Part shown: piece after piece, positions 1-64,000 of the stretch
How the letters are laid out: the number at the start of each line of letters is the position of its first letter
How positions within the stretch are numbered: the first letter of the stretch is position 1
Assembly (NCBI GenBank): GCA_964506945.1
Contig: CAZDOC010000007.1
Span: forward strand, 1,284 to 65,283
DNA from: an uncultured Gammaproteobacteria bacterium
GTDB lineage: Bacteria; Pseudomonadota; Gammaproteobacteria; CAZDOC01
DNA length: 64,000 bases
Reading direction: 5' to 3'
Notes under the pieces: model-generated
Seen by the model: the letters and a program-made list of their open reading frames with translations, nothing else
What the model was told of the DNA's origin: nothing
Databases searched by the model: none
Position numbers and translations under genes: made by a program

Positions 1-180
1 GGGGAATATGCCCCGGCGATAGGCCGCGAGCAGGTGTTCCCGATCCAGATCCCCCCCGGCGGCAAGCAGGCCATCGGGATCGTGCAGGGCCAGGCTGACC
101 GGAGGGAAATCCTCCTGCTGTTGCTCATTGGCGAAACAGTACAGTGAGTGCGTGTGATTGCGGGCTCTGCCTGCTGCCAT
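1..180 (-). CDS. aat: Leucyl/phenylalanyl-tRNA--protein transferase (5' part; runs off left edge)
   Basis: Not in the ORF track. Manual translation from ATG at 180 gives MAAGRARNH...[38 protein letters not shown], the typical Aat N-terminus. Confidence 0.92.
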
Positions 181-186
181 GACGCC

Positions 187-516
187 TCAGTCCTTGACGC
201 CCGGGGTAAAGACCGGGAAGGGGGCCACCTTGGCGTCGCCGGGCACGGAGTCCGTGATCTTGCCATGGCCCTCCTTTTCCACTTCATCGATGCGCAGTAC
301 CGCGTGTGTGGGAATGTAGAAACGCCGTACCCCGGCGAATTCGCTGCGCAGGCGTTCTTCCGCCGGGTCGACGACCACGCTGGTATGTTCACCGAAGATC
401 AGGTCTTCGACCTCGACGAAGCCCAGCATGCTGCTTTGCTGTATGCCGTGGGCATAGATCTCGTAGATTCTGCCCTGATTCTGAAAGCAGATCCTGAATA
501 TGGTCTTTTTCTTCAT
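187..516 (-). CDS. DUF1820 family protein
   Basis: IFRICFQNQGRIYEIYA...GFVEVEDLIFGEHTSVVVDPAEERLRSEFAGV..LRIDEVEKEG resembles DUF1820. Confidence 0.8.
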   Translation of the reverse strand: MKKKTIFRICFQNQGRIYEIYAHGIQQSSMLGFVEVEDLIFGEHTSVVVDPAEERLRSEFAGVRRFYIPTHAVLRIDEVEKEGHGKITDSVPGDAKVAPFPVFTPGVKD

Positions 517-598
517 GTCGACGTTGTCCCGGTGGTCTCACAGGATCAGCCCCTTAGGGTGACTGATTGTGGCGGTATCGCAGGAAGGTTGGAATCGA

Positions 599-1330
599 TC
601 AGCCCACGCATACGCACTTGCCGGCATCGAAGCCGGCCACCTGCTGATAGCCATGATAGCCCCTGGGGTTGCAAACGACACGGGTGCCACCGCAGAGGTA
701 ATCCGCGCAGTCGTGAATATGGCCATGGATCCACAGATCGATATCGAAATCGCGCATAAAGTCTTCCATGCGGTTGCAATAGGCATCGCGCAACGGGTGC
801 TCCGGCTCCTGATTCCAGCTCTTGCGGCTCGGTGCGTGGTGGCTGATAACGACGGTATGACCCGCGAAAGGGCGGTTGAGTTCGTTACTCAGCCAGGATA
901 CCGACTCCTGGCATTCCCTGAGGATGTCGCTGGGGATCAGGGGGGTGTCACGGTACAGGATCTGGTGATAATCGTTCATGTTGTCCCGCGCCACCGCCAT
1001 CAGCTGCGGGTCGCCATGGTTGAAATCCGTCCACAGGGTGCAGCCGATGAAACGGACCGAATCGAAGACCTCGCTGCTGCATTCCAGAAAACGGACCTGG
1101 CTGCCAGCGGCGGCCTGCCGCAGCTGTGTTCGCGTGGCGAACATCTCTCGGCCATAGAATTCATGATTGCCGGCGATGTACAGAACCGGGCGCCGGGATG
1201 CGCGCAGCCAGTTCAGGCCCTCGGTTCCGAGACCGATGTCACCGGCGGCAACGATGATGTCGGCATCGCTTTCAGGAAGCTCAAAGGGGCCGAATTCCAG
1301 ATGAATATCGGAGAAAAACTGGATCTTCAA
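599..1330 (-). CDS. Calcineurin-like metallophosphoesterase
   Basis: Motifs SDIHLE, AGDIG, GNHEFY, SHHAP and WIHGHIH. Likely TTG start at 1330; the ORF track extends to 1393. Confidence 0.85.
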   Translation of the reverse strand: MKIQFFSDIHLEFGPFELPESDADIIVAAGDIGLGTEGLNWLRASRRPVLYIAGNHEFYGREMFATRTQLRQAAAGSQVRFLECSSEVFDSVRFIGCTLWTDFNHGDPQLMAVARDNMNDYHQILYRDTPLIPSDILRECQESVSWLSNELNRPFAGHTVVISHHAPSRKSWNQEPEHPLRDAYCNRMEDFMRDFDIDLWIHGHIHDCADYLCGGTRVVCNPRGYHGYQQVAGFDAGKCVCVG

Positions 1331-1597
1331 GTTGTGCCGCTGCCTGGAGTATCGGAAATGGACACTTTGGCATGCGCGCCTGTCGAGGGTCAAATCTGCG
1401 CATCCCGGGCAGGCCGGCGGCAGTCTTTGTGATGCGGTGCGTTGCCCTTGCCATCACCCGCAGGGGATGCACCGGCAAGAGACGGGCCCGGGTGGGGCTT
1501 GGCAGGGGAAGATTCTTGCAGGGGGTGGAGGAAAATACTTGATTTTTTATATAAAACAGGTTTTTATTAAGGGATTCAAACAAACCACTTAAATACT

Positions 1598-3892
1598 GTG
1601 TCTCAGGCGCGACGTAAAAACGAATCCCCGCACGGCATCAACGTGCAACTGATCGCCCGTTTGCAGGAGGGCGGCATGATCCTGCTCTCGGCAAGCGCCC
1701 TGTTCCTGATCATCGCCCTGGTCTCGTATGCACCCCAGGACCCCGGCTGGTCGCATACCGGCAGCGGGCAGGCCATCCTGAACAAGGGCGGGGTGGTGGG
1801 CGCCTGGCTGGCCGATGTGCTGCTCTACCTGTTCGGCTACATGGCCTATATCTTCCCCTTGATGGTGGCCTTCAGCGGCTGGCTGGTGTTCCGGGGCCGG
1901 GGCCGGATTCAGCGGCTCGACTATTTTCATATCAGTACCCGGGCCATCGGTTTTGTACTGACCCTCACCATGGGCTGCGCCCTGGCCTGGCTGCGTCTGG
2001 GCAATGGCCTCAATCCACCTCAGAATGCCGGGGGTATCGTCGGCGATGTCAGCGGCAGTCTGTTGCTGGATATCTTCGGTGGTCCCGGCGGCGTGCTGCT
2101 GATGCTGGCGCTGTTCCTTACCGGTATCACCCTCTTCACCGGTCTGTCGTGGCTCAGGCTGATGGACATGATCGGGCGTTATGCTCTCGATGGCGGCGGA
2201 CTGCTGATGGACTACTGGGACCGCTTCCGGGAAGCGCGTACCGGGCGTCAGGCGCGCAGGGAACGCGAGGCGCTGGTGCGGGTGGAGAGTAAAAAGGTCG
2301 CCAGCCGGCCCAAACCCCGTATCGAGCCCACTATCGGCGATGTCGAGCGAGGCGAGCGCGCGGAAAAGGAAAAACAGGTGGTGCTGTTCGAGGCCCCGGC
2401 CGATAGCGCCGTGCCACCGCTGGGCCTGCTCGATCCCCCGCCGCCCGCGAAGGGGGGATATTCCACCGATGCCCTGCAGGCCCTGTCGCGACTGGTAGAG
2501 CTGAAACTGGCCGATTTTGGCGTCAGCGTCGAGGTGGTGGCGGTGCATCCGGGTCCGGTAATCACACGTTTCGAATTGCAGCCGGCCGCCGGTGTGAAGG
2601 TCAGCAAGATATCGAATCTGGCCAAGGACCTGGCGCGCTCATTGTCGACCACCAGTGTCAGGGTGGTGGACGTGATCCCCGGCAAGTCCGTGATAGGCCT
2701 GGAGATCCCCAACGAACAGCGGGAACTGGTCAGCCTCAGTGATATCATGAACTCACGGGAATTCGAGGCCAGTCACGCGCCCCTGACCCTGGCCCTGGGC
2801 AAGGACATAGGCGGCAAGCCCATGGTGGTGGACCTGGCGCGCATGCCGCACCTGCTGGTGGCGGGGACGACCGGTTCGGGCAAGTCGGTAGCCATCAACG
2901 CCATGATCCTGAGCCTGTTGTACAAATCCAGCGCCACGGATGTACGCCTGATCATGATAGACCCGAAAATGCTGGAATTGTCGGTCTATGAGGGGATCCC
3001 GGCATTGCTGGCGCCGGTGGTGACCGACATGAAGGAGGCCGCCAACGCCCTGCGCTGGTGCGTGGCCGAGATGGAGCGACGCTACAAGCTGATGGCGGCC
3101 TTGGGCGTGCGCAATATCAGTGGTTTCAACCGCAAGGTCCGTGAGGCGCGCAAGAAGAAGCAGCCCCTGCTGGATCCACTATATGTTGCCGCGGAGGGCG
3201 AGGAGGGCGCACCCGAACTGGAACCCTTGCCCTATATCGTGGTCTTCATCGATGAACTGGCCGACCTGATGATGGTGGTCGGCAAGAAGGTCGAGGAATT
3301 GATCGCACGCCTGGCGCAGAAGGCGCGGGCCTCCGGTATCCATCTGGTGCTGGCGACACAGCGGCCATCGGTGGATGTGATCACGGGGCTGATCAAGGCC
3401 AATATCCCGACCCGCATCGCCTTCCAGGTTTCATCCAAGGTGGATTCGCGCACCATCCTCGATCAGATCGGCGCGGAGCATCTGCTGGGACACGGGGACA
3501 TGCTCTACCTGGCCCCGGGGACCGGCATCCCCCTGCGTATCCACGGCGCCTTCGTCTCCGATCAGGAAGTGCACCAGGTGGTCGAATATCTCAAGCAGCA
3601 CGGGGAACCCAACTATATCGAGGCGGTGCTGGCCGCTCCCGGTGAGGGTGCGCAGGATGCCATTCCGGGTCTGGAGCCGGCGGACGAGGAGATGGATCCC
3701 CTGTATGATCAGGCCGTGCGGATCGTGACCGAAACCCGGCGGGCCTCGATCTCCGGGGTGCAGCGACGCCTGAAGATCGGCTATAACCGCGCCGCGCGCA
3801 TGATTGAGGAAATGGAGCGCAGTGGGGTGGTGGGGGAATTACAGGCCAATGGCAGCCGTGAGGTCCTGGCGCCAGCGCCTCCAAAAGACTGA
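1598..3892 (+). CDS. ftsK: DNA translocase FtsK
   Basis: N-terminal TM domain, Walker [30 protein letters not shown] and C-terminal gamma domain ([13 protein letters not shown]). Confidence 0.98.
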
Positions 3893-4533
3893 TGAGGTTC
3901 GATGTGAAAAGATGTGTGAGTTCGTGGCTCCTGAGCCTGTTGTTGCTGCCCCTGGCCGCCCAGGCCGGGGCTGGTGCGCGGGTCCTGGATGGTTTCATGC
4001 AGGGGCTGAAGACCCTGCGGGCGGATTTCAGCCAGACCCTCAGGGACGAACAGGGCGATGTGCTGGAAACGGCCAGCGGACGCATGGCGCTGGAGCGCCC
4101 GGGTCGATTTCGCTGGGATTACCTGCGTCCCTACGAACAGTCGATCATCGCCGATGGCAAGCGGATATGGGTCTATGACAAGGATCTGGAGCAGGTCACG
4201 GTAAAACCCCAGGCCAGGACCCTGGCCAGTTCCCCGGCCATGTTGCTCGGGGGTGAGGCCCGTATCCGTGACCAGTTCGAGGTGACCGATCTGGGCAGTC
4301 AGGATGGCCTGGACTGGGTGCGCCTGCAGCCCAGGGGCAGGGATGAGCAATACACGGGGATCGAACTGGGTTTTGCCGGCGTCACGCTCAGACGCATGCG
4401 CCTGGCGGATAATTTCGGCCAGACCACCCTGATCGAATTCAGCCATGAACAGCGCAATCCGGAGCTGGATGCGGACCTGTTCAGGTTTCAGCCCCCCGCC
4501 GGTGTCGACGTGATCGACGGTTCCGTACAGTAG
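3892..4533 (+). CDS. lolA: Outer-membrane lipoprotein chaperone LolA
   Basis: Signal peptide, [23 protein letters not shown]; canonical position after ftsK. Confidence 0.95.
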
Positions 4534-4549
4534 CAGCGGAGACCCGGGG

Positions 4550-5866
4550 ATGACGGTGTCTGCCTATGCGCCGCTGGCGGATCGCATGCGGCCGCTGACC
4601 ATAGACGAGATCATCGGCCAGCGGCACCTGCTGGGCGACGGTCGTCCCCTGCGCCTGGCGATAGAGGGCGGACACCTGCACTCGATGGTCTTCTGGGGCC
4701 CTCCCGGCACCGGCAAGACCACCCTGGCGCGCCTGGTCGCCGGCCATGCCAGGGCACGGTTCCTGACCCTCTCCGCGGTCCTGTCGGGGGTCAAGGACAT
4801 CCGCGCCGCCATCGCCGAGGCGCGCCAGGCGCGCGAACGGGGCGAAGATACCGTCTTGTTCGTGGACGAGGTCCACCGTTTCAACAAGTCCCAGCAGGAC
4901 GCCTTTTTGCCCCACATCGAGGATGGCACCATCGTCTTCATCGGCGCGACCACCGAGAATCCCTCCTTCGAACTCAACAACGCCTTGCTCTCAAGATTGC
5001 GGGTCTATGTGCTCAAAGCCTTCGATACGGCGCAGATCCGCGCCTTGATCGACCGCGTCCTGACGGACAGGGAACGGGGACTGGGTGGGCTGGGGCTGGA
5101 ACTGTCCGAGGACCTGCGCGCACGCCTGGCGGAGGCTGCCGACGGTGATGCGCGGCGGGCGCTGAATCTGCTGGAGGCGATGAGCGACCTGGCCCGTGAT
5201 GGCGGGGGCGACGAGGCCCTGTTGCGGGAACTCCTCAGCGGAGGCGGTCTGCGCCGTTTCGACAAGGGTGGCGAGGTCTTCTACGATCAGATCTCGGCAC
5301 TGCACAAGTCGGTGCGTGGGTCGGACCCCGACGCGGCCCTGTACTGGTATGCGCGCATGCTCGACGGTGGCTGCGATCCCCTCTATATTGCCCGGCGGGT
5401 GGTACGCATCGCCTCCGAGGATATCGGCAACGCCGATCCCCGCGCCCTGCGTCTGGCCCTGGATGCCTGGGAGACCCTGGAACGCCTGGGCAGCCCGGAA
5501 GGGGAACTGGCGTTGGCGCAGGCGCTGGTCTATCTGGCCTGCGCGGCCAAGAGCAACGCCGTGTATCGCGCCTTTTCGGCCGCCCGGGATGATGCCCGCC
5601 GGGGGGGGTCGGCGGAGGTGCCGCTGCATCTGCGCAATGCCCCGACCCGGTTGATGAAGGGGCTGGACTATGGCAAGGGCTACCGCTATGCCCATGACGA
5701 GCCGGAGGGCTATGCGGCGGGGGAGGACTATTTCCCCGAGGCGCTGCACGGGCGCAGGTATTATGAACCCGTTGAGCGGGGCCTGGAGATCCGTATCGCC
5801 GAAAAACTCAGGCATCTGCGGCAACTGGACCGCCAGGCGGGCCGGGGTGACAGGGGAAGGAAATGA
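4550..5866 (+). CDS. rarA: Replication-associated recombination protein A (AAA+ ATPase)
   Basis: [40 protein letters not shown]. Confidence 0.97.
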
Positions 5867-6237
5867 CGAATCTGATCTTGATCGCCGTGGGTGGCGCTAT
5901 CGGGGCCGTGCTGCGCTACTGGGTCTCCACCGGGGTATATGCCCTGCTGGGCCGGGGTCTGCCCTGGGGCACGCTGGCCGTGAACGTGATCGGCTCGGCC
6001 CTGATGGGCGTATTCTATGTGCTGTTGATCGAGCGCATGGCCGTCAGTGTGGCCTGGCGTTCGCTACTGCTGATCGGGCTGTTCGGGGCCTTCACGACCT
6101 TTTCGACCTTCTCGATCGAGACCCTGAACCTGCTCGAGAGTGGCGAACTGGCGCGCGCGGTGGTCAATATCCTGCTGAGCCTGTCGCTGTGTATGATAGC
6201 GGTGTGGCTGGGTGTCGTATTCGGGAGGCAGTTATGA
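5863..6237 (+). CDS. crcB: Fluoride efflux channel CrcB/Fluc
   Basis: [31 protein letters not shown]; four TM segments. Confidence 0.96.
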
Positions 6238-6542
6238 ATACCAAGGGCGTTACCATGGTGCGGATCTATCTGACCGAGGGCCAGGGTCAGATTCAGCAGG
6301 TGCTGGATTACCTCCATAATGACAGCGGGGTGCACGGGGTTACCGAGGTCCGTGCCACGGCGGGGTTTGGAGATTCCGGCAAGATGCATGAAGCGAGACT
6401 CATCGACCTGTCCCTGGATCTGCCCGTCGTCCTCGAATTCTTCGATGAGCCGTCCAAGGCCGAAGAGGTGATCGGGCATCTCAAGGACATGCTGAAATCC
6501 GGACATATCGTTCACTGGCCGGCGCACTGGAGCGAGCGATAG
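6234..6542 (+). CDS. DUF190 (PII-like) protein
   Basis: 3' part of ORF 5670-6542: [16 protein letters not shown]...GFGDSG...LSLDLPVVLEFFD. Start overlaps the crcB stop (ATGA); DUF190 genes typically follow crcB. Confidence 0.85.
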   Translation: MNTKGVTMVRIYLTEGQGQIQQVLDYLHNDSGVHGVTEVRATAGFGDSGKMHEARLIDLSLDLPVVLEFFDEPSKAEEVIGHLKDMLKSGHIVHWPAHWSER

Positions 6543-6725
6543 CCCTACGCGGGGAGAGGAACGAAAAGCGCTGGAGGAGGACGGTATTCCCCTCACGCCC
6601 GCGACCCGGATGAACCCCTGAAGACCAGGCATGGCAAGCAATTCATTTGAAATCAGGCGAAAAGTCGTATCTATTCGTATGCGGCGCTGCGGCGATCCGG
6701 GATGGATGTGGCAGCGCCTCCCTAA

Positions 6726-8087
<1,362 letters not shown>

Positions 8088-8256
8088 TTTCATGATCCTT
8101 GTGCGGTGTTTTATCATCCCCGGCGGGAATTGTTGTATCATCACCGGGTTTTGACCGGATGCGGGTCCCCTTCCCGGGGTACCGGATGGTGAATATCACT
8201 ACATACGGCGTGCAGCGCCACAGGCATCGAAGCTCAAGTCATAGGGGTTAATCAAG

Positions 8257-9801
8257 ATGAAGATAGGTATACCCAAGGAGGTCTATCCCGGGGAGAACCG
8301 GGTCGCGACCACGCCCGAGGTCGTGGGCAGACTGATCAAGCTGGGGTTCAAGGTGGCGGTGGAAAGTGGCGCCGGACAGGCGGCGAGTTTCTCCGATGCC
8401 GATTACCGCGAGGCCGGCGCCTCGATCCGGCGTGACGCCGCGTCGTTATGGTCCAAGGCGGATATCGTCATCAAGGTGCGCGCGCCAGAGCAGGACGAGA
8501 TTGCCCTGATGAAGGAGGGCACGACCCTGATCAGCTTCATCTGGCCGGCGCAAAACGAGGAACTGATGCAGCAACTGGCGGCCAGGAAGGCCACCGTGCT
8601 GGCCATGGACAGTGTTCCCCGGATGTCCCGGGCACAGAAGATGGACGCCCTCAGCTCCATGGCCAATATTGCGGGTTACCGCGCCATCATCGAGGCCGCC
8701 GAGAATTTCGGGCGCTTCTTCACCGGCCAGATCACCGCCGCCGGCAAGATCCCGCCCGCCAAGGTCATGGTCATCGGCGCCGGGGTCGCCGGACTGGCCG
8801 CCATCGGCACCGCCAAGAGCCTGGGCGCCATCGTGCGCGCCTTCGATACCCGCCCGGAGGTCAAGGAGCAGATCGAGAGCATGGACGCGGAATTCCTGGA
8901 ACTGGACTTCGAGGAGGAAGGCTCGGGCCAGGGGGGATACGCCAAGGTCATGAGCGAGGAATTCATCAAGGCGGAAATGGAACTGTTCGCGGCCCAGGCC
9001 GCTGAGGTGGACATCATCGTCACCACCGCGTTGATACCGGGCAAGCCGGCGCCACGCCTGATCACCACGGACATGGTCAAGTCCATGAAGGACGGCAGCG
9101 TGATCGTCGACCTGGCGGCCGAGCAGGGGGGCAACTGTGAACTGACCGAGGCCGGCCAGGTGGTGAAGAAACACGGCGTGACCCTGATCGGCTACACCGA
9201 TCTGCCCAGCCGCCTGCCGACCCAGTCCAGCCAGCTCTACGCCACCAATATCGCCCACCTGCTGGCCGATATGTGCAAGGACAAGGACGGCAGGATCACC
9301 GTCGACATGGAGGACGAGGTCATCCGTGGGGCCACCGTGATCAAGGCCGGCGAGATCACCTGGCCACCACCGCCACCCAAGCTTTCCGCCGCACCGGCGG
9401 CGCCCAAGGCCACGCCACCGACCCCCGAGCCGGTGGCCGAGGAGGAGGAAAAGGCGCAGCCCCTGTGGAAACAGTGGGCACCACTGGTGATCGCCGCCGC
9501 CGGGCTATTGTGGCTGGGATCGGTGGCGCCGGCCTCGTTCATGGCGCACTTTACCGTGTTCGTGCTGGCCTGCTTCGTGGGTTACATGGTCATCTGGAAC
9601 GTGTCGCCCTCATTGCATACGCCGCTGATGAGCGTCACCAATGCCATCAGCAGCATCATCATCATCGGCGCCCTGATCCAGGTATCCAATCCAGGAATAC
9701 TGGTGACCACGCTGGCCCTGCTGGCGATCCTGATCACCAGCGTCAATATCTTCGGTGGTTTCGCAGTGACCCGCCGCATGCTCGAAATGTTCAGGAAATA
9801 G
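8257..9801 (+). CDS. pntA: NAD(P) transhydrogenase subunit alpha
   Basis: [40 protein letters not shown]; Pro/Ala-rich linker before the TM part. Confidence 0.97.
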
Positions 9802-9811
9802 GGGGAAGGAC

Positions 9812-11209
9812 GTGGCACAAGGTACGGTTACAGTCGCCTATATCGGCGCAACTATCCTCTTCATCCTGGCCCTGGGCGGTCTGAGTCAGCATGAAACCGC
9901 CAGGCGTGGCAACCTGTACGGTATCATAGGCATGACCATCGCCGTGCTGGCGACCATCTTCAGCGGTGCGGTGACCAGTTACTGGCTGTTGCTGCTGATG
10001 ATGGCCCTGGGCGGCACCGCCGGCCTGGCCCTGGCGCAGCGCGTGCAGATGACCGAGATGCCCGAGCTGGTGGCCATTCTGCACAGCCTGGTGGGCATGG
10101 CCGCGGTGCTGGTGGGTTACGCCAACTTTCTGGATCCGGCCGGTGGTCTCGTAGGCGCGGAAAAGACCATCCACGAGATAGAGACCTATCTCGGCATCCT
10201 GATCGGCGCGGTGACCTTTTCCGGCTCGGTGATCGCCTATGGCAAGCTGAGTGGCAAGATAGGCAGCAAGCCTTTGCTGCTGCCGGGCCGGCACTGGCTC
10301 AATCTGGGCATGCTGATCCTGGCGATCATCTTCTGCAACAGCTTCCTCAATGCCACCGAGAGCGGTGGTGGACTGGAGCCCCTGTTGCTGATGACCCTGC
10401 TGGCGCTGATCTTCGGCGTACACATGGTCATGGCCATCGGCGGAGCGGACATGCCGGTGGTGATCTCCATGCTCAACAGTTATTCGGGCTGGGCGGCCTC
10501 GGCGACCGGCTTCATGCTCTCCAACGACCTGTTGATCGTCACCGGCGCCCTGGTCGGCAGCAGCGGCGCAATACTCAGCTATATCATGTGCCGGGCGATG
10601 AACCGCAAGTTCCTCAACGTGATTGCAGGCGGTTTTGGCACGGGTACGGGGCCCAGCGTGGGCAGTCAGATCGCCGAGGAGATCGGCGAGGTGACACCCA
10701 TCGATGCCGAGGGCGCCGCCGAGCTGCTCAAGGAGGCCAAAAAGGTGATCATCGTACCGGGATACGGCATGGCCGTGGCCCAGGCGCAGCATGCCGTGTA
10801 CGAGATGATCAAGACCCTGCGGGATCAGGGCGTCGATGTACGTTTCGGCATCCATCCCGTCGCCGGGCGCATGCCGGGACATATGAATGTGTTGCTGGCC
10901 GAGGCCCGGGTGCCCTATGACATCGTCTATGAAATGGATGAGATCAACGAGGATTTTCCCAATGTCGATGTCGCCGTGGTGATCGGCGCCAATGATATCG
11001 TCAACCCGTCGGCCATGGAGGATCCCAACAGCCCCATCGCCGGCATGCCCGTGCTGGAGGTCTGGAAGGCCAAACACGCCATCGTGCTCAAGCGCAGCAT
11101 GGCCTCGGGCTACGCGGGAGTGGACAATCCCCTGTTCTACCGTGAAAACACCCGCATGCTGTTCGGTGATGCGCGGGAGAGCATCGATGCGGTGTTCAAG
11201 GCCCTGTAG
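9812..11209 (+). CDS. pntB: NAD(P) transhydrogenase subunit beta
   Basis: [58 protein letters not shown]. Confidence 0.97.
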
Positions 11210-11416
11210 CTGAGTCGCGGTCTCCCGCCGGCCGCAGGCCTGGTGCGGGGGACCCGTATCTGAACACCGGTGCCATCGTGGTGACGGGATCATCACCGAT
11301 CCCTCTGCCCACTTGCCGAGGAGGGTGCTCTCATCTATTCTTCCCTCCCTCATTCATCGGCAACATCCGCCCTCAGTCTGACATGGTGCGCCAGTGAGAG
11401 AACGGACTGACAAGAC

Positions 11417-12253
11417 ATGAGCCTGTTGCTGTATATCCTCGTCTTCACCCTGCTCGGCGGCCTCTTGAGTGTCGTCGCGGCCTCGCTGTTCCTGCTGATC
11501 CCGGAGTCGCGCAGACAGACGGTCCTGCCTTACGGCGTCAGTTTCGCGATAGGCAGTCTGCTCAGTGTGTCCTTCATCGGTCTCCTGCCCGAGGCCCTGG
11601 AGCGTATCGGCATGCAGGGCAGTCCGCGTCTGTTCATGGTGGTGCTGGCGGCGTTGCTGGGTTTCTTCGTACTCGAGAAGATGCTGTTATGGCGGCACTG
11701 TCATGCCAGTGACTGCGAGGAGCATGGCCATGCCCGCCTGCAGCAACCCGCCGGCACACTGATCCTGTTCGGTGACGGCATCCACAACTTTGTCGACGGC
11801 ATCCTGATCGCCGCGGCCTTCATGACCGATATCAAACTCGGGATCATGACCAGCGTGGCGGTTGCGGCGCATGAGATCCCCCAGGAGGTTGGGGACTTCG
11901 CCATCCTGCTGCACAGTGGCTATACCCCGGGGCGGGCCTTTTTCTGGAATGCGGTCTCCAGTCTGACCACCATCGTCGGTGGTCTGCTGACCTATTTCGC
12001 CCTGGGCGATGTCCAGGACATGTTGCCCTACGTCCTGGCCATTGCCGCGGCCAGCTTCATTTATATCGCGGTGGCCGATCTGATCCCCAACCTGCATAAA
12101 CACGTCGAGTTGCGCGCCAGTATCCTGCAGCTGCTGATGATAGGGGCGGGGGTGTTGCTGATCTACGCGGTCCACGACCTTGCGCATCCCCATGACGGAG
12201 GCGGAGATGCCGATGTCTGGCGGCCCTCGGCCGTTATCGGCCAGCGGGTTTGA
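11417..12253 (+). CDS. ZIP family divalent metal transporter
   Basis: GDGIHNFVDG, HEIPQEVGDF, His-containing loop (HCHASDCEEHGH). Confidence 0.92.
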   Translation: MSLLLYILVFTLLGGLLSVVAASLFLLIPESRRQTVLPYGVSFAIGSLLSVSFIGLLPEALERIGMQGSPRLFMVVLAALLGFFVLEKMLLWRHCHASDCEEHGHARLQQPAGTLILFGDGIHNFVDGILIAAAFMTDIKLGIMTSVAVAAHEIPQEVGDFAILLHSGYTPGRAFFWNAVSSLTTIVGGLLTYFALGDVQDMLPYVLAIAAASFIYIAVADLIPNLHKHVELRASILQLLMIGAGVLLIYAVHDLAHPHDGGGDADVWRPSAVIGQRV

Positions 12254-12257
12254 ACGC

Positions 12258-12446
12258 TCAGGGACGAACCATGGAGATGAGCAGCAGCACGAACAATATC
12301 ACCGCCGCCAGCGGCAGCAGGATGCCTTGCCAGTCCCGGGCGCTGCCCTTGGGGCTCTCGCGCAGCATGCGCTTGGCGCTTGGCCACAGGTAGACCAGCA
12401 TCAGTACCAGTGGAATGGCATAGGCCAGCTGCATCCAGGTGGACAT
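12258..12446 (-). CDS. Small membrane protein with two TM helices, unknown function
   Basis: 62-aa ORF with two hydrophobic segments. It fits the gap between the ZIP gene and the hairpin downstream of yccA. Confidence 0.6.
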   Translation of the reverse strand: MSTWMQLAYAIPLVLMLVYLWPSAKRMLRESPKGSARDWQGILLPLAAVILFVLLLISMVRP

Positions 12447-12467
12447 GCAGGGCTTCCTCAGCTGAAA

Positions 12468-12493
12468 GAAAACCCGGCCTTGGCCGGGTTTTC
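12468..12493. terminator. Intrinsic terminator hairpin downstream of yccA
   Basis: Perfect inverted repeat GAAAACCCGGCC-TT-GGCCGGGTTTTC with T/A tracts on both sides. Confidence 0.8.
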
Positions 12494-12515
12494 ACCGAGG
12501 TTTTCGCAGATCGTG

Positions 12516-13190
12516 TCAGTCGTCACCACCCAGCACCCCCAGCAGCTGCAGCAGGCTGACGAACAGGTTGAGTATGTCCAGGTACAGGGCCACGGTCATA
12601 TACAGATAATTACCCTGACCGCCGCTGTGTACCATGCGGCTGGTGTCGTAGAGGATGAAACCGCTCATCAACAGGACGATACCGGCGGATATGGCCAGCT
12701 GCATAACCGGCATGTGCAGGAAGATATTCGCGATAGAGGCGATGATCGCCACCAGCAGGCCGGTGATCAGGAAGCCACCCATGAAGCTGAAGTCCTTGCG
12801 CGTGGTGAGGGCATAGCCGGACAGCCCCAGGAACACCACCCCGGTGCCACCGGCCGCGGTCATGACGATCTGAGGACCATTGGGCAAGGCCAGATGATAG
12901 GCCAGCATCGGGCCCAGACCGAAGCCCAGCAGACCGGTGATCGCAAAGACCACGCCGAGACCCGCCGCGGATTGCGCGGTGCGTGGCAGCACCAGCCATA
13001 ACAGTCCGATGGCGGCGATGCTGGTGATGATGCTGACCCCGGGTGGCGGGGCCAGGGCAACCGACACACCGGCCATCAATGCACTGAACAGCAGGGTCAT
13101 GGACAGCAGGGTATAGGTATTGCGGATCAGCTTGTTGCTGGCCAGGGTGGATGTTCGTGGATGGGCAACAGCGTATTCGTTCAATGCCAT
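12516..13190 (-). CDS. yccA: Bax inhibitor-1/YccA family membrane protein
   Basis: NKLIRNTYTLLSMT, RKDFSFMGGFL, ILYDTSRM, ALYLDILNLF. Start taken at ATG 13190 (track gives 13235). Confidence 0.93.
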   Translation of the reverse strand: MALNEYAVAHPRTSTLASNKLIRNTYTLLSMTLLFSALMAGVSVALAPPPGVSIITSIAAIGLLWLVLPRTAQSAAGLGVVFAITGLLGFGLGPMLAYHLALPNGPQIVMTAAGGTGVVFLGLSGYALTTRKDFSFMGGFLITGLLVAIIASIANIFLHMPVMQLAISAGIVLLMSGFILYDTSRMVHSGGQGNYLYMTVALYLDILNLFVSLLQLLGVLGGDD

Positions 13191-13411
13191 GTCTTGATCT
13201 CTCCAGATTGTTTCGTCGTTCGGTATGACAGTCATCGGCCGTCAGGGTTCTGTTGGTGTTCATCCTACTGGAGTCGCCGTGGATGTCCACCTCGAATTCC
13301 CGGCGGGCCCGAATTTATCAAGCCCTGTTCATGGGGTCCAGGCAAGGGAAAAACAAGTTGCCCGCTGTTGCCGTGCCGACCGGATGAGCATGACGCCGGC
13401 TGGCGTCCGCC

Positions 13412-14179
13412 TCAGGCGCTGACGGCGTCTATGGGGGGGCAGGAGGCGCACAGGCCGGCCATATCCTGGATCCCGGACGGGTCATGGATCTGCACGAGCT
13501 TGTGGTCTATGGATACGAGTCCTTGTTTTCCCATTGATTTCAATACCCTGCTGATGGTCGCCGGGGCCAGCCCCAGATAATTGGCGATATCGTGACGAGA
13601 CATGCTAAGGGTGAATTCCGTGCTGGAATATCCGCGCCTGGCGAAGCGCCTGGACAGGGTGCAGAGGAAATAGGCCAGACGTTCCTCGCTGGTGGTCTTG
13701 CCCAGTAGCAGCAGCAGTTCATGGTCATGCCGGATCTCCCGCCCGGCCAGATGCTGGAACTGGGCCTGGAACTCCGGGTACAGGCGGCACAGGTCGTTGT
13801 ATTGCTGCAATGTGATGCTGCAGACGGTCGATGTCTCAAGGGCCTCCGCCGTTGCCGTATGACGGTCGGCCTCCAGGGCCTCGAGACCCAGCAGTTCCCC
13901 CGGCAGATAAAAGCCGAGGATCTGGACGGTACCGTTGTCGTCCCTGAGGCTCAGTTTGAGTGATCCAGAGCCAATGAAATAGAGTTCCCTCAGCGTCTGC
14001 CCCTGATGATAGAGGATCTCGTGACGAGACAAGGGCTTGGGGTGGCCGATCTGGACATCGAGTCGCGCCAGTGCCTGGGGATCCAGTTCACGGGGCAGAC
14101 AGAGCTGTCTGAGCCGGCATTGACTGCAGCGCCTCCGGGGAGGGACCGGCTTCGTATCGTGTTCCGCTTTCACCATCAT
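13412..14179 (-). CDS. fnr: FNR-type O2-sensing Crp/Fnr regulator
   Basis: N-terminal C-x2-C-x5-C (CSQCRLRQLC), central Cys (STVCSI), HTH MSRHDIANYLGLAPATISR. Confidence 0.85.
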   Translation of the reverse strand: MMVKAEHDTKPVPPRRRCSQCRLRQLCLPRELDPQALARLDVQIGHPKPLSRHEILYHQGQTLRELYFIGSGSLKLSLRDDNGTVQILGFYLPGELLGLEALEADRHTATAEALETSTVCSITLQQYNDLCRLYPEFQAQFQHLAGREIRHDHELLLLLGKTTSEERLAYFLCTLSRRFARRGYSSTEFTLSMSRHDIANYLGLAPATISRVLKSMGKQGLVSIDHKLVQIHDPSGIQDMAGLCASCPPIDAVSA

Positions 14180-14378
14180 CTCTCCTGAGATGGGGCCATC
14201 TTACACGACTTCCGTTATGGTCGTGATGCGGTGGGATTGAATTGTCCCGTGATGCCCGCATATCTCTATACGACGGCGGCGTCATCAGCACGAGACCCTG
14301 GAACAATCAGGGTTTCCAGGGTCGATGGCCACGCGAATGATTCCAAGGCCAGAGGCCTAAGGCTGGCGAGGCAGGTTC

Positions 14379-15470
14379 ATGGCTATCCAGGAAAGTGAGA
14401 CAGCAACCCGCTACTGGCATGTACTCGATGATGGTCGTGTGCAGTGCGACCTGTGTCCACGTGCCTGCAAGCTGCACGAGGGCCAGCGTGGCCTGTGTTT
14501 CGTGCGCGCCAATCACCACGATCGGATCGTCCTGACCACCTATGGTCGTTCCAGTGGTTTCTGTATCGATCCCATAGAGAAAAAACCGCTGAACCATTTC
14601 TATCCCGGCTCTCCGGTGCTGTCCTTTGGTACCGCCGGCTGTAATCTGGCCTGCAAGTTCTGCCAGAACTGGGATATCAGCAAGTCGCGCGAGACCGACA
14701 CCCTGGCCGATGAGGCCAGCCCGGAAAAGATCGCCCGCGTGGCCGAATCCCTGGCTTGTGAGAGCGTGGCCTTCACCTACAACGATCCGGTCATCTTCAT
14801 GGAGTATGCGCTGGATGTCGCCGATGCCTGTCACGCACGTGGCATCAATAGCGTTGCGGTCACGGCCGGTTATATCAGCGCCGGTCCCCGGGAGGAATTC
14901 TTCCGGCGCATGGATGCGGCCAATGTGGACCTCAAGGGCTTCAGCGATTCGTTCTACTACAAGCTCTGTGGCGGACATCTCGCACCGGTACTGGAGACCC
15001 TGGAGACCATATACCACCATAGTGATTGCTGGCTGGAGCTGACCACGCTGCTGATCCCCGGTGAAAACGACTCAGCTGAGGAACTCGAAGCCATGACCCG
15101 CTGGGTGGTGGAACACCTGGGTCCGGATGTGCCGATGCATTTCACCGCCTTTCACCCCGACTGGAAGATGCGGGATAGGCCGCCGACACCACCGCGTACA
15201 CTCAGCCTGGCGCGCCAGATAGCCATCGATCAGGGGGTGCGTTATGCCTATACCGGTAATGTGCATGATCGGACCGGAGGCTCCACCTTCTGTCACCAGT
15301 GCGGCAAGGCCCTGATCATCCGCGACTGGCACCAGATCACGGCCTGGCACCTGGACGGGCAGGGCCGTTGTCCGGACTGCCATACACCGGTGGCCGGTCG
15401 CTTCCATGCCCGTCCGGGAGCATGGGGCAACCGTTACCAGCCGGTGCATCTCGCCGCGCTGCGAACATAG
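14379..15470 (+). CDS. amrS: AmmeMemoRadiSam system radical SAM enzyme
   Basis: N-terminal CDLCPRAC..CFVR, DPIEKKPLNHFYPG, CNLACKFCQNW, FTYNDP, C-terminal CHQC/CPDC. Confidence 0.92.
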   Translation: MAIQESETATRYWHVLDDGRVQCDLCPRACKLHEGQRGLCFVRANHHDRIVLTTYGRSSGFCIDPIEKKPLNHFYPGSPVLSFGTAGCNLACKFCQNWDISKSRETDTLADEASPEKIARVAESLACESVAFTYNDPVIFMEYALDVADACHARGINSVAVTAGYISAGPREEFFRRMDAANVDLKGFSDSFYYKLCGGHLAPVLETLETIYHHSDCWLELTTLLIPGENDSAEELEAMTRWVVEHLGPDVPMHFTAFHPDWKMRDRPPTPPRTLSLARQIAIDQGVRYAYTGNVHDRTGGSTFCHQCGKALIIRDWHQITAWHLDGQGRCPDCHTPVAGRFHARPGAWGNRYQPVHLAALRT

Positions 15471-15704
15471 CCATCCACCCCGGCCGGGGTTGCCGCCGTG
15501 GCCGGGCGTGGCCACGGCGGGGGCTGCAGGCAGCGTGGGTCCAACCTTATCGAGACCGTCATTCCAGAAAATATCTTTCACAAAAAAATAATATATATTT
15601 CTTGAACTTACCTGCTCCTGCCGGTCTATACTTCTCATCCGCCGCAGCTTGAAACCGCGGTGGATACGGGGTGGCTTCCACACGGCTAATGGGTCCGGGA
15701 ACCG

Positions 15705-15992
15705 ATGGATGAAGCGCAGCGAAAACGCCATGGGCAAGGGAAAACTTCATGTCGTACGACATCAATAACAGGCACGGCGCCATCAACGGTGGCCATGGCC
15801 TCCAGTGGTTCGGATTACACACAGTGTTCCGGCGTTGGCAAATGCCCCGGTCACAACGAATACAGGAGTATCGAGATCGCCTGCGCCGGTCGTCTCCGGT
15901 GCAAGGGTCGAGGGTTTGTCATGATGTCCCAGAGGCATATGACAATGTCGGTGGGACCCGCACATGAAGCGGGTCTTTTCAGTTATGGATAA
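15705..15992 (+). pseudogene. Degenerate, frameshifted paralog of the BufA2-type precursor peptide
   Basis: TQCSGVGKCPGHNEYRSIEIACAGRLRCKGRGFVMMS aligns to [37 protein letters not shown]. The homologous tail (AYDNVGGT) lies in another frame (ORF 15749-15967), and the signal peptide is eroded. Confidence 0.7.
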
Positions 15993-16005
15993 AGAGGGTA
16001 AGCTG

Positions 16006-16269
16006 ATGAAAAACATTGCAAAACCAGTAGGTCTGTCAATCGCTATCGCAGCCGCCGGGCTGTTTGTCGCCGCGCCGGCGGTGGTCAGCGCCACCGGGCA
16101 GGCCGAGGTCCAGTGCTATGGCGTCAATATGTGCAAGGGTCATAACGACTGCAAGACGGCCACCAATGCATGCAAGGGCAAAGCCAAATGCAAGGGCCAG
16201 GGCTTCGTAATGATGTCCAAGAAGGCCTGTGGCCATATTGGCGGTTCGACCACACCCAAGGGGAAATAA
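16006..16269 (+). CDS. BufA2-type bufferin metallophore precursor (signal peptide plus six-Cys core)
   Basis: [29 protein letters not shown] signal, then repeated CKG units. Directly upstream of DUF692 and DUF2063 genes. Start at 16006 has an AGAGGG RBS. Confidence 0.85.
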
Positions 16270-16276
16270 TCGGGCG

Positions 16277-16303
16277 GGCCGGGGAGGGACAGCCTCCCCG
16301 GCC
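16277..16303 (+). other. GC-rich 11-bp hairpin between precursor and MNIO genes
   Basis: GGCCGGGGAGG-GACAG-CCTCCCCGGCC, with no U-tract. Confidence 0.7.
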
Positions 16304-16308
16304 ATGAT

Positions 16309-17172
16309 ATGACGGGGGATCATGACGCCATGTCGGAGCAAAAAGACAAACCCTATCTCGGCTATGGGCTTGGCCTGCGCAGCGACTATTATGAAACCAT
16401 TCTCGAGGAGCTTCCGCCAGTAGACTGGTTCGAGATCCTGTCCGAGAACTATATGGTCGATGGCGGCAAGCCTTGGCATTACCTGGAACGCGTCAAGGCG
16501 CACTATCCGCTGGTGATGCATGGGGTTTCGATGTCCATTGGCGGCACCGATCCCCTGGATCGGGATTATCTGTGCAGGCTGAAACAGCTGCTGGATCGGG
16601 TCGAGCCCCGCTGGTTGTCCGACCACCTGTGCTGGACCGGGCAGGAGGGTCATAACCTGCACGACCTGATCCCGCTGCCCTATACCGATGAGGTGGTGAA
16701 ACACGTGGCCGCGCGGGTGCGGCAGGTTCAGGATACCCTTGAGCGGCGCATCCTGCTGGAGAATGTCTCCAGTTATGTGTCGTACAAGGACTCGAGCATG
16801 AGCGAGGCGGAATTTTTCACGGCCGTGGTCGAGGAGGCGGACTGCCTGATGCTGCTGGATGTCAACAACATCTACGTCAGCGCCTTCAACCACCAGTTCG
16901 ATCCGGTTTCCTATCTCGATGCCCTGCCGGTGGAACGCATCTACCAGATCCACCTGGCCGGTCACAGCCAGTACGGCGACTACATCATCGATACCCACGA
17001 CCATCCTATAGTGGACCCGGTCTGGGACCTGTACCGCATCACCCTGGAACGCTTCGGCCCGATCTCGACCATGATCGAGCGCGATGACCGCATGCCCCCG
17101 TTCCCGGAACTGATGCAGGAACTGGAGCAGGCGCGCGCGATCGGCAGACAGGCCCTGGGCGAGGCCGCCTGA
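16309..17172 (+). CDS. DUF692 multinuclear non-heme iron-dependent oxidative enzyme (MNIO, BufB-like)
   Basis: GYGLGLRS, WFEILSENY, HGVSMSIG, WLSDHLCW, LLENVSSY, LLDVNNIYV, IHLAGH, IDTHD, MIERD. Alternative start at 16330. Confidence 0.95.
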   Translation: MTGDHDAMSEQKDKPYLGYGLGLRSDYYETILEELPPVDWFEILSENYMVDGGKPWHYLERVKAHYPLVMHGVSMSIGGTDPLDRDYLCRLKQLLDRVEPRWLSDHLCWTGQEGHNLHDLIPLPYTDEVVKHVAARVRQVQDTLERRILLENVSSYVSYKDSSMSEAEFFTAVVEEADCLMLLDVNNIYVSAFNHQFDPVSYLDALPVERIYQIHLAGHSQYGDYIIDTHDHPIVDPVWDLYRITLERFGPISTMIERDDRMPPFPELMQELEQARAIGRQALGEAA

Positions 17173-17945
17173 TGGAGCTGGCCCGTCTGCAGCAGGCCTT
17201 CAAGGCGCATATCCTGGGCCAGGGCGATGCCATCGTGGCGGCCATCGTCGATAGCGGCAGGCTCAGCGCGGAAGACCGCCTTTCGATCTACGTGCATGCC
17301 TACAAGGCGCGCCTGGGCGAGGCCCTGGGCACCGATTACAAGGCCATCAAGGGCCTGCTGGGTGATGACGAATTCGAACGCATGGCCTCGTTGTATATAG
17401 ACGCCTGGCCATCACGGCATTATTCCCTGCGCTGGTTCGGCCGGCATCTGGCCGAATTTCTGGAAGACACCCTGGACGAATCCCAGGGCTTTCTGGTCGA
17501 GTTGGCGCGTCTGGAATGGGCCTTCGTGATGAGCTTCGATGCCGCCGACCGGGGCACGGTCAGTGAGGCCGAGGTCGCCGCGATACCGCCTCAGGACTGG
17601 CCCGGGCTCAGGCTGTCGCTGAGTCCGTCCGCCAGTTGCGGGTCTTATGCATGGAACGTGCTGGAGCTGTGGAAGCTGGGCCGTGATCAGGGTGAGGCGG
17701 CAGCACCCGTTCGCCTGCAAACACCGCGCAGCATCCTGATCTGGCGACAGCAGCTGCGGACCCGCTATCGCAGCCTGGAACCCGCCGAGGCCGCGGCTCT
17801 GCGCGTTGCCATGCAGGGTGGGGATTTTTCCGAAATCTGCGCCCGATTGACCGCGTTCCATGCCCAGGCGGAGGTGGCGCTGGCCGCGGCAACGCTGCTG
17901 AAGACCTGGATAGGCGACGGACTGGTGAGCGGATTGCACTACTGA
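17172..17945 (+). CDS. DUF2063 MNIO partner protein (BufC-like)
   Basis: RLSIYVHAY..RLGEAL...LGDDEF...LARLEWA; coupled to the DUF692 stop codon. Confidence 0.88.
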   Translation: MELARLQQAFKAHILGQGDAIVAAIVDSGRLSAEDRLSIYVHAYKARLGEALGTDYKAIKGLLGDDEFERMASLYIDAWPSRHYSLRWFGRHLAEFLEDTLDESQGFLVELARLEWAFVMSFDAADRGTVSEAEVAAIPPQDWPGLRLSLSPSASCGSYAWNVLELWKLGRDQGEAAAPVRLQTPRSILIWRQQLRTRYRSLEPAEAAALRVAMQGGDFSEICARLTAFHAQAEVALAAATLLKTWIGDGLVSGLHY

Positions 17946-18014
17946 GCCCGGCTTGTCCATGATGGCGCCCCGGGGCCACCCTGCGGTTGCATGCGTGGCC
18001 TCCATGCCGGTCGA

Positions 18015-20657
18015 TCATTTATCGGAGATCGCCGCCTGGGCAGCGGCCAGCCTGGCGATGGGGACGCGGAAGGGCGAACAGGACACATAGTCCAGCCCGG
18101 CCCGGTGGCAGAACGCGATCGAGGCCGGATCGCCGCCGTGTTCCCCACAGATCCCGCAGCTCAGGCCCTCGCGGGTCTTGCGCCCGCGTTTGACGGCCAT
18201 CCTCACCAGTTGACCGACTCCCTGGGTGTCCAGGGTCTGGAATGGACTGGTGGCGAGGATGTGGCGTTCCAGGTAGTCCGGCAGGAAGGTATTCACATCG
18301 TCACGGCTGAATCCCAGGGTCATCTGGGTCAGGTCATTGGTGCCGAAGCTGAAGAACTCCGCGGCTTCCGCGATCTCGTTCGCGCACAGGGCCGCGCGCG
18401 GCAGTTCGATCATCGTCCCTATCGGTATCCTCAGTTCTCCACGGAAATGCAGGGCCTTGCGCGTGGCCGCGATGGTGGCCTCGATCTCACCACGCAGTAC
18501 TTGCAGTTCGCCGGCGAAGCCCACCAGTGGCACCATGATCTCCGGGCGTACCGGGATGCGCTTGCGGCGGCAGTGGATGCAGGCCTCGGTGATGGCGCGG
18601 ACCTGCATGGCCATCACCTCCGGATAGGTGATCGCCAGCCGGCAGCCACGGTGACCGAGCATCGGATTGCGTTCTTCCAGTTGCGCCACGCGGCGTCTCA
18701 GCCGGGCCTGGGTGATCCCCATCCGCCGCGCCAGATGGGCCTGGGACCTGGCATCCCGCGGCAGGAATTCATGCAAGGGTGGATCGAGCAGGCGGATGGT
18801 GACCGGCAGACCCTTCATCGCCGTCAGCAGGCCAATGAAATCATCCCGCTGGTAGGGCAGGAGTCTGTCCAGTGCGGCGCGCCGTTCCTTCTCGTCGTCG
18901 GCCAGGATCATCTCACGCATGGCATCGATGCGTCCGCCTTCGAAAAACATGTGCTCGGTACGGCACAGACCGATACCCTCGGCGCCAAATCGACGCGCAC
19001 ATTCGGCATCGGCGGGTTTGTCGGCATTCGCGCGTACACCCAGACGGCGGTATTCGTCCGCCCACGCCATGATGGTGGCGAAGTCCCCGCTGAGCTCCGC
19101 CTCACGCGTGGCAACGCTGCCGGCCATGACCTCGCCGGTGTTGCCATCGATACTGATGACATCATCCGCGCCGAACTCCCGCCTGCCGATGCGCAAGCGG
19201 CGATTTTTGACATCGATCTCCAGCGCCGAGACCCCGGTTACGCAGCATTTGCCCCAGCCCCGGGCGACGACCGCCGCATGGCTGGTGGTGCCCCCGGTGG
19301 CGGTCAGGATGCCGGCGGCGGCATGCATGCCCTCGATGTCCTCCGCGCTGGTTTCCTGGCGCACCAGGATCAGTTGCTCACCCGCGGCTCGACGGGTCAC
19401 GACCTCGGCCGCGGTGAAGGCGGGTTTGCCCACCGCGGCGCCGGGTGAGGCAGGAAGGCCGCGGGCCAGCACGCTGCGTTTCGCCGCCGGATCGAAGGAG
19501 GGATGCAGGAGCTGGTTCAGTCCCTCCGGGTCGATGCGCAGCAGCGCGGTTTTCCTGCCGATCTTCCCTTCCGCGACCAGCTCGGCGGCGATGCGCAGCG
19601 CCGCGGCCGTGGTACGCTGACCGGTGCGTGTCTGCAGCATGTACAAGCGCCCCCGCTCGATGGTGAACTCGATGTCCTGCATGTCGCGGTAGTGACTTTC
19701 CAGGGTCTTCTTGACCTTCAGCAACTGCTTGAAGACCTTGCGGTTCCAGTCCTTCAGTGCAGCCATGGGTCGCGGGGTGCGTATGCCGGCGACCACATCC
19801 TCGCCCTGGGCGTTGACCAGGAATTCACCATAGAAGGCATTGGCGCCGGTGGCCGGATTACGGGTGAAGGCCACCCCGGTGGCAGAATCCTCGCCGAGGT
19901 TGCCGAACACCATCATCTGCACGTTGACCGCCGTTCCAAGGTCCTCTCCAATGGCATGGATCCGCCGGTAACTGACGGCCCGGGGGGTATTCCAGCTGCG
20001 GAACACCGCCTCGATGGCGCGCAGCAGTTGCTGGTAGGGGTCCTGGGGGAAATCCTCGCCGGTATGGCGCCGATAGATGGCCATGTATTCCCTGATCAGC
20101 TTCTCCAGCGCCATGTCTTCGAGTTCTGCGTCCGTGGTGGCGCCATGCTGCCGGCGGCATGCCCGCAGGGCCTGTTCGAAGTCATCGTGCGGCACCTGCA
20201 TCACCACATCGCCAAACATGCCGATCAGTCGCCGGTAGGCATCCAGGGCAAAGCGCCGGCTATGATTTCGCCTGCCCAGGGCCTCGACGATGTCATCATT
20301 GAGACCCAGATTGAGGACGGTATCCATCATCCCGGGCATGCTGACGGCCGCGCCGCTGCGTACGGACAGCAGCAGGGGATTATCCGGATCGGCGAATCGG
20401 CGGCGGCTGTCCTTCTCCAGGCGGCGCAGGGCCTTGTCGATCGCCTTTCGCAGTCTTCCGGGCAGTTGCCCGCCGGCGTGCAGATAATCCAGGCAGCTGC
20501 GCGTGCCGATGGTAAAGCCCGGGGGGATGGGCAGGCCGATACGGGCCATCTCAGCCAGATTGGCGCCCTTGCCACCGAGCTGCCGGCGCATGCCGGCGTT
20601 GCCATCGACCCGGGAAGGTCCGAAATAGAACACTTGTCTGTCGGTTTTCACTCTCAT
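18015..20657 (-). CDS. ppdK: Pyruvate, phosphate dikinase
   Basis: LGGKGANLAEM, SVRSGA..SMPGMMDTVLNLG, GGTTSHAAVVARGWG, GLCRTEHMF, FSFGTNDLTQ, GICGEHGG. Confidence 0.97.
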   Translation of the reverse strand: MRVKTDRQVFYFGPSRVDGNAGMRRQLGGKGANLAEMARIGLPIPPGFTIGTRSCLDYLHAGGQLPGRLRKAIDKALRRLEKDSRRRFADPDNPLLLSVRSGAAVSMPGMMDTVLNLGLNDDIVEALGRRNHSRRFALDAYRRLIGMFGDVVMQVPHDDFEQALRACRRQHGATTDAELEDMALEKLIREYMAIYRRHTGEDFPQDPYQQLLRAIEAVFRSWNTPRAVSYRRIHAIGEDLGTAVNVQMMVFGNLGEDSATGVAFTRNPATGANAFYGEFLVNAQGEDVVAGIRTPRPMAALKDWNRKVFKQLLKVKKTLESHYRDMQDIEFTIERGRLYMLQTRTGQRTTAAALRIAAELVAEGKIGRKTALLRIDPEGLNQLLHPSFDPAAKRSVLARGLPASPGAAVGKPAFTAAEVVTRRAAGEQLILVRQETSAEDIEGMHAAAGILTATGGTTSHAAVVARGWGKCCVTGVSALEIDVKNRRLRIGRREFGADDVISIDGNTGEVMAGSVATREAELSGDFATIMAWADEYRRLGVRANADKPADAECARRFGAEGIGLCRTEHMFFEGGRIDAMREMILADDEKERRAALDRLLPYQRDDFIGLLTAMKGLPVTIRLLDPPLHEFLPRDARSQAHLARRMGITQARLRRRVAQLEERNPMLGHRGCRLAITYPEVMAMQVRAITEACIHCRRKRIPVRPEIMVPLVGFAGELQVLRGEIEATIAATRKALHFRGELRIPIGTMIELPRAALCANEIAEAAEFFSFGTNDLTQMTLGFSRDDVNTFLPDYLERHILATSPFQTLDTQGVGQLVRMAVKRGRKTREGLSCGICGEHGGDPASIAFCHRAGLDYVSCSPFRVPIARLAAAQAAISDK

Positions 20658-20675
20658 CTCCAGAGCCCTTGTCGC

Positions 20676-21941
20676 TTATAGCAAATGGATGGCCATGCCC
20701 AGCCCGATGAAGCCGGACAGGATCGTCAGGGAAAAACAGACGGCGATGCGGCGTCCCATGAGACCGCCACACAGGCCGATGACCAGACCGGCCTTGACGA
20801 CGGTATTGACGATGGCGGCGATGAAGATCCCGCTGGCCGCCACCATGAGCGCGAGATCGTCGTGACTCATGCGCGCCAGCGACATGGTAATGGCATCGAC
20901 ATCGCTGATCCCGGAAAAGGCCGCCAGCAAGTAGATGCCGGTACTGCCGAACCAGTGTTTCAGGGCCTGCGCCAGAAGCATGACCAGCGCCAGCAAGGCC
21001 CCGAACTGCAAGGCCACCTTCAGGTCGAAGGGGTTCTTCAATTCCAGATCGGGGTTGTGGCGGCTGACGCTGGAGTGTTTCAGCAACCACCAGGCGCAGA
21101 CGTAGGCGACCACCGTCATCAGACCGATTGGCCAGGCCAGTACGGGCAGCAGGGCCGGCTGGATCAGTGAAGATACCACCAGGATACGGGGGAACATCGT
21201 CGCCGAGGCGGCGGTGACGCCGGCAGCCAGCAGGCCCTGGTTGTCGGCGGATTGCCTGCCCAGGTGGGAGAAATTCAAGGCCACGGCCGTGGAGGCCACC
21301 AGTCCCCCGGAGATGGCCGTCAGCATGATCCCACGACTGGTGCCGATGATCTTGACCGCGAAATAGCCGATGAAGGAAATACCGGCGATCAATACCACCA
21401 TCCACCAGATTTCGTAGGGGTTGAGTGCCTGCCAGGGTCCGTAACCCCGGTCGGGAATCACCGGCAGCAGGACGATGGAGATCAATAACAATTGCAGGAT
21501 GGCACGCAATTCATTCGCTTGCAGGTGGGCTATCCATGCATGCAGGCGGTCTTTCAGGCCGAGCAGCACGGTGATCACCACCGCGCTGACGATGGCGATC
21601 ACCGTTGAACCCATCATCACCATGGCCCCGAGGATGTAGGTCAGCATCGCCGCCACGATGGTGGTAATGCCGAAGTCCAGGGATTCCTGGGTTTCCAGCC
21701 AGTGGGCCACGATCAGCAGCGCGGTCAGTCCCAGCAGGCCGAGGCCCACCAGGATCGGGGTGTATTCCTGGCTCAACAGGCCGCACAGGGCCCCCAGCAG
21801 CCCGATGAGGCCGAAGGAACGGATTCCGGCGATATGGCTGCCTTCCCGTTGCGCGCGCACGTCCCAGCTGCGCTCCAGGCCGATCAGCAGCCCGATGGCC
21901 AGGGCTATCGCGAGCGGGTGAAGCAGATCAGCACCAGGCAT
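20676..21941 (-). CDS. MgtC/SapB family membrane protein with DUF4010 domain
   Basis: LIGLERSW, AGIRSFGLIG, GITTIVA, GGLVASTA, SGISDVDAIT. Stop lies 18 bp upstream of the ppdK start on the same strand. Confidence 0.88.
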   Translation of the reverse strand: MPGADLLHPLAIALAIGLLIGLERSWDVRAQREGSHIAGIRSFGLIGLLGALCGLLSQEYTPILVGLGLLGLTALLIVAHWLETQESLDFGITTIVAAMLTYILGAMVMMGSTVIAIVSAVVITVLLGLKDRLHAWIAHLQANELRAILQLLLISIVLLPVIPDRGYGPWQALNPYEIWWMVVLIAGISFIGYFAVKIIGTSRGIMLTAISGGLVASTAVALNFSHLGRQSADNQGLLAAGVTAASATMFPRILVVSSLIQPALLPVLAWPIGLMTVVAYVCAWWLLKHSSVSRHNPDLELKNPFDLKVALQFGALLALVMLLAQALKHWFGSTGIYLLAAFSGISDVDAITMSLARMSHDDLALMVAASGIFIAAIVNTVVKAGLVIGLCGGLMGRRIAVCFSLTILSGFIGLGMAIHLL

Positions 21942-22023
21942 GGCGGGTTGTCGTGTATCGCGTATTCATCTTGTTCAGTATTGCTGAACCCGAAGTCTCT
22001 GGCCAGGCAAAATCCTCACAGAC

Positions 22024-22037
22024 ATGATATGGATCAA
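22024..22037. promoter_or_regulatory. Putative FNR box upstream of the mgtC-like/ppdK operon
   Basis: ATGAT-atgg-ATCAA, 9/10 match to TTGAT-N4-ATCAA, about 83 bp upstream of the start at 21941. Confidence 0.5.
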
Positions 22038-22129
22038 TTTCCTTTGCCACAGGCTTTAGATTTTATTTTCAGTGCCGTAGAATGCCCGCACCCCGGGCGA
22101 CCCGCCCATATCGGCGCCATCGGCATACC

Positions 22130-22220
22130 GGAGAGGTGGCAGAGTGGTTGAATGCACCGGTCTTGAAAACCGGCAAGGGTTTATAGCCCTTCCAGGGTTC
22201 GAATCCCTGCCTCTCCGCCA
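22130..22220 (+). tRNA. tRNA-Ser(TGA)
   Basis: Acceptor stem GGAGAGG/CCTCTCC-G-CCA, anticodon arm CCGGT-CTTGAAA-ACCGG, long variable arm, GGTTCGAATCC T-arm. Confidence 0.97.
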
Positions 22221-23144
22221 TTACTTCTGCTTGCGCCGCATCATGGCTTGTCCCCGAAGTCACGCCGGCCGTGTGGCGGCCGGACCCGCGGCAAACAGAC
22301 CCTCCAGCCGTGAACTCATGGCGCATTCTCTTATTCACGCATACCGGTTTCCTTCTTGAAGTCCAGGCCATGTGAATCCTCCTAGGCGCATGTTGTGGTC
22401 AGTGCCGTCACAGGCAGCATCATTCATACAAGCGTCATGACAGGCAAGTTTTTTCGCCTGTATGACGCTGACAGTCAAGCAATTGCACAGCCTGGGTCAA
22501 AGGGAGCCCGTCTGGAGGTATCCCATTGCCTACTCCGTGGTCTGGTGTTGTTTGCCCCAGGCCGTATTGCCGTTCCAGTGTCGCTGGCCGTATCTATTCA
22601 GGCCGAGGCTTCCGGGGTGTAGGATAGCCGCTGGTGAATGCCGTTCGCGCTGTCTTGTAATTCGGGCATGGGTTACCTAGAATGCATACGGAACCGTATG
22701 GTTTGTCCACGGTTCATGACGGCTTTCAACAGCCATGACAGATCCCGCGATGGCAGGATTGTACGATTTTGGGGAGATCGGTAAGGTAAGCTCCTGACCG
22801 TTCGCCATCATTGATGGATGGATATGACTCCAAGGGCCGCGCGGCTTAGTGGTTTAATGGCCTACTGGCCTTGATATCGGCTGTTGGCGCCTGATCGCGG
22901 GATTGCTGCCGGGGCCCGGCATGCTGCGGTGCGATATCGCGAGTCCGTGGGCTGGGCTCACGGCATGCCGCGGCCGCATCCGCGAAGTGAATTCCGGATC
23001 GCGTCAGGGATGATGTGAATGGATACGGTTACGGATGTACGACATGGGAATAAAGCGGGGCATGATCGATTCCGTTTGACCACGGACATCGATATATCCA
23101 CCGCACCAACGGGCCCAGGTTTACAATCGGACTGAGGACGCCTG

Positions 23145-24173
23145 ATGAAGCAGAGAAGGCCAGCAACGCTGGAAGCCTGTTCCATTGCCAGGGTCATGCT
23201 CAAGGCAGGCCTGCTGCTGTTGATACTGGCGCTTGTCGGTGCTTGTGAGGCACCACTGGATCTCGAGCGCCTCAAGACGCAAGAGAGTAATCCCATCCGC
23301 CGTTCTGATCTGTTTCAGGCCGTGACGGTACAAGGCATGAATGTCGTGATCGTGGGCAGGGACAGCGCCCTGCTGACTTCCCATGACCAGGCCCGGACCT
23401 GGCAGCGTCATGAATTCCCGGGGTTTCCCAGTTTTATCGATATCACCTCCTGCCCAAATGGTGAATTTGTCGCCCTGGATACCGAAGCGGGTGTCTGGGT
23501 CAGTACGGATCAGGGTGACGACTGGCGCAGACATCCTATCAAGACCGATGAGACCGTACAGGCGATCACCTGTGGCAGCGATAATCGTCTCTGGGTGGTG
23601 GGCAGTTTCACCACGATCCTTCAGAGCGGGGACCTCGGCGAGACCTGGTCCAGCCGCTCTTTCGATGTCGATGCCATATTGAACGGTATCCAGTTCTTCG
23701 ATGACAAGCAGGGTATCGTGGTCGGTGAATTCGGTACCTTCATGACCACATCGGATGGTGGCAAGAACTGGTCACGGGATCTGTCCATTCCCAACGAATT
23801 CTATCCACAGGACATGTATTTTGTTGACCCGCGACACGGCTGGGTGGTGGGACTGGGGGGCACGGTATTGTATACCCGGGATGGTGGCCATACCTGGGAG
23901 TCCCAGGACACCGCCACCAAGGTGAGTCTGTACGGGATCGCCATGGTCGGCAAGGAGGCCTTCATCATCGGCCGTGAAGGGGTCCTGCTGAAACGCCAGG
24001 GAGCGCGCTGGCAAAAGCTGACCTATGGCAATCCGGCACGACTGTTCCTCCGCGCCATCTCCAGTCTTGGCGATGGCCGACTCATCGTTGGTGGACAGGC
24101 GGGCGCACTGATGCTGATCGATACACGGCACGGAACATCCATTCGTTCCAGCAATACGGACACCGGAGCCTGA
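23145..24173 (+). CDS. YCF48/BNR-repeat beta-propeller, probable lipoprotein
   Basis: Lipobox-like LVGAC; repeated S/T-x-D-x-G-x-x-W (STDQGDDW, SGDLGETW, TSDGGKNW, TRDGGHTW). Confidence 0.88.
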   Translation: MKQRRPATLEACSIARVMLKAGLLLLILALVGACEAPLDLERLKTQESNPIRRSDLFQAVTVQGMNVVIVGRDSALLTSHDQARTWQRHEFPGFPSFIDITSCPNGEFVALDTEAGVWVSTDQGDDWRRHPIKTDETVQAITCGSDNRLWVVGSFTTILQSGDLGETWSSRSFDVDAILNGIQFFDDKQGIVVGEFGTFMTTSDGGKNWSRDLSIPNEFYPQDMYFVDPRHGWVVGLGGTVLYTRDGGHTWESQDTATKVSLYGIAMVGKEAFIIGREGVLLKRQGARWQKLTYGNPARLFLRAISSLGDGRLIVGGQAGALMLIDTRHGTSIRSSNTDTGA

Positions 24174-26608
24174 TGCCCGTGAATACTGAAAAATTCTTTT
24201 TCCGTTTTGGCAACCTGTTGTTTGATCATCGCAAGCTGGTTTTGAGCTTCATCGCCCTGGTCACGGTGTTTTTTGCCCTCCAGATCCCCTATGTCAGGAT
24301 GCTTTCGGATTTTGCCGATCTGTTGCCGCAGGATCACCCCTACATCAAGCTGCACAACAGTATCCGTGACAATTTCGGCGGAGCCAATATCATTACCCTG
24401 GCGGTCGAGGTGGACAAGGGCACGATCTTCACCAATGACACCCTGGCAAGGATTTTCCGGGTTACCCAGGCCCTCGATAGTGTGGACAACATCAATCACG
24501 ATCTGCTGACCAGCCTGACACATCGCAACACCCGCAAGGTATTCATGACCCCGGACGGATCGGTGCGTTCGCAGAATTACTACGATCCTCATCATGGCCA
24601 TTACAATGACAAGGAATTGAAATCCATGATGGGGGCCGGTGGTCACTATACCGATGCCGAGCTGGCGGCAATGCGCAGCGATGTTCTGGGTAGCTCCAAC
24701 GTCTATGGCGTACTGGTCTCACCGGACATGAAGGCGGCCTTGATCAAGGGCACGCTGAACGAAGGCAAGCTGGATTATGGACGGGTATTCGATCAGATCC
24801 AGGCCATCCGTAAAAAGGAGACGGTTCCAGGCATAAAGATATATGCCACGGGGCATCCTGTACTGGTAGGCTGGGTGGATTCCTACAGCACCCAGATCCT
24901 GGAAATATTCCTGTACACCTTGTTGATTGTACTTGCCATATTGATCGTCTATACACGCCGTCTCTATGGCGTCCTGCTGCCCATGTTCGGCATGGCGGTG
25001 ACCAGTGTCTGGGGTATCGGCTTCATGGGCTTGATGCATTACAACCTGGATCCCCTGATGCTGGTCGTGCCGTTCCTGATTTCGGCGCGGGCACTCTCGC
25101 ATGGGATCCAGAAGGTCGAGCGATATTTCTATGAATTGAACCGGACAGGTGATCGAATCCCGGCCTCACGCAATACCTTCAATGCCCTGTTCCGGCCCGG
25201 TGCACTGGCAATCATAGCCGATGCCGCCGCGCTGTTCATGATCGGCCTGGGTTCCGTGCCTATCAATGACAAGATGGCGATATACGCCTCGTTCTGGGCC
25301 ATGACCATGATCGTCACGGTCCTCATCATGGTGCCGATGCTGCTGGCCTTGTTGCCAACGCCAGCAAATACCGCGATAAAACATACCTATATCCGCAGAC
25401 TGTTTCCAAAGCTGGCCATCATCACGGGCACTCCGGCGCGTTCCAGGATGATCCTTGTCCTGGGCCTGGTGATCCTGTCGATTGGTGCCTATATGGGGAC
25501 CAAGGTCCAGGTGGGCGAGCAGGAACCGGGTTCACCGCTATTGTATCGGGATCATGATTTCAATATCTCATCCGCCAACATCAATTCATTGTTCCCGGGA
25601 TCCGAGGAGATGTTCGTCATCGCCCGCACCGATGACAAGGGTGGAATCAAGCAACCCCAAGTGGTCAAGGCCTTGCAGGATTTTCAGTCCTACATGCTGC
25701 TGGATGACCATCTGGGAGGAGTCAAGGGCATACCGAATCTGATCACCCAGGTCAACCAGCTGACCCGCAACGATGACCCGCGCTGGGCCGTGGTGCCCAA
25801 CCGGGCCTCCGATGTGGGCGGACTCATGTATATGTACATGATGTCATCACCGATTCCGGGTGCTCTGCTGCAATATGTCGATACGGATAACCGCCTGGCC
25901 AACATGGTGTTCTACTATAAGGATCACACCGGCAAGACCATACGCAGGGCTATCCATATGGCCAAGGAGTGGACCCGGAAGGTAGGCGACAAGATCAAGG
26001 GATTGCATATTGAGCTGGCTGGTGGACCTATAGGAGTAACCGCTGCGATCAACGAAGAGGCCTACAAGACCAATCTGATAGTCGTGCCCACGGTTCTGCT
26101 GCTGGTATTGGTGTTCACCATGATTTTTTATCGTTCCTTCCATGCCGGTCTGATGATGCTGGTATCCATGGGTTTCGCTACCACCCTGAGCTATGCCTGC
26201 ATGTATGTATTGGGCATGGGCCTGAATGTCAACACCGTGCCGATGATCGCGGTAGGTATCGGACTCGGAGTCGATTACTCCATCTACATGATGGATCGTA
26301 TCCATGAAGAGATGCCTATCGCCCGCGATCTCCAGGATGCCATACGCCGGGCCGTCGGCACCACGGGTGTTGCCATCAGTTTCACCGCGACGACCTTGAT
26401 TGGCGGTATCATCATGTGGGTGCTGATCTCGGATCTGCGATTCCAGGCGGACTCGGCCCGTCTGCTGATAATCATGCTGATCCTGAATGGTTTTGCGGCC
26501 ATCTTCCTGATCCCGGCCTGGGTGGATATCTTCAAGCCTCGTTTCATTACCGAGGTCACGGGTCATAATGAAGGCAAGCCCATGCGTCTCAGGGACGAGC
26601 CCATATGA
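24173..26608 (+). CDS. RND/MMPL-family membrane transporter
   Basis: Two TM bundles plus two soluble domains; GLGVDYSIY, GVAISFTATTL, SDLRFQ; coupled to the YCF48 gene. Confidence 0.9.
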   Translation: MPVNTEKFFFRFGNLLFDHRKLVLSFIALVTVFFALQIPYVRMLSDFADLLPQDHPYIKLHNSIRDNFGGANIITLAVEVDKGTIFTNDTLARIFRVTQALDSVDNINHDLLTSLTHRNTRKVFMTPDGSVRSQNYYDPHHGHYNDKELKSMMGAGGHYTDAELAAMRSDVLGSSNVYGVLVSPDMKAALIKGTLNEGKLDYGRVFDQIQAIRKKETVPGIKIYATGHPVLVGWVDSYSTQILEIFLYTLLIVLAILIVYTRRLYGVLLPMFGMAVTSVWGIGFMGLMHYNLDPLMLVVPFLISARALSHGIQKVERYFYELNRTGDRIPASRNTFNALFRPGALAIIADAAALFMIGLGSVPINDKMAIYASFWAMTMIVTVLIMVPMLLALLPTPANTAIKHTYIRRLFPKLAIITGTPARSRMILVLGLVILSIGAYMGTKVQVGEQEPGSPLLYRDHDFNISSANINSLFPGSEEMFVIARTDDKGGIKQPQVVKALQDFQSYMLLDDHLGGVKGIPNLITQVNQLTRNDDPRWAVVPNRASDVGGLMYMYMMSSPIPGALLQYVDTDNRLANMVFYYKDHTGKTIRRAIHMAKEWTRKVGDKIKGLHIELAGGPIGVTAAINEEAYKTNLIVVPTVLLLVLVFTMIFYRSFHAGLMMLVSMGFATTLSYACMYVLGMGLNVNTVPMIAVGIGLGVDYSIYMMDRIHEEMPIARDLQDAIRRAVGTTGVAISFTATTLIGGIIMWVLISDLRFQADSARLLIIMLILNGFAAIFLIPAWVDIFKPRFITEVTGHNEGKPMRLRDEPI

Positions 26609-26792
26609 GGGCGCCCGTGGACATTGCTTGCATGAATCGTCTAGAGGCTGAATGGAATGCCACCCCTGCCAGCAAGGAGGATCGGCCCAGTTCGCAGGGA
26701 TATCTCGATAAATCAGACAGTTCCGAATGCCCGCCCAAACCGATATGAAGGAACGGCATGGGCGCCCGGTTATATCTGGAGCATAAGCGATC

Positions 26793-28415
26793 TTGGAGTT
26801 CGAAAAGCGGACACCCGAAGAATCGGAAGGCGCCATCCTCGCGCACAGCCTGCCGCTGAAGAACCACAGGCTCAGGAAGGGTGCCGTTCTGACGGACGCG
26901 GATATCAGGGACCTGGTGGCGGAAGGATACGCGTTCATCAGGGTCGCCATTCCAGGGCAGGATGACATGGTCGAGGATGATGCCGCGCTCAGCCTGGCAA
27001 TGGCTCTCCAGGGGGAGCGGGTCAGGGTCGAACGGCCGTTGATGGGCAGATGTAATCTCTGGGCTGAGTCATACGGTTTGCTGGTGCTTGAGCACGATAT
27101 CCTGGATACCATAAATCTGGTGCATGAGTCGATGACGGTGGCGACCTTGAAACCCTTCGCCATCGTCAGTGATTCACAGTTGCTGGCTACCGTGAAGGCC
27201 ATACCCTATGCGGTTGCCACCGATGTGATCCGGAAGTGTCACGATATTCTGGCCCAACACCCTGCGGCCATACGTGTACGGCCCTTCCAGCGGTATTCGG
27301 TGGGTCTGATTCAGACGAGTCTGGGTACGCCCAAGGACGATTTGCTCGACAAGACCCGAACGGTTCTGAGTAACCGTCTCCACAATCTGAATAGCAGTAT
27401 CGGTTGGGAAGTCCGTTGCCAGCACGAAGAGGAAGCGCTTGTGTCGGCCATACACGAACTCAGGCAACAGGGCGTGGACATGATGGTGATATCGGGGGCC
27501 TCCGCGGTAGTGGATCGCCGTGACGTGATCCCTTCCGCCATTACTGCGGTGGGTGGCGCCGTACGGCATTACGGCATGCCGGTCGATCCCGGCAATCTGC
27601 TCCTGCTGGCCGGCGTGGATGATATCCCGGTGCTGGGCATGCCAGGCTGTGCGCGCTCGCCCAAGTACAATGGTTTCGATATGGTCCTGGAACGACTGAT
27701 TGCCGGCCTGGATGTCAGTGCGCGGGATATCATGTCCATGGGGGTTGGAGGGCTATTGAACGAGATCGGAACCCGCCCACAGCCACGGGTCACCACTCAT
27801 GCCGCTGCTGTCGCCAGCAAGGCAAGGAAGATTACGGCGTTGGTATTGGCCGCTGGCGAGTCGAAACGCATGGGGGATGACAACAAACTGTTGCTTGAGT
27901 TCGGGGGACGGCCCATGATTGCGCATACACTGGAAAACCTGGTGAACTCATGTATCGATGACATCCTGGTAATCACCGGCAAGGACGAGGACAGGATCCG
28001 GCTTGCCCTGGGTCAGTATGATCTCGAGTTCGTTCATAATGCCTGCTATGCGGATGGGATCAGCACATCGATCATCTGTGGCCTCAATCGTCTGGACGAT
28101 AACAGCGAGGCCGTACTGGTGGTACTGGGTGACATGCCGATGATCTCCAGTGAATGTCTGGAAAGACTGGTGACCAGCCTGGACCCAGAAGGTGGCTGTG
28201 AGATATGTGTGCCCGTCTACGATGGAAAATGGGGCAACCCGGTATTATGGTCCCGCAGGTTCTTTCAGGAAATGATGCACCTCGACGGAGATCATGGCGC
28301 CAGGCATCTGCTCTATAAGCATGCCGAGGTGGTAAAGGAGGTAGAGATGCCGGATGCGGGTGTGCTGATGGATTTCGATACCAGGGAATCCCTGTCAGAT
28401 CTTCAGCTTCAATAG
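26793..28415 (+). CDS. MoeA-like molybdopterin-binding domain fused to MocA/MobA-like nucleotidyltransferase
   Basis: GAILAHS...GRCNL...YGMPVDPGNLL...GMPGCARSP, followed by LVLAAGESKRMG..NKLL, LGDMP, GNPVLW, GDHGAR. TTG start. Confidence 0.88.
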   Translation: MEFEKRTPEESEGAILAHSLPLKNHRLRKGAVLTDADIRDLVAEGYAFIRVAIPGQDDMVEDDAALSLAMALQGERVRVERPLMGRCNLWAESYGLLVLEHDILDTINLVHESMTVATLKPFAIVSDSQLLATVKAIPYAVATDVIRKCHDILAQHPAAIRVRPFQRYSVGLIQTSLGTPKDDLLDKTRTVLSNRLHNLNSSIGWEVRCQHEEEALVSAIHELRQQGVDMMVISGASAVVDRRDVIPSAITAVGGAVRHYGMPVDPGNLLLLAGVDDIPVLGMPGCARSPKYNGFDMVLERLIAGLDVSARDIMSMGVGGLLNEIGTRPQPRVTTHAAAVASKARKITALVLAAGESKRMGDDNKLLLEFGGRPMIAHTLENLVNSCIDDILVITGKDEDRIRLALGQYDLEFVHNACYADGISTSIICGLNRLDDNSEAVLVVLGDMPMISSECLERLVTSLDPEGGCEICVPVYDGKWGNPVLWSRRFFQEMMHLDGDHGARHLLYKHAEVVKEVEMPDAGVLMDFDTRESLSDLQLQ

Positions 28416-28422
28416 CGTACCG

Positions 28423-29403
28423 GTGCAGACGATGGCCCGGATCAATGAACAAGGCAGCCGTCGGGATCTGAAGGAGTCTGTTCGGCTGGCTATCGTCCAG
28501 GTCGAGGCCGAACAGTTATCCAACCGGGATTTCTCCCGTTTTGACTGCCAGCAGTTCGACTTGCCCGGGGAGCTGACCGTCTACGATATCACCATCGACC
28601 CGGCGATAATCAATCGCAAGGCCATGCATATCGGCAAGGATGCTAATAACGACTATTTCCTGACCACCCTGATCTATGGTGAGGCGCATATAGAACAACA
28701 GGGTGCGAGTTATACACTGAAACCGGGGGACCTCGCCCTGATGGCCGGCGGGTTACCCTATCTGATCAAATATACCGAACGCAGCAACAGACTGATTGTC
28801 CGTATTCCCTTTCACATCTTCAAGGAACGCCTGGTCAGCTCGGATCACCACTTGATCATCGGCAAGCTGCCCAGTGATGGTATCGGCCTGGTCGTCAACG
28901 ATCTGATGAAACTGGTGGCTTCGGATGCGCGCAAGCTGCCGATCACGGATCAATATACTTTGTCACAGAGTCTTCTGGAACTGACGGGCGCCTTGACCCG
29001 CTCACTGATCAAGACCCTGGATCTGAAGCAGAAAAGCAGGCATCCGGGGCTGTTCAACAGGGTATTGGCCTATATCGAGGAACACTACATGGATCCGGGT
29101 CTGACGCCGAAGATGATCGCGGATGCCAACGGCATATCGACCCGGTATCTGCATAGCCTGTTCCGGCAGTCCGGAAAAACGGTCTTGAGATGGGTATGGG
29201 AACGTCGCCTGAAGGCGGCTCGCAGCGATCTGCTGGATCCCACCCAGATGCAAAAACGTATCAGTGAAATAGCCTTCCGTCAGGGCTTCAACGATTCGGC
29301 GCATTTCAGTCGATCCTTCAGAAACCGTTTTGGAATTTCCCCCACTGAATTACGCCGCCGGGCCGCGGCGGCAAAATCAACGCCTCCAGCCGCGGATACC
29401 TGA
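28423..29403 (+). CDS. AraC family transcriptional regulator
   Basis: C-terminal double HTH (ISTRYLHSLF...ISEIAFRQGFNDSAHFSRSFRNRFGISPTELR) and N-terminal ligand-binding domain. Confidence 0.92.
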   Translation: MQTMARINEQGSRRDLKESVRLAIVQVEAEQLSNRDFSRFDCQQFDLPGELTVYDITIDPAIINRKAMHIGKDANNDYFLTTLIYGEAHIEQQGASYTLKPGDLALMAGGLPYLIKYTERSNRLIVRIPFHIFKERLVSSDHHLIIGKLPSDGIGLVVNDLMKLVASDARKLPITDQYTLSQSLLELTGALTRSLIKTLDLKQKSRHPGLFNRVLAYIEEHYMDPGLTPKMIADANGISTRYLHSLFRQSGKTVLRWVWERRLKAARSDLLDPTQMQKRISEIAFRQGFNDSAHFSRSFRNRFGISPTELRRRAAAAKSTPPAADT

Positions 29404-29643
29404 GTGCACTCACAGACAAGAGGTCGAACCTTGCAGGTCAAGTAAAATCTTGCCGTTGGGCCTATTATGGAAATACAGAAATTCATGGCGGGCTCCCGGG
29501 GCCCGTAACACTCCGAGACACGCTGGCAGAGCGGATGCATCCTGGCGAAATGCGGTCACATGGAGCGGCCGTCAACGCAGCAGGTTTCCGTGCTGCCGCC
29601 TGGAATGCCCGTGCTATCCCGGCAAACCACGAGGGACAACAAA

Positions 29644-30732
29644 ATGAACGCTCTCACACAACCGAAAGTGGGTGTCATATTCAAATCATATGAGCCCATG
29701 GCATCGATGCGGAAGTACGCCATGCAGACGGAGGCCTCCGGTATGACGGGAGGGTTCTGGATAGCCGAGGCCTATCACTGGTTCCGTCAATACGGCCTGG
29801 AATCGCGCGGCTGCTTCGCCACCCTGGCCGCGGTCGCCCTGGCAACCCGGGATATTCCCGTGGGGCTGGGCATCACCTCCCCCTACATCAGGCACCCGAC
29901 GGCGCTGGCTTCCGAGGCCGCGGCCATCGACGAACTCTCCAATGGGCGGTTCATCATGGGGATCGGCGTAGGCAAGGTCGGTATCGAGTACCTTGAATAC
30001 GATATCGATGTACTCAGGCCGGTTCCGGTCCATCATGAATCCATGCAGATCATGCGCAAGGTATTCAGCGGCGAGCCTTTTGATTACAAAGGCAAGATTT
30101 TTGAATCCAGCATGCCTGGGTATGACCGTGCCGCGGCGGGTCTGCGCACCGATATCCCCATCTATGTCGGTGCGACGGGGCCGTTCATGCAACGTCTTTC
30201 AGGCCGGGAAAGTGATGGCATGCTTCTGGCCGGCCTGACCTCGCCTGCATTCGTGAAGTATGCCCGGGACAATATGCGGGCCGGTGCTGAAAAGGCCGGT
30301 CGCACCCTGCCGGAAGATTTCCCCGTGGGCGGCGTCATACTCTGCGCCTGTTCCAGGGATGGCGACAAGGCCCGGGACGCGACCCGTTCCTATACGGGAA
30401 CCTATATCGTCAACAAGATACGCAATATCAAAAACGATGTCATTCTTGCAGGATCCGGACTTCCCGACGAGGCCTGGGAACCCTTCCGCAAAGCCATCGC
30501 CGAGGGCACACAGGACCATGTGACGCACCTGGTCACCGATGAGATGATGCGCAGGTTCACGGTGATCTCGGGTACACCGGAGGATTGCCTGGAGATCACC
30601 CAGGAACTGGTGGATGCCGGGCTCAACCTGCCGTTGCTGGAGGTTGTCGGTGAAACGGAACAGGACAACCTGGAGACCATACGACTGATGGGTCAGGAAG
30701 TCGTACCCAATCTTGTCCCGGGCGTGAGATAG
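29644..30732 (+). CDS. Luciferase-like (LLM) oxidoreductase, Mer-like, probably F420-dependent
   Basis: FWIAEAY, GLGITSPYIRHP, DELSNGRFIMGIGVG, PIYVGATGP. Start at 29644 with GAGGG RBS. F420 use is inferred from context. Confidence 0.82.
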   Translation: MNALTQPKVGVIFKSYEPMASMRKYAMQTEASGMTGGFWIAEAYHWFRQYGLESRGCFATLAAVALATRDIPVGLGITSPYIRHPTALASEAAAIDELSNGRFIMGIGVGKVGIEYLEYDIDVLRPVPVHHESMQIMRKVFSGEPFDYKGKIFESSMPGYDRAAAGLRTDIPIYVGATGPFMQRLSGRESDGMLLAGLTSPAFVKYARDNMRAGAEKAGRTLPEDFPVGGVILCACSRDGDKARDATRSYTGTYIVNKIRNIKNDVILAGSGLPDEAWEPFRKAIAEGTQDHVTHLVTDEMMRRFTVISGTPEDCLEITQELVDAGLNLPLLEVVGETEQDNLETIRLMGQEVVPNLVPGVR

Positions 30733-30742
30733 AGGTGGGATC

Positions 30743-31699
30743 ATGAAGCTGTCCACATTCAGAAAATGCCCGGACAAGGAGGTCACCATGGGAGGGGTGA
30801 TCAGGGATGTCTATATCGATCTGCATGTAATGTCTGGTGGCGAATTGCCGGCGGACATGATCGGATTCCTGCGCGCCGGTGAGGAGGCCATGGATCAGGC
30901 CCGCGCGCTGTTGCGGGAGGCTGAAGCCAATCTTCACGGCTCGCGGCCGGCGGATCTGTGTCGTGATGATGGTGCGCGCTATGCCTATGATGAAGACGAG
31001 GTGGAACAGCTGTCCCCGGTGCCTCAGCCCGGGAAGATAGTCCACACTTCCTGTAATTTTGATTCCCATCTTGCCGAACTGAGTACCTGGAACGATCCGG
31101 AATGGGCATCGCACAACTGGCAGGATTTCCATTTTGAGCATCCCACGGGCTTTCTGGAGGCGCCTTCTTCCGTGGTTCCAAACGGCGCCAGGGTCGAGAT
31201 CCCGGTCTTTACCCGGCAACTCGATTACGAGATAGAGATAGCCATCGTCATTGCCAGGGAGGCCTACAGGGTCTCCGTGGCCGACGCCCCTGACTATGTG
31301 GCGGGCTACATGATATTCAACGATCTCTCCGCACGTGATATCCAGGCCCGGGAACATTCCAACAAGGTCATCCTGATGGGCAAGAGTTTCAGGGGGTCAT
31401 GCCCGTTGGGACCCTTCCTGGTGACTACGGATGAATTGTCCGATCCGCACAATCTGGAGATGAAACTGCGCGTCAACGGTGAATTGCGTCAGGACGCGAA
31501 TACCTCGCAAATGCATTACAAGACCGCGGAGCTGGTTTCCTGGTGGTCACATATGGGCCTGTATCCCGGAGATGTGATCACCAGTGGCAGTCCTCCCGGG
31601 GTCATCGCGGGCATGAAGGAGCCGGTATGGCTGAAGCCCGGGGATGTGATCGATGCCAGTATTCAGGAACTGGGTACCCTGACCACCTATATCGGCTGA
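30743..31699 (+). CDS. Fumarylacetoacetate hydrolase family protein
   Basis: LDYEIEIAIVI, GYMIFNDLSARDIQ, GKSF, LGPFLVT, PGDVITSGSPPGV. Confidence 0.92.
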   Translation: MKLSTFRKCPDKEVTMGGVIRDVYIDLHVMSGGELPADMIGFLRAGEEAMDQARALLREAEANLHGSRPADLCRDDGARYAYDEDEVEQLSPVPQPGKIVHTSCNFDSHLAELSTWNDPEWASHNWQDFHFEHPTGFLEAPSSVVPNGARVEIPVFTRQLDYEIEIAIVIAREAYRVSVADAPDYVAGYMIFNDLSARDIQAREHSNKVILMGKSFRGSCPLGPFLVTTDELSDPHNLEMKLRVNGELRQDANTSQMHYKTAELVSWWSHMGLYPGDVITSGSPPGVIAGMKEPVWLKPGDVIDASIQELGTLTTYIG

Positions 31700-31750
31700 A
31701 TGCCGGGCTGCGCGGTATGCCGGCCGGTTGAATCTTAACGAGGCAGAACT

Positions 31751-33022
31751 ATGTCCACGAGCTTGAACGACGATCTGATCAACGAGGCCATTCGACACAT
31801 CGATCGGGAGCGCCTGATCAACCTGGTCATGAGACTGGTGGACATACCCAGTCCAACCGGACAGGAAGCGGAAATGGCGCGAGCGGTTCATGAGGAACTC
31901 GAGTCCGCCGGTTTTGACGCAACGCTGCAGCCCATTGGTGATGATCGCTACAATGCCGTTGGCCGTCTGCAGGGGCGGGGAGGTGGCAAGTCCGTGATGT
32001 TCAACGGGCACCTGGATACCTCGTTCGGGCCAGAACAGGCCCATCGCGGCATAGGCTACCAATGCAAGGCCACCCTGATCGATGATGCATGGATCTATGG
32101 TATGGGTTCCTTCAATATGAAGAGCGCCATGGGAACCTATATCGTCGCCTCCGAGGCCATCAGCAAGGCGGGTATCACCCTGGCCGGGGATATCGTGATC
32201 GCGGGCGTTGCCGGTGAGATTGAAAAGGCGCCGGTGAATGAATTCGAGGGTCGCCAGTATCAGGGCTACGGTGTCGGCACGAAATATGCGATAACCCATG
32301 GCGCCATAGCCGATTACTGTATCCTGGGTGAGCCAACCAACATGATGCTCATCCCCAGGCATTGTGGCACGACCTGGATCAAGATAACCATCCCCGGTCG
32401 CCTGATCCATACCGCGTGGTCGGATGTGGAAAGCAATGCCATCAATAAATCGAGGAAGGTCCTGGACGCCATTCATGAATGGATCCCGGATTACTGCCGG
32501 CGCAATGCCCTGGGAGATTTTCAACCCCGGGTAAACGTCTCTGCGATACAGGGTGGCTGGACCTGGCGTGGTGCCAGGACACCGGACAATTGCTGCATCT
32601 ACATGGATGTGCGTACCTTGCCGGACACGTTGCCGGTCGAGGCCTATGCCGAGGTACGCACACTGCTTGACGATCTGGTCAGGGCAAACCCCGAGCTGGA
32701 AGGCAGCAAGGCGGAGGTCTATGTCAGCGCACCAGGCACTTCGATACCCGATGACCACGAGCTGGTACGGACCATCATCGATGCGCATACCGCCCAGCTC
32801 GGGCAGGCGCCAGAGATGGGGACGGAAACCTGGTACAGCGATGCGGCGCATATGAATCGTTATGGGATCCCGACCGTCAATTACGGATCCGCGGGCAGGA
32901 TCCAGAGCGGTGGCGGCGGCTTCTCGGTCAATCAGGGCGAGGCCGTCCACATAGGTGATATGCTGGACATCATCAAGGTGTATATTCAGGTTCTGATCAC
33001 GCTTTGCGGTACCGTGGACTAG
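31751..33022 (+). CDS. M20/ArgE-DapE family amidohydrolase with atypical metal ligands
   Basis: FNGHLDT, IYGMGSFNMKS, AGEIE, LGEPT, SDAAHM. Confidence 0.8.
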   Translation: MSTSLNDDLINEAIRHIDRERLINLVMRLVDIPSPTGQEAEMARAVHEELESAGFDATLQPIGDDRYNAVGRLQGRGGGKSVMFNGHLDTSFGPEQAHRGIGYQCKATLIDDAWIYGMGSFNMKSAMGTYIVASEAISKAGITLAGDIVIAGVAGEIEKAPVNEFEGRQYQGYGVGTKYAITHGAIADYCILGEPTNMMLIPRHCGTTWIKITIPGRLIHTAWSDVESNAINKSRKVLDAIHEWIPDYCRRNALGDFQPRVNVSAIQGGWTWRGARTPDNCCIYMDVRTLPDTLPVEAYAEVRTLLDDLVRANPELEGSKAEVYVSAPGTSIPDDHELVRTIIDAHTAQLGQAPEMGTETWYSDAAHMNRYGIPTVNYGSAGRIQSGGGGFSVNQGEAVHIGDMLDIIKVYIQVLITLCGTVD

Positions 33023-33034
33023 ATTCAGGCAGCC

Positions 33035-35389
33035 ATGCACGACGTATACGAGGATATCCTCAGCAAGGCCGTATCGGATGGGCCGGTTTCCCATACGGAT
33101 GCCTTGCGCCTTGGCGAATGCCAGGACTTGCCGGCATTGATGCGGACTGCATCCCGCATCCGTGACCAGGGTCATGGCCCGATCGTGGGTTATTCCCCCA
33201 AGGTCTTCATTCCACTGACGAAGTTGTGTCGTGATGTCTGCCACTACTGTACCTTTGCCGAAGTGCCCGGAAGGGCGGGTCCCGCGTATCTGGATGCCGA
33301 TGAAGTCATGGCCATAGCCAGATCGGGTCTCGAGGCCGGATGTCACGAGGCCTTGTTCACCCTCGGCGACAAGCCGGAGTTGCGCTATGCGGCCGCGCGA
33401 CGCGAGTTGCGGGCACTGGGACACCGGACCACGCTTTCGTATCTGGCCGACATGGCCAGACTGGTGCTGAACGAGACCGGTCTGTTGCCCCATATCAATG
33501 CCGGGGTCATGGGCCGGGGGGATCTGCTCGCATTGAGAGCCGTTTCCCTGTCCCAGGGCCTGATGCTGGAAAACATCTCCTCGAGGCTATGCCTCAGGGG
33601 CGGCCCACATTTTGGATCCCCGGACAAGATCCCGGCGGCGCGTCTCAGTACCATCGCGGCTGCCGGTGGTGCTCGCGTGCCGTTCACCTCAGGGATCCTG
33701 ATAGGTATCGGGGAGACACGCAGAGAGCGTATCGAATCACTGCTGGCATTGCGGGATCTGAATGATACCGATGGCCATATCCAGGAGATCATCATCCAGA
33801 ATTTTCGCCGCAAGGCGGCGACTCTGATGCGGGATGCCCCGGAACCGGATATCGATGACATGCTCTGGACGGTTTGCATGGCGCGAATCATCTTCGGCGC
33901 GCGGATGAATATTCAGGTTCCACCCAACCTCATGCCTGAGGCCCTGCCGGCCCTCATCGATGCCGGTATCAATGACTGGGGCGGTATTTCACCGGTGACC
34001 CCGGATCATGTCAATCCCGAGGCGGCATGGCCACATCTGTCGCGACTGCGATCCGTCACTGAAGCCGCCGGAAAACAACTGACAGCCAGACTGCCGCTCT
34101 ATCCCTCCTATATCGAGCGTATGCACGAATGGGTGGACAGTGACCTTCATCGGCAGGTATTGCTGAGGATCGACGCCCTGGGTCATGCGCGTACCGATGA
34201 CTGGCATCCCGGAGATGGGCTGGCCGTCCCCCGGCTCAGACGACCCGGCGCGGTTACTGGCTCCGGCAGCAGACTCACTGGCGTGATCAGCAAGGCCATG
34301 GCGGGACAGAGGTTGAGCGAGGATGAGATCGTGGGGCTGTTCGCAAGCAGGGGGGGCGATCTCGAGGCGGTCTGCCGCGCCGCCGACGAGCTACGCATCG
34401 CTGTCAATGGCCAGGTCGTCAGTTATGTCGTCAATCGCAATATCAACTACACCAATATCTGTTATTTCGGTTGCCGGTTCTGCGCCTTCTCCAAGGGCCG
34501 GGTCAGCGAGAATCTGCGCGAACGCGGTTACAGGCTGGACCTGAAGGAGATCCAGAAACGTGTACTTGAGGCCTGGTCCGCCGGGGCAACGGAGGTCTGC
34601 CTGCAGGGGGGCATACACCCGGACTATACCGGTGAGACCTATCTCGCCATCGTCGATGCGATCAAGAAGGTACAGCCCAATATCCATGTGCATGCGTTCT
34701 CCCCCCTGGAGATCAGTCACGGCGCCGATACCCTGGGTCTGCCACTGAAGGCATATCTGCTGGAACTGCAGCAGGCGGGTCTGGCGAGTCTTCCCGGAAC
34801 GGCCGCGGAGATCCTGGACGACGAGGTTCGCGCCATCATATGCCCTGACAAACTGAATACCGGCGAATGGCTGAAGGTCATTAAAACGGCGCATGATATC
34901 GGCATGCCCACCACGGCGACGATCATGTTCGGGCATGTCGACACACCACGTCACTGGGCAAGGCATTTGTTGCTGATCCGTGATTTGCAGGCCGGGACCG
35001 GTGGCTTCACGGAGTTCGTGCCACTACCCTATATCCACATGCAGGCCCCGCTGAGTAAAAAGGGTCGTTCCAGGCCTGGCCCCACATACCGTGAGACGCT
35101 GTTGATGCATGCTGTCGCGCGTCTTGTCCTGCATACGGAAATCGGCAATATACAGGCGTCATGGGTGAAGCTGGGGCAGGAAGGGATCAAGGACTGCCTG
35201 GACGCCGGGGTAAACGATCTGGGTGGCACACTGATGAATGAGAGTATCAGTCGTGCGGCCGGTGCGGGTTTCGGGCAGGAATTCAGTGAAGCCGATCTCA
35301 GGTGTTTCATTCAGTCCTGTGGCAGGATGCCACAACAGCGGACGACACTTTATGGTGATGTGGCCGCCATAAGCAGTCGCAGTGCCTGA
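33035..35389 (+). CDS. fbiC: Bifunctional FO (7,8-didemethyl-8-hydroxy-5-deazariboflavin) synthase, CofG-CofH fusion
   Basis: CofG domain YSPKVFIPLTKLCRDVCHYC..QVPPNL..GINDWGGISP; CofH domain NRNINYTNICYFGCRFCAFSKG..EVCLQGG..TEFVPLP..GVNDLGGTLMNESISRAAG. Confidence 0.95.
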   Translation: MHDVYEDILSKAVSDGPVSHTDALRLGECQDLPALMRTASRIRDQGHGPIVGYSPKVFIPLTKLCRDVCHYCTFAEVPGRAGPAYLDADEVMAIARSGLEAGCHEALFTLGDKPELRYAAARRELRALGHRTTLSYLADMARLVLNETGLLPHINAGVMGRGDLLALRAVSLSQGLMLENISSRLCLRGGPHFGSPDKIPAARLSTIAAAGGARVPFTSGILIGIGETRRERIESLLALRDLNDTDGHIQEIIIQNFRRKAATLMRDAPEPDIDDMLWTVCMARIIFGARMNIQVPPNLMPEALPALIDAGINDWGGISPVTPDHVNPEAAWPHLSRLRSVTEAAGKQLTARLPLYPSYIERMHEWVDSDLHRQVLLRIDALGHARTDDWHPGDGLAVPRLRRPGAVTGSGSRLTGVISKAMAGQRLSEDEIVGLFASRGGDLEAVCRAADELRIAVNGQVVSYVVNRNINYTNICYFGCRFCAFSKGRVSENLRERGYRLDLKEIQKRVLEAWSAGATEVCLQGGIHPDYTGETYLAIVDAIKKVQPNIHVHAFSPLEISHGADTLGLPLKAYLLELQQAGLASLPGTAAEILDDEVRAIICPDKLNTGEWLKVIKTAHDIGMPTTATIMFGHVDTPRHWARHLLLIRDLQAGTGGFTEFVPLPYIHMQAPLSKKGRSRPGPTYRETLLMHAVARLVLHTEIGNIQASWVKLGQEGIKDCLDAGVNDLGGTLMNESISRAAGAGFGQEFSEADLRCFIQSCGRMPQQRTTLYGDVAAISSRSA

Positions 35390-35446
35390 GTTTGCCGGCG
35401 TGATGAGCGTGGCGATCTCTGGTCGGGCATACAGGAGGTGTTATTG

Positions 35447-36262
35447 ATGACAGCACATGAATTGCATGAGTCCCTGTCGGCCGCAAAGGTTTATGACCTC
35501 GGTCAGCCCTACTGGAATACCATGCCGGTGCATCCCTTCGATCCACCGTTCCAGTCTTATCTCTATCGTTACCATGAATACGTGCGCAAGTCCTTCGATG
35601 AACTGGGCATAGAGCCCGGCTTCTCCGACGCCATCAGTATCATGATCACCTCGAATCATTCAGGCACACATTTCGATCTGCCGATTCACATGTCACAGGA
35701 CAACAAGGTCCAGGGGATCGATGTTACTCCCTATCAGCGGGATACCGGCTTCAAGGACCTGCCGCAACCCCTGCACAGTCTCGAAGCCGTCCCCCCTCTC
35801 ATCCTGCGTACCGTATTGCTGGATATTCCGGCCTACAAGGGGGTAGATATACTGGCCGAACGCTATCCGATTACCGCGCAAGACCTCGAAGGGGCATTGG
35901 CGCGGGAAGAACTGTCCATCAATGAGGGCGATTGCATCCTGATCCGTACCGGCTATGGACGGTATTTCGAGACGGACAGGCAGACCTATCTGAATCGATG
36001 GGCCGGACTGACGGATGCGGCGGCCCATTGGCTCGCCGATCGGAACCCCCGCCTCGTAGGCATGGATAACCTGTCCCTGGGTGTTCCTGAGCCATTTTCA
36101 TGCCATCGCATCCTGCTGGTCGAACAGGGAATATACCTGATGAAGAGCCTGGCACTGGAGGAGATATGCCATGACGAACAATATCTGTCCACGGTGATCG
36201 TGTTGCCGCTGAAGATAAAAGGGGGGGAGGCTTCGCTGGTGCGGCCCATGGCGTTGGCATGA
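35447..36262 (+). CDS. Cyclase family hydrolase (kynurenine formamidase/isatin hydrolase-like)
   Basis: HSGTHFDLPIH, LIRTGY, LVGMDN, PLKIKGGEASLVRP. ATG at 35447 follows an AGGAGG RBS. Confidence 0.88.
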   Translation: MTAHELHESLSAAKVYDLGQPYWNTMPVHPFDPPFQSYLYRYHEYVRKSFDELGIEPGFSDAISIMITSNHSGTHFDLPIHMSQDNKVQGIDVTPYQRDTGFKDLPQPLHSLEAVPPLILRTVLLDIPAYKGVDILAERYPITAQDLEGALAREELSINEGDCILIRTGYGRYFETDRQTYLNRWAGLTDAAAHWLADRNPRLVGMDNLSLGVPEPFSCHRILLVEQGIYLMKSLALEEICHDEQYLSTVIVLPLKIKGGEASLVRPMALA

Positions 36263-36356
36263 ACCGCGTGAAAGTATCCCTTTGACAGGTCGGGGATCCG
36301 GGTGGATGCGGGGATCACCATCCTTGCCCGGGTCCTGAAGAGAACAGATCAAGCCT

Positions 36357-37553
36357 ATGAGATATAACATACCTAGAGAGAAAGTCTGGACCAGTTCCAT
36401 CAATGAAAGGCCTGATATCCAGGCCTGCTTCGATCATGAAAAGCCCATTCGTTTCTACGATACCACGCTCAGGGATGGTGAGCAGTCAGTCGGGGTGTGC
36501 TTCAGTCCGGAACAAAAGTTCGAGATTGCCTGCATGCTTTCCGAGTTGGGTGTCGGCCGTATTGAATCGGGCTTTCCACAGGTATCTGAGGCAGATAACG
36601 AGGCGGTGAAGCGCATTCTTGCGGCAGGACTCGATGCGGAGATATGGGGTTTTTCCCGTTGTGTGCAGTCTGACATCGATGCCCATGTCGAGCTGGGCAC
36701 CGAGAACATATTGATGGAGATCTCGACCAGCGAGATCAAGATGAAGGCTTACGGATTCGATCGGCCCAAGGTCATGGAGCGCGTCTGCGCCTCGATTGAG
36801 CATGCCCGCTCCAACGGCATCGGCAAGATCAATTTCTTCGCGGTAGACGCCACCCGCTCGGATCCGGGGTTCCTGAAGGAGATATATACTGCCGCGATCT
36901 CGGCCGGTGCGGATGAGATCTCCGTGGTCGATACCATCGGCGCCTGTGCCCCCGAGGCAGTGGAGTGGCTGATCAGGGAGGTGAAATCCTGGATTGGAGA
37001 TACCCCGCTGCATTGGCATGGGCACAACGATTTTGGTCTCGCGACGGCCTCGGCGATTGCCGCGGTACGGGCTGGCGCGGACTGGATCCAGGGGACCATC
37101 AACGGCATGGGTGAACGTGCCGGCAATGCCGATATCGCCGAGGTGGCGCTGGCACTGCAGTGTCTCTACCACGTGCCCGCGGAGCTGGACCTGGGCCGGG
37201 CGCGAGCCGTCTCAAAATATGTCCAGCAAGCCGGCGCCTATACTGTCGATGGCTGGAAACCGGTGGTCGGTGAATATCTCTATACCCGCGAGAGCGGCGC
37301 GGTCGCCACGCAGTTCCACCTTCCCGAGGCGATAGAGCCCTATGCCGCGGATATCGTTGCTGCTCCACGCAGGATCGTGCTGGGCAAGAAAAGTGGCCTG
37401 GCGAGCCTGGACCTGAAGGCCAGGGAACTGGGTATCGATATCCCGAAGGCACAGCGCGATGCGGTTCTCGCCGAGGTCAAGGCCCTCTCAGTGGAGAAAT
37501 CAGGTCTGGTCTCGGATGATGAATTCATCACCATCGTCAGCCATCATGGATGA
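36357..37553 (+). CDS. Homocitrate/isopropylmalate synthase-like DRE-TIM enzyme without a LeuA regulatory domain
   Basis: DTTLRDGEQ, HWHGHNDFGLA, INGMGERAGNA; 398 aa. Confidence 0.88.
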   Translation: MRYNIPREKVWTSSINERPDIQACFDHEKPIRFYDTTLRDGEQSVGVCFSPEQKFEIACMLSELGVGRIESGFPQVSEADNEAVKRILAAGLDAEIWGFSRCVQSDIDAHVELGTENILMEISTSEIKMKAYGFDRPKVMERVCASIEHARSNGIGKINFFAVDATRSDPGFLKEIYTAAISAGADEISVVDTIGACAPEAVEWLIREVKSWIGDTPLHWHGHNDFGLATASAIAAVRAGADWIQGTINGMGERAGNADIAEVALALQCLYHVPAELDLGRARAVSKYVQQAGAYTVDGWKPVVGEYLYTRESGAVATQFHLPEAIEPYAADIVAAPRRIVLGKKSGLASLDLKARELGIDIPKAQRDAVLAEVKALSVEKSGLVSDDEFITIVSHHG

Positions 37554-37568
37554 CTCCGGTTATGGACC

Positions 37569-38522
37569 ATGAAGCAGATTGAAAGTGTGTGTATCGTCGG
37601 CGCCGGCACCATCGGCAGTCTTTTCGCCGGGCATCTTGGAACGGTCGTTGATACGAAGGTGCTGACGCGGAGGGAGGCGCATGCCCGGACCCTGAATGAA
37701 TGCGGTCTGCGGATCAGCGGCAAATCCGATCTGCTGGCGATGGTGACGGCATCGACGAAGGCCACCGATTTGGGAGATCCCGATCTGGTGATCATCGCCA
37801 CCAAGGCGCTGGCGGTGGAAACCAGTGCCAGGAACATACAGGGCCACTTTCCTGATGCGCATGTATTGATGGTGCAGAATGGCCTGGGCTGCGAGGAGAT
37901 CGTGAAGCAATATGGTGACTGGCCCATTATCTCGGGGGTCACCTTCATGAGCGGTACGCGGCATTCGGACGCGCATGTGGAGTATGAACTCGATACCGCC
38001 ACATGGATAGGTCCCTGGGCGCAGAGCAATGCCAGTTTCGAGTCGGTCAAGCAGGTGGCGGCGTTGCTGGAACACGCCGGCCTGAAGGCCGAGGCCTATG
38101 CCGATCTGTTGCCGCATCAATGGTCCAAGCTCATCTTCAATTCCGCCATCAACAGCATTGCGGCCATAACCGATCTGCCACATGTAAAGGCCTTCGCCAG
38201 GCAAGCCGCGATCGATGATCTGGGTCATCTGGTTCATGCCATGATGGATGAGGCCAAGGCTATTGCCGCGGCACGAGGCGTCACGCTTGCGGATGATCCC
38301 TGGGAGATGAATGTGAAGGCCGTGGGGCAGGGCATGACCGGTGGCGATGCCTACGCCCATGTGCCATCGATGCTCGATGATATACAAAACCGGCGCCTGA
38401 CGGAGATCGACTGGATCACCGGGGCGATCGTGCGCGAGGCCATCAAGGCGGGGATCCCGGCGCCCTATCATGAGACGCTTTACCGGCTGGTGAAGGCGCG
38501 GGAGTCGAGCTGGAGGGCCTGA
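37569..38522 (+). CDS. Ketopantoate reductase (PanE/ApbA) family oxidoreductase 1
   Basis: GAGTIGS, IATKA, QNGLG, WSKLIFNSAIN, SMLDDI, TEIDWITG. Confidence 0.88.
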   Translation: MKQIESVCIVGAGTIGSLFAGHLGTVVDTKVLTRREAHARTLNECGLRISGKSDLLAMVTASTKATDLGDPDLVIIATKALAVETSARNIQGHFPDAHVLMVQNGLGCEEIVKQYGDWPIISGVTFMSGTRHSDAHVEYELDTATWIGPWAQSNASFESVKQVAALLEHAGLKAEAYADLLPHQWSKLIFNSAINSIAAITDLPHVKAFARQAAIDDLGHLVHAMMDEAKAIAAARGVTLADDPWEMNVKAVGQGMTGGDAYAHVPSMLDDIQNRRLTEIDWITGAIVREAIKAGIPAPYHETLYRLVKARESSWRA

Positions 38523-38631
38523 AAGTATTGTGATCATCCCGGACCTTCCTGTGATACAGGGAGGTGTCGCCAGAATCGACCACATGAGTGACCGATCTTG
38601 CGAGACCACCGGGAACCGCGTTTTCGGTGCG

Positions 38632-38691
38632 CATCCCTGGTTGAACAGGGATGGATTGTTCAGGGTTTGCTGTACTGTGTTTGCTGTACTG
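38632..38691. repeat. Inverted repeat plus tandem 13-bp direct repeat upstream of the second PanE-like gene
   Basis: CATCCCTG-gttgaa-CAGGGATG (38632-38653); GTTTGCTGTACTG at 38665-38677 and 38679-38691. Confidence 0.7.
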
Positions 38692-38778
38692 GGTTTCCAA
38701 AAGATTTTCCATGATCAGGCCATGTCCGGTTATGCGGGTGGGGGTCATGGACTCACGACAACAGAGGACTTTTAGCCA

Positions 38779-39726
38779 ATGAGGATCTGCATTATCGGCT
38801 GTGGCGCGATCGGCAGTCTGTACGCCGCGCACCTTGGCACCCTGGATGACGTGGAGGTCTGGGCCTACGATCTCAACAAGGACCACGTCGATGCCATCAA
38901 CGAAAATGGCCTGCGTCTGACGGGACTCAGCGATATCGTCGCCCCGGTCCAGGCACGTTGTGATGCCGCCGACATACCTCCCTGTGATTTCGGCATCATC
39001 GCCACCAAGAGCATGTTCACGCGCCCGGCAATGGAGGCGAGCGCGCGGATCTTCACTGATGGTGCCGTGTGCTCCGTCCAGAATGGAATAGGCAATGAAG
39101 AGGTCGTGGCCGAATATGTCCCCCGGGTCATACAGGGCACGATCTTCCCGGCCGGCCATATCACCGCCCCGGGTGTCGTCAACCAGGATGCCGCCGGTAA
39201 CACCTGGATCGGGCCGTTCGCCCCCAAGCCGGCCAGCATGCAGGAGGTCGAGCAACTGGCGGATGCCATACTCCGCAGCGGCATGGATTGCCAGGCCATG
39301 GAAGACGCTCGTGGCGCCCAGTGGACCAAACTGATATTCAATGCCGCTTCCAATGCCATGGGGGCCCTGACCCGCCTGCCTCATGGTGTCGCCTGTGATC
39401 AACCCGCTGTACGCAAGCTCATGTCCGGGCTGGTAAGGGAAGGCGTGGCCGTGGCGGATGCCCTGGGGATCACCCTGGACTCCGATCCCGAGGCCTTGCT
39501 GGACTATGGCAGGGAGAAGGCCTACTACCATCCCCCCAGCATGCTGCAGGATGTCCTGGCGCATAGAAATACCGAGGTCGATGCACTCAATGGCGGCATC
39601 GTCCGCCTGGGCAAGGAACTCGGCATACCCTGTCCACTGAACGAGGCCTGTACCGCCATCATCAAGGGTCTGGAATATTCCTGGGTCATGGAAATACCGG
39701 AAGACACCCAGACGGCCCATCGCTGA
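38779..39726 (+). CDS. Ketopantoate reductase (PanE/ApbA) family oxidoreductase 2
   Basis: GCGAIGS, IATKS, QNGIG, WTKLIFNAASN, PSMLQDV, TEVDALNG. Confidence 0.88.
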   Translation: MRICIIGCGAIGSLYAAHLGTLDDVEVWAYDLNKDHVDAINENGLRLTGLSDIVAPVQARCDAADIPPCDFGIIATKSMFTRPAMEASARIFTDGAVCSVQNGIGNEEVVAEYVPRVIQGTIFPAGHITAPGVVNQDAAGNTWIGPFAPKPASMQEVEQLADAILRSGMDCQAMEDARGAQWTKLIFNAASNAMGALTRLPHGVACDQPAVRKLMSGLVREGVAVADALGITLDSDPEALLDYGREKAYYHPPSMLQDVLAHRNTEVDALNGGIVRLGKELGIPCPLNEACTAIIKGLEYSWVMEIPEDTQTAHR

Positions 39727-39839
39727 CAGGTTCACAGCCCGCTCAACGGTTGGAGAAACAGGATCGACGAATCGTGACAGTCGAATATCTTACGATCCTC
39801 GCAATGGCGAGGGCTCCATGCACAGACGAAGGATGACCC

Positions 39840-40994
39840 ATGAGTGAATATATCAACCGTTTCCGGCCCAGCCAGGCTGAAATCGATCGCCGCTATGCCA
39901 ATACCCGCATGGCAATGGAACAGGCCGGACTCGATGCCTTGATCATCAGTGGCAGTGAATACAGTGGCTTCGAGGGTGCGGTCCGCTACATGTGCGGCTT
40001 TCTTGTCCTGCATCGTTATGCCTATGTCGTCATCCCGCTGGAAGGCGAGCCGGTGTGTGTGTTTCCGCGCGAGGCAACCTGGGTCGGCGATCACAGCGCC
40101 ACGTTTATCGAACGCAGGGAGTTTCCCGCCCATTGTGGTGAATGGATGGCTGGCTTCCTGAAAGAGAGGAAGATCAAACGGCTGGGGATCTACGGGCTGG
40201 AATACATCATCAATGTGCGTGACTATCGGGCCCTCGCGGCATGCGATTTCGAACTGATCGATTTTGAACGGCAATTCGATTATTCACGGGCGCAAAAAAG
40301 CGAGGAAGAACTCCGCTCGGTGCGGCATTCCATGGAGATCAACAAGGAAGGGGTCCTCGCGGTCATACGCTCATACCAGGCCGGCAGGACCGAGGCCGAG
40401 CTGATGGGGCTGGCGGAAGATGTCTTCGCACGCAGGGGATGTGCCAGGAACACCATGGACATGGTGCAGATGGGTCCGAACGGCTCCCTGGAGCCACAGA
40501 TGGTGTTTCCCAGTCAGAGACCCCTGCGTGACACGGATGGCATGATGTACGGGCTGGAAATTGCGGGAGAAGGGGGCCACTGGGTAGAATTCTCCCGGCC
40601 GCTGATGCCGGGAGGTATGGACCCCGTTACCCGGGAGATGATGTCCGCCTACCAGGAATTCCACGAACTGGCCAGGGAATACATGAAGGCGGGCAACCGT
40701 GTGGAAGACGTCGTCAATGCGTGCATGAAGCCGATCTACGACAGGGGTTACCGCTCGGGACATGTCTGCGGCCATTCCATCGGCATGACCATGATCGAGA
40801 TGCCCCGTATCGGTGAGGGTTTCGACTTCGTGCTGCCGGAGAATATGGTCTGTTCCATGCACCCGCATTTCATGAACCAGGAACGCACCCATTCCCTGTA
40901 TTTCCAGGAGACCTATCGTGTGGGCAAGGACGCCGGGGAACCCCTGTCAGGGGTGCCCATCAAGGCCTACGAAGGTGGAGAGACCCAGCTTTGA
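39840..40994 (+). CDS. M24 (creatinase/Xaa-Pro aminopeptidase fold) hydrolase
   Basis: N-terminal EIDRRY..AGLDALII domain, KSEEEL, GHVCGHSIG, LPENMVCSMHP, QETY. The 3' end overlaps the convergent MFS gene by 35 bp. Confidence 0.82.
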   Translation: MSEYINRFRPSQAEIDRRYANTRMAMEQAGLDALIISGSEYSGFEGAVRYMCGFLVLHRYAYVVIPLEGEPVCVFPREATWVGDHSATFIERREFPAHCGEWMAGFLKERKIKRLGIYGLEYIINVRDYRALAACDFELIDFERQFDYSRAQKSEEELRSVRHSMEINKEGVLAVIRSYQAGRTEAELMGLAEDVFARRGCARNTMDMVQMGPNGSLEPQMVFPSQRPLRDTDGMMYGLEIAGEGGHWVEFSRPLMPGGMDPVTREMMSAYQEFHELAREYMKAGNRVEDVVNACMKPIYDRGYRSGHVCGHSIGMTMIEMPRIGEGFDFVLPENMVCSMHPHFMNQERTHSLYFQETYRVGKDAGEPLSGVPIKAYEGGETQL

Positions 40995-42261
40995 GATGTT
41001 GTCGGCCGTTCACCTGTCGTAGTAATGGATAAGGGCCAAGCAGGGTGATCAGCATGGTGCCGATGACCGCGATGGCGGTCAATATCCAGAGCGCGCCGAT
41101 ATAGTTTCCCATATGGTCATAATAGATGCCGAGTATCGGCGGGCCGAAGGCCGAGCCGATCTGGAAGGCGGCGAACATGGTCCCATAGATCTGGCAAAAT
41201 GAACGAAGGCCAAAATAGCGGCTGCACAGGTAGGCAATTTCACTGATTTCCGATCCCGTGGCCAGGCCGACGAAGATCGCGGCGACGACGACCAGCTTGC
41301 CGGATGTGCCAAGCGCCAGGATGACGATGCCGGTGATCAGGAACAGCAGGAAGAATGCCGTGACATACGGGGCAAAGAAGTGATCCATCAGCAGCCCGCC
41401 CAGGATGCGCCCGGTGACCAGTCCCACACCCAGCAAGGACATGCACAGGGCGGCCTTGTCCGGGCTGATGCCACGGTCTGTCAGCATCGGCACCAGGTGC
41501 GCAAGGATACTGGTAATGGCGATGCCGACCAGCAGGAATGAGGTGAAGATCAGCCAGAAGCTTTTCGTCCTGAGGGCCTCCCGGGCAAGCAGGCCGGACG
41601 CGGATGAGGGCGCCGGCGATGCGATATTCGCCGGCATGTCTTCCAGGCCATCCGCCTGCAGGCCCATATCCCGGGGTCTTTCCCTGAACAGGAACAGGGT
41701 CATGGGCAGGGAGACACACAGGACCGTCAGGGCGAAACCGACATAGGCGGAGCGCCAGCCATAATGCTCGATCATGAACTGGGCAAAGGCCGGCACGAGG
41801 GTGGCGCCCACGCCAAAGCCGGACAGTGCGATACCCAGCGCCAGACCACGCCTGCGGTTGAACCAGTTGATGATCACCCGGGAGTAACTCTGTGGCAGGG
41901 TTCCGGCACCCAGGATCGGGATCAGCAGGAACATGGCATAGAATTGCCAGATATTGCCCGTCAGCAGGGCCATTGATGCCACCGTCAGGGCCATCATGAC
42001 GATCGAGGGGATGATGACGCGTCGCACCCCCAGCCTGTCGATCAGCAGCCCGATGCCTGGCGAGACAATGACCACCGCGATATTGGTCATGGTCAGCGCG
42101 AATGACATCTCACCGCGCTGCCAGCCAAATTCACTTTCCAGCGGTCTGACGAAGGTTCCAAAGGCGAAGACGGTGAACATGGCATAGCTGAGTGCCATGC
42201 CCACGAATGAAGTGAGTACGTTCCACCAGCCGAAAAATATGGGTCGTCCTGAATGTGGCAT
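40960..42261 (-). CDS. MFS transporter
   Basis: About 12 TM segments; GLLIDRLGVRR, WFNRRRGLALG, GRILGGLLMD. Confidence 0.9.
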   Translation of the reverse strand: MPHSGRPIFFGWWNVLTSFVGMALSYAMFTVFAFGTFVRPLESEFGWQRGEMSFALTMTNIAVVIVSPGIGLLIDRLGVRRVIIPSIVMMALTVASMALLTGNIWQFYAMFLLIPILGAGTLPQSYSRVIINWFNRRRGLALGIALSGFGVGATLVPAFAQFMIEHYGWRSAYVGFALTVLCVSLPMTLFLFRERPRDMGLQADGLEDMPANIASPAPSSASGLLAREALRTKSFWLIFTSFLLVGIAITSILAHLVPMLTDRGISPDKAALCMSLLGVGLVTGRILGGLLMDHFFAPYVTAFFLLFLITGIVILALGTSGKLVVVAAIFVGLATGSEISEIAYLCSRYFGLRSFCQIYGTMFAAFQIGSAFGPPILGIYYDHMGNYIGALWILTAIAVIGTMLITLLGPYPLLRQVNGRQHLKAGSLHLRRP

Positions 42262-42463
42262 GATGCCCCGTTTTTGTTATGCACCCACAGTCAACTGATC
42301 CGACATCCAAGGTCAAGCAGAAGCGGCCTGCCCATACTAGGATATGGATAAGGATTCTACTACGCCATCCTGACCCGGGACCAGATCCGGACGGAGTCCG
42401 GCAGCCTTGCGAGCGCCTGCTGGAACAGGTGACGACGAACAGTTTGCGACACGGAACATGACC

Positions 42464-43129
42464 ATGTCTGATGAGATACCGACAATCGCGATCCTGGGGG
42501 GCACCGGGAACCTGGGTCTTGCCCTGGCATGGCGTTGGGCCAGAGCCGGCTATCCCGTTTCCATTGGCTCACGTTCAGAGGAAAAGGCCAGGGACGCGGC
42601 AGACAGGCTCAATGAAAGAACCGGCCGGGACAATGTGAACGGCTGCAGTCATGCCGACGCCGTCCGCGATGCCGACATCGTCGTTCTGACCGTCCCCTAT
42701 GCGGCTCACGAGTCCACCCTGAAGACCATCAAGGCACATCTCTCGGGTCAGGTGCTGATCGACACCACCGTTCCCCTCAGGCCGCCCAGGGTGAGCGTCG
42801 TGCAATTGCCGGCAGAGGGCACGGTCGCGGTCCACACCCAGGAATACCTGGGGTCGGGCGCCCGCGTCGTTGCCGCATTTCACAATGTCGCCGCCAGTCT
42901 CCTCGACAAGGAGGGTGACATCGACTCTGATGTGCTGGTGACATCGGACGATGATGAGGCGAAGGCAGGGGTGATAGCGCTGGCGAAGGCCGCGGGATGC
43001 CATGCCCTGGATGCCGGGGCACTGGCCAATGCCATCGTTATGGAATCGCTCACCAGCCTGTTGATCCACTTGAACAGGACATACAAGAGCGGACATGCCG
43101 GGATCCGGATAACCGGCCTGAATGAGTGA
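42464..43129 (+). CDS. npdG: NADPH-dependent F420 reductase (F420H2:NADP+ oxidoreductase)
   Basis: IAILGGTGNLG, IGSRSEEKA, LTVPY, IDTTVPL, VVAAFHNVAA, ESLTSLLIHLNRTYK..AGIRITG. Start at 42464 (track gives 42407). Confidence 0.92.
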   Translation: MSDEIPTIAILGGTGNLGLALAWRWARAGYPVSIGSRSEEKARDAADRLNERTGRDNVNGCSHADAVRDADIVVLTVPYAAHESTLKTIKAHLSGQVLIDTTVPLRPPRVSVVQLPAEGTVAVHTQEYLGSGARVVAAFHNVAASLLDKEGDIDSDVLVTSDDDEAKAGVIALAKAAGCHALDAGALANAIVMESLTSLLIHLNRTYKSGHAGIRITGLNE

Positions 43130-43138
43130 GGGATGATG

Positions 43139-43319
43139 TTGTCGAGAATTCTGGAGCAAGCCCTGGATGGTCCATCGAGTCAATCGCGCTGTTGATCCGG
43201 CCTTCTCCTTCCGATTGATGCGGAATGGCTTGAAGTGTATGCCCCGGCATGTGGCCTGACCTCCTCCTGTGCGGACATGCACGCCCTCCATCCAGGGCTT
43301 GCTCCAGGATTCTGACAAT
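43139..43319. repeat. About 180-bp intergenic element bounded by ~31-bp imperfect inverted repeats (MITE-like or large stem-loop)
   Basis: TTGTCgAGAATtCTGGAGCAAGCCCTGGATGG (43139-43170) pairs with CCATCCAGGGCTTGCTCCAGgATTCTGACAA (43288-43318); the 20-bp core is perfect. Confidence 0.75.
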
Positions 43320-43373
43320 TGAACCCCGTCGGGATCGGCTATCCCCGGATCACATTTCCCCGGGCATCGGTTG

Positions 43374-44144
43374 TCAGGGCCGGAACAGGTCCTGGGATTT
43401 GTCCCGTAACAGGCACCGTGCTCCCTGTCCTGATGGTGAGACGGGATAACCCCGGATCAGAACGACGGGTGTTGCCTCGTCGGCCTCCCCCATCATCAGG
43501 CAGGCCGCAGCGGCGAGAGCGTCGGCATCCGCGGTCTCGCTGACCAGTAACCGGCGGTCATACATGTCATGCCGGCCCCGCAGGTCGCGCAGGGTCTGAA
43601 AGCCGGCCGCGCCGATGGCGACACCGACACTGCCCAGGCGCCAGGGACGGCCGATACTGTCGGTAACGAGGATCCCGACCTGTTTGCCGGTGATGCGCAG
43701 CAGCGATTCCCGCAGGGCCCTGGCCGAGGCATCCGGGTCCCTGGGTAGCAGCAGGACCCGTTCACCGCCATCATCGGCATTACCGATATTGGAATGATCG
43801 ATGCCTGCATTCGCCAGTATGACACCGCTGTTGTGTTCGACGATGATGAGTCCGGGTCTGAGGGCGATGATCTCCCGTGACTCCGCCAGCACCAGTTCAA
43901 TCAGCCTGGGATCCTTGTCGACCTTATGGGCCAGTTCCCGCGCCTGCCGTGAAGGGGTGACCGATGCCAGTTCGACAAAACGGTCCTCGGCCTTGGATAC
44001 GATCTTCTGTGCCAGGCAGAGAATATCGCCATCATGCAAGGCATTGCCTGATGCGGTCAGCGCCTGCGCCATGATCCGCGCCAGATCCACACCGGCCTCG
44101 ATGACGGGTATGCCCGGGATGGTGATGACTTGTAGTGTATCCAA
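43374..44144 (-). CDS. cofE: Coenzyme F420-0:L-glutamate ligase (standalone, no nitroreductase domain)
   Basis: AQKIVSKAEDR, ANAGIDHSN, LLPRDPDASA, VTDSIGRPWRLG, ADALAAAA, GEADEATPVVLIRG. Likely TTG start at 44144 (track gives 44348). Confidence 0.93.
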   Translation of the reverse strand: MDTLQVITIPGIPVIEAGVDLARIMAQALTASGNALHDGDILCLAQKIVSKAEDRFVELASVTPSRQARELAHKVDKDPRLIELVLAESREIIALRPGLIIVEHNSGVILANAGIDHSNIGNADDGGERVLLLPRDPDASARALRESLLRITGKQVGILVTDSIGRPWRLGSVGVAIGAAGFQTLRDLRGRHDMYDRRLLVSETADADALAAAACLMMGEADEATPVVLIRGYPVSPSGQGARCLLRDKSQDLFRP

Positions 44145-44315
44145 AGGCTGTGTCTCGTGCGCACCATGTTGCGGGAGCTGGATCGACCAACAGGTCTCGT
44201 GCAAGACCCCCGACAGGAGGATCCTTTTCGGTCCATTGTCAGGGGCATCCCGGGGCCGAGATCCCGGCCCCGGCCATTCTAGCGGAGAACCCTGATTGAT
44301 GACACACTGTCCAGC

Positions 44316-45296
44316 ATGATCACTCTGGGAAAGATCCAGCCAAAACACCTGGTCCTGTCCGGCGGTGTCGGCGGTGCCAAACTGGTCCTGGGCCTGTCAC
44401 ATGCGCTGCCACCCGAGAGCCTGCATGTCGTGGTCAATAGCGCCGATGATTTCGTCCACCAGGGCCTTTATGTCTGCCCGGATATCGATACCCTGATCTA
44501 TACGCTCGCGGGCCTGAACAACAGGGAACTGGGCTGGGGGCGCGCGGACGAAACCTGGAACTATATGCAGGCCTGTGAAGAACTGGGCCTGGAACACTGG
44601 TTCAGGCTCGGTGACAAGGACCTTGCCCTGCATGTCCACCGTACCCGGCAGCTGGCACAGGGTGCCGCGCTCTCCGGGGTCGTGGATGATCTGTGCACAC
44701 GTTTCGGTATCACCGTGAAGCTGATGCCCATGAGTGACGACCCCGTGCGGACCTTCGTGGAGAGCGGGGCGGGCAGGCTTGCCTTCCAGGAATATTTCGT
44801 CAAGCATGCTTGTGAACCGGTGGTGCATGATATCGTCTTCGATGGTGCTGAGACGGCCAGACCCTGTGCCGGGATCCCCGCCATACTGGAAGACCCCGGG
44901 CTTCAGGCGGTCATAATCGCGCCCTCCAATCCGTTCCTCAGCATCCGGCCGATCCTCTCCTGTGGTGGTCTCCAGAAGACCTTGTCCCGCACACGGGCAC
45001 CCTGTGTCGTCGTCTCACCCATCGTACAGGGGCAGGCGCTGAAAGGCCCCACCGCAAAACTGATGCGGGAACTGGGTCTGGATTGTGATGTGCCGGCGAT
45101 AGCCGGTCTGTATGCCGATATCGCCGACGGCATCGTCATCGATGCCCGGGATGCAGGCCATGTCGCGGCTATCGAGGCACGGGGGCTGCGCGTCATGACC
45201 ACGGACATCATCATGCAATCCCTGCGGGACCGCATCAGGCTGGCGCGGGAGGTCGTCGGGTTCGCCCGCACCCTGTGGGCGGGAGAGGACGACTGA
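44316..45296 (+). CDS. cofD: 2-phospho-L-lactate transferase (CofD/FbiA)
   Basis: LSGGVGGAKL, NSADDF, PDIDTLIYTL, WFRLGDKD, FQEYFVK, PSNPFLSI, VSPIVQGQALKGP. Confidence 0.95.
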   Translation: MITLGKIQPKHLVLSGGVGGAKLVLGLSHALPPESLHVVVNSADDFVHQGLYVCPDIDTLIYTLAGLNNRELGWGRADETWNYMQACEELGLEHWFRLGDKDLALHVHRTRQLAQGAALSGVVDDLCTRFGITVKLMPMSDDPVRTFVESGAGRLAFQEYFVKHACEPVVHDIVFDGAETARPCAGIPAILEDPGLQAVIIAPSNPFLSIRPILSCGGLQKTLSRTRAPCVVVSPIVQGQALKGPTAKLMRELGLDCDVPAIAGLYADIADGIVIDARDAGHVAAIEARGLRVMTTDIIMQSLRDRIRLAREVVGFARTLWAGEDD

Positions 45297-45297
45297 G

Positions 45298-45933
45298 ATG
45301 TGGGTCATCGTACCGGTCAAGAGACTTCGCAACTGCAAACGCCGGCTGTCCACCGTCCTCGATACCGGGCAGCGCGCACGGTTCAGCCGCCTGCTCCTGC
45401 TCGATGTCCTGTCGGCCCTGGCGGCCCCTGCGGGTGTCCAGGGCATCACCCTGGTCAGCAGTGATCCCGGACTGGCCGGCGTGGCGCGGAACTGTCAGGC
45501 GGATCTCCTGTTGCTGGAGAAGGATTCCGGTTATTCAGAGGATGTCCTGCTGGCCATAGGGCGCCTGGGCCGGGACGAGAGGGAACGGATCGCCATCATT
45601 CCGTCCGATGTCCCGCGGATATCACCTGCCGAGGTAGCGGGTCTCTGCCGCTCACCGCGCGGCGGTATCACGCTCTGCCCGGCCCACCGGGACGCAGGAA
45701 CCAATGCCCTGGTCTTTACCTCCCCGCTCACGATACCGCTGTTGTTTGGCAAGGACAGTTTCTACCGGCACCGGCAGGCGGCCATCCGTGACGGCCTCGA
45801 GGTCCAGGTCATGGACCTGCCGGGACTGGCGCGTGATATCGATCGCCCGGAGGACCTTCTCTGGCTGGCCTCGCAGGCAGGCGGGGGACTGGCATGGTCC
45901 TATCTCAGGGAGGAACTCCGTATCGCCTGTTGA
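45298..45933 (+). CDS. cofC: 2-phospho-L-lactate/PEP guanylyltransferase (CofC/FbiD)
   Basis: VIVPVK..CKRRLS, PSDVP, GTNAL, FGKDSF..H, DIDRPEDL. Confidence 0.92.
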   Translation: MWVIVPVKRLRNCKRRLSTVLDTGQRARFSRLLLLDVLSALAAPAGVQGITLVSSDPGLAGVARNCQADLLLLEKDSGYSEDVLLAIGRLGRDERERIAIIPSDVPRISPAEVAGLCRSPRGGITLCPAHRDAGTNALVFTSPLTIPLLFGKDSFYRHRQAAIRDGLEVQVMDLPGLARDIDRPEDLLWLASQAGGGLAWSYLREELRIAC

Positions 45934-45992
45934 TGAAGCCGGGTGCCACGAACGTGATCCCTGGAGGTCCTTGCCGGCGCCATCACCGGCTC

Positions 45993-48900
45993 TCAGGCCG
46001 TCTGGCGATGCTCGACGCTGACGGTTTCACCTCGCTGCGCATGGATGTGCTCATACAGGCTCATCGGGGAATTGTGTGAGCAGTCGATGATGACCCCCTG
46101 CCCATGCAGGGCATCCTGAAGGGCGGCGCTTATGGTGTGCAGCGGCGCGCCGCCGCCTTCTCCCATGCCCTTGGCGCCGTTATAGCTGAACGGTGAGGGG
46201 GTCTCGATATTGGCATACTTCAGGATTGGCATGTTGTTGATCGTGATCGGCGCATAATCGGTGAACGATCCCGACAGGACATTGCCCTCATCGTCGTAGG
46301 GCATGGTCTCTATCAGGGCCGCGCCCAGTCCATGGGCAGTGGCTCCATGGACCTGGCCCTCGACGATCATGTGATTGATGACCTTGCCGCAATCATCGAC
46401 GGCGGCATAATCCAGGATCCGGGTCTGGCCGGTTTTCACATCGACCTCGACCACCGCCATATGCAGTTGCAGGGCATAGGTGAGGGTGAGATTGCCATAT
46501 TTCCTGTCCAGATCGGGGATCTGGAACGGTGGCACGTACACATGCCGGGCATTGAGGCTGATATCCCGCAGTTCCTCCGGCAAGGTCGCGTTGTTGTAGT
46601 TCACCATGTTCGACAGGGCCCAGTAGTTGACGGACTTGTCGGTACCGCTCACCCTGACTTCAGGGCCTTCATTGCCCATGCCGAATTCCAGATCGTCCTC
46701 ATTGGCCTCGAGGGCATGCGCCGCCAGTTTTCTCATTTCCGATTTGAGTTTGGTGACGGCGCCATGAATCGAGGACAGCCCGGTTACCGCGAACTGGCTG
46801 GCATAGGTGCCACAGGTGCCGGTATGCGAGTTGCGTTCGGTATCAAAACCGGTTTTTACGATGACCTGACTGGTGCCGATGCCCAGTTCATCCGCCACCA
46901 CCTGGGCAGCGGTCGTTTCGTGGCCTTGTCCCTGAGGAAAGGAGCCGACGCAAACGGAGACGGAACCGTCGAGGTCCAGTTTTACTATCGCTGTCTGGGA
47001 ATTGCCGGAGAACGGCAGAAAAGGATTGATGATCCTCGCCTGCGCAAAATTATTGGTGCCGGAATCCAGGGTGGTGCCTATGCCGATACCCAGCAGGCGG
47101 CCCTGCGCGCGCGCCTCGTCCTGTTTCCGCCGCCACGCGTCCCAGCCGATGAGTTCCTTGGCCCTGGCCATCATCGCGGGGAAATCCCCGGAATCGTAGA
47201 TACAGCCATTCGGTGTGGTGTAGGGGAACTCTTCGATGTAGTTGCGCAGCCTGATCTCGTCCGCGGGGATCCCCAGTTCATGACCGCAGATATCGATAAC
47301 ACGCTCCATGAACCACATGTGCGGCAGGCGCGAATAACCGCGGTTGGGTGCGCACGGCCCCTTGTTGGTCATCACCTGGCTGAAATCGATGCGCACATTG
47401 CGCAGCTTGTAGGCCGCCGGCAGTACCTGGGACCAGATCACGCATCCCAGGGGTTCATACCGGGGGTAGGCGCCACAGTCATCGACATGGCGGGAACGCA
47501 GGCCGGTGATGACGCCGCGCTCGTCCAGGGCCACCTCGGTATCGAAATAGTCCCGTTCGCTGCCATGCCCCCCCGCCTGCATGTATTCACTGCGGGTCTC
47601 CACCCATTTGACGGGTCTGCCGCCCAGTTTGCGCGAGGCCAGCGCCGCCAGTGTCATATAGGGGTAGTTGCAGATCTTGTTGCCGAAACTGCCGCCGATG
47701 TCATGGGTGCGCAGGCGGATCTGATCGATACGGACATTGAGAGCGCTCGCGATCATGGTCAGAGGGACCGTCATGGCGGTATTCGAGAAGAAATCGAGTT
47801 TGTCGCGGGGATCCCAGGTGGCCACGACCGCGTTGGTTTCCAGTGGCGTGCTGCTGAAGCGATGAAACTTCAGATGATCGATCCGGATCACATGCGCGGC
47901 GTCCCTGAAGGCCGCATCGACATCGCCGTATTCATAAACCCCTTGCCAGGTCCTGTTCGTTCCTGCGGACTCATGCAATACCACCTTGTCCTCCAGTGCC
48001 TCGCTACAGGTGACGACGGCGGGCAGCTTTTCATATTCCACGCCGATCAACTGCGCCGCATCCGTGGCTATCTCCACGGATTCCGCGATCACTGCGGCAA
48101 CGGGATCCCCCTGGTAAACCACCTTGTCGACCGCCAGCGCATAGTCCTTGATACTGGCGCTGGGCTCCTGGCCGATTTGCATGAAGGGAACCATGAGTTC
48201 GGTGATCTCCCTGCCGGTGAGCGTGCCCAGGACACCGGGCAGGGATTCGGCCTGGGAGACATCGATTTCCAGTATGCGGGCATGTGCATAGGGTGAGCGT
48301 ACCAGGACCATGTGCAACATGCCGCCGGCTTGCAGATCATCCACATACAATCCCTGGCCCCGGATGAGGCGCATGTCTTCCTTGCGGGCCAGGGCGCCGG
48401 ATTGTCGCGGCATGGCAAGTATCCGTTCCATCCGGGATTTGGCATCCTGCTGCAGGACCCGCGCATCCTCCGGCTGTTCCGCCAGGCCCGTGTCCCGGGC
48501 CTTCGCTACGCCGGTGGTGGAGACGGTCGTGGCCTGTTGACCCCCACGACCCAGCAGAAAGGCGATCAGACGGGAATACCAGGGGCTCTTCGCGGGTGCC
48601 TGTACAGCCCTGCTCGCCATCGCCTCCGGAGTCAGTGATTGTTGCAGGCTGTTGATCAGTACGTTGATCTCTTTTTCCGCATAGCCTCGCAGACCCCCGC
48701 CGGCCAGGGACAGGATCTTGCCTGCCAGAACGGTCTCGGCGCTCCATTTGATCCGGGTTGCATCGCCCAGGGGTTCGAGCCGGAACGCAGAGACCATCTG
48801 GTAGGCCCCCTGCATGACCTTGCCCTTGCCGATATAGCGGATACTCTCCGGAGGCAGGGCTTCATCGAGGATCAATCGAGTCGATGCCAGCGCGCGGATC

Positions 48901-49067
48901 TTGCCGATGCCCACCTTTACCCGCAGATTTGCCGTTTTTTCATCGAGCATCTCCAGGCTGTGATAGGTCGGCAGCAGGGGGGCGAATTTTTCCGGATCCG
49001 AGAGCAGCTCGAATACCTTCTCCCTGGGGAGTTCGATCCTGAATTCGCCGTCAAATTTCATCTCCAT
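45993..49067 (-). CDS. Xanthine-oxidase-family Mo-cofactor large subunit with N-terminal CoxG (SRPBCC) domain
   Basis: First ~145 aa are CoxG-like. Then RKEDMRLIRGQGLYVDD, RSPYAHARI, GGSFGNK, PNRGYSR, GQGHET, VHGATAHG, AKGMGEGG, all in one ORF. Confidence 0.88.
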   Translation of the reverse strand: MEMKFDGEFRIELPREKVFELLSDPEKFAPLLPTYHSLEMLDEKTANLRVKVGIGKIRALASTRLILDEALPPESIRYIGKGKVMQGAYQMVSAFRLEPLGDATRIKWSAETVLAGKILSLAGGGLRGYAEKEINVLINSLQQSLTPEAMASRAVQAPAKSPWYSRLIAFLLGRGGQQATTVSTTGVAKARDTGLAEQPEDARVLQQDAKSRMERILAMPRQSGALARKEDMRLIRGQGLYVDDLQAGGMLHMVLVRSPYAHARILEIDVSQAESLPGVLGTLTGREITELMVPFMQIGQEPSASIKDYALAVDKVVYQGDPVAAVIAESVEIATDAAQLIGVEYEKLPAVVTCSEALEDKVVLHESAGTNRTWQGVYEYGDVDAAFRDAAHVIRIDHLKFHRFSSTPLETNAVVATWDPRDKLDFFSNTAMTVPLTMIASALNVRIDQIRLRTHDIGGSFGNKICNYPYMTLAALASRKLGGRPVKWVETRSEYMQAGGHGSERDYFDTEVALDERGVITGLRSRHVDDCGAYPRYEPLGCVIWSQVLPAAYKLRNVRIDFSQVMTNKGPCAPNRGYSRLPHMWFMERVIDICGHELGIPADEIRLRNYIEEFPYTTPNGCIYDSGDFPAMMARAKELIGWDAWRRKQDEARAQGRLLGIGIGTTLDSGTNNFAQARIINPFLPFSGNSQTAIVKLDLDGSVSVCVGSFPQGQGHETTAAQVVADELGIGTSQVIVKTGFDTERNSHTGTCGTYASQFAVTGLSSIHGAVTKLKSEMRKLAAHALEANEDDLEFGMGNEGPEVRVSGTDKSVNYWALSNMVNYNNATLPEELRDISLNARHVYVPPFQIPDLDRKYGNLTLTYALQLHMAVVEVDVKTGQTRILDYAAVDDCGKVINHMIVEGQVHGATAHGLGAALIETMPYDDEGNVLSGSFTDYAPITINNMPILKYANIETPSPFSYNGAKGMGEGGGAPLHTISAALQDALHGQGVIIDCSHNSPMSLYEHIHAQRGETVSVEHRQTA

Positions 49068-49070
49068 CGT

Positions 49071-49559
49071 TCAGTCCTCACGCATGACCCTGGCGGCTTG
49101 TTGAATGGATTTGATGATATTCTGGTAGCCGGTACAACGGCAGACATTACCCGCCAGACGCCGGCGGATGTCCTTGAGATCGGGATCGGGCTGCTCGGCC
49201 AGAAGCGCCAGGGATGACATCAGCATGCCCGGGGTGCAATAGCCGCATTGCAGGCCATGGTTTTCCGAAAAGGCCTGCTGCAGCGGATGCAACACACCGT
49301 CTTTTTCCAGACCCTCGACGGTCAGGATCTCACCGCCATCGGCCTGCACGGCGAGCAGGGTGCAGGATTTCACCGCGTCCCCGTCCAGGATCACGGTACA
49401 GGCCCCGCAATAGCTGGTATCACAGCCGATATGGGTGCCCGTCAGGCCCAGCACCTTGCGAATGAACTCGACCAGCAGCAGGCGGGGTTCTATCCGTTGC
49501 CGGTGGGTCTTGCCGTTGACGATAATGGTGACGGGGACGATCTGCTTGTGCTCAGACAT
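49071..49559 (-). CDS. 2Fe-2S small subunit (CoxS/CutS-like)
   Basis: [33 protein letters not shown]. Start at 49559. Confidence 0.93.
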
Positions 49560-50448
49560 ATTCTGTTTTCCCGTTGACTTGTTTCCCACGCGCGCGTTCG
49601 ATGGCGGTATGTGCCGCCTTGATGAACAGGGAATGCAGCATGCTGCGCTTGAATGACGCCGACCCCCGCGAGTCCGATGGCGGATCCGAGCGGGAGATGA
49701 TTGCCTCGGCGGCCAGTTCGATATTCTTGCTGGACAGTTCCTGGCCGCGCAGGACGGCTTCGGCTTCTTCGCAGATCACCGGTCGGGGACCGGCGGAGCC
49801 GAGCACCAGGCGCACGTCCTTGCAGACATCGTCATCTGCCAGGGTCAGCTGTACGCCCGCCGTGGCGGCGGGGTAGGCCGGGGCGGCCTTCTTGAATCCC
49901 AGGTAGGCGCCGCCGCTGCGGCCTTGCGGGATGCGAAAGCGGATCTCCCTGACCAGTTCGGAATCCTTCAGTGCCGTGGTATAGGAGTCCTTGATGAAAT
50001 CCCTGATGGACAGGACCCGCTCGCCCGAGGCACCCTGGCAGACGACCTCGGCATCCAGGGTATGCAACAATGACGGCCAGTCACAACTGGGATCGGCGCT
50101 GCTGACGGAGCCGCCAATCGTGCCACGACTGCGCACCTGTGGGTCGGCGATGCCATTGGCGCAGTCTCTGACGATGGGGAACATCGCCGCGATATCCGAG
50201 CGGGCGATACGGGCGTGCGTGGACAGGGCGCCGATACAGATCCGGCCGTCTTCCTTGACCATGTGACGCAGGTTCGGCAGTCGTCCGATGTCGATCAGTG
50301 CCGTGGGTTCATCCATACGCAGTTTCAGTATCGGGATCAGGGATTGTCCACCGGCAAGCGGTTTCGCGCCTTCCCCGAGTTCCGACAGCAGGCGGATCGC
50401 CTCATCCAGGGTGGCGGGGCGGTAATAATCAAAGGCTGCGGGATACAT
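49552..50448 (-). CDS. FAD-binding medium subunit (CoxM/CutM-like)
   Basis: [35 protein letters not shown] region. Confidence 0.93.
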
Positions 50449-50897
50449 TCGTCATCATGCTCCAAATCATGCGGCATCGTGCCGGGACCTGCGGGTCTGT
50501 CTGCCTGCCGGGGGTGATCCTAAGGCGGCGCCCAGGCCGATGCCAGACGATACCGCATTGCAGCAATCCGGGTCGGGGACGTTTTCATCGCTATCATGCG
50601 TCATCAAGCCGATGCTGGCGTGGTCCGGAACGAGCCGGGATCCGGGCGCAGGCAGACACCGGTGGCGCTGGCTGCCAGGACCCTGATCCTGGCGCCCGGT
50701 GCTGAAAATATACAGTATAAACAGAAGACAAAAGCCGCTTTCACCATTTCCTGCCCTTGCGCCCCAGATGCCGATTGGCGATACCCTCGGGTTGTCGTGG
50801 ACAGCCCGGAACCCGCAAGCCCCTATCGTGGTCTCGATTGCCAGGCGGTCCTGGACAAGTATAAAACATATTCCCAAAAAAACCATACGCAAGCGTA

Positions 50898-50926
50898 TTG
50901 ACATGTTTTGTCATCTCGCCTAGCCT
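50898..50926 (+). promoter_or_regulatory. Putative sigma70 promoter for the rightward Mo-enzyme operon
   Basis: TTGACA-17 bp-TAGCCT, flanked and overlapped by palindromes. Confidence 0.6.
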
Positions 50927-51041
50927 TGGTCATGAATTGCCGATTCATGGAGATCCTTCCGGCAACGGTTCCGGGGGTACGGTGCAGTGACAAGCGGCCG
51001 GAGTTCCGGTGTTCGTCAACATCTGATCGCAAGGGGGTATC

Positions 51042-51917
51042 GTGGCACTGAGCAGTGTGCAGACCTATTACAGCCCCGACAGTGAAGCGGAGGTCGTCCG
51101 CTTGCTGGACAAGCACGAAGACAGCGCCCTGATCGTCGCCGGCGGCACCTTCCTGCACGGCCTCAGCTCCCGTGGCCTGCTGATGGGTATCGAGGCCCTG
51201 ATCGATATCCAGAACCTGCGTCTGGATTCCATACAGACCGATGACGGTAGCCTCGGCCTGGGCGCGACCACGCGCTTCGAACAACTCAAGACCCGCCTCA
51301 GCCCCATGCATGCCCCCTGGCTGGGCGCGGTCCTCGATGCCCTCGAGTATCCCCCGGTGCAGGTCCTGAACGCGGCCACCATCGGTGGCTGCATTGCCTC
51401 GTCCTGCCCCTTTTTCGACCTGCCGGTCAGTTTCCTGGCCCTGAACGGCACGGTGCAGATCATGGGTCCGGCAGGGGTCCGGGAGACCCCGCTGGAGGGC
51501 CTCTACACGGGTCTGTTCGAAACCGCGCTGGAAGGCAATGAATTCATCCGCGGGATACGGCTCCAGGCACCCGCCACATCCGCGGCCAGTGCTTTTCTCA
51601 AGCTCGAGAGCAATGCCAACGACCTGGCCATACTCAATCTTGCCATCAGCGTGTCCCTGGATGGATCGGGCCGATGCAGCGGGGTGCGGGTCTTTGCCGG
51701 TGGTGGTGTCGGCGAGGTCCCGGTCAGGCTGTCGGGCGCCGAGCAGGTGCTGGTCGGCGCCCGGCTCGATGACGAGACCCTGACGGCGGCGAGCCAGGCC
51801 GCACTACAGGATGTCGATCCGATCTCCGACCATCGTGCCTCGGCGGAGTACCGCAAGGCCATGACCGGGGTGCTGACCCGGCGCGTACTGCAAGCGATCC
51901 GTGAACGTCTCGCATAG
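51042..51917 (+). CDS. FAD-binding subunit, xanthine dehydrogenase family
   Basis: IVAGGTFL, VLNAATIGGCIA, SDHRASAEYR. GTG start. Confidence 0.9.
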   Translation: MALSSVQTYYSPDSEAEVVRLLDKHEDSALIVAGGTFLHGLSSRGLLMGIEALIDIQNLRLDSIQTDDGSLGLGATTRFEQLKTRLSPMHAPWLGAVLDALEYPPVQVLNAATIGGCIASSCPFFDLPVSFLALNGTVQIMGPAGVRETPLEGLYTGLFETALEGNEFIRGIRLQAPATSAASAFLKLESNANDLAILNLAISVSLDGSGRCSGVRVFAGGGVGEVPVRLSGAEQVLVGARLDDETLTAASQAALQDVDPISDHRASAEYRKAMTGVLTRRVLQAIRERLA

Positions 51918-51926
51918 AGGGGAACC

Positions 51927-52406
51927 ATGATGAAGCAGGTGATAGCGCTCGAAATCAATGGTGAGGTGCAGGAACTGCCGGTGGCGCCCTATGACAGCCT
52001 GCTGCATTGCCTGCGTGATGGTGCGAACCTGCTGGCCGCGAAGCGTGGCTGTGATTCCGGAGGCTGTGGTTGCTGCACGGTACTCATCGATGGCAAGGCG
52101 GTCTATTCCTGCATGACCCTGGCCATGTCGGTACAGGGCAGGAAGATCACCACGGTCGAAGGCTTGTCCCGGGGTGGAGCGCTGGAACCCATTCAACAGG
52201 CCTTCATCGATACCGGCGCGGTCCAGTGTGGCTATTGCACCTGTGGCATGATGATGGCCTCGAAAAATCTGCTGGACGACAACCCTCATCCCAGTGAGGC
52301 AGAGATACGCAAGGGTATCTCCGGGAACCTGTGCCGTTGTACCGGCTACAGCAAGATCGTCGATGCCGTGCGCATGGCCGCTGGCGAGCCTGGCCCGGAA
52401 GCATGA
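51927..52406 (+). CDS. 2Fe-2S subunit, xanthine dehydrogenase family
   Basis: KRGCDSGGCGCCTV, QCGYCTCG, GNLCRCTGY. Confidence 0.93.
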   Translation: MMKQVIALEINGEVQELPVAPYDSLLHCLRDGANLLAAKRGCDSGGCGCCTVLIDGKAVYSCMTLAMSVQGRKITTVEGLSRGGALEPIQQAFIDTGAVQCGYCTCGMMMASKNLLDDNPHPSEAEIRKGISGNLCRCTGYSKIVDAVRMAAGEPGPEA

Positions 52407-52482
52407 AGGCGATCGTTCCAGCAGCCACCGCCAGGATGTCACGTCTCCCCCGAACAGAGCGCCCATCTACGAGAATGCCACC

Positions 52483-54813
52483 ATGTCAGAGCTGAATGTC
52501 ATCGGTAAGAGCATCCGCAGGCCGGATGCCCACGACAAGGTCACGGGAGGCCGGCATTTCCCGGTGAATGTCAGTCTGCCGGGCATGCTGCATGCCCGCT
52601 TGCTGCGCAGCCCGTTTCCCCATGCACGCATCGTCAGCATCGATACCTCGGAGGCCGAGGCCCTGCCTGGCGTCAGGGCCGTGCTGGTTCCCGACGAGGT
52701 TCCGCAGATCCGCCTGACCCCGGTCTACTTCACCCCGGTACAGTCGCCGACCATGGTCCAGGATTTCATGGTGATGACCCGCGATGTGCGCTGGGTCGGC
52801 CAACCCGTGGCCGCGGTGGCGGCGTCATCCGCGGAGATTGCCGAGGCGGCAATCGAACTGATCGATGTGGAGTACGAGGAACTCCCCGCGGTTTTCGATC
52901 CCGAGGAAGCGATGGGCGAGGGTGCGCCGCAGTTGCACCCGGGTGCCGAACACAACATCGCCAAGCATGAGGTCTTCAGCATGGGCGACCTGGAGCAGGG
53001 CTTCGCCGAGGCGGATCACATCTTCGAAGGGGTCTATCAGACCCAGCGGGTGCATACCTGTTACATGGAACCCCGCGTCTGCGTCGTGGACAGCGATACC
53101 CAGGGTCGTCTGACCGTTCATTCCTCCATGCAACATGCCTTCGGCCTCAGGGAAAAGCTGGCCTTTGCCCTGGGTATCCCGGAAAGCCGGGTCAATGTCA
53201 TCAGGCCCGCCTATATCGGGGGCGGCTTTGGCGGCAAGCTGGACATGGGCTTCATCGAGCCGATCGCGGCCCTGCTGAGCCTCAAGACCGGCCGGCCCGT
53301 GCGCGCCGAGCAGACCCGCGCCGAGGACTTCATCAGTACCGCGCGTCACCCCATCAAGGTCTATCTGAAGACCGGCGTGAAGAACGATGGCAGCTTTACC
53401 GCGCGTTATATCAAGAGCGTGCTCGATACCGGCGCCCATGCCACGCATGGGTCGGAGGTCATCATGGTGCACGGCCTGTATGGGACCTTGTTCCCGTGGA
53501 CCTGTCCCAACCAGACCTGGGAAGGGTTTGCCGTCTATACCAACAACATGATCGGTGGCGGTTTCAGGGGCTACGGGGCGCCGCAGGGATGCTTCGCCGT
53601 CGAGTCGCAGAATGACGAGATCTGTGAGTCCCTGGGCCTGGACCCGATCGCCTTCCGCCTGAAGAACACCCGCAGGGAAGGGGACCCCCATCCCGTCCTG
53701 CAGGGGCACAAGCTGAACAGCTATCGCCTGGACGAGTGTCTCAGGACGGGGGCGCAGCATATAGGTTTCGAGCGGCGCCAGGCCGCCGGTTCGTCTGCCG
53801 GGGCCATCAAGCGGGGCATGGGCTTCGCCTGTCATCCGCTGTGGGTCAGCGGCTGCGTGGGGTTCCCGGATATCTACGAGCATTCCGGCGCGGTGATCAA
53901 GCTGAACCGGGATGCCACCGCGGACATCATCAGCGCCTGCGTGGATATCGGCTCCGGGCAGACCACCATGCTGACCCAGGTCGTGGCCGAGGAACTGGGT
54001 CTGCCGGCCGAATCCGTGCGCCTGGTCTATGCCGATACCGATACCGCTCCCTTCGATGCCCCCACGCATGCCAGCCGGGCAACCTATGCCGCCGGCGCGG
54101 CTACCCGGGCCGCCGCCATCGAGGCGAGAAAGCGCCTGTTCGAGGTCGCCGGCCATGTGATGGAGGCCAATCCGGAAGACCTGCTCATCCAGGATGGCAA
54201 GGTCATGGTCAAGGGGGCCCCGGATTCGGCCATGCCGATGCAGGACATCATCGCCAGGGCCGAATCCCCCTTCATACAGGTAGGCGAACAGGGCCCGTTT
54301 CCAACCACGCTGGAGGAGAAGGGGACCATCATGGGCATGGCCAGCATGGCGCCACCGAGCAACCCCACCCCGGTCGCGGCGGAGTTCGTCGAGCTGGAAG
54401 TCGATACGGAGACCGGGGAGGTCAGGATCCTGCGCGTGGTCTATGCTCATGACATAGGCAAGCTGATCCATCGTTGCTCGGCCGAGGGACAGGTCGAGGG
54501 CGGCTTCCAGCAGGGCATGGGCTATGCCCTGATGGAGAACATGGTCTTCGACCAGGAGACGGGCGCCTGCCTGACGGGCGACTTCCTGGATTACAAGATG
54601 CCGACGGCCATGGAGATGCCCGCATCGATAGAGAGCATCTTCATAGAATCCAATGAACCCAGCGGCCCCTACGGCGCCAAGAGTCTCTCGGAGATGTGCA
54701 TCATTCTCCCGGCCGCGGCCATCGCCAATGCCGTCTATAACGCCATCGGGGTCAGGATCACGGAACTGCCGATCACACCGGAGAAGATCCTCAGGGCCCT
54801 GGGCAGGATCTGA
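52483..54813 (+). CDS. Mo-cofactor-binding large subunit, xanthine dehydrogenase family
   Basis: DAHDKVTG, RSPFPHARI, GGGFGGK, FRGYGAPQG, GQVEGG..QGMG, AKSLSE. Start at 52483 (track gives 52294). Confidence 0.92.
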   Translation: MSELNVIGKSIRRPDAHDKVTGGRHFPVNVSLPGMLHARLLRSPFPHARIVSIDTSEAEALPGVRAVLVPDEVPQIRLTPVYFTPVQSPTMVQDFMVMTRDVRWVGQPVAAVAASSAEIAEAAIELIDVEYEELPAVFDPEEAMGEGAPQLHPGAEHNIAKHEVFSMGDLEQGFAEADHIFEGVYQTQRVHTCYMEPRVCVVDSDTQGRLTVHSSMQHAFGLREKLAFALGIPESRVNVIRPAYIGGGFGGKLDMGFIEPIAALLSLKTGRPVRAEQTRAEDFISTARHPIKVYLKTGVKNDGSFTARYIKSVLDTGAHATHGSEVIMVHGLYGTLFPWTCPNQTWEGFAVYTNNMIGGGFRGYGAPQGCFAVESQNDEICESLGLDPIAFRLKNTRREGDPHPVLQGHKLNSYRLDECLRTGAQHIGFERRQAAGSSAGAIKRGMGFACHPLWVSGCVGFPDIYEHSGAVIKLNRDATADIISACVDIGSGQTTMLTQVVAEELGLPAESVRLVYADTDTAPFDAPTHASRATYAAGAATRAAAIEARKRLFEVAGHVMEANPEDLLIQDGKVMVKGAPDSAMPMQDIIARAESPFIQVGEQGPFPTTLEEKGTIMGMASMAPPSNPTPVAAEFVELEVDTETGEVRILRVVYAHDIGKLIHRCSAEGQVEGGFQQGMGYALMENMVFDQETGACLTGDFLDYKMPTAMEMPASIESIFIESNEPSGPYGAKSLSEMCIILPAAAIANAVYNAIGVRITELPITPEKILRALGRI

Positions 54814-54919
54814 AGGGTCGCGGCACAGGGGCCCTGGCCGGCGCGGCGCAATATCGAGGGATATCCCGACTGGCCCGGGGCGAGACTTGCAGGCCTGAAC
54901 CTGACCTGGAAACAGGGGA

Positions 54920-57691
54920 GTGAGTCGTATGCACGCACAAAGCAAGCCCCAGGGCACGGAAAGCAAGCCCCGGGGCAAGAAGATCTCCACCTATTGCTAT
55001 CAATGTGTCAACGGGCCGGACATCCTCACGGTCGAGGTCATCGACGGCGTGGCCACCCGGATCGAACCGAATTTCGACCTCAAGGGCGAGCACCCGGCCG
55101 ATGGCAAGGTCTGTGTCAAACCCTTTGGACTGATCCAGAAACTCTACAATCCCAACCGGCTCAAGAAGCCGATGAAGCGCACCAACCCGAAAAAGGGCAA
55201 GGATGAAGACCCGGGCTGGGTCGAGATCGGCTGGGACGAGGCCCTGGATATCGTGGCCGGGAAACTGGCCCGGATCCGGGAGCAGGGACTGACCGATGAA
55301 AACGGCAATCCCCGCCTGGCCTTTACCACCGGGGGGGCCGCGACCCCCTATAAATACATGGGCAGTTTCCCGGCCTTCCTGGTCGCCTGGGGGCCGATAG
55401 ACCAGAGCATCGGCGCGGGTGGCACCGTCAAGTGCTACCACAGCGAGCATATGTTCGGCGAACTCTGGCACCGCGCCTTTACCGTGTTGCCGGATACCCC
55501 CAGCTGTGAATACATCATCTCCTTCGGCAACAATATCAATGCCTCCGGTGGCGTGACCGGTGTGCGCCGGCATGCCGATGCCAGGGCGCATGGCATGAAA
55601 CGCATCCAGTTCGAGCCCCATCTGTCGGTGACCGGGGCCACGGCCTCGGAATGGGTGCCCATCAAGCCACAGACCGATTCCGCCGTGCTCTTCGCCATGC
55701 TGCACGTGCTGCTGCACGAAACCCCCATCGATGAGCTGGACGTGCCCTTCCTGCGGGACCATACCGCCTCACCCTACCTGGTCGGCCCCCACGGTTTCTA
55801 TCTGCGTGATCCCGGGTCCGGCAAGCCACTGGTGTGGGACAACAATACCACCGAGGCGGTGCCCTTCGATCGGGCCGGCATCGATCCCGCCCTGCTGGGG
55901 CCTTTCACGGTCGGCCGGGCGCTGGAGAAGGGCGCCGATGATGCGTCCTGGACACACGAGGGCGTGGTGGCCTTTACCGGACTGGACATGGCGCGCAAAC
56001 TCGTGGCCGACAAGACCCCGGAATGGGCCGAGGGGATCTCCGATGTCCCCGCCGCGACCACCCGGCGAGTGGCACGGGAATTCCTGCAGCACGCCCATAT
56101 CGGTGAGACCATCGAGATAGACGGCAGGGTCCTGCCCTATCGCCCGGTCGCGAGTGTACTGGGAAAATCCGTCAACAATGGCTGGGGCGGCTATGAATGT
56201 GTCTGGGCGCATACCATGATGCAGGTGCTGGTTGGCGCCCTGGAGGTGCCGGGCGGTCTGCTGGGCAGCACCGTGCACCTGTCCGGCGATACGGACTGGG
56301 ATCGCATGCTGACCGTGGAGCCGGGGGAGGACGGTTTCATGAAGGCCCCGTTCAATCCCACCAGCAAGGACGAATGGAACGCCCATCCGACCAACCGCCA
56401 TGCGGAAAGCAGTCTCACGCCCATGGCCGGTCACAACCAGGGGGCGCAGTTGTTCGGCGCCACGACCATGGCCTGGCTGCGTCTGCAGGGACGCGCCGCC
56501 AAGAGCTGGCCCAGGCCCAATCCGCCGGATGTGTGGTTCGTCTACAAGTGCAATCCGGCCATTTCATTTTCCGAGACCGACAGGATCTGCGAGGAGATGG
56601 CGCAGTTTCCGTTCATCGCGGCCTTCACCTATCAGCTGGACGAGACGGTACACTTCGCCGATGTGCTGATGCCGGAGGCGACCGATCTGGAAAGCGATCA
56701 ATTACTGCGTATCGGCGGGACGCACTATTTCGAGAATCACTGGGTGACTGAGGGCTGGGCCTTGCGCCAGGCGGTGGTCGAGCCCCAGGGTGAGGCGCGT
56801 GATTTCAGCTGGATCGCCAACCAGCTGGCGCGCAGGCTGGGTATGCTGGAAGAATACAACACCATGATCAACTTCGGTGTGTGCGGCATTCCACTGCAGG
56901 GAGAGGGTTATGATTTCAGCATCGACCCGACCACGGAACATCCCCAGGAAGAGATCTGGGATGCCGTGTGCAAGGCGGCCAGTTACGATATCACCGGCGG
57001 CCAGGAGACGCTCGGGATCGACTGGTTCAGGGAACACGGTTACAAGACCCGGCCCTTCTCGCGCCTGCACTGGTATCTGTTCCCGCTGATGCAGGACATG
57101 GGCCTGCGCTTCGAACTGCCCTACCAGGAACGCTATTTCCGCATGGGCCGGGAACTGGCCAACCGCCTGCACGAGACCGGCGCCGACTGGTGGGACCGGC
57201 AGCTGGCGGAATACGAGCCCCTGCCGGAATGGCGCGATCTGAACAAGCTCTGGGACGAGATCATCGCCAAGAACAACCATGTCGATCCCGCCGATTACCC
57301 CTTCTGGCTGCTGACCGGGCGCAGCATGCAGTATGCCTGGGGCGCCAATGTCAGCATACAGATGATGAATGAGGTCTCGAACAACGTATTCGGCCACGAC
57401 GGCATCATAATGAACGCCGGCAGGGCCGCGGAAATGGGTATCGAGGATGGCGATACCATCGAGGTGGAATCTCCCGTCGCCAGCACCCGCGGCATCGCGC
57501 GCCTGCGCCAGGGGGTGCGCCCGGATGTCATCATCATGCTGGCCCAGTTCGGGCAATGGAATACGCCCGTGGCCAAGGAACTGAAACGCCCCAACCTGAA
57601 CAGACTGGTGCCGATGAACCAGGATTCGGTCGATGCCGGCGGCGCGAGTATCGACGGCACCAAAGTCAAGATCAAACGCGTGGAGGCCTGA
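54920..57691 (+). CDS. DMSO-reductase-family Mo-bisPGD enzyme, phenylacetyl-CoA:acceptor oxidoreductase large subunit-like (PadB-like)
   Basis: TYCYQCVNGPD..IEPNF..HPADGKVCVKPFGLIQKLYNP resembles the PadB N-terminus as I recall it; no Tat signal; C-terminal LLTGRSMQY. Confidence 0.75.
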   Translation: MSRMHAQSKPQGTESKPRGKKISTYCYQCVNGPDILTVEVIDGVATRIEPNFDLKGEHPADGKVCVKPFGLIQKLYNPNRLKKPMKRTNPKKGKDEDPGWVEIGWDEALDIVAGKLARIREQGLTDENGNPRLAFTTGGAATPYKYMGSFPAFLVAWGPIDQSIGAGGTVKCYHSEHMFGELWHRAFTVLPDTPSCEYIISFGNNINASGGVTGVRRHADARAHGMKRIQFEPHLSVTGATASEWVPIKPQTDSAVLFAMLHVLLHETPIDELDVPFLRDHTASPYLVGPHGFYLRDPGSGKPLVWDNNTTEAVPFDRAGIDPALLGPFTVGRALEKGADDASWTHEGVVAFTGLDMARKLVADKTPEWAEGISDVPAATTRRVAREFLQHAHIGETIEIDGRVLPYRPVASVLGKSVNNGWGGYECVWAHTMMQVLVGALEVPGGLLGSTVHLSGDTDWDRMLTVEPGEDGFMKAPFNPTSKDEWNAHPTNRHAESSLTPMAGHNQGAQLFGATTMAWLRLQGRAAKSWPRPNPPDVWFVYKCNPAISFSETDRICEEMAQFPFIAAFTYQLDETVHFADVLMPEATDLESDQLLRIGGTHYFENHWVTEGWALRQAVVEPQGEARDFSWIANQLARRLGMLEEYNTMINFGVCGIPLQGEGYDFSIDPTTEHPQEEIWDAVCKAASYDITGGQETLGIDWFREHGYKTRPFSRLHWYLFPLMQDMGLRFELPYQERYFRMGRELANRLHETGADWWDRQLAEYEPLPEWRDLNKLWDEIIAKNNHVDPADYPFWLLTGRSMQYAWGANVSIQMMNEVSNNVFGHDGIIMNAGRAAEMGIEDGDTIEVESPVASTRGIARLRQGVRPDVIIMLAQFGQWNTPVAKELKRPNLNRLVPMNQDSVDAGGASIDGTKVKIKRVEA

Positions 57692-57694
57692 GCC

Positions 57695-58351
57695 ATGACT
57701 CGTTATGTAATGGTCGCGGACATGAACCGTTGCGTTGGCTGCCAGACCTGCACCGCGGCCTGCAAACATACCAACGCCACCCTGCCGCAGGTGGAATGGC
57801 GCAAGGTGCTCGATATCGAGTGGGGTGAGTACCCCGATGCCCACCGCGTCTTCATGCCCGTCGGTTGCCAGCACTGCGCCGATCCCCCCTGCATGAGCGT
57901 CTGTCCCAGCACCGCCACCGGGCAGCGCGAGGACGGCCTGGTCACCATCGATTACGATCTCTGCATCGGCTGTGGATACTGCATGGTGGCCTGCCCCTAC
58001 CAGGCCCGCTACAAGGTCTCGGAGCCGCACTTCGCCTATGGCGATACGCCGATGGCATCGGAGGCCGCGCGCTTCGATGAAAAGCGTATCGGTGTCGCCC
58101 AGAAATGCACCTTCTGCGCGGATCGCGTGGATGACGGCCTGGCCAGGGGCCTGACGCCGGGGCTCGATCCCGATGCCACGCCCGGATGCGTCAACGCCTG
58201 TATCGCCGATGCCCTCACCTTTGGCGATATCGAGGATGAAAACAGCAATGTCTCCCGCCTGCTGGAGGAGAACACCTGGTTCCAGATGCACGCCGAGCTG
58301 GAGACGGAGACCGGCTTTTATTACCTGTGGGACCAAGAGCCAGGGGAGTGA
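57695..58351 (+). CDS. 4Fe-4S dicluster subunit (PadC/DmsB-like)
   Basis: CVGCQTCTAAC, CQHCADPPCMSVCP, CIGCGYCMVACPY, KCTFC, PGCVNAC. Confidence 0.9.
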   Translation: MTRYVMVADMNRCVGCQTCTAACKHTNATLPQVEWRKVLDIEWGEYPDAHRVFMPVGCQHCADPPCMSVCPSTATGQREDGLVTIDYDLCIGCGYCMVACPYQARYKVSEPHFAYGDTPMASEAARFDEKRIGVAQKCTFCADRVDDGLARGLTPGLDPDATPGCVNACIADALTFGDIEDENSNVSRLLEENTWFQMHAELETETGFYYLWDQEPGE

Positions 58352-58358
58352 ACCCAAA

Positions 58359-59237
58359 GTGACGAGATATGGCAGTATTCTGCAAACCTACTGGGACTGG
58401 CGCGCCGCCGGCAACTTCATCTTTGGCGGCACCGGCAGCGGCCTGCTGATCGGTGCGGTCATGCTGGCCTATCCCGGCCCCCTGGACCCGGTGCTGGGCC
58501 TGCTGGCACTGGCCTTCATGGGCCTGGGGCTGTTCCTGGTCTGGCTGGAGATCGGCAAACCGCTGCGTTTCCTGCATGTGTACTTCCATCCGCAGACCTC
58601 GTGGATGACCCGCGAAGGGAGTGTCGCCGGCCTGCTGTTCCCGGTGGCCCTGCTGGCCATGTATCTGGGATCCGCCTGGCTGGTCGCGATCACGGGCCTG
58701 CTTGCGGCCATGTTCCTCTATTGTCAGGCCAGGATACTGCAGGCCTCGAAAGGGGTCCCTGCCTGGCGCGATCCCGCCATGGTGCCGCTGATCCTCGGCA
58801 CGGGTCTGGTCGAGGGTACGGCAATCGCCCTGGCCGCCCTGTGTCTGGGCGCCGGGCCGTCGCCGTCGCTGGTGACGGCCTTCGCCGTATTACTCCTGCT
58901 GCGGGCCTATCTGTGGAAGCGATACGGCAACAGTCTGCATCGGCATGATGCCCCCCGGGAGACACTGGCCGTCATCGATGGCATGGACGGCCTCACGCTG
59001 TGGGGCGGGAATATCGTCCCCCTGCTGCTGCTTATCGTCGCCTCGCTGGTCCCCGCCCTGGCCCCGTTGTCGCTCCTCCTCGCGGCGGCAGGCGCACTCT
59101 TCAGTGGCTGGCACATGAAATACGCCCTCGTCAGGCGGGCCTCCCAGCTACAGGGCTACGCCTTCGGCAGGCTGCGCAAGGGGCGGCCCAGGATCAAGCC
59201 CCCGGTACGCAGGCAGCCGGATCGTTTTGTGTTGTAG
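58359..59237 (+). CDS. Membrane anchor subunit (PadD/DmsC/NrfD-like)
   Basis: QTYWDWRAAGNFIFGGTGSG, EIGKPLR, SWMTRE; multiple TM segments. GTG start at 58359. Confidence 0.85.
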   Translation: MTRYGSILQTYWDWRAAGNFIFGGTGSGLLIGAVMLAYPGPLDPVLGLLALAFMGLGLFLVWLEIGKPLRFLHVYFHPQTSWMTREGSVAGLLFPVALLAMYLGSAWLVAITGLLAAMFLYCQARILQASKGVPAWRDPAMVPLILGTGLVEGTAIALAALCLGAGPSPSLVTAFAVLLLLRAYLWKRYGNSLHRHDAPRETLAVIDGMDGLTLWGGNIVPLLLLIVASLVPALAPLSLLLAAAGALFSGWHMKYALVRRASQLQGYAFGRLRKGRPRIKPPVRRQPDRFVL

Positions 59238-59306
59238 TTCCACATCAGGCCTGTACCCATCCGTGCCGATGCAATCCCCGCGTATTGAAACCCGCCTGTC
59301 CTGAAT

Positions 59307-59891
59307 ATGTATCCAAGCATCGAAAAGGCCAGCGAGGGAGAGTCTGACAGTCCCATCGTCACCTTCATCATCAACAACCGGGTGATCCCCGGAAAGGAAG
59401 CGGATTTCGAAAGATTCCTGAAAGACATCAACAAAAAGGCCATGACCTATCCCGGACATATGGGGGTGAATTTCATCCGTCCGGGTCCGAACGACCAGAC
59501 CTATACCACCATCGTCCGTTTCGACAACTACGAGCATCTGCATGACTGGCTGGAATCGGATGCGCGCAAGGAATACATGAAGAATATCGAGGACCTGGTG
59601 GAAAGCGATCCGGAGATCCGTATCGAAACCGGCCTGGAGTACTGGTTCACCCCGCTGGCGGTGGATCCCAAGATCCCCAGGCGCTGGAAACAGATGGTGA
59701 TCACGCTAAGCGCCATCTACCCGCTGACCCTGCTGCTGGGGGTGTTCTTCAGCCTGTTCGATCCTCATTCGGTCTTTGTTACCGAACCGCTGATACACAA
59801 ACTGCTCGGCTCCATCCTGCTGGTGTTCCTGATGGTCTACCTGGTGATGCCCGGATATACCCGGCTGATGGCGAAGTGGCTGTACAAATGA
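59307..59891 (+). CDS. Antibiotic biosynthesis monooxygenase (ABM)-domain protein with C-terminal TM helices
   Basis: YPGHMGV, IVRFDNYEHLHDWLES..RK, TGLEYWF, PRRWKQ, VMPGYTRL. Confidence 0.78.
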   Translation: MYPSIEKASEGESDSPIVTFIINNRVIPGKEADFERFLKDINKKAMTYPGHMGVNFIRPGPNDQTYTTIVRFDNYEHLHDWLESDARKEYMKNIEDLVESDPEIRIETGLEYWFTPLAVDPKIPRRWKQMVITLSAIYPLTLLLGVFFSLFDPHSVFVTEPLIHKLLGSILLVFLMVYLVMPGYTRLMAKWLYK

Positions 59892-59941
59892 GCGCCTGCA
59901 GGATCGGCCTGCGGCCTTGAGACATACAGTCGGCAGGGGAC

Positions 59942-61606
59942 TCACATATCGGGATAGTTCGGCCCGCCGCCCCCTTCCGGCGTCACCCAGGTGATGTTCC
60001 GGCACGGGTCCTTGATGTCGCAGGCCTTGCAGTGCAGGCAGTTCTGGGCGTTGATCTGCAGGCGTGGCCCACCCGTTTCGTCCGTGACGATTTCATAGAC
60101 CCCGGCGGGGCAGTAGCGTTGTTCCGGGGCATCGTAGCGTTCCAGGCTGGCGCCGATGGCCAGTCGTGGATCCTTGAGTCGCAGATGGCAGGGCTGGTCT
60201 TCCTCGTGATTGGTGTTGGAGAGAAAGACCGATGACAGGCGATCGAAGCTGATCTGCGCATCGGGTTTCGGGTAGGCGATCCGCCGGCACTGTTGCCGGG
60301 GACGCAGTCTGTCACGGTCGCTGACACGGTCATGGATCGTCAGCGGCAGGGCCCCGGAGAAGAGATTCTGATCGAGCAGGTTATAGGCCCCGCCGGCGTA
60401 GAGGCCGAAGCGGTGTATGACGGAGCCGAAATTCCGGCTGCGATGGAGTTCGTCATACAGCCAGGACTGCCGGTAGCGTAGCTCATGCCCCCCGGGGTCT
60501 TCATCCTCCCTGGCGGTGTGGTCCAGCGCGGCATGGATGCTCTCGGCCGCCAGGGCGCCGGACTTCATGGCCGTATGGATGCCCTTGATCTTGGAGAAAT
60601 TCAGGGTTCCGGCCTCACAGCCGGCCAGCAGGGCCCCGGGCATGACCATCCTGGGCTGGGACAGCAGCCCGCCCTTGCTGAGGGTCCTGGCGCCATAGGC
60701 GATGCGGCGTCCACCGGCCAGGGTCTCGCGTATCAGGGGATGCTGCTTGTAGCGCTGGAATTCCTCGAACGGGCTGAGGTAGGGGTTGGCATAATTGAGA
60801 TCGGTGATCAGGCCCACGCTGACCCGGTTGTCGGCCAGGTGATAGAGGAAGGATCCGCCCGTGGCTGCCGATTCACTGAGTGGCCAGCCGGCGCCGTGGA
60901 GGACCCGCCCGGGTTCATGCCGGGCCGGATCGATCTCCCACAGTTCCTTGATGCCGAGGGCATAATGTTGCGGGTCGCGGCCTTCATCGAGCCGGAAATG
61001 CGCGATCAGCCGCCGGCCCAGGTGACCGCGGCAGCCCTCCGCGAAGAGGGTGTATCTCGCCCGCAACGCCATGCCGGGCTGATAGCCGGGTTTGTGGCTG
61101 CCGTCCGCGGCCACGCCCATATCCCCGGTGATCACCCCGCTGACCCGGTTGCCCTCATCGATGATCACCTCCGCGGCGGGGAAGCCGGGGAAGATGTCCA
61201 CCCCCAGTTCCTCCGCCTGCCGGGCCAGCCAGCGGCACAGCAGGCCCAGGCTGATGATATGGTTGCCCTGGTTGCGCATGGGTCTGGGGACCAGGAATTC
61301 CGGGATACGGGTGGCATGCCGCGGGTCCCTGAAAAAATAGACCTCGTCACGGCCGACCGGGACCTCGACCGGGGCCCCTCGCTGTTTCCAGTCCGGGAGC
61401 AACTCATCCAGCGCGCGGGTCTCGAAGATTGCGCCCGAGAGGATATGCGCCCCGATCTCAGAGCCCTTCTCCAGGATACAGACCGATATATCCTGCTCAC
61501 TGTCCGCGGCCAGCTGGCGCAGGCGGATCGCCGCCGACAGTCCGCAGGGGCCCCCGCCTACGATGACCACGTCGTATTCCATGCTTTCCCGTTGCATCGG
61601 CGCCAT
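59942..61606 (-). CDS. Electron transfer flavoprotein-ubiquinone oxidoreductase
   Basis: YDVVIVGGGPCGLSAA, EKGSEIGAHILSGA, YCPAGVYE, NCLHCKACDIKDP, PEGGGGPNY. Confidence 0.96.
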   Translation of the reverse strand: MAPMQRESMEYDVVIVGGGPCGLSAAIRLRQLAADSEQDISVCILEKGSEIGAHILSGAIFETRALDELLPDWKQRGAPVEVPVGRDEVYFFRDPRHATRIPEFLVPRPMRNQGNHIISLGLLCRWLARQAEELGVDIFPGFPAAEVIIDEGNRVSGVITGDMGVAADGSHKPGYQPGMALRARYTLFAEGCRGHLGRRLIAHFRLDEGRDPQHYALGIKELWEIDPARHEPGRVLHGAGWPLSESAATGGSFLYHLADNRVSVGLITDLNYANPYLSPFEEFQRYKQHPLIRETLAGGRRIAYGARTLSKGGLLSQPRMVMPGALLAGCEAGTLNFSKIKGIHTAMKSGALAAESIHAALDHTAREDEDPGGHELRYRQSWLYDELHRSRNFGSVIHRFGLYAGGAYNLLDQNLFSGALPLTIHDRVSDRDRLRPRQQCRRIAYPKPDAQISFDRLSSVFLSNTNHEEDQPCHLRLKDPRLAIGASLERYDAPEQRYCPAGVYEIVTDETGGPRLQINAQNCLHCKACDIKDPCRNITWVTPEGGGGPNYPDM

Positions 61607-61614
61607 GTCCCCCG

Positions 61615-62568
61615 TCAGCGGTCGCCCGGTCCAGCGTCCAGCTCGCGCAACAGCTGGGGGACGATCTCGAACAGATCGCCGACGATACCGTAGTTCGCGA
61701 CCTGGAATATCGGCGCATCGGCATCCTTGTTGATGGCCACCACCACCTGGCTGTCCTTCATCCCGGCAAGGTGCTGGATGGCCCCTGAGATGCCGACGGC
61801 GATGTACAGTTTGGGCGCGACGACCTTGCCGGTCTGGCCAACCTGGGCATCATTGCCGATAAAACCGGCGTCCACCGCCGCCCTGGATGCGCCAATCGCG
61901 GCGCCCAGCCTGTCCGCCAGCTGCTCGACCAGGGCGAAGTTCTCCTTGCTGCCCAGACCACGGCCGCCGGAGACGACGATCTCCGCGCTGGCCAGATCGG
62001 GGCGATCCGAGATCGTCGGGTCGTTGCGCACCAGTTCGGACAGGCCGCTGTCAACGGCCCCGCCGATCTCGACGATGCCGGCGGCTTCGCCTTGCCGGCC
62101 CCCGGCGGCCGGGAAGGCGGTGGCGCGGACCGTGAGCACCTTGATCGGATCGTCCGACTGCACCGTGGCGATGATATTTCCGGCATAGATCGGCCGCTGG
62201 AAGGTATCCGGCGACTGGACGGCGATGATCTCGGATATCTGCGCGACATCGAGCAGGGCCGCCACGCGCGGCAACAGGTTCTTGCCGGTGGTCGTTGCCG
62301 GGCCCAGGATGTGGGTGTACGCGGATGCCTGCTGGCGGACCAGGGGCGCGATATTCTCTGCCAGTTGCGCCGCGCAGGCGGGATCGTCGCATAACAGGAC
62401 CTGCCCGACCCCGGCGATCGTGGTCAGGCCCAGGGCGATGTCCCGGCACTGGTGTCCCGCCACCAGGACATCGACGCTCGCGGAGATGCCAAGGCCCGCG
62501 GTGATCGCCGACAGCGTGGCGCTGTTCAGGGTCTGGTTGTCGTGGTCGGCTATTATCAGGCATTGCAT
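61615..62568 (-). CDS. etfA: Electron transfer flavoprotein alpha subunit
   Basis: VVSGGRG, GASRAAVDAG, QVGQTGKVVAP, GISGAIQHLAGM. Confidence 0.96.
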   Translation of the reverse strand: MQCLIIADHDNQTLNSATLSAITAGLGISASVDVLVAGHQCRDIALGLTTIAGVGQVLLCDDPACAAQLAENIAPLVRQQASAYTHILGPATTTGKNLLPRVAALLDVAQISEIIAVQSPDTFQRPIYAGNIIATVQSDDPIKVLTVRATAFPAAGGRQGEAAGIVEIGGAVDSGLSELVRNDPTISDRPDLASAEIVVSGGRGLGSKENFALVEQLADRLGAAIGASRAAVDAGFIGNDAQVGQTGKVVAPKLYIAVGISGAIQHLAGMKDSQVVVAINKDADAPIFQVANYGIVGDLFEIVPQLLRELDAGPGDR

Positions 62569-62569
62569 G

Positions 62570-63319
62570 TCAGATCACCCCGGCTTCATGACGCAGTTTA
62601 TCCAGCAGCTCGGCCGCGTCCGCGACCAGGATCCCGGCCTCGCGCGTGGCCGGATCGGCAACCCGCAGCAGTTTCAGGCGGGGCTTGAGCGCGACCCCGA
62701 GGTCTCCGGGCGTGAGTGTCTCCATGGGTTTCTTCCTGGCCTTCATGATATCCGGGAGCTTGGCGTAGCGCGGCTCGTTCAGGCGCAGGTCGGTGGTGAC
62801 CACGGCAGGCAGTTTCAGGCGCAGTGTCTGTGTGCCGCTGTCCGTTTCCCGGGTCACCAGCGCGCTGTCGTCCTCCAGTTTCAGCTCGCAGGCGAAGCTG
62901 CCCTGGCCCCAGCCGAGCAGGGCGGCGAGCATCTGGCCGGTCTGGTTGGCGTCATCGTCTATGGCCTGTTTGCCCAGCAGTATCAGCCCCGGTCCTTGCC
63001 GGTCGGCGATGGCCTTGAGCAGCCTGGCCACATCCAGGGGCTGGAGATCCCCGTCGGTATCGACATGCATGCCGCGGTCCGCACCCATGGCCAGCCCGGC
63101 GCGGATGGTCTCCTGGCAGGCGGGTCCTCCCAGGGACACCAGCACCACCTCGCTGGCCAGGCCCTGCTCCTTGAGCCTCAGGGCCTCTTCCACGGCGATC
63201 TCGTCGAAGGGATTCATAGACATCTTGAGATTGCTGGTATCGACGCCGCTGCCATCGGCCTTCGGATGCACGCGGACGTTGTAGTCCACCACGCGTTTGA
63301 CCGCCACCAGTATGATCAT
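62570..63319 (-). CDS. etfB: Electron transfer flavoprotein beta subunit
   Basis: VAVKRVVD, MNPFDEIAVEEA, GKQAIDDD, NEPRY. Start at 63319. Confidence 0.96.
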   Translation of the reverse strand: MIILVAVKRVVDYNVRVHPKADGSGVDTSNLKMSMNPFDEIAVEEALRLKEQGLASEVVLVSLGGPACQETIRAGLAMGADRGMHVDTDGDLQPLDVARLLKAIADRQGPGLILLGKQAIDDDANQTGQMLAALLGWGQGSFACELKLEDDSALVTRETDSGTQTLRLKLPAVVTTDLRLNEPRYAKLPDIMKARKKPMETLTPGDLGVALKPRLKLLRVADPATREAGILVADAAELLDKLRHEAGVI

Positions 63320-64000
63320 TCCTCTTCCCCCCATGATTGAATGACGCCGAGTTGCCGCAAACCATCGATCCGTTCCCGCTCCAGGCCCAGCAGTTCATCC
63401 AGGACCGCGTCGGTATGTTCCCCCAGGAGTGGCGGCGCCTGCTCACTGTGATGCGCCGCGCGCGCGAACCTGATCGGGCTGGCCACAGTATCGAACTCGC
63501 CGGCCAGGCGGTGGGACATTCTTCTGAGCATGCCCCGGTGGCGGATCTGCCGATCGTCGAAGACCTTGTCGATGGTGTTGATCGGCCCGCAGGGGATCCG
63601 CCGGGAACGCAATTCCCGCAGCCATTCCCGCGCGCTCCGGGTCTTGAAGGCCTGCTCCAGGATCGGCAGCAGGGCCGCCTTGTTGCGTACCCGTTCACGG
63701 TTGCTGGCATAGCGTGGGTCCCCGGCAAGTTGCGGTTGCCCGAGCAGTTCGCACAGGCGGGAGAACTGTGCGTCATTGCCGACCGCCAGGACGATATGCG
63801 CATCGGCGGTGGCGAAGCTCTGGTAGGGAACGATATTCGGGTGGCCGTTGCCCTGGCGGCGGGGAACCGCGCCCGTGGTCAGGTAGTTCATGGCCTGGTT
63901 GGCGAGCACGGCGGCCTGCACGTCCAGCAGCGAGAGGTCGATATAATCGCCCTTGCCAGAGTTCCGGCGTTCGATCAGCGCCGCCAGGATGGCGACGGTC
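63316..64000 (-). CDS. CaiB/BaiF (family III) CoA-transferase, 3' part (5' end beyond window)
   Basis: Frame is open to the edge: TVAILAALIERRNSGKGDYIDLSLLDVQAAVLANQAMNY..GNGHPNIVPYQ..VGNDAQF..PPLLGEHT. Confidence 0.92.
   Translation of the reverse strand, partial: TVAILAALIERRNSGKGDYIDLSLLDVQAAVLANQAMNYLTTGAVPRRQGNGHPNIVPYQSFATADAHIVLAVGNDAQFSRLCELLGQPQLAGDPRYASNRERVRNKAALLPILEQAFKTRSAREWLRELRSRRIPCGPINTIDKVFDDRQIRHRGMLRRMSHRLAGEFDTVASPIRFARAAHHSEQAPPLLGEHTDAVLDELLGLERERIDGLRQLGVIQSWGEEE

Follow-up and report, generated by a model that had tools for sequence, protein, structure and literature searches.

We consider it somewhat better than an even chance that the region described here represents one copy of a catabolic supercluster that is conserved and has spread horizontally through Alpha-, Beta- and Gammaproteobacteria, and in which the cell would make F420 for a luciferase-like (LLM) oxidoreductase and an N-heterocyclic compound would be degraded to glutarate. 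The window is the whole stretch of DNA that was analysed (64,000 nucleotides). Gene identities were obtained from Pfam and NCBIfam profiles with score cut-offs, together with the best PDB matches, and the open reading frames (ORFs) between 26.8 and 64 kb were found to encode F420 synthesis, three molybdenum enzymes and several hydrolases (Table 1). All of the genes named in a preliminary description were recovered by these profiles at about the place given there, with small corrections. The CoA-transferase is present and belongs to family III, but it lies on the minus strand and extends beyond the window end. The set, which had been taken to start at position 28423, also takes in the MocA-like gene immediately upstream, which belongs to it. 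The C-terminal domain of this gene matched Pfam NTP_transf_3 (6e-42), the gene scored 151 bits against TIGR03310 (MocA; cut-off 186), a family profile search of the N-terminal half of the protein gave no match, and the gene adjoins AraC and LLM genes in four related loci. The interpretation given in the preliminary description, an oxygen-independent F420- and molybdenum-dependent pathway for an (N-hetero)aromatic compound, was partly supported.

Table 1. Features of the region, with positions numbered from the first letter of the window.
Feature	Position	Strand	Remarks
MocA-like molybdenum cofactor cytidylyltransferase	26793-28415	+	C-terminal domain, residues ~347-537
AraC-family regulator	28423-29403	+	AraC_binding_2 domain
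Mer-like LLM oxidoreductase, predicted F420 use	29644-30732	+	Pfam Bac_luciferase; ORF opens 29560
FAH-family enzyme (HpcE / acylpyruvase / oxaloacetate-decarboxylase-like)	30743-31699	+	
M20 metallohydrolase	31751-33022	+	nearest 5-nitroanthranilate aminohydrolase NaaA
FbiC (CofG-CofH fusion), FO synthase	33035-35389	+	NF006687 1095 bits, cut-off 1018
Cyclase-family metal hydrolase (kynurenine formamidase / isatin hydrolase family)	35438-36262	+	Pfam Cyclase
Homocitrate / isopropylmalate-synthase-like (HCS/IPMS-like) enzyme	36357-37553	+	no regulatory domain
PanE/ApbA-family 2-oxoacid reductase, copy 1	37569-38522	+	
PanE/ApbA-family 2-oxoacid reductase, copy 2	38779-39726	+	
M24 creatinase/prolidase-fold hydrolase	39840-40994	+	
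MFS transporter, oxalate/formate-lactate (monocarboxylate) type	40960-42261	-	
NpdG/Fno, NADPH-dependent F420 reductase	42407-43129	+	TIGR01915 199.5, cut-off 149.8
CofE, F420-0:glutamate ligase	43374-44348	-	single domain; TIGR01916 265, cut-off 181
CofD	44316-45296	+	TIGR01819 290, cut-off 257
CofC	45298-45933	+	TIGR03552 130.5, cut-off 105
XO-family trimer 1 (XO1)	45993-50448	-	
XO1 large Mo subunit	45993-49067	-	N-terminal CoxG (SRPBCC) domain
XO1 [2Fe-2S] small subunit	49071-49589	-	
XO1 FAD medium subunit	49552-50448	-	
XO-family trimer 2 (XO2)	51042-54813		
XO2 FAD medium subunit	51042-51917	+	no Cys-rich insert
XO2 [2Fe-2S] small subunit	51927-52406	+	
XO2 large Mo subunit	52294-54813	+	true start near 52470
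DMSO-reductase-family A/B/C complex	54920-59237		
PadB-like DMSO-reductase-family Mo subunit	54920-57691	+	no Tat signal; N-terminal Cys motif incomplete
Four-cluster [4Fe-4S] subunit (PadC / DsrO / NrfC-like)	57695-58351	+	
NrfD-like membrane subunit	58173-59237	+	Pfam NrfD, weak, 25 bits
ABM-domain membrane protein	59307-59891	+	hydrophobic C-terminal tail
ETF-QO, ETF alpha and ETF beta together	59942-63334	-	
ETF:quinone oxidoreductase (ETF-QO)	59942-61606	-	
ETF alpha subunit	61615-62568	-	
ETF beta subunit	62570-63334	-	
Family III CoA-transferase (succinate-glutarate type)	63316-64000	-	runs past window end

The intergenic gaps from the LLM gene to the first PanE gene measure 10–94 bp, and these genes therefore fit a single operon. 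The true start of the LLM lies at about 29644, giving a protein of 362 aa, the length of its homologs. Its top 13 NCBIfam matches are all F420 LLM families, its best PDB match is Mer (139 bits), and it scored 168 bits against the Mer family profile, for which the cut-off is 349. Given these matches, the co-operonic fbiC gene and the NpdG gene that directly follows the LLM in several related loci, the enzyme is predicted to use F420, as had been proposed. CofE, CofD and CofC each exceeded their equivalog cut-offs, and the true start of CofE is probably further downstream than the ORF start. The F420 genes and both XO large subunits are single-copy in the genome and all lie on this contig. Among the other enzymes of the core, M20 matched PDB entry 5k8m with 197 bits (56 for the second-best match), the cyclase retains the HSGTHFD metal motif, the HCS-like enzyme fell under every equivalog cut-off, and the two PanE copies share 39% identity. 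The PanE-PanE-M24 order is conserved, and in Betaproteobacteria it is fused to the XO2 operon.

The large subunit of XO1 has quinoline 2-oxidoreductase as its best PDB match (372 bits). The PadB-like enzyme occurs as two subtypes that are mutually only about 30% identical, and the true start of its NrfD-like partner is probably after 58351. The ORFs of 26.8–64 kb yielded no Rieske, extradiol or intradiol dioxygenase domain, in agreement with the absence of dioxygenases noted earlier. Oxygen independence is not a general property: one group of relatives carries a Rieske dioxygenase pair beside LLM-FAH-M20-FbiC, and the pathway is therefore not necessarily oxygen-independent everywhere.

Orthologs of the LLM, 71–85% identical, were found in 80 species or loci of Alpha-, Beta- and Gammaproteobacteria, where the neighbouring genes are nearly always ordered LLM-FAH-M20, often with fbiC. 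Elongatibacter sediminis CH-27 is a cultured carrier of the cluster. Of the 80 loci, 77 have FAH next to the LLM, 71 have M20 nearby, 52 a co-operonic FbiC, 49 HCS and 36 an AraC homolog beside the LLM. In 31 related loci a PuuE/cyclic-imidase-like (deacetylase-fold) gene occupies the place of the cyclase, and an NCS1 permease was found in five. Homologs of the ABM-domain protein occur in only 2/80 loci, and it is not a member of the conserved set.

Co-occurrence was counted in 50 genomes with the LLM and in same-class genomes lacking it (30, or 39 for XO2), these controls coming from families different from those of most genomes with the LLM. XO1 orthologs (at least 59% identity, with the CoxG fusion retained) were present in 47/50 against 0/30 genomes, the PadB-like enzyme in 47/50 against 1/30, cofD in 48/50 against 3/30, and XO2 orthologs (at least 58% identity) in 35/50 against 0/39, XO2 thus being absent from 15 LLM-bearing genomes. 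Overall, these four genes were found in 70–96% of the genomes with the LLM and in 0–10% of relatives without it (Fisher p of 1e-13 to 1e-19, from LLM-bearing genomes that are phylogenetically non-independent). In ten genomes from three classes, including Afipia, Hyphomicrobiales, Rhodocyclaceae, Sulfuritalea and Woeseiaceae, the LLM, XO1, XO2, PadB-like and cofD genes lie side by side in superclusters of shuffled gene order, three of which also hold an MFS homolog. The clustering of the modules is well beyond chance, and the outcome named earlier as refuting, that they never recur together in other genomes, is clearly contradicted. Co-occurrence across genomes and repeated co-location support the modules being a single functional, co-inherited unit.

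The ETF, ETF-QO and CoA-transferase genes had been listed among the contents of the region; they are present, but together they look like an ordinary glutarate module of the gcdR-gcdH-gcoT type. The CoA-transferase matched CoA_transf_3 (4.6e-133) and scored 499 bits against NF052585, under the cut-off of 750. Upstream of it, past the window end on the contig, lie a glutaryl-CoA dehydrogenase (GCDH) gene and a divergent LysR gene. GCDH was found within the cluster in six related loci and in 5/10 superclusters; as it is common in Proteobacteria, its position may be partly coincidental. The recurrent GCDH, together with the succinate-glutarate type of the CoA-transferase, suggests glutarate as the end point.

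The gene set is probably an undescribed route for degrading a nitrogen-containing ring compound. The signs of an N-heterocyclic substrate and of ring opening are indirect, namely the XO-family enzymes, the NaaA-like M20, the alternation of cyclase and PuuE-like genes and the NCS1 permease of relatives, and to this extent the N-heterocycle pathway proposed earlier was upheld. Our best guess from the gene content is a pyridine or pyridone ring, as in nicotinate-like compounds or hydroxypyridines. A small N-heterocyclic acid would be imported via the MFS transporter (the NCS1 permease in some relatives), and XO1 and XO2 would hydroxylate it next to the ring nitrogen with water-derived oxygen, converting the aromatic ring to a pyridone. 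The LLM would then reduce a ring C=C bond with F420H2, the cofactor being made by FbiC and CofCDE and recharged by NpdG with NADPH. The resulting lactam or imide could be opened by the cyclase-family hydrolase, or in many relatives by the PuuE/cyclic-imidase-like enzyme that replaces it, after which M20 may release the nitrogen of a beta-amino-acrylate-type enamine as ammonium. The 1,3-dicarbonyl product would be decarboxylated or cleaved by the FAH enzyme; it speaks against this step that FAH enzymes usually require a 2-oxoacid handle, which is absent from 2-formylglutarate. Finally, the C5 skeleton would pass through glutarate to glutaryl-CoA via the CoA-transferase, with GCDH, ETF and ETF-QO as the outlet to beta-oxidation and the quinone pool. 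This chemistry, including the ring reduction, is inferred from the predicted enzyme families.

The HCS-like enzyme, the two PanE reductases, M24 and the membrane-bound PadB-like enzyme are conserved in the unit and stand outside this seven-step scheme. With the exception of M24, they suggest chemistry on 2-oxoacids or an alpha-methylene group.

The cluster resembles known pathways that combine a Mo-hydroxylase with ring reduction. In Azorhizobium, nicotinate is degraded via THON and glutarate to glutaryl-CoA (PMC3511419), and Aspergillus nidulans uses an ene-reductase, a PuuE-fold cyclic imidase and an amidase (PMC9304392). The step proposed here for the LLM with F420H2 corresponds to that of the ferredoxin-dependent 6-hydroxynicotinate reductase in the known nicotinate pathway. 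In the literature searched, no paper describing the F420/Mo cluster was found, and it is probably undescribed; the novelty suggested earlier is narrowed by a 2025 paper that reports, for a reductive urate cluster of Chloroflexota, a putative F420 LLM standing in for the ring reductase (PMC12507026).

The same unit might act on a non-heterocyclic aromatic compound, such as a hydroxy- or amino-substituted aromatic or an arylacetic acid, which we regard as unlikely. The PadB-like enzyme would then oxidise an alpha-methylene group, in line with the label 'phenylacetyl-CoA:acceptor oxidoreductase' given by JGI to homologs of 60–77% identity, and an HcrA-like XO2 would put a hydroxyl on the ring or take one off it. 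The best PDB match of the XO2 large subunit is the alpha subunit of 4-hydroxybenzoyl-CoA reductase (379 bits); however, XO2 falls far under the cut-off for that enzyme (561 against 995), and a Cys-rich insert is missing from its FAD subunit. The LLM, in the manner of phloroglucinol or hydroxyhydroquinone reductases, would act reductively on a polyhydroxylated ring, and FAH or the cyclase would cleave a cyclic 1,3-diketone. The HpcE-like FAH, aminobenzoate as a NaaA substrate and the anaerobic benzoyl-CoA route, which likewise ends with GCDH, are compatible with this, but both benzoyl-CoA reductase families (PF06050 and PF01314) are absent from the genome, the window contains neither a CoA ligase nor PadEFGHI, and the PuuE-like imidase and NCS1 permease of relatives indicate C–N bonds.

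Alternatively, though this seems rather unlikely, the LLM could work oxidatively as an F420-reducing dehydrogenase on an alcohol, hemiaminal or C–N bond in a ring that is partly or fully saturated (piperidine- or pipecolate-type, for example), with F420 as electron acceptor instead of ring reductant and NpdG handing the hydride to NADP+. Many F420 LLMs, including Fgd and Adf, are dehydrogenases and are present among the LLM matches, NpdG/Fno is reversible, and piperidine, lysine and 5-aminovalerate catabolism also end in glutarate. Mer, the closest relative, is nevertheless physiologically an F420H2-dependent reductase, XO-family hydroxylases target aromatic or aldehyde carbons, fitting an aromatic starting compound, and three oxidising Mo enzymes beside an oxidising LLM would leave the low-potential cofactor without an evident need.

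It is very unlikely that the genes share no pathway and that a glutarate module, an operon for F420 biosynthesis and Mo enzymes unrelated to either are merely neighbours here, or that LLM-FAH-M20-HCS-PanE serves to build a cofactor or metabolite. In favour of such readings, HCS- and PanE-type enzymes are typically biosynthetic, fbiC lies inside the operon and the ETF/GCDH block has its own LysR regulator, but the co-occurrence of the Mo enzymes and CofD with the LLM, the ten superclusters of differing gene order and the AraC regulators with ligand domains, transporters and four hydrolases, which fit catabolism, argue against both versions.

If the degradation of an N-heterocycle to glutarate is the true reading, F420 would be made specifically for one Mer-like LLM working with Mo enzymes, and a degradation route for nitrogen-containing rings may explain why these Proteobacteria produce F420.

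The long open reading frames (ORFs) between 26.8 and 64 kb of the window were translated, and all of them were searched against Pfam and NCBIfam. Every gene named in the preliminary description was found, and no dioxygenase domain was detected in these ORFs, as had been claimed. The enzymes of F420 synthesis passed their NCBIfam equivalog cut-offs, namely FbiC (1095 bits vs. 1018), CofC (130.5 vs. 105), CofD (290 vs. 257) and the single-domain CofE (265 vs. 181), as did NpdG (199.5 vs. 149.8), which is itself an equivalog assignment. The ORFs examined on the contig showed no nitroreductase domain of the FbiB type. The large subunits of the two xanthine-oxidase-family trimers (XO1 and XO2) and all F420 genes are single-copy in this genome (2.66 Mb, 97% complete) and all lie on this contig, of which the window covers positions 1284-65283. 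The part of the window before 26.8 kb carries housekeeping genes, including ftsK, lolA, serS and pntA. Many long unannotated ORFs (c8, c22, u52, u54) were rejected as genes, being antisense artefacts of GC-rich genes. Promoter and terminator scans of the region gave matches no commoner than in shuffled sequence, and no close relatives of the source genome were present among the genomes compared. The positions of the features are collected in the table.

Positions of the features in the window and, where L092 is named, on the same contig past the window end
Feature	Position	Strand	Remark
BNR/Ycf48-like and MMPL/RND-type membrane proteins	23145-26608		followed by MocA-AraC-LLM
Segment of lower G+C content	22000-42000		
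LLM (Mer-like luciferase-like oxidoreductase)	29644-30732	+	
Core genes, LLM to M24	29644-40994		LLM-FAH-M20-FbiC-cyclase-HCS-PanE-PanE-M24
F420 gene set	42407-45933		
XO1	45993-50448	-	
XO2	51042-54813	+	
PadB-like complex	54920-59237		A/B/C subunits
Small ABM-domain membrane protein	59307-59891		not conserved in relatives
Free-standing CoxG	L092:4101-4796	-	
DUF3179 protein	L092:5195-6430	+	
Second Mer-like LLM	L092:6550-7548	+	~5.3 kb past the window end

The distribution of this gene set was compared across genomes. When one genome per species was scanned, 152 relatives of the LLM were found. Of these, the best 80 were 71-85% identical to it and came from Gamma-, Beta- and Alphaproteobacteria, with carriers in Thiodiazotropha, Rhodocyclaceae, Sulfuritalea, Azonexus, Halieaceae, Woeseiaceae, Wenzhouxiangellaceae and Afipia, and with Elongatibacter sediminis as a cultured one. 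In these best 80, at a distance of up to 10 kb from the LLM, we observed the FAH gene in 77, M20 in 71, FbiC in 52, the homocitrate/isopropylmalate-synthase-like gene (HCS) in 49 and AraC in 36, followed by the PanE pair (24/80), M24 and the cyclase (14/80 each), XO1 or XO2 subunits (13-19/80) and a DMSO-reductase-family enzyme (11/80).

At the level of whole genomes, 50 LLM-positive genomes were compared with LLM-negative genomes of the window's class. An XO1 ortholog of at least 59% identity, with the CoxG fusion kept, was present in 47/50 positive and 0/30 negative genomes, and an XO2 ortholog of at least 58% identity, separated by a clear gap from paralogs at 40%, in 35/50 and 0/39. The PadB-like enzyme occurred in 47/50 against 1/30, and CofD in 48/50 against 3/30. 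Among same-class relatives, XO2 was found only in one genome (G010), which also carries the LLM. Fisher p values for the co-occurrence ranged from 4e-13 to 6e-19, for two genome sets that differ in taxonomy and positives that are not independent.

Regions of 30-60 kb around the genes were then fetched from nine further genomes, giving ten loci with the window. All ten brought XO1, XO2, the PadB-like A-B-C set and CofCDE together, in varying gene orders and orientations, and are referred to as superclusters. Most of the ten also held LLM-FAH-M20 and PanE-PanE-M24, as well as CoxG-, CoxD- and CoxE-like maturation genes, and GCDH (glutaryl-CoA dehydrogenase) was present in five. Co-occurrence of the modules in other genomes, which had been set as a test of the proposed pathway, was thus found: the LLM-positive and LLM-negative counts, together with the shuffled superclusters, clearly contradict the possibility that the modules never co-occur. 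Comparative genomics strongly supports the prediction that the F420 genes, the LLM and the molybdenum enzymes form one functional unit.

Some finer features of the neighbourhood were also observed. In the Betaproteobacteria, PanE-PanE-M24 lay directly upstream of the XO2 subunit genes (FAD, [2Fe-2S] and large Mo subunits, M-S-L) on the same strand (L094-L095 of G052, L113 of G069 and L111-L112 of G056), which ties PanE and M24 to XO2 rather than to the LLM. The order from the BNR/Ycf48-like and MMPL/RND-type genes to the LLM was kept in four related loci (L012, L035, L037, L040), and the two proteins may be a transport or envelope part of the unit. The G+C content was 55-59% over the segment holding these genes and the LLM operon vs. 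60-66% on either side; this dip and the 75-85% identity of the LLM across three classes fit a horizontal spread of the core operon.

The LLM itself has a true length of 362 aa, with its start at about 29644 as judged from homologs. It scored 168 bits to the Mer model TIGR03555 vs. an equivalog cut-off of 348.7, and by sequence it is Mer-like and not Mer. Its 13 best NCBIfam matches were F420 families (1e-49 to 1e-17), with FMN families only from about 1e-13, and the nearest solved structures were Mer, then Fgd and Adf. By these profile matches, the LLM is closer to F420 than to FMN LLM families. The genomic context supports the predicted use of F420, the LLM being co-operonic with fbiC in 52 of the best 80 loci of the 152 relatives, with npdG adjacent in several. 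A second Mer-like LLM was located just beyond the glutarate block, 31% identical to the first and reaching 208 bits with the Mer model, so that this contig gives the organism two candidate F420 clients. The second LLM adjoins a free-standing CoxG and a DUF3179 protein, and these were seen in 9/10 and 3/10 superclusters, respectively.

Both XO trimers were complete, with hammerhead and MoCoBD_1/2 domains in the large subunit, a [2Fe-2S] small subunit and an FAD subunit. The large subunit of XO1 carries a CoxG domain at its N-terminus and was closest to quinoline 2-oxidoreductase, XO2 was closest to 4-hydroxybenzoyl-CoA reductase and XdhA, and neither passed an equivalog cut-off. XO1 reached 425 bits vs. 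the CoxL cut-off of 991 and 500 vs. 950 for group 5, and XO2 reached 625 bits vs. 916 for XdhA, while its alpha subunit scored 561 vs. 995 for 4-hydroxybenzoyl-CoA reductase (TIGR03194). A Cys-rich [4Fe-4S] insert in the FAD subunit is a defining feature of the latter enzyme; the FAD subunit of XO2 has 291 aa and is without the Cys cluster of its HcrABC counterpart. Assignment of the trimers as 4-hydroxybenzoyl-CoA reductase, XdhA or CO dehydrogenase was rejected, since each lacks a defining feature.

The PadB-like complex comprises a Mo subunit without a Tat motif, a subunit with four [4Fe-4S] clusters and an NrfD-like membrane subunit, which matches the A/B/C architecture of PadBCD. Its homologs carry the automated JGI name phenylacetyl-CoA:acceptor oxidoreductase, and no pad partner genes were found among the Pfam domains of the ORFs in the window. 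Two subtypes were distinguished. The window type is without FdhD and has orthologs of 67-77% identity in 25/50 genomes; the other is only ~30% identical and has an NrfD-like gene and FdhD after it. This second subtype lies beside the LLM cluster in carriers that include Rhodocyclaceae, Woeseiaceae and Afipia, and it replaces the window type in many relatives. Structure-sequence searches for the cyclase, M24, PanE, HCS and the PadB-like subunit returned generic or distant relatives only.

Reading on past the window end (L092), the gene cut there proved to be a minus-strand family III CoA-transferase, whose best match was succinate-glutarate CoA-transferase (499 bits, below the cut-off of 750). 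It is preceded by GCDH and a divergent LysR gene, with the free-standing CoxG, DUF3179 and second LLM genes further on. Homologs of the GCDH at ~80% identity are named glutaryl-CoA dehydrogenase (ETF). By domains, all parts of a glutarate module were present (GCDH, family III CoA-transferase and LysR regulator), in what we take to be the gcdR-gcdH-gcoT arrangement of Pseudomonas. The order of the ETF-QO, ETF alpha/beta, CoA-transferase and GCDH genes therefore describes one minus-strand glutarate block. In Rhodocyclaceae and Halieaceae, a GCDH 73% identical to that of the window lies inside the LLM cluster, which points to a C5 dicarboxylate product. XO2, the PadB-like enzyme and GCDH could also be read as parts of a benzoyl-CoA route. 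Neither family of benzoyl-CoA reductase is present in the genome, and the route was rejected on this ground; together with the missing Fe-S insert of XO2, this weakens the benzoyl-CoA reading of all three enzymes.

The 5-nitroanthranilate aminohydrolase NaaA, which hydrolyses an amino group placed beta to, and across a double bond from, a carboxylate, was by a wide margin the nearest characterised relative of the M20 protein (197 bits to structure 5k8m vs. 56 bits for the next). With only 103 bits vs. the YgeY cut-off of 321, the M20 is NaaA-like and not YgeY. The FAH protein is HpcE/acylpyruvase-like. The cyclase keeps the HxGTHxD metal motif, and kynurenine formamidase and isatin hydrolase are examples of the amide and lactam hydrolases in its family. 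The slot of the cyclase gene, between M20/FbiC and HCS, is held by a cyclase in the window and 13 other loci, and by a PuuE/cyclic-imidase-like gene in 31, among the best 80 of 152. The alternative gene has a polysaccharide-deacetylase fold with allantoinase PuuE as its sole NCBIfam match, and the HxnM cyclic imidase of the fungal nicotinate pathway has the same fold (PMC9304392). On gene position and domain content, the exchange looks like a non-orthologous displacement, and the alternation of two unrelated cyclic-amide hydrolases at one position speaks for a step that opens a lactam or imide. An NCS1 nucleobase-type permease was found in five of the best 80 loci.

In a further group of loci (L015, L017, L019-L022, L024, L026, L029, L032, L054, L070), the genes after LLM-FAH-M20-FbiC encode a 703-aa cytoplasmic Mo-bisPGD enzyme and the alpha and beta subunits of a Rieske dioxygenase, with HCS, PanE and M24 absent within 10 kb. 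Several come from sponge-derived genomes, judged by isolate names. This group may represent an oxygen-using variant of the pathway.

From this gene set, we infer a ring-reducing LLM, an N-heterocyclic substrate and oxygen independence. In the mechanism that we consider most likely, XO1, XO2 or both would hydroxylate a pyridine-type heterocyclic acid beside the ring nitrogen, using oxygen derived from water. The resulting pyridone would be reduced by the LLM with F420H2, the cofactor being made by FbiC and CofCDE and recharged by NpdG. Opening of the lactam or imide would fall to the cyclase or the PuuE-like enzyme, the NaaA-like M20 would free ammonium from an enamine, and FAH would decarboxylate or cleave the dicarbonyl product. 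Glutarate would finally be activated by the CoA-transferase and oxidised via GCDH, ETF and ETF-QO. Two versions fit about equally well. One would lead from nicotinate via 6-hydroxynicotinate, tetrahydro-6-oxonicotinate, 2-formylglutarate and glutarate semialdehyde to glutarate, as in the Azorhizobium route (PMC3511419) with non-homologous enzymes, the second XO enzyme serving as an aldehyde oxidoreductase. The other would lead from pyridine or 2-hydroxypyridine via 2,6-dihydroxypyridine, glutarimide and glutaramate to glutarate. HCS, the two PanE proteins, M24 and the PadB-like enzyme fall outside both versions, and most of them suggest added 2-oxoacid or alpha-methylene chemistry.

The proposed pathway was compared with known systems. 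The reductive nicotinate pathway of Eubacterium barkeri and Azorhizobium caulinodans (nicotinate dehydrogenase, 6-hydroxynicotinate reductase Hnr, enamidase) likewise begins with an XO-family Mo hydroxylase, followed by ring reduction (proposed here), hydrolytic opening and ammonium release (PMC3511419, PMC9304392). The Azorhizobium route passes through glutarate/glutaryl-CoA, in likeness to the glutarate, CoA-transferase and GCDH end at the window locus and in relatives. However, the search of the 26.8-64 kb ORFs and the next 10 kb detected neither the domains of an Hnr-type iron-sulfur flavoprotein nor those of an amidohydrolase-superfamily enamidase, and membership in an E. barkeri-type cluster was rejected for this reason. 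In their place stand the F420-type LLM, the cyclase or PuuE-like hydrolase, the NaaA-like M20 and FAH, while the F420 synthesis genes, the PadB-like enzyme, HCS, PanE and M24 are extra.

The hxn pathway of Aspergillus nidulans (HxnS, the ene-reductase HxnT, HxnW, HxnM, HxnN) follows the same logic of Mo hydroxylation, ring saturation and then a PuuE-fold cyclic imidase and an amidase (PMC9304392), but it uses O2-dependent monooxygenases and an FMN ene-reductase and ends in 2-hydroxyglutarate, and the window has the cyclase instead of the PuuE-like gene. The reductive urate (2,8-dioxopurine) pathway (XdhD, YgfK/UacX, SsnA, HyuA, YgeW/UacY, YgeY, YgeX) shares an XO-family enzyme, a dearomatising reductase, ring-opening hydrolases and an M20, and in a Chloroflexota urate cluster a putative F420-dependent LLM has been proposed as the reductase from bioinformatics only (PMC12507026). 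Domains of SsnA/HyuA (Amidohydro_1), YgeW/UacY (OTCace) and YgeX (PALP) were missing from the ORFs of 26.8-64 kb and 10 kb beyond, so membership was rejected; that pathway ends in diaminopropionate or pyruvate, whereas glutarate is the likely end product here.

The picrate/2,4-dinitrophenol npd cluster of Rhodococcus and Nocardioides likewise pairs an NADPH:F420 reductase with LLM-type F420H2-dependent enzymes. In it, NpdG partners NpdC and NpdI, LLM hydride transferases that give hydride to an electron-poor ring. It is actinobacterial, without Mo enzymes and directed at nitroaromatic substrates, whereas the window LLM is closest to Mer. PadBCD of Thauera and Aromatoleum resembles the PadB-like complex in its Mo subunit without export signal, four-cluster Fe-S subunit and NrfD-like membrane subunit, a likeness by architecture and automated name; PadEFGHI, PadJ and CoA-ligase genes are missing here, and the PadB-like enzyme is predicted to be co-transcribed with an XO-family trimer. 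The homarine pathway (homABCDER) was rejected because its enzymes differ (an FAD/TgnAB-like pair, a peptidase and an aldehyde dehydrogenase).

The F420 operons of Paracoccus, Oligotropha and Mycetohabitans contain the same fbiC, cofC, cofD, single-domain cofE and fno/npdG (PMC8498797); here, in contrast, the F420 genes go with a specific set of catabolic genes. A 2021 review described the role of F420 in Proteobacteria as unknown (PMC8498797). Our full-text literature search for a pathway combining F420 and Mo hydroxylases found no description of the cluster among the papers covered, in keeping with the claim of a candidate undescribed pathway. F420 synthesis is tied to one specific LLM and specific Mo enzymes in at least 50 species of three classes, which gives a concrete testable hypothesis for its role in Proteobacteria, and a cultured carrier exists (Elongatibacter sediminis CH-27). 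The carriers include sulfur-oxidising symbionts, sponge symbionts, sediment bacteria and wastewater bacteria. We tentatively propose, as a possibility that we consider rather unlikely to hold as a whole, that the physiological role of F420 so far missing in Proteobacteria lies in this supercluster. With F420H2, the Mer-like LLM would serve as the dearomatising (pyridone or ene) reductase, which with two XO-family hydroxylases and a PadB-like Mo enzyme would take a pyridine-type N-heterocycle to glutarate without oxygenases. Unrelated enzymes would thereby replace the ferredoxin-dependent Hnr and enamidase chemistry, in a pathway widespread among marine-sediment, sponge- and clam-symbiont and wastewater bacteria. 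If the proposed pathway is right, it would be a new enzymatic solution for oxygen-independent N-heterocycle breakdown, with new enzyme functions in the F420 ring reductase, the NaaA-like enamine hydrolase and the PadB-like Mo enzyme.

Follow-up and report, generated by a model that had tools for sequence, protein, structure and literature searches.

An FO synthase gene lodged in a conserved AraC-linked operon, probably degradative, of Gammaproteobacteria

Introduction

In most of the other Proteobacteria sampled in this work, the FO synthase gene fbiC closes a fno-cofE-cofD-cofC-fbiC operon. In the 64,000-nucleotide stretch of gammaproteobacterial DNA analysed here (the window), it lies within a catabolic-looking operon preceded by an AraC-family regulator gene. 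The question raised by this locus is whether such a position ties synthesis of the deazaflavin core to the pathway that would use F420, so that the cofactor is made on demand, as the initial annotation proposed.

Results

Layout of the operon and identity of its genes

The features of the window are collected in Table 1. The seven genes from the luciferase-like oxidoreductase (LLM) to PanE1 had been described as co-oriented, less than 100 bp apart and placed directly after the AraC regulator. This description was confirmed: all seven are on the + strand with successive gaps of 10, 51, 12, 48, 94 and 15 bp, and 240 bp separate AraC from LLM. The co-oriented series goes on after PanE1, with PanE2 across a gap of 256 bp containing a stable hairpin, then M24. 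The operon genes are predicted to be co-transcribed. The LLM start at 29644 was preferred because of the length of the homologues (362-365 aa) and the GAGGGA ribosome-binding site preceding it. The M20 protein aligns with NaaA over its full length, and both PanE proteins exceed the TIGR00745 subfamily cut-off. The alkylmalate-synthase (HCS/IPMS)-like protein has no LeuA_dimer domain and retains the LRDGEQ and HxH motifs of Claisen condensation. An alkylmalate synthase of the Claisen type, like a pair of PanE reductases, is met more often in biosynthesis than in catabolism, an observation that speaks against a degradative reading. No oxygenase was found among the cluster's own genes.

Table 1. 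Positions of the genes and operator copies in the window; L002 is the nearest relative.
Feature	Position	Strand	Remark
tRNA-Ser(tga)	22130-22220	+	left edge of low-GC stretch
Operator copy 3	22472-22501	+	CAGTCAAG-N14-GGGTCAAA; 640 bp upstream of BNR gene
Ycf48/BNR-like lipoprotein	23145-24173	+	syntenic in L002
MMPL/HAE3 RND transporter	24173-26608	+	59% identity and synteny in L002
XdhC-MocA fusion	26793-28415	+	maturation factor for MCD-type Mo hydroxylases
AraC-family regulator, FeaR-like	28423-29403	+	AraC_binding_2 domain; Pfam/NCBIfam
Operator copy 1	29413-29442	+	CAGACAAG-N14-AGGTCAAG; 20 nt before TATTAT -10-like hexamer
LLM, Mer-like, predicted F420-dependent	29644-30732	+	Pfam/NCBIfam
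Fumarylacetoacetate-hydrolase-family enzyme (FAH)	30743-31699	+	Pfam/NCBIfam
M20 hydrolase	31751-33022	+	nearest 5-nitroanthranilate aminohydrolase NaaA
fbiC, FO synthase	33035-35389	+	CofG+CofH fusion; NCBIfam
'Cyclase'-family metal hydrolase	35438/35447-36262	+	PF04199; Pfam
Alkylmalate-synthase (HCS/IPMS/NifV)-like enzyme	36357-37553	+	Pfam/NCBIfam
PanE/ApbA-family 2-oxoacid reductase 1 (PanE1)	37569-38522	+	Pfam/NCBIfam
PanE/ApbA-family 2-oxoacid reductase 2 (PanE2)	38779-39726	+	Pfam/NCBIfam
M24 (creatinase/prolidase-fold) hydrolase	39840-40994	+	divergent, metal ligands altered
MFS transporter, oxalate/formate-lactate type	40960-42261	-	syntenic in L002, L005
Operator copy 2	42288-42317	+	CAGTCAAC-N14-AGGTCAAG; MFS/fno divergent gap
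fno/npdG, NADPH-dependent F420 reductase	42407-43129	+	likely start near 42464; 199.5 bits vs cut-off 149.8
cofE	43374-44348	-	family match begins near ORF residue 65-73
cofD	44316-45296	+	
cofC	45298-45933	+	
XO-family Mo hydroxylase operon, coxM-coxS-(coxG-coxL fusion)	45993-50448	-	

The sole FO synthase gene of the genome

The fbiC product is a complete CofGH fusion, which scored 1094.9 against the curated cut-off of 1018 for the bifunctional family (NF006687) and in which both CX3CX2C motifs are intact. It is encoded in single copy and is the only FO synthase gene in the 97%-complete genome of the window; whole-genome searches found the embedded fbiC to be the only CofH-type gene in G402-G409 and in the window's genome, and the sole FO synthase gene in the eight genomes with the embedded order, this one included, that were searched whole. 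Its separation from cofC/D/E by about 8 kb was also borne out, cofE starting 8 kb downstream of fbiC. Around fbiC, consensus scans, which may miss an activator-independent internal promoter, revealed no terminator-like or sigma-70-like signal above shuffled sequence. An internal promoter or terminator isolating fbiC, named in the initial annotation as evidence against co-regulation, was thus not detected.

The same five gene families and the same traits (fused CofGH, stand-alone cofE without a nitroreductase domain) are found in the canonical proteobacterial operon. In the window, however, fbiC lies 8 kb off inside another operon, cofE is inverted and fno forms a separate unit with an operator of its own.

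Cofactor and family of the LLM

The 13 best NCBIfam matches of the LLM were all F420-type LLM families. Mer is its best solved relative and its best full-length match in sequence and structure databases, yet the score against the Mer family was 168 bits for a cut-off of 348.7. Against each of the named F420 families the LLM stays under the curated threshold, which makes any assignment of its substrate or cofactor an extrapolation. These matches point to F420 as the probable cofactor, and the proposed F420 dependence is kept in this qualified form. The low Mer score and a context which, unlike that of Mer, has no C1-transfer genes suggest a separate subfamily with another substrate. Since the same contig carries a second Mer-like LLM, 32 kb beyond the last cluster gene on its downstream side, the LLM operon is not the sole possible user of F420.

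Conservation of the embedded arrangement

The contiguous order LLM-FAH-M20-fbiC was found in 12 gammaproteobacterial genomes or contigs (the window and 11 others), a recurrence that is not due to chance. The cluster was also present without fbiC in 5 further genomes or contigs, so that the position of fbiC in homologous clusters, proposed as a check, proved widespread but not universal. Among 80 fbiC loci, 49 have the rest of a cofE-cofD-cofC-fbiC or fno-cofE-cofD-fbiC order directly upstream, and the embedded order is restricted to one set of Gammaproteobacteria; G010, Elongatibacter sediminis and L098 are further cases. The embedded fbiC sequences form one deep clade (SH-aLRT 100) with long branches, apart from other gammaproteobacterial fbiC. 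On the LLM tree the fbiC-less clusters nest among the fbiC-bearing ones, a pattern that implies repeated loss of fbiC from this position, at least three times over. Both fbiC-less genomes checked (G360 and G401) hold a canonical F420 operon elsewhere.

In a 400-genome sample of the class, fbiC was detected in 16 genomes and LLM in 3, each of which also has fbiC. The cofD gene was found in 11/11 cluster genomes, in several of them at least 200 kb from the cluster, and every cluster-bearing genome checked is predicted from its genes to make F420. Among cluster copies the identity of LLM, M20, PanE2 and M24 is 78-84%, and the M20-fbiC junction is short throughout the loci compared. On the 3' side of fbiC, most relatives carry a PuuE-allantoinase-like gene, replaced in the window's subclade by the 'cyclase'-family hydrolase gene.

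A tandem repeat before the LLM operon and fno

The operator is a 30-nt tandem direct repeat of two half-sites with N14 between them. With the spacing seen in the window it matched 3 times in the 2.66-Mb genome, each match being intergenic, on the + strand and around the LLM locus, while a loose pattern gave 8 matches. No ORF and no Rfam match were found between copy 3 and the BNR gene. The nearest relative, L002, has the operator at equivalent positions before the LLM operon and fno. It also precedes the first operon gene in L005, L009, L013, G010, L092, L098, L100, L093 and L094, and was not seen upstream of LLM in L001, L003, L004 and L099. From its architecture and its adjacency to the regulator gene, the repeat is probably the target of the AraC-type regulator.

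Sharing of this operator is an argument for FO synthesis and F420 reduction being regulated together with the pathway. No copy was found before cofE, cofD or cofC; FO supply and F420 reduction therefore look inducible and the whole F420 pathway does not, so that induction may stop short of complete F420 synthesis. The idea of on-demand cofactor production is thus supported for fbiC, predicted to be co-regulated with LLM, and does not appear to extend to the later steps.

Mo hydroxylase and other neighbours

Among 401 sampled genomes, the 3 with LLM are precisely those with an orthologue of the Mo hydroxylase, whose nearest solved relative is quinoline 2-oxidoreductase. Of 10 cluster genomes, 9 encode the enzyme, 6 of them no more than about 10 kb away from the cluster; in G360 and L100 its genes and the LLM operon are divergent neighbours, and in L005 its genes lie beside AraC-LLM. 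The XdhC-MocA fusion gene immediately precedes AraC in L002 and G010 and sits between fbiC and AraC in L098. Genes for ETF, ETF-QO and acyl-CoA dehydrogenase are near the cluster in the window, the latter two also in L098, and Mo-bisPGD complexes are encoded nearby in the window, L093, L100, L001 and L099. The transporters beside the cluster differ between genomes (MFS, TonB receptors, SulP).

Discussion

The best explanation overall, which we consider moderately probable, is that the sole fbiC has moved into an AraC-controlled, F420-dependent pathway operon with which fno shares its operator. The gene, predicted to encode a working FO synthase, would have left the fno-cofE-cofD-cofC-fbiC operon in one gammaproteobacterial cluster lineage and settled between the M20 and ring-hydrolase genes of a conserved operon under AraC-type control. 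The regulator would bind the tandem repeat adjoining the -35 region. Because the operator stands before both the LLM operon and fno, joint induction is proposed: an inducer would switch on FO synthesis and the NADPH-to-F420H2 reductase at the same time as the pathway enzymes, and the operator-less CofC, CofD and CofE would convert FO into F420.

What the pathway most likely does is break down an N-heteroaromatic or amino-aromatic carboxylate without O2. In this predicted chemistry, the quinoline-oxidoreductase-like Mo hydroxylase would add a water-derived hydroxyl group and the Mer-like LLM would pass the hydride of F420H2 to an electron-poor ring or C=N bond. Ring opening and nitrogen removal could be carried out by the PuuE-like or 'cyclase'-family hydrolase, the NaaA-like M20 enzyme and the M24 enzyme. 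FAH would then cleave a beta-dicarbonyl, and the PanE reductases and alkylmalate synthase would handle the resulting 2-oxoacids.

Parts of this scheme are known elsewhere. In Salmonella, the AraC-family PocR induces the B12-dependent pdu pathway along with the cob genes for cobalamin synthesis. By analogy, a substrate-sensing AraC-type activator in the window appears to govern a pathway along with the provision of the special cofactor that this pathway needs. The cofactor is another one, however, the regulation is predicted from sequence, the operator serves one biosynthetic gene (fbiC, via the LLM operon) and the recycling gene fno, and fbiC is physically within the pathway operon. The npd picrate/dinitrophenol cluster of Rhodococcus and Nocardioides encodes NpdG (Fno) and the Mer-like F420-dependent hydride transferases NpdC and NpdI. 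Compared by description, these suggest the same sequence of Fno and Mer-like LLM, hydride transfer to an electron-poor ring, then hydrolysis; that cluster belongs to another phylum and has no Mo hydroxylase, and is not known to us to include a gene for cofactor biosynthesis. Hydroxylate-reduce-hydrolyse routes for N-heterocycles are represented by nicotinate fermentation in Eubacterium barkeri and by ureide breakdown (PuuE allantoinase, M20 amidohydrolase). They have in common with the pathway proposed here an XO-family hydroxylase, reduction of the ring at low potential and ring amidohydrolases (PuuE-like, M20), and do without an oxygenase. The reductant proposed here is F420H2 rather than ferredoxin, and FAH, the two PanE, the alkylmalate synthase and M24 fit neither pathway.

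Alternatively, a transferred fbiC could serve hosts without an FO synthase as part of a self-sufficient mobile cassette, its position having no regulatory meaning and FO or F420 perhaps being made constitutively through read-through or an internal promoter. We regard this as fairly unlikely, and it is compatible with the regulatory reading. In its favour, GC content falls to 57.6%, the lowest for any 20 kb of the genome, in the stretch 22221-42261 from tRNA-Ser to the MFS gene, while cofE/D/C are near the genome average. The separate clade of the embedded fbiC, its repeated loss on the LLM tree, and the native canonical operons of G360 and G401, which bear fbiC-less clusters, point the same way. 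The cassette leaves unexplained, however, why the same operator precedes fno, also in L002, and why the M20-fbiC junction is constantly short; cofC, cofD and cofE, equally required, are outside the operon, and no integrase or att repeat was found. In view of the low-GC island and of the fbiC-less clusters in hosts with their own F420 operon, fbiC may be carried for the self-sufficiency of a mobile cluster as much as for timing.

It is quite improbable that the operon makes a small molecule (such as a modified cofactor or a metabolite containing a hydroxy acid), with the alkylmalate synthase, the two 2-oxoacid reductases and the F420-dependent reductase as builders. The retained Claisen motifs, the PanE scores and the high conservation of LLM, M20, PanE2 and M24 would agree with such a role, and F420-dependent LLM reductases are known from biosynthetic clusters (PMC8498797), among them some actinobacterial antibiotic pathways. 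Nevertheless, ligases, NRPS/PKS, aminotransferases and methyltransferases are absent from the cluster and three amide- or amidine-type hydrolases are present. The FeaR-like regulator is of a type usual for catabolic operons; the changing transporters, the strict co-distribution with the XO-family hydroxylase and the nearby ETF, ETF-QO, acyl-CoA dehydrogenase and Mo-bisPGD genes argue likewise. Very improbable is an operon that needs just the deazaflavin head group, FO serving as LLM cofactor or chromophore. This would account for fbiC alone being embedded, away from cofC, cofD and cofE, and for the remote cofD of several genomes, but cofD is retained in every cluster genome searched, the operator is common to fno and the enzymes nearest to the LLM use F420.

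Under the preferred reading of a regulated fbiC, the presence of the sole gene for synthesis of the F420 core inside a conserved, probably degradative operon would provide a lead to the role of F420 in marine Gammaproteobacteria.

Gene layout and isolation of fbiC

The initial annotation had described an FO synthase gene within a catabolic-looking operon and read this arrangement as substrate-induced deazaflavin synthesis. The arrangement itself was confirmed by the coordinates of the genes. LLM (a luciferase-like oxidoreductase), FAH, M20, fbiC, cyclase, HCS-like synthase and PanE1 are co-oriented behind an AraC-family regulator, with intergenic gaps of 10, 51, 12, 48, 94 and 15 bp, all under 100 bp. 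In the canonical proteobacterial F420 operon, fno-cofE-cofD-cofC-fbiC are carried on one strand, whereas in the window fbiC is located about 8 kb upstream of the cof genes in another operon and cofE lies on the opposite strand. The longest cofE and cofD open reading frames, arranged head to head, share 33 bp. Since the cofE family match begins near residue 65-73, cofE itself probably begins about 190 bp inside its longest frame, so that a divergent cofE/cofD promoter gap, without the candidate operator described below, would remain.

Features of the locus, with positions in the window
Feature	Position	Strand	Remark
tRNA-Ser	22130-22220		tga anticodon; left edge of low-GC stretch
Candidate operator copy	22472	+	640 bp before the BNR-MMPL-XdhC/MocA-AraC run
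XdhC-MocA fusion	26793-28415	+	
AraC-family regulator	28423-29403	+	most FeaR-like
Candidate operator copy	29413	+	shortly after the AraC stop codon; 20 nt before TATTAT
LLM	29644-30732	+	most Mer-like; start fits 362-365 aa homologues and a ribosome-binding site
FAH-family enzyme	30743-31699	+	
M20 hydrolase	31751-33022	+	
fbiC	33035-35389	+	
PF04199 'cyclase'-family hydrolase	35438-36262	+	
HCS/IPMS-like synthase	36357-37553	+	
PanE1	37569-38522	+	
PanE2	38779-39726	+	
M24 hydrolase, divergent	39840-40994	+	
MFS transporter	40960-42261	-	
Candidate operator copy	42288	+	MFS/fno gap
fno	42407-43129	+	
cofE	43374-44348	-	
cofD	44316-45296	+	
cofC	45298-45933	+	
CoxG-fused Mo hydroxylase operon	45993-50448	-	

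The fbiC product is predicted to be a bifunctional CofGH FO synthase, making FO from tyrosine and 5-amino-6-ribitylaminouracil. It scores 1094.9 against NF006687 (bifunctional CofGH, cut-off 1018), its CofG half 482 against TIGR03550 (cut-off 213) and its CofH half 555 against TIGR03551 (cut-off 374). Two radical-SAM CX3CX2C motifs are present, CRDVCHYC at residue 65 and CYFGCRFC at residue 476. The window's genome contains a single CofH-type gene, the embedded one, as does each of the cluster genomes G402-G409.

No internal promoter or terminator that would isolate fbiC could be detected. Consensus scans gave no sigma-70-like or terminator-like site around the gene, their region-wide totals did not exceed the counts in shuffled sequences, and the M20-fbiC, fbiC-cyclase and cyclase-HCS spacers showed no more stable folding than their shuffled versions (z -0.8 to -1.5). 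The sole notably stable fold was found in the 256-bp PanE1-PanE2 gap (38522-38779), of which the hairpin region (z -3.85) lacks a T run and may be a transcript boundary or a processing site. In other genomes, PanE1-PanE2-M24 form their own unit, often divergent. A candidate FO-making trio of M20, fbiC and the following hydrolase was rejected because M20 and the hydrolase are also paired where fbiC is absent.

A candidate operator shared by the LLM operon and fno

The regulator adjacent to the operon has a double HTH at its C-terminus (HTH_18, HTH_AraC) and a ligand domain at its N-terminus (AraC_binding_2), and its best family is FeaR with 147 bits, under the cut-off of 199. Alignment of LLM upstream regions revealed a tandem repeat, CAGWCAAS-N14-RGGTCAAR, as candidate operator. 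With the spacing of the window, this 30-nt motif occurs three times in the 2.66-Mb genome, each time intergenic and on the + strand; the looser pattern has 8 genome matches versus 1-5 in shuffled genomes. Between the leftmost copy and the BNR lipoprotein gene (22472-23144) there is no notable ORF, and the 0.9-kb gap after the tRNA-Ser gave no Rfam match. In L002, the nearest relative with the same layout, the motif is found at both orthologous sites, before LLM and before fno. The LLM-side operator is kept in 10 other loci including L002, with variants before the first operon gene in L005, L009, L013, G010, L092, L098, L100, L093 and L094. Neither cofE/cofD nor the Mo hydroxylase operons were found to be preceded by a copy.

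A tandem direct repeat abutting the -35 region is the architecture of an AraC/XylS-type activator site, and the motif is predicted to be bound in this manner. We infer that it is paired with the adjacent AraC regulator. If this pairing holds, fbiC (FO synthesis) and fno (F420 reduction) would belong to the regulon of the pathway and cofC, cofD and cofE would stand outside it. Such pathway-plus-cofactor logic has its closest precedent in the Salmonella PocR regulon (cob/pdu). When the locus was examined for a regulon of the PocR type, candidate sites were present before the fbiC-containing LLM operon and before fno, and none before cofE/cofD. The earlier proposal that fbiC is co-regulated with the F420-using enzyme may stand for the FO synthesis step, in agreement with the shared operator, the sole fbiC copy and the conservation within one clade; with no operator copy found before cofE/cofD, it may not extend to these genes.

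Relationship of LLM to F420

LLM matches PF00296 (Bac_luciferase) with 175 bits. Its top 13 NCBIfam matches, at E 3e-49 to 2e-17, all belong to F420 LLM families; outside these, the best LLM family reaches 2e-13. Among solved structures the nearest is Mer (1.6e-39), versus 1.9e-17 for LuxA-like proteins. Its best named F420 family, TIGR03555 (Mer), gives 168.1 bits against a cut-off of 348.7. As no curated F420 LLM cut-off is reached, LLM was assigned to a separate subfamily and its identification as a true Mer was rejected. In the class sample of 400 genomes, LLM is present in 3 and fbiC in 16, and all 3 LLM genomes carry fbiC. Furthermore, cofD was found in 11 of 11 cluster genomes, and fbiC in every cluster genome searched. 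The F420-dependence of LLM suggested by the initial annotation is therefore partly upheld as a prediction: the best matches are of F420 type and the gene is confined to F420-making genomes, but every curated cut-off remains above its score. A role as dehydro-F420 reductase was rejected, LLM being missing in 13 of the 16 fbiC-carrying genomes of the class sample.

A search for F420 enzymes of the FDOR type (PF04075) gave no match, either here or in its control genomes. The genome encodes only two LLM-family proteins. The second, also Mer-like (208 bits to Mer), is located outside the window on the same contig (C7:70549-71547; L097:6550-7548), 32 kb downstream of the last gene of the cluster. 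It follows a DUF3179 gene, and a stand-alone CoxG gene lies about 400 bp upstream of the latter on the opposite strand. Small membrane genes downstream of LLM in loci L093 and L094 were rejected as core members, being absent from the window's genome. In Elongatibacter sediminis, L092:1421-2854 encodes a 477-aa product with F420_oxidored (Fno-like) and F420_ligase (CofE) domains; this apparent Fno-CofE fusion adjoins cofD and has a further, stand-alone fno as a neighbour.

Conservation and origin of the embedded fbiC

Clustering of F420 genes is in itself ordinary. The position of fbiC was surveyed in the best 80 fbiC loci among species-representative genomes. In 49 of them the cof genes stood directly upstream, as cofE-cofD-cofC-fbiC or fno-cofE-cofD-fbiC. 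Within these 80 loci, the order LLM-FAH-M20-fbiC was limited to gammaproteobacterial MAGs (Thiotrichaceae UBA4486, Thiodiazotropha and unclassified). Additional cases were G010, the cultured Elongatibacter sediminis (GCA_037892215.1, cluster on JAZHOG010000018.1) and contig L098, so that the order is found in 12 genomes or contigs. In the species-level genome collection, the taxonomic order of the window is represented by its own assembly (2.66 Mb, 97% complete) alone. A phylogeny of fbiC unites the embedded copies in one clade (SH-aLRT 100), the internal branches of which are long, and the distance of cofD from the cluster varies from adjacency to hundreds of kb or more.

Five clusters lack fbiC: G360/L085, the Halieaceae G401/L093, L094, L099 and L100. 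In G360 and G401 a canonical F420 operon is present elsewhere. On the LLM tree these clusters are nested among those with an embedded fbiC and at least three changes are needed, which implies that fbiC was lost from the cluster repeatedly. The shared core consists of AraC, LLM, FAH, M20 (missing in G360), ring hydrolase, HCS-like synthase, two PanE and M24. LLM, M20, PanE2 and M24 are 78-84% identical between genomes; in comparison with the window, fbiC of the same genomes is 61-68% and cofD 45-56% identical. The LLM family is abundant in metagenomes, with more than 120 clusters at ≥76% identity.

The 20-kb stretch from the tRNA-Ser to the MFS gene (22130-42261) has a GC content of 57.6%, the lowest of 723 genome windows, the genome being at about 63.6-63.8% (window sd 1.6) and cofE, cofD and cofC at 62-65%. 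No integrase is found among the annotated genes, and no repeat of more than 12 nt matching the 3' end of the tRNA, as expected of an att site, was detected. The stretch looks like an old genomic island, and the cluster including fbiC was probably acquired horizontally. Such an acquisition would provide a second reason for the presence of fbiC in the cluster, namely self-sufficiency.

A putative molybdenum hydroxylase partner and the other enzymes

Among 401 genomes of the class, the 3 with an orthologue of the CoxG-fused Mo hydroxylase L subunit are precisely the 3 that carry LLM. Of 10 cluster genomes, 9 encode the enzyme; in 6 it maps to within about 10 kb of the cluster, and in G360 and L100 it adjoins LLM divergently. 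It has L, S (2Fe-2S) and M (FAD) subunits and reaches no curated family cut-off; its best solved relative is quinoline 2-oxidoreductase (372 bits), with CO dehydrogenases close behind (354 bits). In a six-frame match, the L orthologues at G404:C3:67831-70893 and G405:C1:1597243-1600281 each contain a single in-frame TGA, which may be a gene boundary, an error or a recoded codon. Mo-bisPGD oxidoreductases stand beside the LLM cluster in the window (51042-59237), L093, L100, L001 and L099, with 4Fe-4S and membrane-anchor subunits in the first three. The window also encodes a second XO-family trimer. Together with the Mo-bisPGD complexes, ETF, ETF-QO and acyl-CoA dehydrogenases recur near the cluster.

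Within the cluster, M20 aligns over its full length to 5-nitroanthranilate aminohydrolase (NaaA). The slot after fbiC is occupied in most genomes by a PuuE-allantoinase-like hydrolase (L092:15749-16636, L005:12388-13260, L001:14612-15481), and in the window, L002 and G010 by the unrelated PF04199 cyclase-family hydrolase. No PuuE-like gene was found in the window's genome, and the swap has the appearance of a non-orthologous displacement. In M24, which is 82-83% identical across genomes, three of four alignable prolidase metal ligands are changed (D to E, D to E, E to H) and the His is kept. The HCS-like synthase matches PF00682 with 232 bits and keeps the motifs YDTTLRDGEQS and HWHGHND. As it remains under the cut-offs of the named families (best 329 against 517; NifV 281 against 463), the label 'homocitrate synthase' is not established. 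No oxygenase was found among the cluster's own genes. In L099, 6-pyruvoyl-tetrahydropterin synthase and short-chain dehydrogenase genes lie just upstream of LLM-FAH-M20 (7096-8311), which may hint at pterin chemistry or be a coincidence.

Discussion

The Mo hydroxylase partner, the NaaA-like M20, the ring hydrolases, the lack of an oxygenase and the redox neighbours favour an O2-independent sequence in which an N-heterocyclic or amino-aromatic acid would be hydroxylated, reduced with F420H2 and hydrolysed. The PanE pair and the HCS-like synthase are not explained well by such a pathway. A biosynthetic function of the cluster is conceivable; set beside the hydroxylase, the hydrolases and the redox neighbours, it appears rather improbable.

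The arrangement of fbiC is confirmed and its interpretation as cofactor made on demand is partly supported, sharpened by the candidate operator, the sole-copy status of the gene, the clade conservation and the Mo hydroxylase partner. The fullest form of this reading, which we propose tentatively and regard as doubtful, would assign a first physiological role to F420 in Gammaproteobacteria, among them the sulfur-oxidising Thiodiazotropha that live as symbionts in lucinid clams: the O2-independent dearomatisation of an N-heteroaromatic or amino-aromatic acid, started by the Mo hydroxylase and driven by F420H2. FO synthesis and F420 reduction would then be induced with the pathway by an AraC regulator that senses the substrate. 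To our knowledge, neither a sole-copy FO synthase gene in a client operon, nor an apparent regulon in which fbiC and fno are linked to a pathway, nor the cluster itself has been described. Literature searches on the cluster, on F420 in marine Gammaproteobacteria and on NaaA homologues returned nothing relevant, and no paper linking Thiodiazotropha symbionts to F420 was found in the literature searched.

According to a 2021 review, experimental work on F420-dependent enzymes of bacteria had been confined to Actinobacteria, and the reason why Proteobacteria make F420 was an open question (PMC8498797). With its very conserved operon, probable regulator and operator, and partner Mo hydroxylase, the locus is a candidate answer for one proteobacterial group, and the existence of a cultured carrier, Elongatibacter sediminis, makes the question testable. 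If true, this would be a second case, after B12 and propanediol use in Salmonella, in which the synthesis of a costly cofactor is tied to a substrate.

Follow-up and report, generated by a model that had tools for sequence, protein, structure and literature searches.

A conserved gene block encoding a LeuA-like protein without the Claisen triad and a PanE pair, located in a putative catabolic operon with FbiC in a gammaproteobacterium

Introduction

An uncultured gammaproteobacterium encodes, one after the other, a protein with the fold of LeuA and homocitrate synthase and two oxidoreductases of the PanE family, which raises the question of what reactions such a gene group carries out. The original prediction for this locus was that the three enzymes form a unit for the processing of 2-oxoacids, in which the synthase condenses acetyl-CoA with a 2-oxoacid. 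Here, we analysed the three genes together with their surroundings in the window, that is the whole stretch of 64,000 nucleotides, to which all coordinates below refer. The surroundings include genes for the synthesis of F420. The physiological role of the F420 gene clusters of Gram-negative bacteria is unknown; why Proteobacteria make this cofactor is a stated open question, and the proteobacterial route has likewise been left open (PMC8498797). A description of the gene block reported here was not found in the literature on F420 with gammaproteobacterial catabolism, on PanE with IPMS and F420, or on DRE-TIM subgroups.

Results

The open reading frames of the three core genes lie exactly where they had been placed before:

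36357..37553, + strand: LeuA/homocitrate-synthase-fold DRE-TIM protein (LeuA-like protein), 398 aa; PF00682 HMGL-like at 1e-68
37569..38522, + strand: PanE-a, PanE/ApbA-family oxidoreductase, 317 aa; ApbA and ApbA_C domains
38523..38778: spacer between PanE-a and PanE-b, 256 bp, from the ORF coordinates
38779..39726, + strand: PanE-b, second PanE-family oxidoreductase, 315 aa; ApbA and ApbA_C domains

Besides PF00682, only a weak HCS_D2 match was found in the LeuA-like protein, and the domain search did not detect the regulatory domain LeuA_dimer, in agreement with the original prediction of a LeuA/NifV-type gene without such a domain. The two PanE proteins are, as had also been proposed, divergent paralogs with common motifs (VQNG, W.KLIFN, PSML.D and TE.D), which are 39% identical to each other (E 1e-63). 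When the three genes and the 256-bp spacer were scanned for promoters and terminators, no site exceeded the shuffled expectation; the same PanE-a/PanE-b junction measures 65 bp in another locus (L005). No aconitase, decarboxylating dehydrogenase, nif or pan gene is annotated at 20.7-64 kb of the window, so that the earlier statement that none is near holds. In a genome-wide search, aconitase-family matches were located on contigs C20 and C4, Iso_dh matches on C23, C6 and C2 and panB on C17, with none of them on the contig of the window (C7), and the housekeeping leuA-ilvC pair also sits elsewhere in the genome.

To locate the catalytic residues of the LeuA-like protein, the triad of methylthioalkylmalate synthase (MAMS) was mapped on the alignment to 6e1j and, with canonical LeuA sequences as the reference, in a profile-profile alignment. 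In all 77 family members, Glu227 of BjMAMS is replaced by Val163, His388 by Ala315 or a gap, and Tyr399 by Ile326. The Tyr399 position reads Pro323 in the phmmer alignment and Ile326 otherwise. Across the 77 sequences V163 and I326 are practically invariant (at least 97% conserved), and A315 is at least 80% conserved. The general-base His of the ESGIH motif is absent, the family having a RESGAVATQFH that is conserved in 77 sequences; the genome's own LeuA, encoded elsewhere, keeps both the Glu and HESGIH. MAMS variants with Ala or Ser substitutions at the three positions (E227A, H388A and Y399S) are inactive (PMC11532901). As the Glu, the catalytic His and the Tyr are all lost in the LeuA-like family, a plain condensation of acetyl-CoA with a 2-oxoacid, as originally envisaged, is unlikely. 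The loss of the triad is common to 59 of the 118 nearest full-length representatives of 50%-identity clusters. A further 14 of these 118, canonical-looking relatives, lack the Glu yet keep the His, and the loss of Glu alone is therefore not diagnostic.

The metal and 2-oxoacid site of the LeuA-like protein is intact: R39, D40, Q43, D192, T193, H221 and H223 are conserved, and R39, D40, D192, T193, H221 and H223 are invariant or nearly so in the family. Glu121, Lys128 and His321 are also invariant, the first two being new invariant residues. The invariance of His321, which might act as a substitute base, is confined to the subfamily and does not extend across the wider triad-less group. The AF2 model of the protein has a pLDDT of 96 and superposes on both homocitrate synthase (6ktq) and MAMS (6e1j) with a TM-score of 0.85. 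The identity within the family is 65-82% across families and classes, and together with the intact metal site and the new invariant residues this points to strong purifying selection. Annotation pipelines have named the protein isopropylmalate synthase, homocitrate synthase and even homoaconitate hydratase; its best NCBIfam scores all fall below their cut-offs (329 against 517, 326 against 485, and 281 against 463 for nifV), and an ESM Atlas search returned generic AksA/LeuA-like clusters only. Judged by the residues, none of these names can be correct, which applies to the family as well as to roughly half of the sequence clusters closest to it, and the LeuA-like protein is probably an enzyme that cleaves a C-C bond rather than one that forms it by condensation.

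Both PanE proteins pass the TIGR00745 subfamily cut-off of 141 bits (PanE-a with 216 and PanE-b with 223 bits), and their ApbA and ApbA_C domains score 98-117 bits each, above the cut-off, but all equivalog models for 2-dehydropantoate reductase remain below theirs (for example 181 against 500 and 163 against 252). Both keep the catalytic set, which consists of the Asn of QNG, the Lys and Asn of K..FN, the Ser and Asp of SM.D and the Glu of TE.D, with the residue numbering of E. coli PanE as the reference, and both proteins look catalytically competent. PanE-a and its orthologs, 39 sequences in all, form one clade, in which R34 and R35 are invariant (an NADP-type signature), and PanE-b falls into a second one, whose 33 sequences have an invariant D31 at the position of PanE-a R35 (an NAD-type signature); both clades are old, and each keeps QNG, K.IFN, PSML.D and TE.D. 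We predict that PanE-a uses NADP(H) and PanE-b NAD(H), based on a Rossmann-fold sequence rule and on Arg31 of the E. coli ketopantoate reductase (KPR), which binds the 2'-phosphate of NADPH. The closest solved relative of PanE-b is the Thermococcus KPR 5hws, with 141 bits. No other PanE homolog was found in this 97%-complete genome, and one of the two copies might for this reason also supply pantoate. A PanE-family gene was not found in 16 of 20 class-level relatives, and in the sole class-level relative with a LeuA-like gene, two PanE genes adjoin it.

The three genes are part of a larger block in the order amide hydrolase, LeuA-like protein, PanE-a, PanE-b and M24 hydrolase, which is kept in more than 75 mostly gammaproteobacterial genomes. 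In the window, the block is completed by the following genes, the last of which encodes a transporter that is often kept with it (present in 15 loci):

35438..36262, + strand: cyclase-family metal hydrolase, PF04199 at 3e-25; directly upstream of the LeuA-like gene
39840..40994, + strand: M24 (creatinase/prolidase-fold) hydrolase, Creatinase_N and Peptidase_M24; last enzyme of the block
40960..42261, - strand: MFS transporter of the lactate/oxalate:formate type; best NCBIfam L-lactate MFS transporter, 170 bits against a cut-off of 320

Since the same genes recur in the same order in dozens of genomes, the arrangement is not due to chance. Within 600 bp upstream of the LeuA-like gene, 63 of 81 loci contain an amide hydrolase gene, which encodes a PuuE-like CE4 hydrolase in 59 loci and a cyclase in 4. 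The two hydrolases displace each other at this position. In the window, whose architecture is type I, the cyclase takes the place of the CE4 hydrolase, which was not found in this genome; the CE4 and cyclase proteins are unrelated. In 27 of 67 loci the LeuA-like gene is followed by PanE-a, PanE-b and M24; in Halieaceae these genes are divergent. The M24 hydrolase is 70-84% identical among related loci, and its ligands are unusual, with E, E, H, H instead of the D, D, H, E of prolidase. The block is widespread among Gammaproteobacteria that live in marine sediment or as symbionts (Halieaceae, Woeseiaceae, Thiodiazotropha and Arenicellales), but class-wide it is rare, with 2 of 399 sampled genomes. 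PadBCD-like genes recur near the block in several genomes.

Distant triad-less relatives of the LeuA-like protein (36-42% identity) again adjoin amide hydrolases and 2-hydroxyacid enzymes, which are independent replacements. The loci contain M24, 2-Hacid_dh, isochorismatase and HMGL genes; creatininase, aminotransferase and HMGL genes followed by a succinyl-CoA-synthetase-like pair and located beside a Mo hydroxylase (L103); creatininase and HMGL genes; M29, HMGL, LarA-like and IlvD genes; or HMGL and 3HCDH genes with a cyclase nearby.

Upstream and downstream of the block, the window contains genes linked to F420:

28423..29403, + strand: AraC/FeaR-like regulator, operon head; conserved in 22 loci
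29560-30732, + strand: F420-dependent Mer-like LLM oxidoreductase; start of the upstream operon half (29560..35389)
30743-31699, + strand: FAH-family enzyme, upstream operon half
31751-33022, + strand: M20 deacylase, upstream operon half
33035-35389, + strand: FO synthase FbiC, upstream operon half
42407..45933: F420 genes fno (+), cofE (-), cofD (+) and cofC (+); Pfam F420_oxidored, F420_ligase, CofD and CofC

The F420 operon (LLM, FAH, M20 and FbiC) and the flanking amide and M24 hydrolases had not been part of the original prediction. The LLM-FAH-M20-FbiC half co-occurs with the block either in the same operon or 19-77 kb apart in the same genome, and an FAH gene adjoins the LeuA-like gene again in alphaproteobacterial loci. 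LeuA-like orthologs are also present in unrelated contexts and in genomes in which FbiC was not found. An arylglyoxylate delivered by the PadBCD-like enzyme, as originally suggested, is in view of these loci a hypothetical substrate. The island in which the block lies further encodes Mo hydroxylases, ETF and ETF-QO, together with an acyl-CoA dehydrogenase and a CoA-transferase of the succinate-glutarate type; the best NCBIfam matches of the Mo hydroxylases, the CoA-transferase and the acyl-CoA dehydrogenase include XdhA and succinate-glutarate CoA-transferase, all below cut-off, and assign no substrate. A catabolic flavour is given to the locus by the AraC/FeaR-like regulator and the transporter in the block and by the Mo hydroxylase, ETF and CoA-transferase genes of the island.

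Discussion

The conserved synteny, the separate leuA-ilvC pair and the failure to find PanE-family genes in most class-level relatives indicate that the three genes form one unit acting on 2-oxo and 2-hydroxy acids. This part of the original prediction stands together with its family assignments, in contrast to the proposed acetyl-CoA condensation, and our data support the view that the genes belong neither to leucine nor to nif nor to pantothenate metabolism. For the proposal that they are the core of a catabolic block, which combines a CoA-independent lyase with paired 2-hydroxy/2-oxoacid dehydrogenases, we see about an even chance. We infer the catabolic role as well as the type and direction of the reaction of the LeuA-like protein, the type from the lost residues and the neighbouring genes, and no triad-less member has been characterised. 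In this reading, the block of the window is transcriptionally fused to an F420-dependent module consisting of the AraC regulator, the Mer-like LLM, FAH, M20 and FbiC. The hydrolases may open or deacylate an N-containing carboxylate, after which PanE-a and PanE-b would shuttle a compound between its 2-hydroxy and 2-oxo acid forms. With its metal site preserved, the LeuA-like protein could bind the alpha-oxo or alpha-hydroxy acid so formed at this site and make or break a C-C bond without acetyl-CoA, with a retro-aldol or an alkylmalate-type lyase reaction as candidates and a beta-decarboxylase being less likely.

The pairing of the LeuA-like protein with an FAH-family enzyme might be compared with that of FAH-fold hydratases or decarboxylases with DRE-TIM aldolases in meta-cleavage pathways. 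As in MhpD/XylJ/XylI with MhpE/DmpG (1nvm, 4jn6), an FAH-family protein and an HMGL-like metal enzyme are encoded in one putative catabolic operon, and by analogy both would act on a metal-bound 2-oxoacid. The comparison concerns mechanism and not family membership: unlike the DmpG and MhpE aldolases, the protein described here has a LeuA-type barrel (75 bits against a cut-off of 286), lacks the DmpG_comm domain and carries Gln43 where DmpG has a catalytic His, and the partner acylating aldehyde dehydrogenase is not encoded in the operon. With regard to the PanE pair, the chemistry is most likely an NAD(P)-linked interconversion of 2-oxo and 2-hydroxy acids. The pair shares both domains and the Asn, Lys, Asn, Ser, Asp and Glu motifs with ketopantoate reductase PanE (1ks9 from E. 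coli and 5hws from Thermococcus) and with the PanE-family D-mandelate dehydrogenase 3wfi. In contrast to these solved members, the pair reaches only 47-141 bits, is not linked to panB/panC and forms an ancient tandem with contrasting cofactor signatures, which travels with the hydrolase-lyase block. PanE enzymes normally run reductively, which fits less easily with a catabolic scheme.

Unlikely, though the most probable of the alternatives, is that the LeuA-like protein has remained a Claisen synthase dependent on acyl-CoA, as the original prediction supposed, and that it would use another base such as His321, Glu121 or Lys128 to form a substituted malate from a pathway 2-oxoacid, with the PanE enzymes trimming 2-oxoacid side products. 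The protein shares the TIM barrel and the whole accessory subdomain with homocitrate, isopropylmalate and methylthioalkylmalate synthases (6ktq, 6e1j and 3rmj; TM 0.85, 30-34% identity), as well as the Arg-Asp and His-x-His metal/2-oxoacid site and the Thr and Gln contacts. Arg39 and Gln43, the counterparts of which help to position acetyl-CoA in MAMS, are kept, the three candidate bases are invariant in the family, and the succinyl-CoA-synthetase-like pair in L103 places CoA chemistry nearby. However, it lacks the Glu/His/Tyr enolisation apparatus of these synthases, all three residues essential in MAMS mutagenesis now being aliphatic (PMC11532901), as well as the regulatory domain, and the contig encodes neither an isomerase nor a dehydrogenase partner. 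In addition, the conservation of His321 does not extend to the wider triad-less group, and it is hard to see why a catabolic operon should spend acetyl-CoA.

We consider it still less probable that the block is biosynthetic and contributes to a small natural product or to a cofactor, for instance a precursor of the F420 side chain, for which an enzyme is thought to be missing in Gram-negative F420 producers. FbiC lies within the operon, fno-cofE-cofD-cofC follow it, PanE-type reductases could yield a 2-hydroxy acid such as lactate, and the proteobacterial F420 route is open in the literature (PMC8498797). Nevertheless, in the class sample of 399 genomes a LeuA-like match was absent from 13 of 15 FbiC-positive Gammaproteobacteria, and FbiC was not found in 4 of 5 genomes with LeuA-like orthologs in other contexts, which shows that the two genes are mutually independent; on this co-occurrence, the role in side-chain synthesis was rejected. 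The three to four hydrolases, the AraC/FeaR-type regulator and the uptake-type transporter of the block, and its island setting with Mo hydroxylase, ETF and CoA-transferase genes, also argue against a biosynthetic function. Least probable of all is a housekeeping role, in which one PanE is the ketopantoate reductase of the cell and the LeuA-like protein a decaying or regulatory non-catalytic paralog: the 97%-complete genome has panB and no second-site PanE-family gene, and a pseudo-enzyme would also fit the triad loss, but the strong purifying selection and intact metal site of the LeuA-like family, the joint travel of both PanE clades with its gene and their absence from most relatives, the below-cut-off scores of every 2-dehydropantoate reductase equivalog model and the presence of ilvC, which can supply ketopantoate reductase activity, as established for enterobacteria, speak against it.

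Several substrates were considered for the catabolic block. Pantothenate, isatin/indole, picolinate or nicotinate, urate/allantoin and creatinine-like compounds are each compatible with part of the gene set but not with the whole of it, so that none is put forward here; the enzymes of the known homarine pathway (homABCDER) are unrelated, and the closest solved structures of PanE-a, PanE-b, M24, LLM, FAH and the cyclase are all distant and indicate no substrate.

Taking the proposed catabolic, CoA-independent reading further, one might tentatively speculate that the triad-less LeuA-like proteins are a new DRE-TIM class of C-C lyases that arose from alkylmalate synthases and do not require CoA. 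Together with the NAD/NADP PanE pair and the interchangeable cyclic-amide hydrolases, they could make up the lower section of an F420-dependent pathway that requires no oxygen, has an N-heterocyclic or a ureido/guanidino carboxylate as its substrate and would start at the neighbouring molybdenum hydroxylases; we regard this as possible but doubtful. The F420 biosynthetic set beside the operon is the same as in other Gram-negative F420 clusters (fno, cofC, cofD, cofE and fbiC), except that fbiC lies here within a putative catabolic operon that also encodes a Mer-like LLM, which makes this arrangement a candidate physiological use for F420. If the proposed pathway is true, it would be the first physiological job for F420 in Gammaproteobacteria, and the location of FbiC inside the operon of the block provides a concrete handle on the question of why Proteobacteria make F420 (PMC8498797).

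Gene organisation around the LeuA-like gene

Between 28.4 and 41.0 kb of the window, genes are packed closely on the forward strand, and the run is followed by a transporter gene and genes for F420 biosynthesis:

28423-29403, +, AraC/FeaR-like regulator
29560-30732, +, F420-type luciferase-like oxidoreductase (LLM), nearest to the methylene-H4MPT reductase Mer
30743-31699, +, FAH-family enzyme
31751-33022, +, M20 ArgE/DapE-type deacylase
33035-35389, +, bifunctional FO synthase FbiC (equivalog cut-off exceeded)
35438-36262, +, cyclase-family hydrolase
36357-37553, +, LeuA-like gene, 398 aa
37569-38522, +, PanE-a
38779-39726, +, PanE-b
39840-40994, +, M24 creatinase/prolidase-fold hydrolase
40960-42261, -, MFS transporter
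42407-45933, mixed strands, fno, cofE, cofD and cofC

The original prediction had described a synthase gene followed by two PanE genes, and its coordinates, domain calls and the motifs common to both PanE proteins were all borne out by ORF, domain and sequence comparison. Two molybdenum hydroxylases, a PadBCD-like enzyme, ETF and ETF-QO are encoded farther right in the window. Past its right end, the same contig (locus L097) codes for a succinate-glutarate-type family III CoA-transferase, an acyl-CoA dehydrogenase, a LysR regulator, a free-standing CoxG, a DUF3179 protein and a second Mer-like F420-type LLM; genes of this island lie at 600-1880(-), 1846-3072(-), 3182-4087(+), 4101-4796(-) and 6550-7548(+) of L097. 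Directly upstream of the AraC gene, 26793-28415 encodes a 540-aa protein, probably an XdhC-like fusion, in which a MocA-type molybdenum-cofactor cytidylyltransferase domain spans residues 343-537 and the approximately 340 residues before it have no Pfam match.

The M24 hydrolase has Glu, Glu, His and His at the positions of the Pyrococcus prolidase metal ligands Asp209, Asp220, His284 and Glu313. With a ligand set that differs from the Asp, Asp, His, Glu of the Pyrococcus enzyme, it is therefore not a standard dinuclear prolidase, nor is it obviously a creatinase.

The LeuA-like protein has lost the Claisen triad

The AlphaFold model of the LeuA-like protein is confident (pLDDT 96), and its best structural matches are a homocitrate synthase (6ktq) and a methylthioalkylmalate synthase, BjMAMS (6e1j), with a TM of 0.85. 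The BjMAMS active site (PMC11532901) was carried onto the window protein via the 6e1j alignment. Arg89, Asp90, Gln93, Thr257 and His288/His290 of BjMAMS are kept as Arg39, Asp40, Gln43, Thr193 and His221/His223, respectively. In contrast, the triad used by condensing synthases is lost: Glu227 is replaced by Val163, the general base His388 falls into a gap and Tyr399 corresponds to Pro323. A better anchored alignment, of a profile of 77 family members to one of 44 canonical relatives, places Val163 at the Glu, Ala315 at the His past a one-residue deletion, and Ile326 of AIEP at the Tyr of TYEP. The same alignment revealed new invariant residues in the family, namely Glu121, which is Phe in synthases, and Lys128, which takes the place of the His of TSxIH. 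Activity was not detectable for the MAMS variants E227A, H388A and Y399S (PMC11532901). It is therefore very unlikely that the LeuA-like protein acts as the condensing synthase that had been proposed. Within the close subfamily, His321 does not vary and could in principle act as a base, yet it is not conserved across the wider group without the triad.

Of the 118 nearest full-length representatives of 50%-identity clusters, half (59) have neither the Glu nor the His of the GIH motif, 45 are canonical and 14 are without the Glu only. The triad-less group to which the window protein therefore belongs is large, diverse and apparently uncharacterised.

The LeuA-like and PanE genes are not housekeeping genes

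The source genome (2.66 Mb, 97% complete) encodes a canonical LeuA of 531 aa with a regulatory region, adjoining ilvC on a separate contig, and the LeuA-like protein shares only 33% identity with it. Similarly, panB and the aconitase-family and isopropylmalate/isocitrate-dehydrogenase-family genes are all found on contigs other than that of the window. PanE-a and PanE-b are the only clear PanE-family members of the genome, and one of them might also supply pantoate. The 20 nearest class-level genomes include 16 that have no PanE-family gene, and IlvC is able to cover ketopantoate reduction, as is established for enterobacteria. The single carrier of a LeuA-like gene among these 20 genomes has two PanE genes directly beside it. 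We conclude that the LeuA-like and PanE genes of the window are not housekeeping genes.

A conserved block with exchangeable partners

LeuA-like homologs with 65-82% identity form more than 120 clusters at 90% identity and were recovered at 362 places in species-representative genomes. Nearly all carriers are uncultured Gammaproteobacteria (Halieaceae/Halioglobus, Woeseiaceae, Candidatus Thiodiazotropha, Arenicellales and Wenzhouxiangellaceae), with a few Alphaproteobacteria. Of the 81 loci whose upstream sequence is long enough, 63 encode an amide hydrolase within 600 bp upstream in the same orientation: 59 have a PuuE-like CE4 protein and four, the window among them, an unrelated cyclase-family protein. 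The CE4 protein of approximately 291 aa has a fixed upstream position (e.g. L001:9022-9900), which is taken by a PF04199 cyclase in the window genome and three others. As no CE4 gene was found in the window's genome, the cyclase at this position represents a non-orthologous displacement. In 27 of 67 loci, PanE-a, PanE-b and M24 come next downstream in the same orientation; the Halieaceae loci have them in divergent orientation, adjoining the AraC gene. The LLM-FAH-M20-FbiC genes are either fused upstream, as in the window, or lie 19-77 kb away within the same genome, and so does M24 where the operon lacks it.

Among 399 other Gammaproteobacteria, sampled evenly, two genomes carry the LeuA-like gene, and both belong to the 15 with FbiC. 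One ortholog in another context has a TPP enzyme, an aromatic-ring hydroxylase, a bicupin, a PQQ dehydrogenase and an asparaginase as neighbours, and another lies near an FAH gene and a second HMGL-like gene. FbiC was not found in four of the five genomes with orthologs in such contexts. The LeuA-like reaction is therefore self-contained, and the F420 pathway uses this reaction but does not define it.

Gene neighbourhoods of distant triad-less LeuA-like homologs (identity in brackets)
P0125 (42%): two aldehyde:ferredoxin oxidoreductases, M24, D-2-hydroxyacid dehydrogenase, isochorismatase-family hydrolase, HMGL
P0126 (41%): creatininase-family hydrolase, HMGL
P0127 (40%): M29 peptidase, HMGL, LarA-type 2-hydroxyacid racemase homolog, IlvD/Edd dehydratase
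P0134 (locus L103; 38%): TRAP transporter, 4-OT tautomerase, four-subunit Mo hydroxylase with split large subunit, creatininase, aminotransferase, HMGL, succinyl-CoA-synthetase-like subunits
P0138 (36%): HMGL, 3-hydroxyacyl dehydrogenase, SDR, cyclase-family hydrolase

Across triad-less loci, the amide hydrolase has been exchanged several times (CE4, cyclase, isochorismatase, creatininase), and so has the 2-hydroxy/2-oxoacid enzyme (PanE pair, 2-Hacid_dh, aminotransferase, LarA), while the LeuA-like gene is constant. This swapping of partners is the strongest argument for sequential steps, in which amide hydrolysis would be followed by formation of a 2-oxoacid and then by the LeuA-like reaction. 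An FAH-family gene adjoining the LeuA-like gene recurs in F420 operons and alphaproteobacterial loci. In meta-cleavage pathways, DRE-TIM aldolases are paired with FAH-fold hydratases and decarboxylases; we use this likeness as a working analogy, which implies no family membership.

Further genes accompany some loci. A glutamine-synthetase-like gene lies divergently upstream, approximately 1-3 kb before CE4, in L025, L027, L033, L034, L039, L042, L043, L047, L050 and L066, whose block is separated from the F420 genes; some of these loci have an SDR alongside. It resembles gamma-glutamylputrescine synthetase (241 bits, below the cut-off), and together with the SDR it hints at a gamma-glutamylation step. 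In L103 (2269-5899), two separate genes (425 and 338 aa) encode the large subunit of the Mo hydroxylase beside the distant triad-less homolog, as in the nicotinate dehydrogenase of Eubacterium barkeri. A PadBCD-like three-gene set is present downstream of the LeuA-like/LLM genes in L020, L036, L037, L065 and L080. The sets of related loci are often preceded by two conserved Pfam-less proteins of approximately 367 and 162 aa, which are absent from the window, and share only 26-31% identity with the window's PadB-like protein.

The two PanE proteins carry different cofactor signatures

PanE-a and PanE-b belong to two old orthologous clades among the related loci (39 and 33 sequences), which occur together in at least 29 loci and both have intact family catalytic motifs. 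Where the second Rossmann strand ends, Arg34-Arg35 are invariant in PanE-a and Asp31 is invariant at the aligned position in PanE-b. This position corresponds to Arg31 in E. coli KPR, a residue that binds the 2'-phosphate. Following the common Rossmann-fold rule, PanE-a is predicted to use NADP(H) and PanE-b NAD(H). Such contrasting signatures would fit two different steps, one oxidative and one reductive, or alternatively stereo-inversion via a 2-oxoacid, of which the LarA homolog in locus L099 would be a one-enzyme equivalent. The spacer between the two genes (38523-38778) measures 256 bp, compared to 65 bp in L005, and contains short direct repeats (tgctgtactg); scoring it for promoter-like and terminator-like sites gave none.

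Likely nature of the substrate

The original prediction had the enzymes act on a 2-oxoacid such as the arylglyoxylate from the PadBCD-like enzyme, an idea for which the evidence tips neither way. Pyridine-carboxylate, purine/ureide and creatinine/ectoine-like compounds are all candidates, which the evidence does not separate. Three to four hydrolases of amide, amidine or ureide type, a monocarboxylate-type transporter, an AraC/FeaR-like regulator, nearby Mo hydroxylases, a low-potential hydride enzyme and a lower module of glutarate/acyl-CoA type point to a small nitrogen-containing carboxylate as the substrate of the block, and hydroxylation, F420H2-dependent reduction and hydrolytic opening would be a plausible route for its conversion.

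Follow-up and report, generated by a model that had tools for sequence, protein, structure and literature searches.

How does a Gram-negative bacterium complete the side chain of cofactor F420 when its genome appears to hold neither an FbiB C-terminal domain nor a stand-alone FbiE, the known dehydro-F420 reductases; is a three-carbon acid used that needs no reduction, or is the reduction left to an enzyme of another kind? The question arose from an earlier note on a 64,000-nucleotide stretch of DNA from an uncultured gammaproteobacterium (hereafter the window), which had pointed out npdG, cofE, cofD and cofC and had offered three options: use of 2-phospholactate (2-PL), use of 3-phosphoglycerate (3-PG), or a reductase encoded at an unlinked site. 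We have examined these options in the window and in the whole draft genome (2.66 Mb, 92 contigs, 96.95% complete). The four genes are where the note had placed them and, together with fbiC, make up a complete F420 gene set in which every member scores above its curated NCBIfam cut-off. The features of interest are as follows.

29560..30732, plus strand: Mer-like luciferase-like (LLM) oxidoreductase, probable F420 user (PF00296, 175 bits)
33035..35389, plus strand: fbiC, fused CofG/CofH FO synthase, 784 aa (NF006687, 1094.9 bits; cut-off 1018)
40960..42261, minus strand: MFS monocarboxylate-type transporter, divergent from npdG (PF07690)
42464..43129, plus strand: npdG/fno, NADPH-dependent F420 reductase recycling F420H2 (TIGR01915, 199.9 bits; cut-off 149.8; PF03807)
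43374..44144, minus strand: cofE, stand-alone F420-0:gamma-glutamyl ligase (TIGR01916, 265 bits; cut-off 180.65)
44316..45296, plus strand: cofD, (2-phospholactyl/enolpyruvyl) transferase to FO (TIGR01819, 290 bits; cut-off 257.45)
45298..45933, plus strand: cofC, guanylyltransferase activating the C3 acid (TIGR03552, 130.5 bits; cut-off 105)

The fbiC gene, which the earlier note does not mention, is the sole FO synthase gene of the genome; it lies 7 kb upstream of the npdG-cofE-cofD-cofC block, and its TIGR03550 and TIGR03551 matches both exceed their cut-offs. A single nucleotide separates cofD from cofC, and cofE runs on the opposite strand, divergent from the pair, as had been described. 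Linkage of npdG to cofC, cofD or cofE recurs in most of the proteobacterial and acidobacterial loci compared. The genome has just two LLM genes, both on the window's contig, and the one listed above finds its top NCBIfam matches exclusively among F420-dependent LLM classes (TIGR03555, 168 bits, under the cut-off). The neighboring MFS transporter gene finds its best NCBIfam match in the L-lactate transporter model NF049980, at 169.5 bits and thus below the cut-off of 320, and is kept in a related locus (L011), where it is syntenic and 68% identical. Predicted promoters and terminators were no more numerous across the locus than in shuffled sequence.

Could the reductase be hidden in cofE itself, as it is in FbiB? 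The longest open reading frame of cofE starts at a GTG at 44348 and would encode 324 aa, and in-frame TTG codons at 44204 and 44144 would give 276 or 256 aa. Because the long frame would overlap the start of cofD, and because its TIGR01916 match begins only at residue 73, a protein of about 256 aa is a reasonable assignment. PF01996 is the sole Pfam domain and is followed by approximately 24 residues, so there is no nitroreductase domain, in agreement with the earlier note. The FbiB-type model PRK13294, with a cut-off of 304, reaches 208.7 and aligns through its ligase half alone; the closest solved structures are those of stand-alone CofE proteins (2G9I, 2PHN and 7ULD). For cofD, the Methanosarcina mazei CofD structure 3C3D (184.8 bits) outscores Mycobacterium smegmatis FbiA (6UVX, 158.4 bits), and in PDB comparisons archaeal or Gram-negative structures give CofE, CofD and CofC each a better score than do the mycobacterial proteins of the phosphoenolpyruvate (PEP) pathway. 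As a guide to substrate choice, this likeness to archaeal proteins is a weak pointer, and the FbiA structure paper (PMC7253369) defines no CofD residues that tell LPPG from EPPG.

The search was then a matter of the whole genome, which we covered with six-frame searches for TIGR03553, the model of the FbiB C-terminal domain, and for PF00881, and with tblastn of a stand-alone Chloroflexi FbiE. Exactly one nitroreductase-fold (PF00881) gene is present, on contig C1, so the window holds none, as the earlier note had observed. The best TIGR03553 scores in the genome are 22–29 bits, compared with 142.8 bits over the full length for the positive control, the stand-alone FbiE at 7253-7996 of Chloroflexi locus L016; tblastn with that FbiE gave no convincing match in the genome (best E-value 0.045). 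The FDOR family PF12900 has no match in the genome, and neither does PF04075, whose control likewise matched no genome, so that the PF04075 negative carries no weight. By the earlier note's own account, its idea would fall if such a reductase were encoded at another site and canonical PEP-derived F420 were the sole product; no homologue of a known dehydro-F420 reductase, whether FbiB C-terminal domain or FbiE, was found in this 96.95%-complete genome.

Might the C1 protein nonetheless moonlight as the reductase? The genome encodes no other protein with the FMN nitroreductase fold, and homologues occur in five of the seven other proteobacterial cofC-bearing genomes sampled. Its 29 bits on TIGR03553, however, cover the N-terminal 60 residues only, its PDB matches at E <= 1e-3 include no FbiB C-terminal structure, and the protein is instead NfnB-like (3GR3, 200 bits). 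Across 401 genomes of the phylum the family does not track cofC: it is found in 130, mostly lacking cofC, and the closest relatives (58–63% identity) come from cofC-less genomes. Two complete cofC-bearing genomes do without it, and the C1 gene lies apart from all F420 genes. We consider such a second role for the C1 protein quite unlikely. Even less credit can be given to the idea that an FbiE gene exists and fell into an assembly gap. The draft state of the genome, with about 3% missing, leaves room for such a loss, but closed or near-closed cofC-bearing relatives are also devoid of FbiE (G099, in 2 contigs; G226 and G206, each in 1 contig; and the chromosome OY970199), and we regard a missed gene as the least probable of the explanations weighed here.

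The wider sample gives the same picture. Thirteen other genomes with cofC, 11 of them proteobacterial and 2 acidobacterial, yielded no FbiE orthologue: in ten the best scores in the FbiE-type search were 29–63 bits, and in the two acidobacterial genomes and one from the Caulobacteraceae nothing matched at E <= 1e-8. Both Chloroflexi positive controls yielded FbiE at 143–147 bits. Among the sampled Proteobacteria and Acidobacteria, absence of FbiE is thus the rule, and the suggestion implicit in the earlier note that this organism is peculiar does not hold, since every other Gram-negative F420 genome sampled lacks the gene as well.

If no reductase is present, dehydro-F420 could itself be the working cofactor, with PEP used and the enolpyruvyl group left as it is. 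The empty reductase search fits this reading, dehydro-F420 is reported to have the same redox properties as F420 (PMC7253369), and dehydro-F420-0 is accepted by FbiB for glutamate addition in vitro (Bashiri 2019). The phosphoenol bond, however, is reported to make dehydro-F420 less stable. Ney, in 2017, is said to have found F420 in the Gram-negative producers examined so far, which also counts against the idea, and we judge it improbable.

The 3-PG route dispenses with the reduction step too, and here the residues of CofC are informative. Ser162 of the Mycetohabitans enzyme is diagnostic for 3-PG use; all Mrhiz-CofC variants at this position other than S162T lost the 3-PG preference, and both this Ser and a His at the H145 position were needed to convert Msmeg FbiD (Hasan et al. 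2022, PMC8764529). We aligned the window CofC to 7P97, 2I5E and 6BWG, computed column statistics over 150 family representatives and built a tree. The earlier note had suggested that Gly rather than Ser at this site argues against a 3-PG preference, and the alignments to 7P97 and 6BWG bear the suggestion out (PMC8764529): Gly151 falls in the Ser162 column, as Gly does in 149 of the 150 representatives, and Ala133 sits at the His145 position. With no Ser or Thr at the first site and no His at the second, the window CofC is, by its residues, not of the 3-PG type. Its FGKDSF motif (residues 150-155) shares the FGxDS pattern of M. tuberculosis FbiD (FGPDS; G163/S166), and this pattern together with Gly151 makes 3PG-F420 unlikely. 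The 3-PG enzyme 7P97 is in fact the best PDB match of the window CofC (73 bits, with the other two at 66 and 47), but the window clade stands apart from the 7P97 clade in the tree, and production of 3PG-F420 in the manner of Mycetohabitans appears very unlikely.

The hallmarks of CofC/FbiD proteins, namely three Mg-binding Asp residues, the Lys of an N-terminal VK motif, GTN and a carboxylate-binding Ser, are all kept when compared with 6BWG, 7P97 and the 150 representatives (K8, D104, T135-N136, S154 and a DID motif). The position equivalent to Mtb FbiD L92 and Mrhiz M91 is occupied by Tyr79. The gammaproteobacterial clade to which the window CofC belongs, at most 52% identical to any cluster representative, bears Tyr or His at this position, with Ser or Ala replacing the next Asn; the Tyr or His is the one distinctive trait of the locus and counts as a point against 2-PL. 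We considered Tyr79 as a unique change indicative of a new substrate and rejected it: the column is variable family-wide (L in 61, Y in 19 and H in 15 of the 150 representatives), so the residue is better regarded as a clade marker. There is a slim chance that CofC of this clade and its cognate CofD select a C3 or related acid other than 2-PL, PEP or 3-PG, which, if true, would mean a further, reductase-free variant of the F420 side chain.

Of the options raised at the outset, then, the evidence disfavors both 3-PG and a nitroreductase-type enzyme encoded at an unlinked site, and what stands is 2-PL or a reductase of another family. Our tentative first choice is a canonical F420 pathway of the Gram-negative type with a lactyl-type product, most likely made directly from 2-phospho-L-lactate. 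FbiC would make FO, CofC of the common Gly type would activate 2-PL or PEP, and CofD, presumably translationally coupled to CofC, would attach the C3 acid; the stand-alone, archaeal-type CofE would add the glutamates, and NpdG (Fno) would keep F420 in its reduced form for use by the contig's two luciferase-like oxidoreductases. Were 2-phospho-L-lactate used directly, as in methanogens, no reduction step would be needed and the product would be lactyl-type F420. In vitro, the CofC proteins of Paracoccus and Oligotropha used 2-PL best, with PEP at 3.5–30% (PMC8764529), which supports this reading. Those assays employed an archaeal CofD, however, and the authors state a bias towards 2-PL and stress the need to pair CofC with its cognate CofD (PMC8764529). 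Additionally, most bacteria are not believed to be rich in 2-PL (PMC7253369), and CofB, the enzyme that makes it, is known in no organism.

A possible but less probable course is that CofC and CofD make dehydro-F420-0 from PEP and that an enzyme outside the nitroreductase family reduces the enolpyruvyl group. PEP is abundant, whereas the source of 2-PL is obscure; the PEP contacts of Mtb FbiD are retained except L92 (the residues named above, with G151 and the DxD motif); and the cognate CofC/CofD pair of Ca. Entotheonella, which shifted towards PEP, speaks for this route as much as against 2-PL (PMC8764529). Just such an enzyme was postulated for archaea and some bacteria by Bashiri 2019, who gave the missing step the hypothetical enzyme name "CofX". 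But no such enzyme is described in the literature searched up to 2026, and when all open reading frames from 23 related cofC loci and the window were clustered, no conserved neighbor of the F420 genes emerged as a candidate for CofX or CofB. Next to the F420 genes, npdG, fbiC or cofH and LLM genes recurred, along with generic paralogues of the ABC, MFS and acyl-CoA dehydrogenase families. In the clustering, the ABC ATPases, the MFS transporters, the radical-SAM genes (cofG/H) and the acyl-CoA dehydrogenases came up mostly within Acidobacteria, and they were rejected for either role. On balance, direct, archaea-like use of 2-PL is slightly favored over PEP combined with a reductase of another type.

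How does this locus compare with the F420 systems already described? The clusters of Paracoccus denitrificans and Oligotropha carboxidovorans, as described in Hasan 2022 and reportedly in Ney 2017, have the same five genes as the window, including a fused FbiC, a stand-alone CofE, a Gly-type CofC and a linked Fno, with nearby LLM genes and no FbiE. Unlike them, the window has its genes in two blocks 7 kb apart within a catabolic-looking island, with cofE divergent from cofDC and a CofC from its own gammaproteobacterial clade with Tyr/His at the Mtb-L92 position. The archaeal 2-PL pathway of Methanocaldococcus and Methanosarcina shares the stand-alone CofE, the lack of a reductase, and the CofD and CofE structural affinities noted above (CofD nearer the archaeal structure than FbiA, CofE matching stand-alone CofE structures only), but its FO synthase is CofG plus CofH rather than a fused bacterial FbiC. 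With the mycobacterial PEP pathway (FbiD, FbiA and FbiB) the window shares the FGxDS motif and the three Mg-binding Asp residues of CofC; unlike that pathway, the genome has no FbiB C-terminal nitroreductase domain, and pocket Leu92 is replaced by Tyr. The Thermomicrobia/Chloroflexi pathway, reported in Braga 2020, likewise has a stand-alone CofE; unlike in this genome, an FbiE gene lies next to cofE or close by in Chloroflexi loci L016 and L019 (143–147 bits on TIGR03553). Mycetohabitans, the 3PG-F420 producer, is also proteobacterial with a stand-alone CofE and no reductase, and differs in having Ser162 and His145 where the window CofC has Gly and Ala, and in lacking Fno.

The organism is thus another example of a gap that the literature already describes, and no new mechanism is revealed. 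The gap concerns completion of the F420 side chain in Gram-negative bacteria that have neither the FbiB C-terminal domain nor FbiE, and Braga 2019 describes the F420 structure of most such Gram-negative organisms as not known. What this nearly complete genome offers, with its 2.66 Mb, one nitroreductase-fold gene and no candidate F420-dependent enzymes of the LLM class beyond two, is an unusually small search space for a reductase or a lactate kinase. Additionally, the survey of FbiE absence is of use for the annotation of F420 clusters and for the choice of genes in heterologous F420 production.

The F420 genes of the window (G000:C7:1284-65283), called from an ORF listing and profile searches, include npdG, cofE, cofD and cofC as the earlier note had described them, all four above curated cut-offs. 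The same window also holds fbiC, a gene that the note left unmentioned, so the F420 gene set is complete.

33035-35389, plus strand: fbiC (FO synthase), 784 aa; NF006687, 1094.9 bits
42464-43129, plus strand: npdG (Fno); TIGR01915, 199.9 bits
end at 43374, minus strand: cofE (glutamyl ligase); TIGR01916, 265 bits
44316-45296, plus strand: cofD (transferase to FO); TIGR01819, 290 bits
45298-45933, plus strand: cofC (guanylyltransferase); TIGR03552, 130.5 bits

Where does cofE begin? The longest ORF, from a GTG at 44348, would run over the cofD start; the profile aligns from its residue 73 onwards. Two TTG codons in the same frame, at 44204 and 44144, would give proteins of 276 and 256 aa. A sigma-70-like site upstream of these internal starts (GTGTCA-18-TAGAAT, 44276-44305, minus strand) fits a short cofE, the locus holding no more sites of this kind than expected from shuffling. 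PF01996 is the sole Pfam domain of CofE and ends about 24 residues ahead of the stop, so the enzyme carries no fused nitroreductase domain and is stand-alone, as the note had it. The 244 bp separating the convergent cofE and npdG ends contain no ORF.

Is a dehydro-F420 reductase, needed for PEP-derived F420, encoded elsewhere? A six-frame search with PF00881 returned one nitroreductase-fold gene in the genome, outside the window, which is free of such genes as previously claimed.

G000:C1:13413-14075 (= L002:1423-2088), minus strand: NfnB-like nitroreductase-fold protein, 221 aa, on another contig

On TIGR03553, the FbiB C-terminal model, this protein scores 22-29 bits, covering only about its first 60 residues. 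As a yardstick, the stand-alone FbiE of a Roseiflexaceae locus (L016:7253-7996, plus strand, directly after cofE) reaches 142.8 bits across the full length of the model, and together with a second Chloroflexi FbiE (L019:6275-6790, plus strand, about 270 bp downstream of cofE) it spans 143-147 bits. Whereas these loci carry FbiE near cofE, the window's genome lacks it: a tblastn search with the L016 protein gave a best E of 0.045. The NfnB-like protein has 3GR3 (200 bits), 7DP0 and 2WZV as its best solved relatives, and FbiB C-terminal structures are absent from its PDB matches at E <= 1e-3. Of 401 genomes sampled from the phylum, 130 carry a homologue of it; the closest (58-63% identity) belong to small genomes of another family without cofC, and two complete cofC-bearing genomes, G099 and G226, have none. 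Taken together, these searches point to no linked or unlinked reductase of known kind; the earlier note had left room for a dedicated one elsewhere in the genome, and genome-wide none was found. That this sole nitroreductase-fold protein moonlights as the reductase seems improbable, and in an assembly of 2.66 Mb (92 contigs, 96.95% complete, 0.46% contaminated) there is only the slimmest chance that a reductase gene was missed.

FbiE absence is the rule among the Gram-negative F420 clusters sampled and is not unusual in this organism, as a survey of cofC genomes against Chloroflexi controls makes clear. In an even sample of the phylum, cofC exceeded its cut-off in 8 of 401 genomes, the source genome included; best TIGR03553 scores were 29-63 bits in the seven others and in the genomes that contribute loci L012, L015 and L030, compared with 143 and 147 bits in two Chloroflexi genomes. 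Full-length matches of 48-63 bits probably represent other nitroreductase subfamilies such as BluB, with the caveat that the true FbiE of L016 also reaches 67 bits against the BluB model. Two Acidobacteriaceae genomes (one a closed chromosome) and one Caulobacteraceae genome gave no TIGR03553 match at E <= 1e-8.

Does another gene take the place of FbiE? When ORFs of the window and of 23 related loci were clustered, no conserved unknown gene accompanied the FbiE-less clusters; the recurring neighbours, largely from one acidobacterial lineage, were only npdG, FO-synthase genes, LLMs (luciferase-like oxidoreductases) and generic paralogues of the ABC, MFS and acyl-CoA dehydrogenase types. An acyl-CoA dehydrogenase gene (C7:65890-66981, minus strand) and an LLM-class gene (G000:C7:70579-71463, plus strand) lie just beyond the window end, the latter being one of only two LLM genes in the genome, both on this contig. 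Paralogues of the acyl-CoA dehydrogenase are found close to cofD in acidobacterial loci as well as in L015 and L028, a proximity that is probably coincidental because identity is just 27-30%.

The choice of C3 acid bears on whether a reductase is needed at all. In Mycetohabitans CofC, Ser162 is diagnostic for 3-phosphoglycerate (3-PG), with His145, Met91 and Cys95 as modifiers, and G169S plus T152H converted M. smegmatis FbiD (Hasan et al. 2022, PMC8764529). Window CofC was aligned to PDB 7P97, 6BWG and 2I5E with HMMER and to relatives with MAFFT, which maps Gly151 to Ser162, Ala133 to His145, Tyr79 to Met91 (Mtb Leu92), Val83 to Cys95, and Ser154 to the carboxylate-binding Ser165/166; the FGKDS motif matches FGPDS of Mtb FbiD. 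Of 150 cluster representatives, 149 have Gly at the Ser162 column, and all keep Ser165. These residues make 3PG-F420 an unlikely product, bearing out the note's statement that Gly argues against 3-PG, and we consider the 3-PG route very improbable. Residues 78-83 read G-[YH]-[SAG]-x-D in the window's clade, as against G-L-N-x-A in most CofC/FbiD, and all clade members have Tyr or His at the Mtb FbiD pocket position Leu92. We rejected this as a sign of a new substrate, since this position differs across the family (L 61, Y 19, H 15, I 12, others, among the 150) and is thus a clade marker.

That clade has 12 members (SH-aLRT 98, maximum-likelihood tree) and stands apart from the Mycetohabitans 3-PG clade and Xanthobacteraceae clades. 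Among 1.84 billion cluster representatives the top match to window CofC is just 52% identical, and in one-genome-per-species GTDB the nearest loci are Gammaproteobacteria MAGs at 41-50% identity. One of these, L011, has the order MFS(-), npdG, cofE(-), cofD, cofC, CoxG-fused Mo-hydroxylase large subunit(-), then small and medium subunits, with identities of 50-74%. Elsewhere the CofC frame continues without a stop into CofE (Mesorhizobium quangtriensis, L032:10001-11344, plus strand) or continues into FbiC (a Burkholderiales MAG, L013:1929-4007, plus strand), both apparent fusions.

The F420 genes appear to sit inside an island of catabolic appearance:

AraC regulator
29560-30732: Mer-like LLM oxidoreductase
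FAH-family hydrolase and M20 deacylase, then fbiC
cyclase; isopropylmalate/homocitrate-synthase-like enzyme; two PanE-like reductases; M24 hydrolase
40960-42261, minus strand: MFS monocarboxylate-type transporter, divergent from npdG
downstream of cofC: xanthine-oxidase-family molybdoenzymes

Additionally, a 540-aa protein (26793-28415, plus strand) ends in a MobA-like nucleotidyltransferase domain, while its N-terminal half, about 340 aa, has no assignment; as a neighbour of the Mo hydroxylases, it probably takes part in maturing their molybdenum cofactor.

Sequence is insufficient to choose between 2-phospholactate (2-PL) and PEP: CofC assays do not separate them, the cognate CofD being the filter (Hasan et al. 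2022, PMC8764529), and the FbiA structure paper (PMC7253369) defines no discriminating CofD residues. We tentatively favour a 2-PL route, to which several features point weakly. CofD scores 185 bits against M. mazei CofD versus 158 against M. smegmatis FbiA, CofC scores 66 bits against M. mazei CofC versus 47 against Mtb FbiD, and CofE matches only stand-alone F420 glutamyl ligase (CofE) entries in the PDB. Proteobacterial CofCs used 2-PL best in vitro; however, that preference was measured with archaeal CofD, biasing the assay, and the cognate Ca. Entotheonella pair shifted towards PEP (Hasan et al. 2022, PMC8764529). The MFS transporter, whose adjacency to npdG is kept in L011 (68% identity), has the L-lactate transporter SfMCT as its top NCBIfam model at 169.5 bits, under the cut-off of 320; speculatively, it may carry lactate for 2-PL, and a substrate of the island is just as plausible a cargo. 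Against 2-PL, no enzyme forming it is known anywhere. PEP combined with a reductase of some other protein family is a somewhat less likely alternative, dehydro-F420 as end product is unlikely, and a further, undescribed side-chain variant, estimated separately, is a small chance. Of the note's three options (2-PL, 3-PG or an unlinked reductase), the evidence speaks against 3-PG, given Gly151, and against a reductase of the nitroreductase type, which leaves 2-PL or a reductase of another family.

The missing reduction step is a gap already in the literature: a hypothetical 'CofX' has been drawn for archaea and some bacteria (Bashiri et al. 2019), the exact F420 structure in most Gram-negative bacteria has been stated as unknown (Braga et al. 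2019), and metabolic backgrounds without 2-PL or without reductase have been discussed (Hasan et al. 2022, PMC8764529). The window is one more example, and its small genome is a convenient place to seek the missing enzyme.
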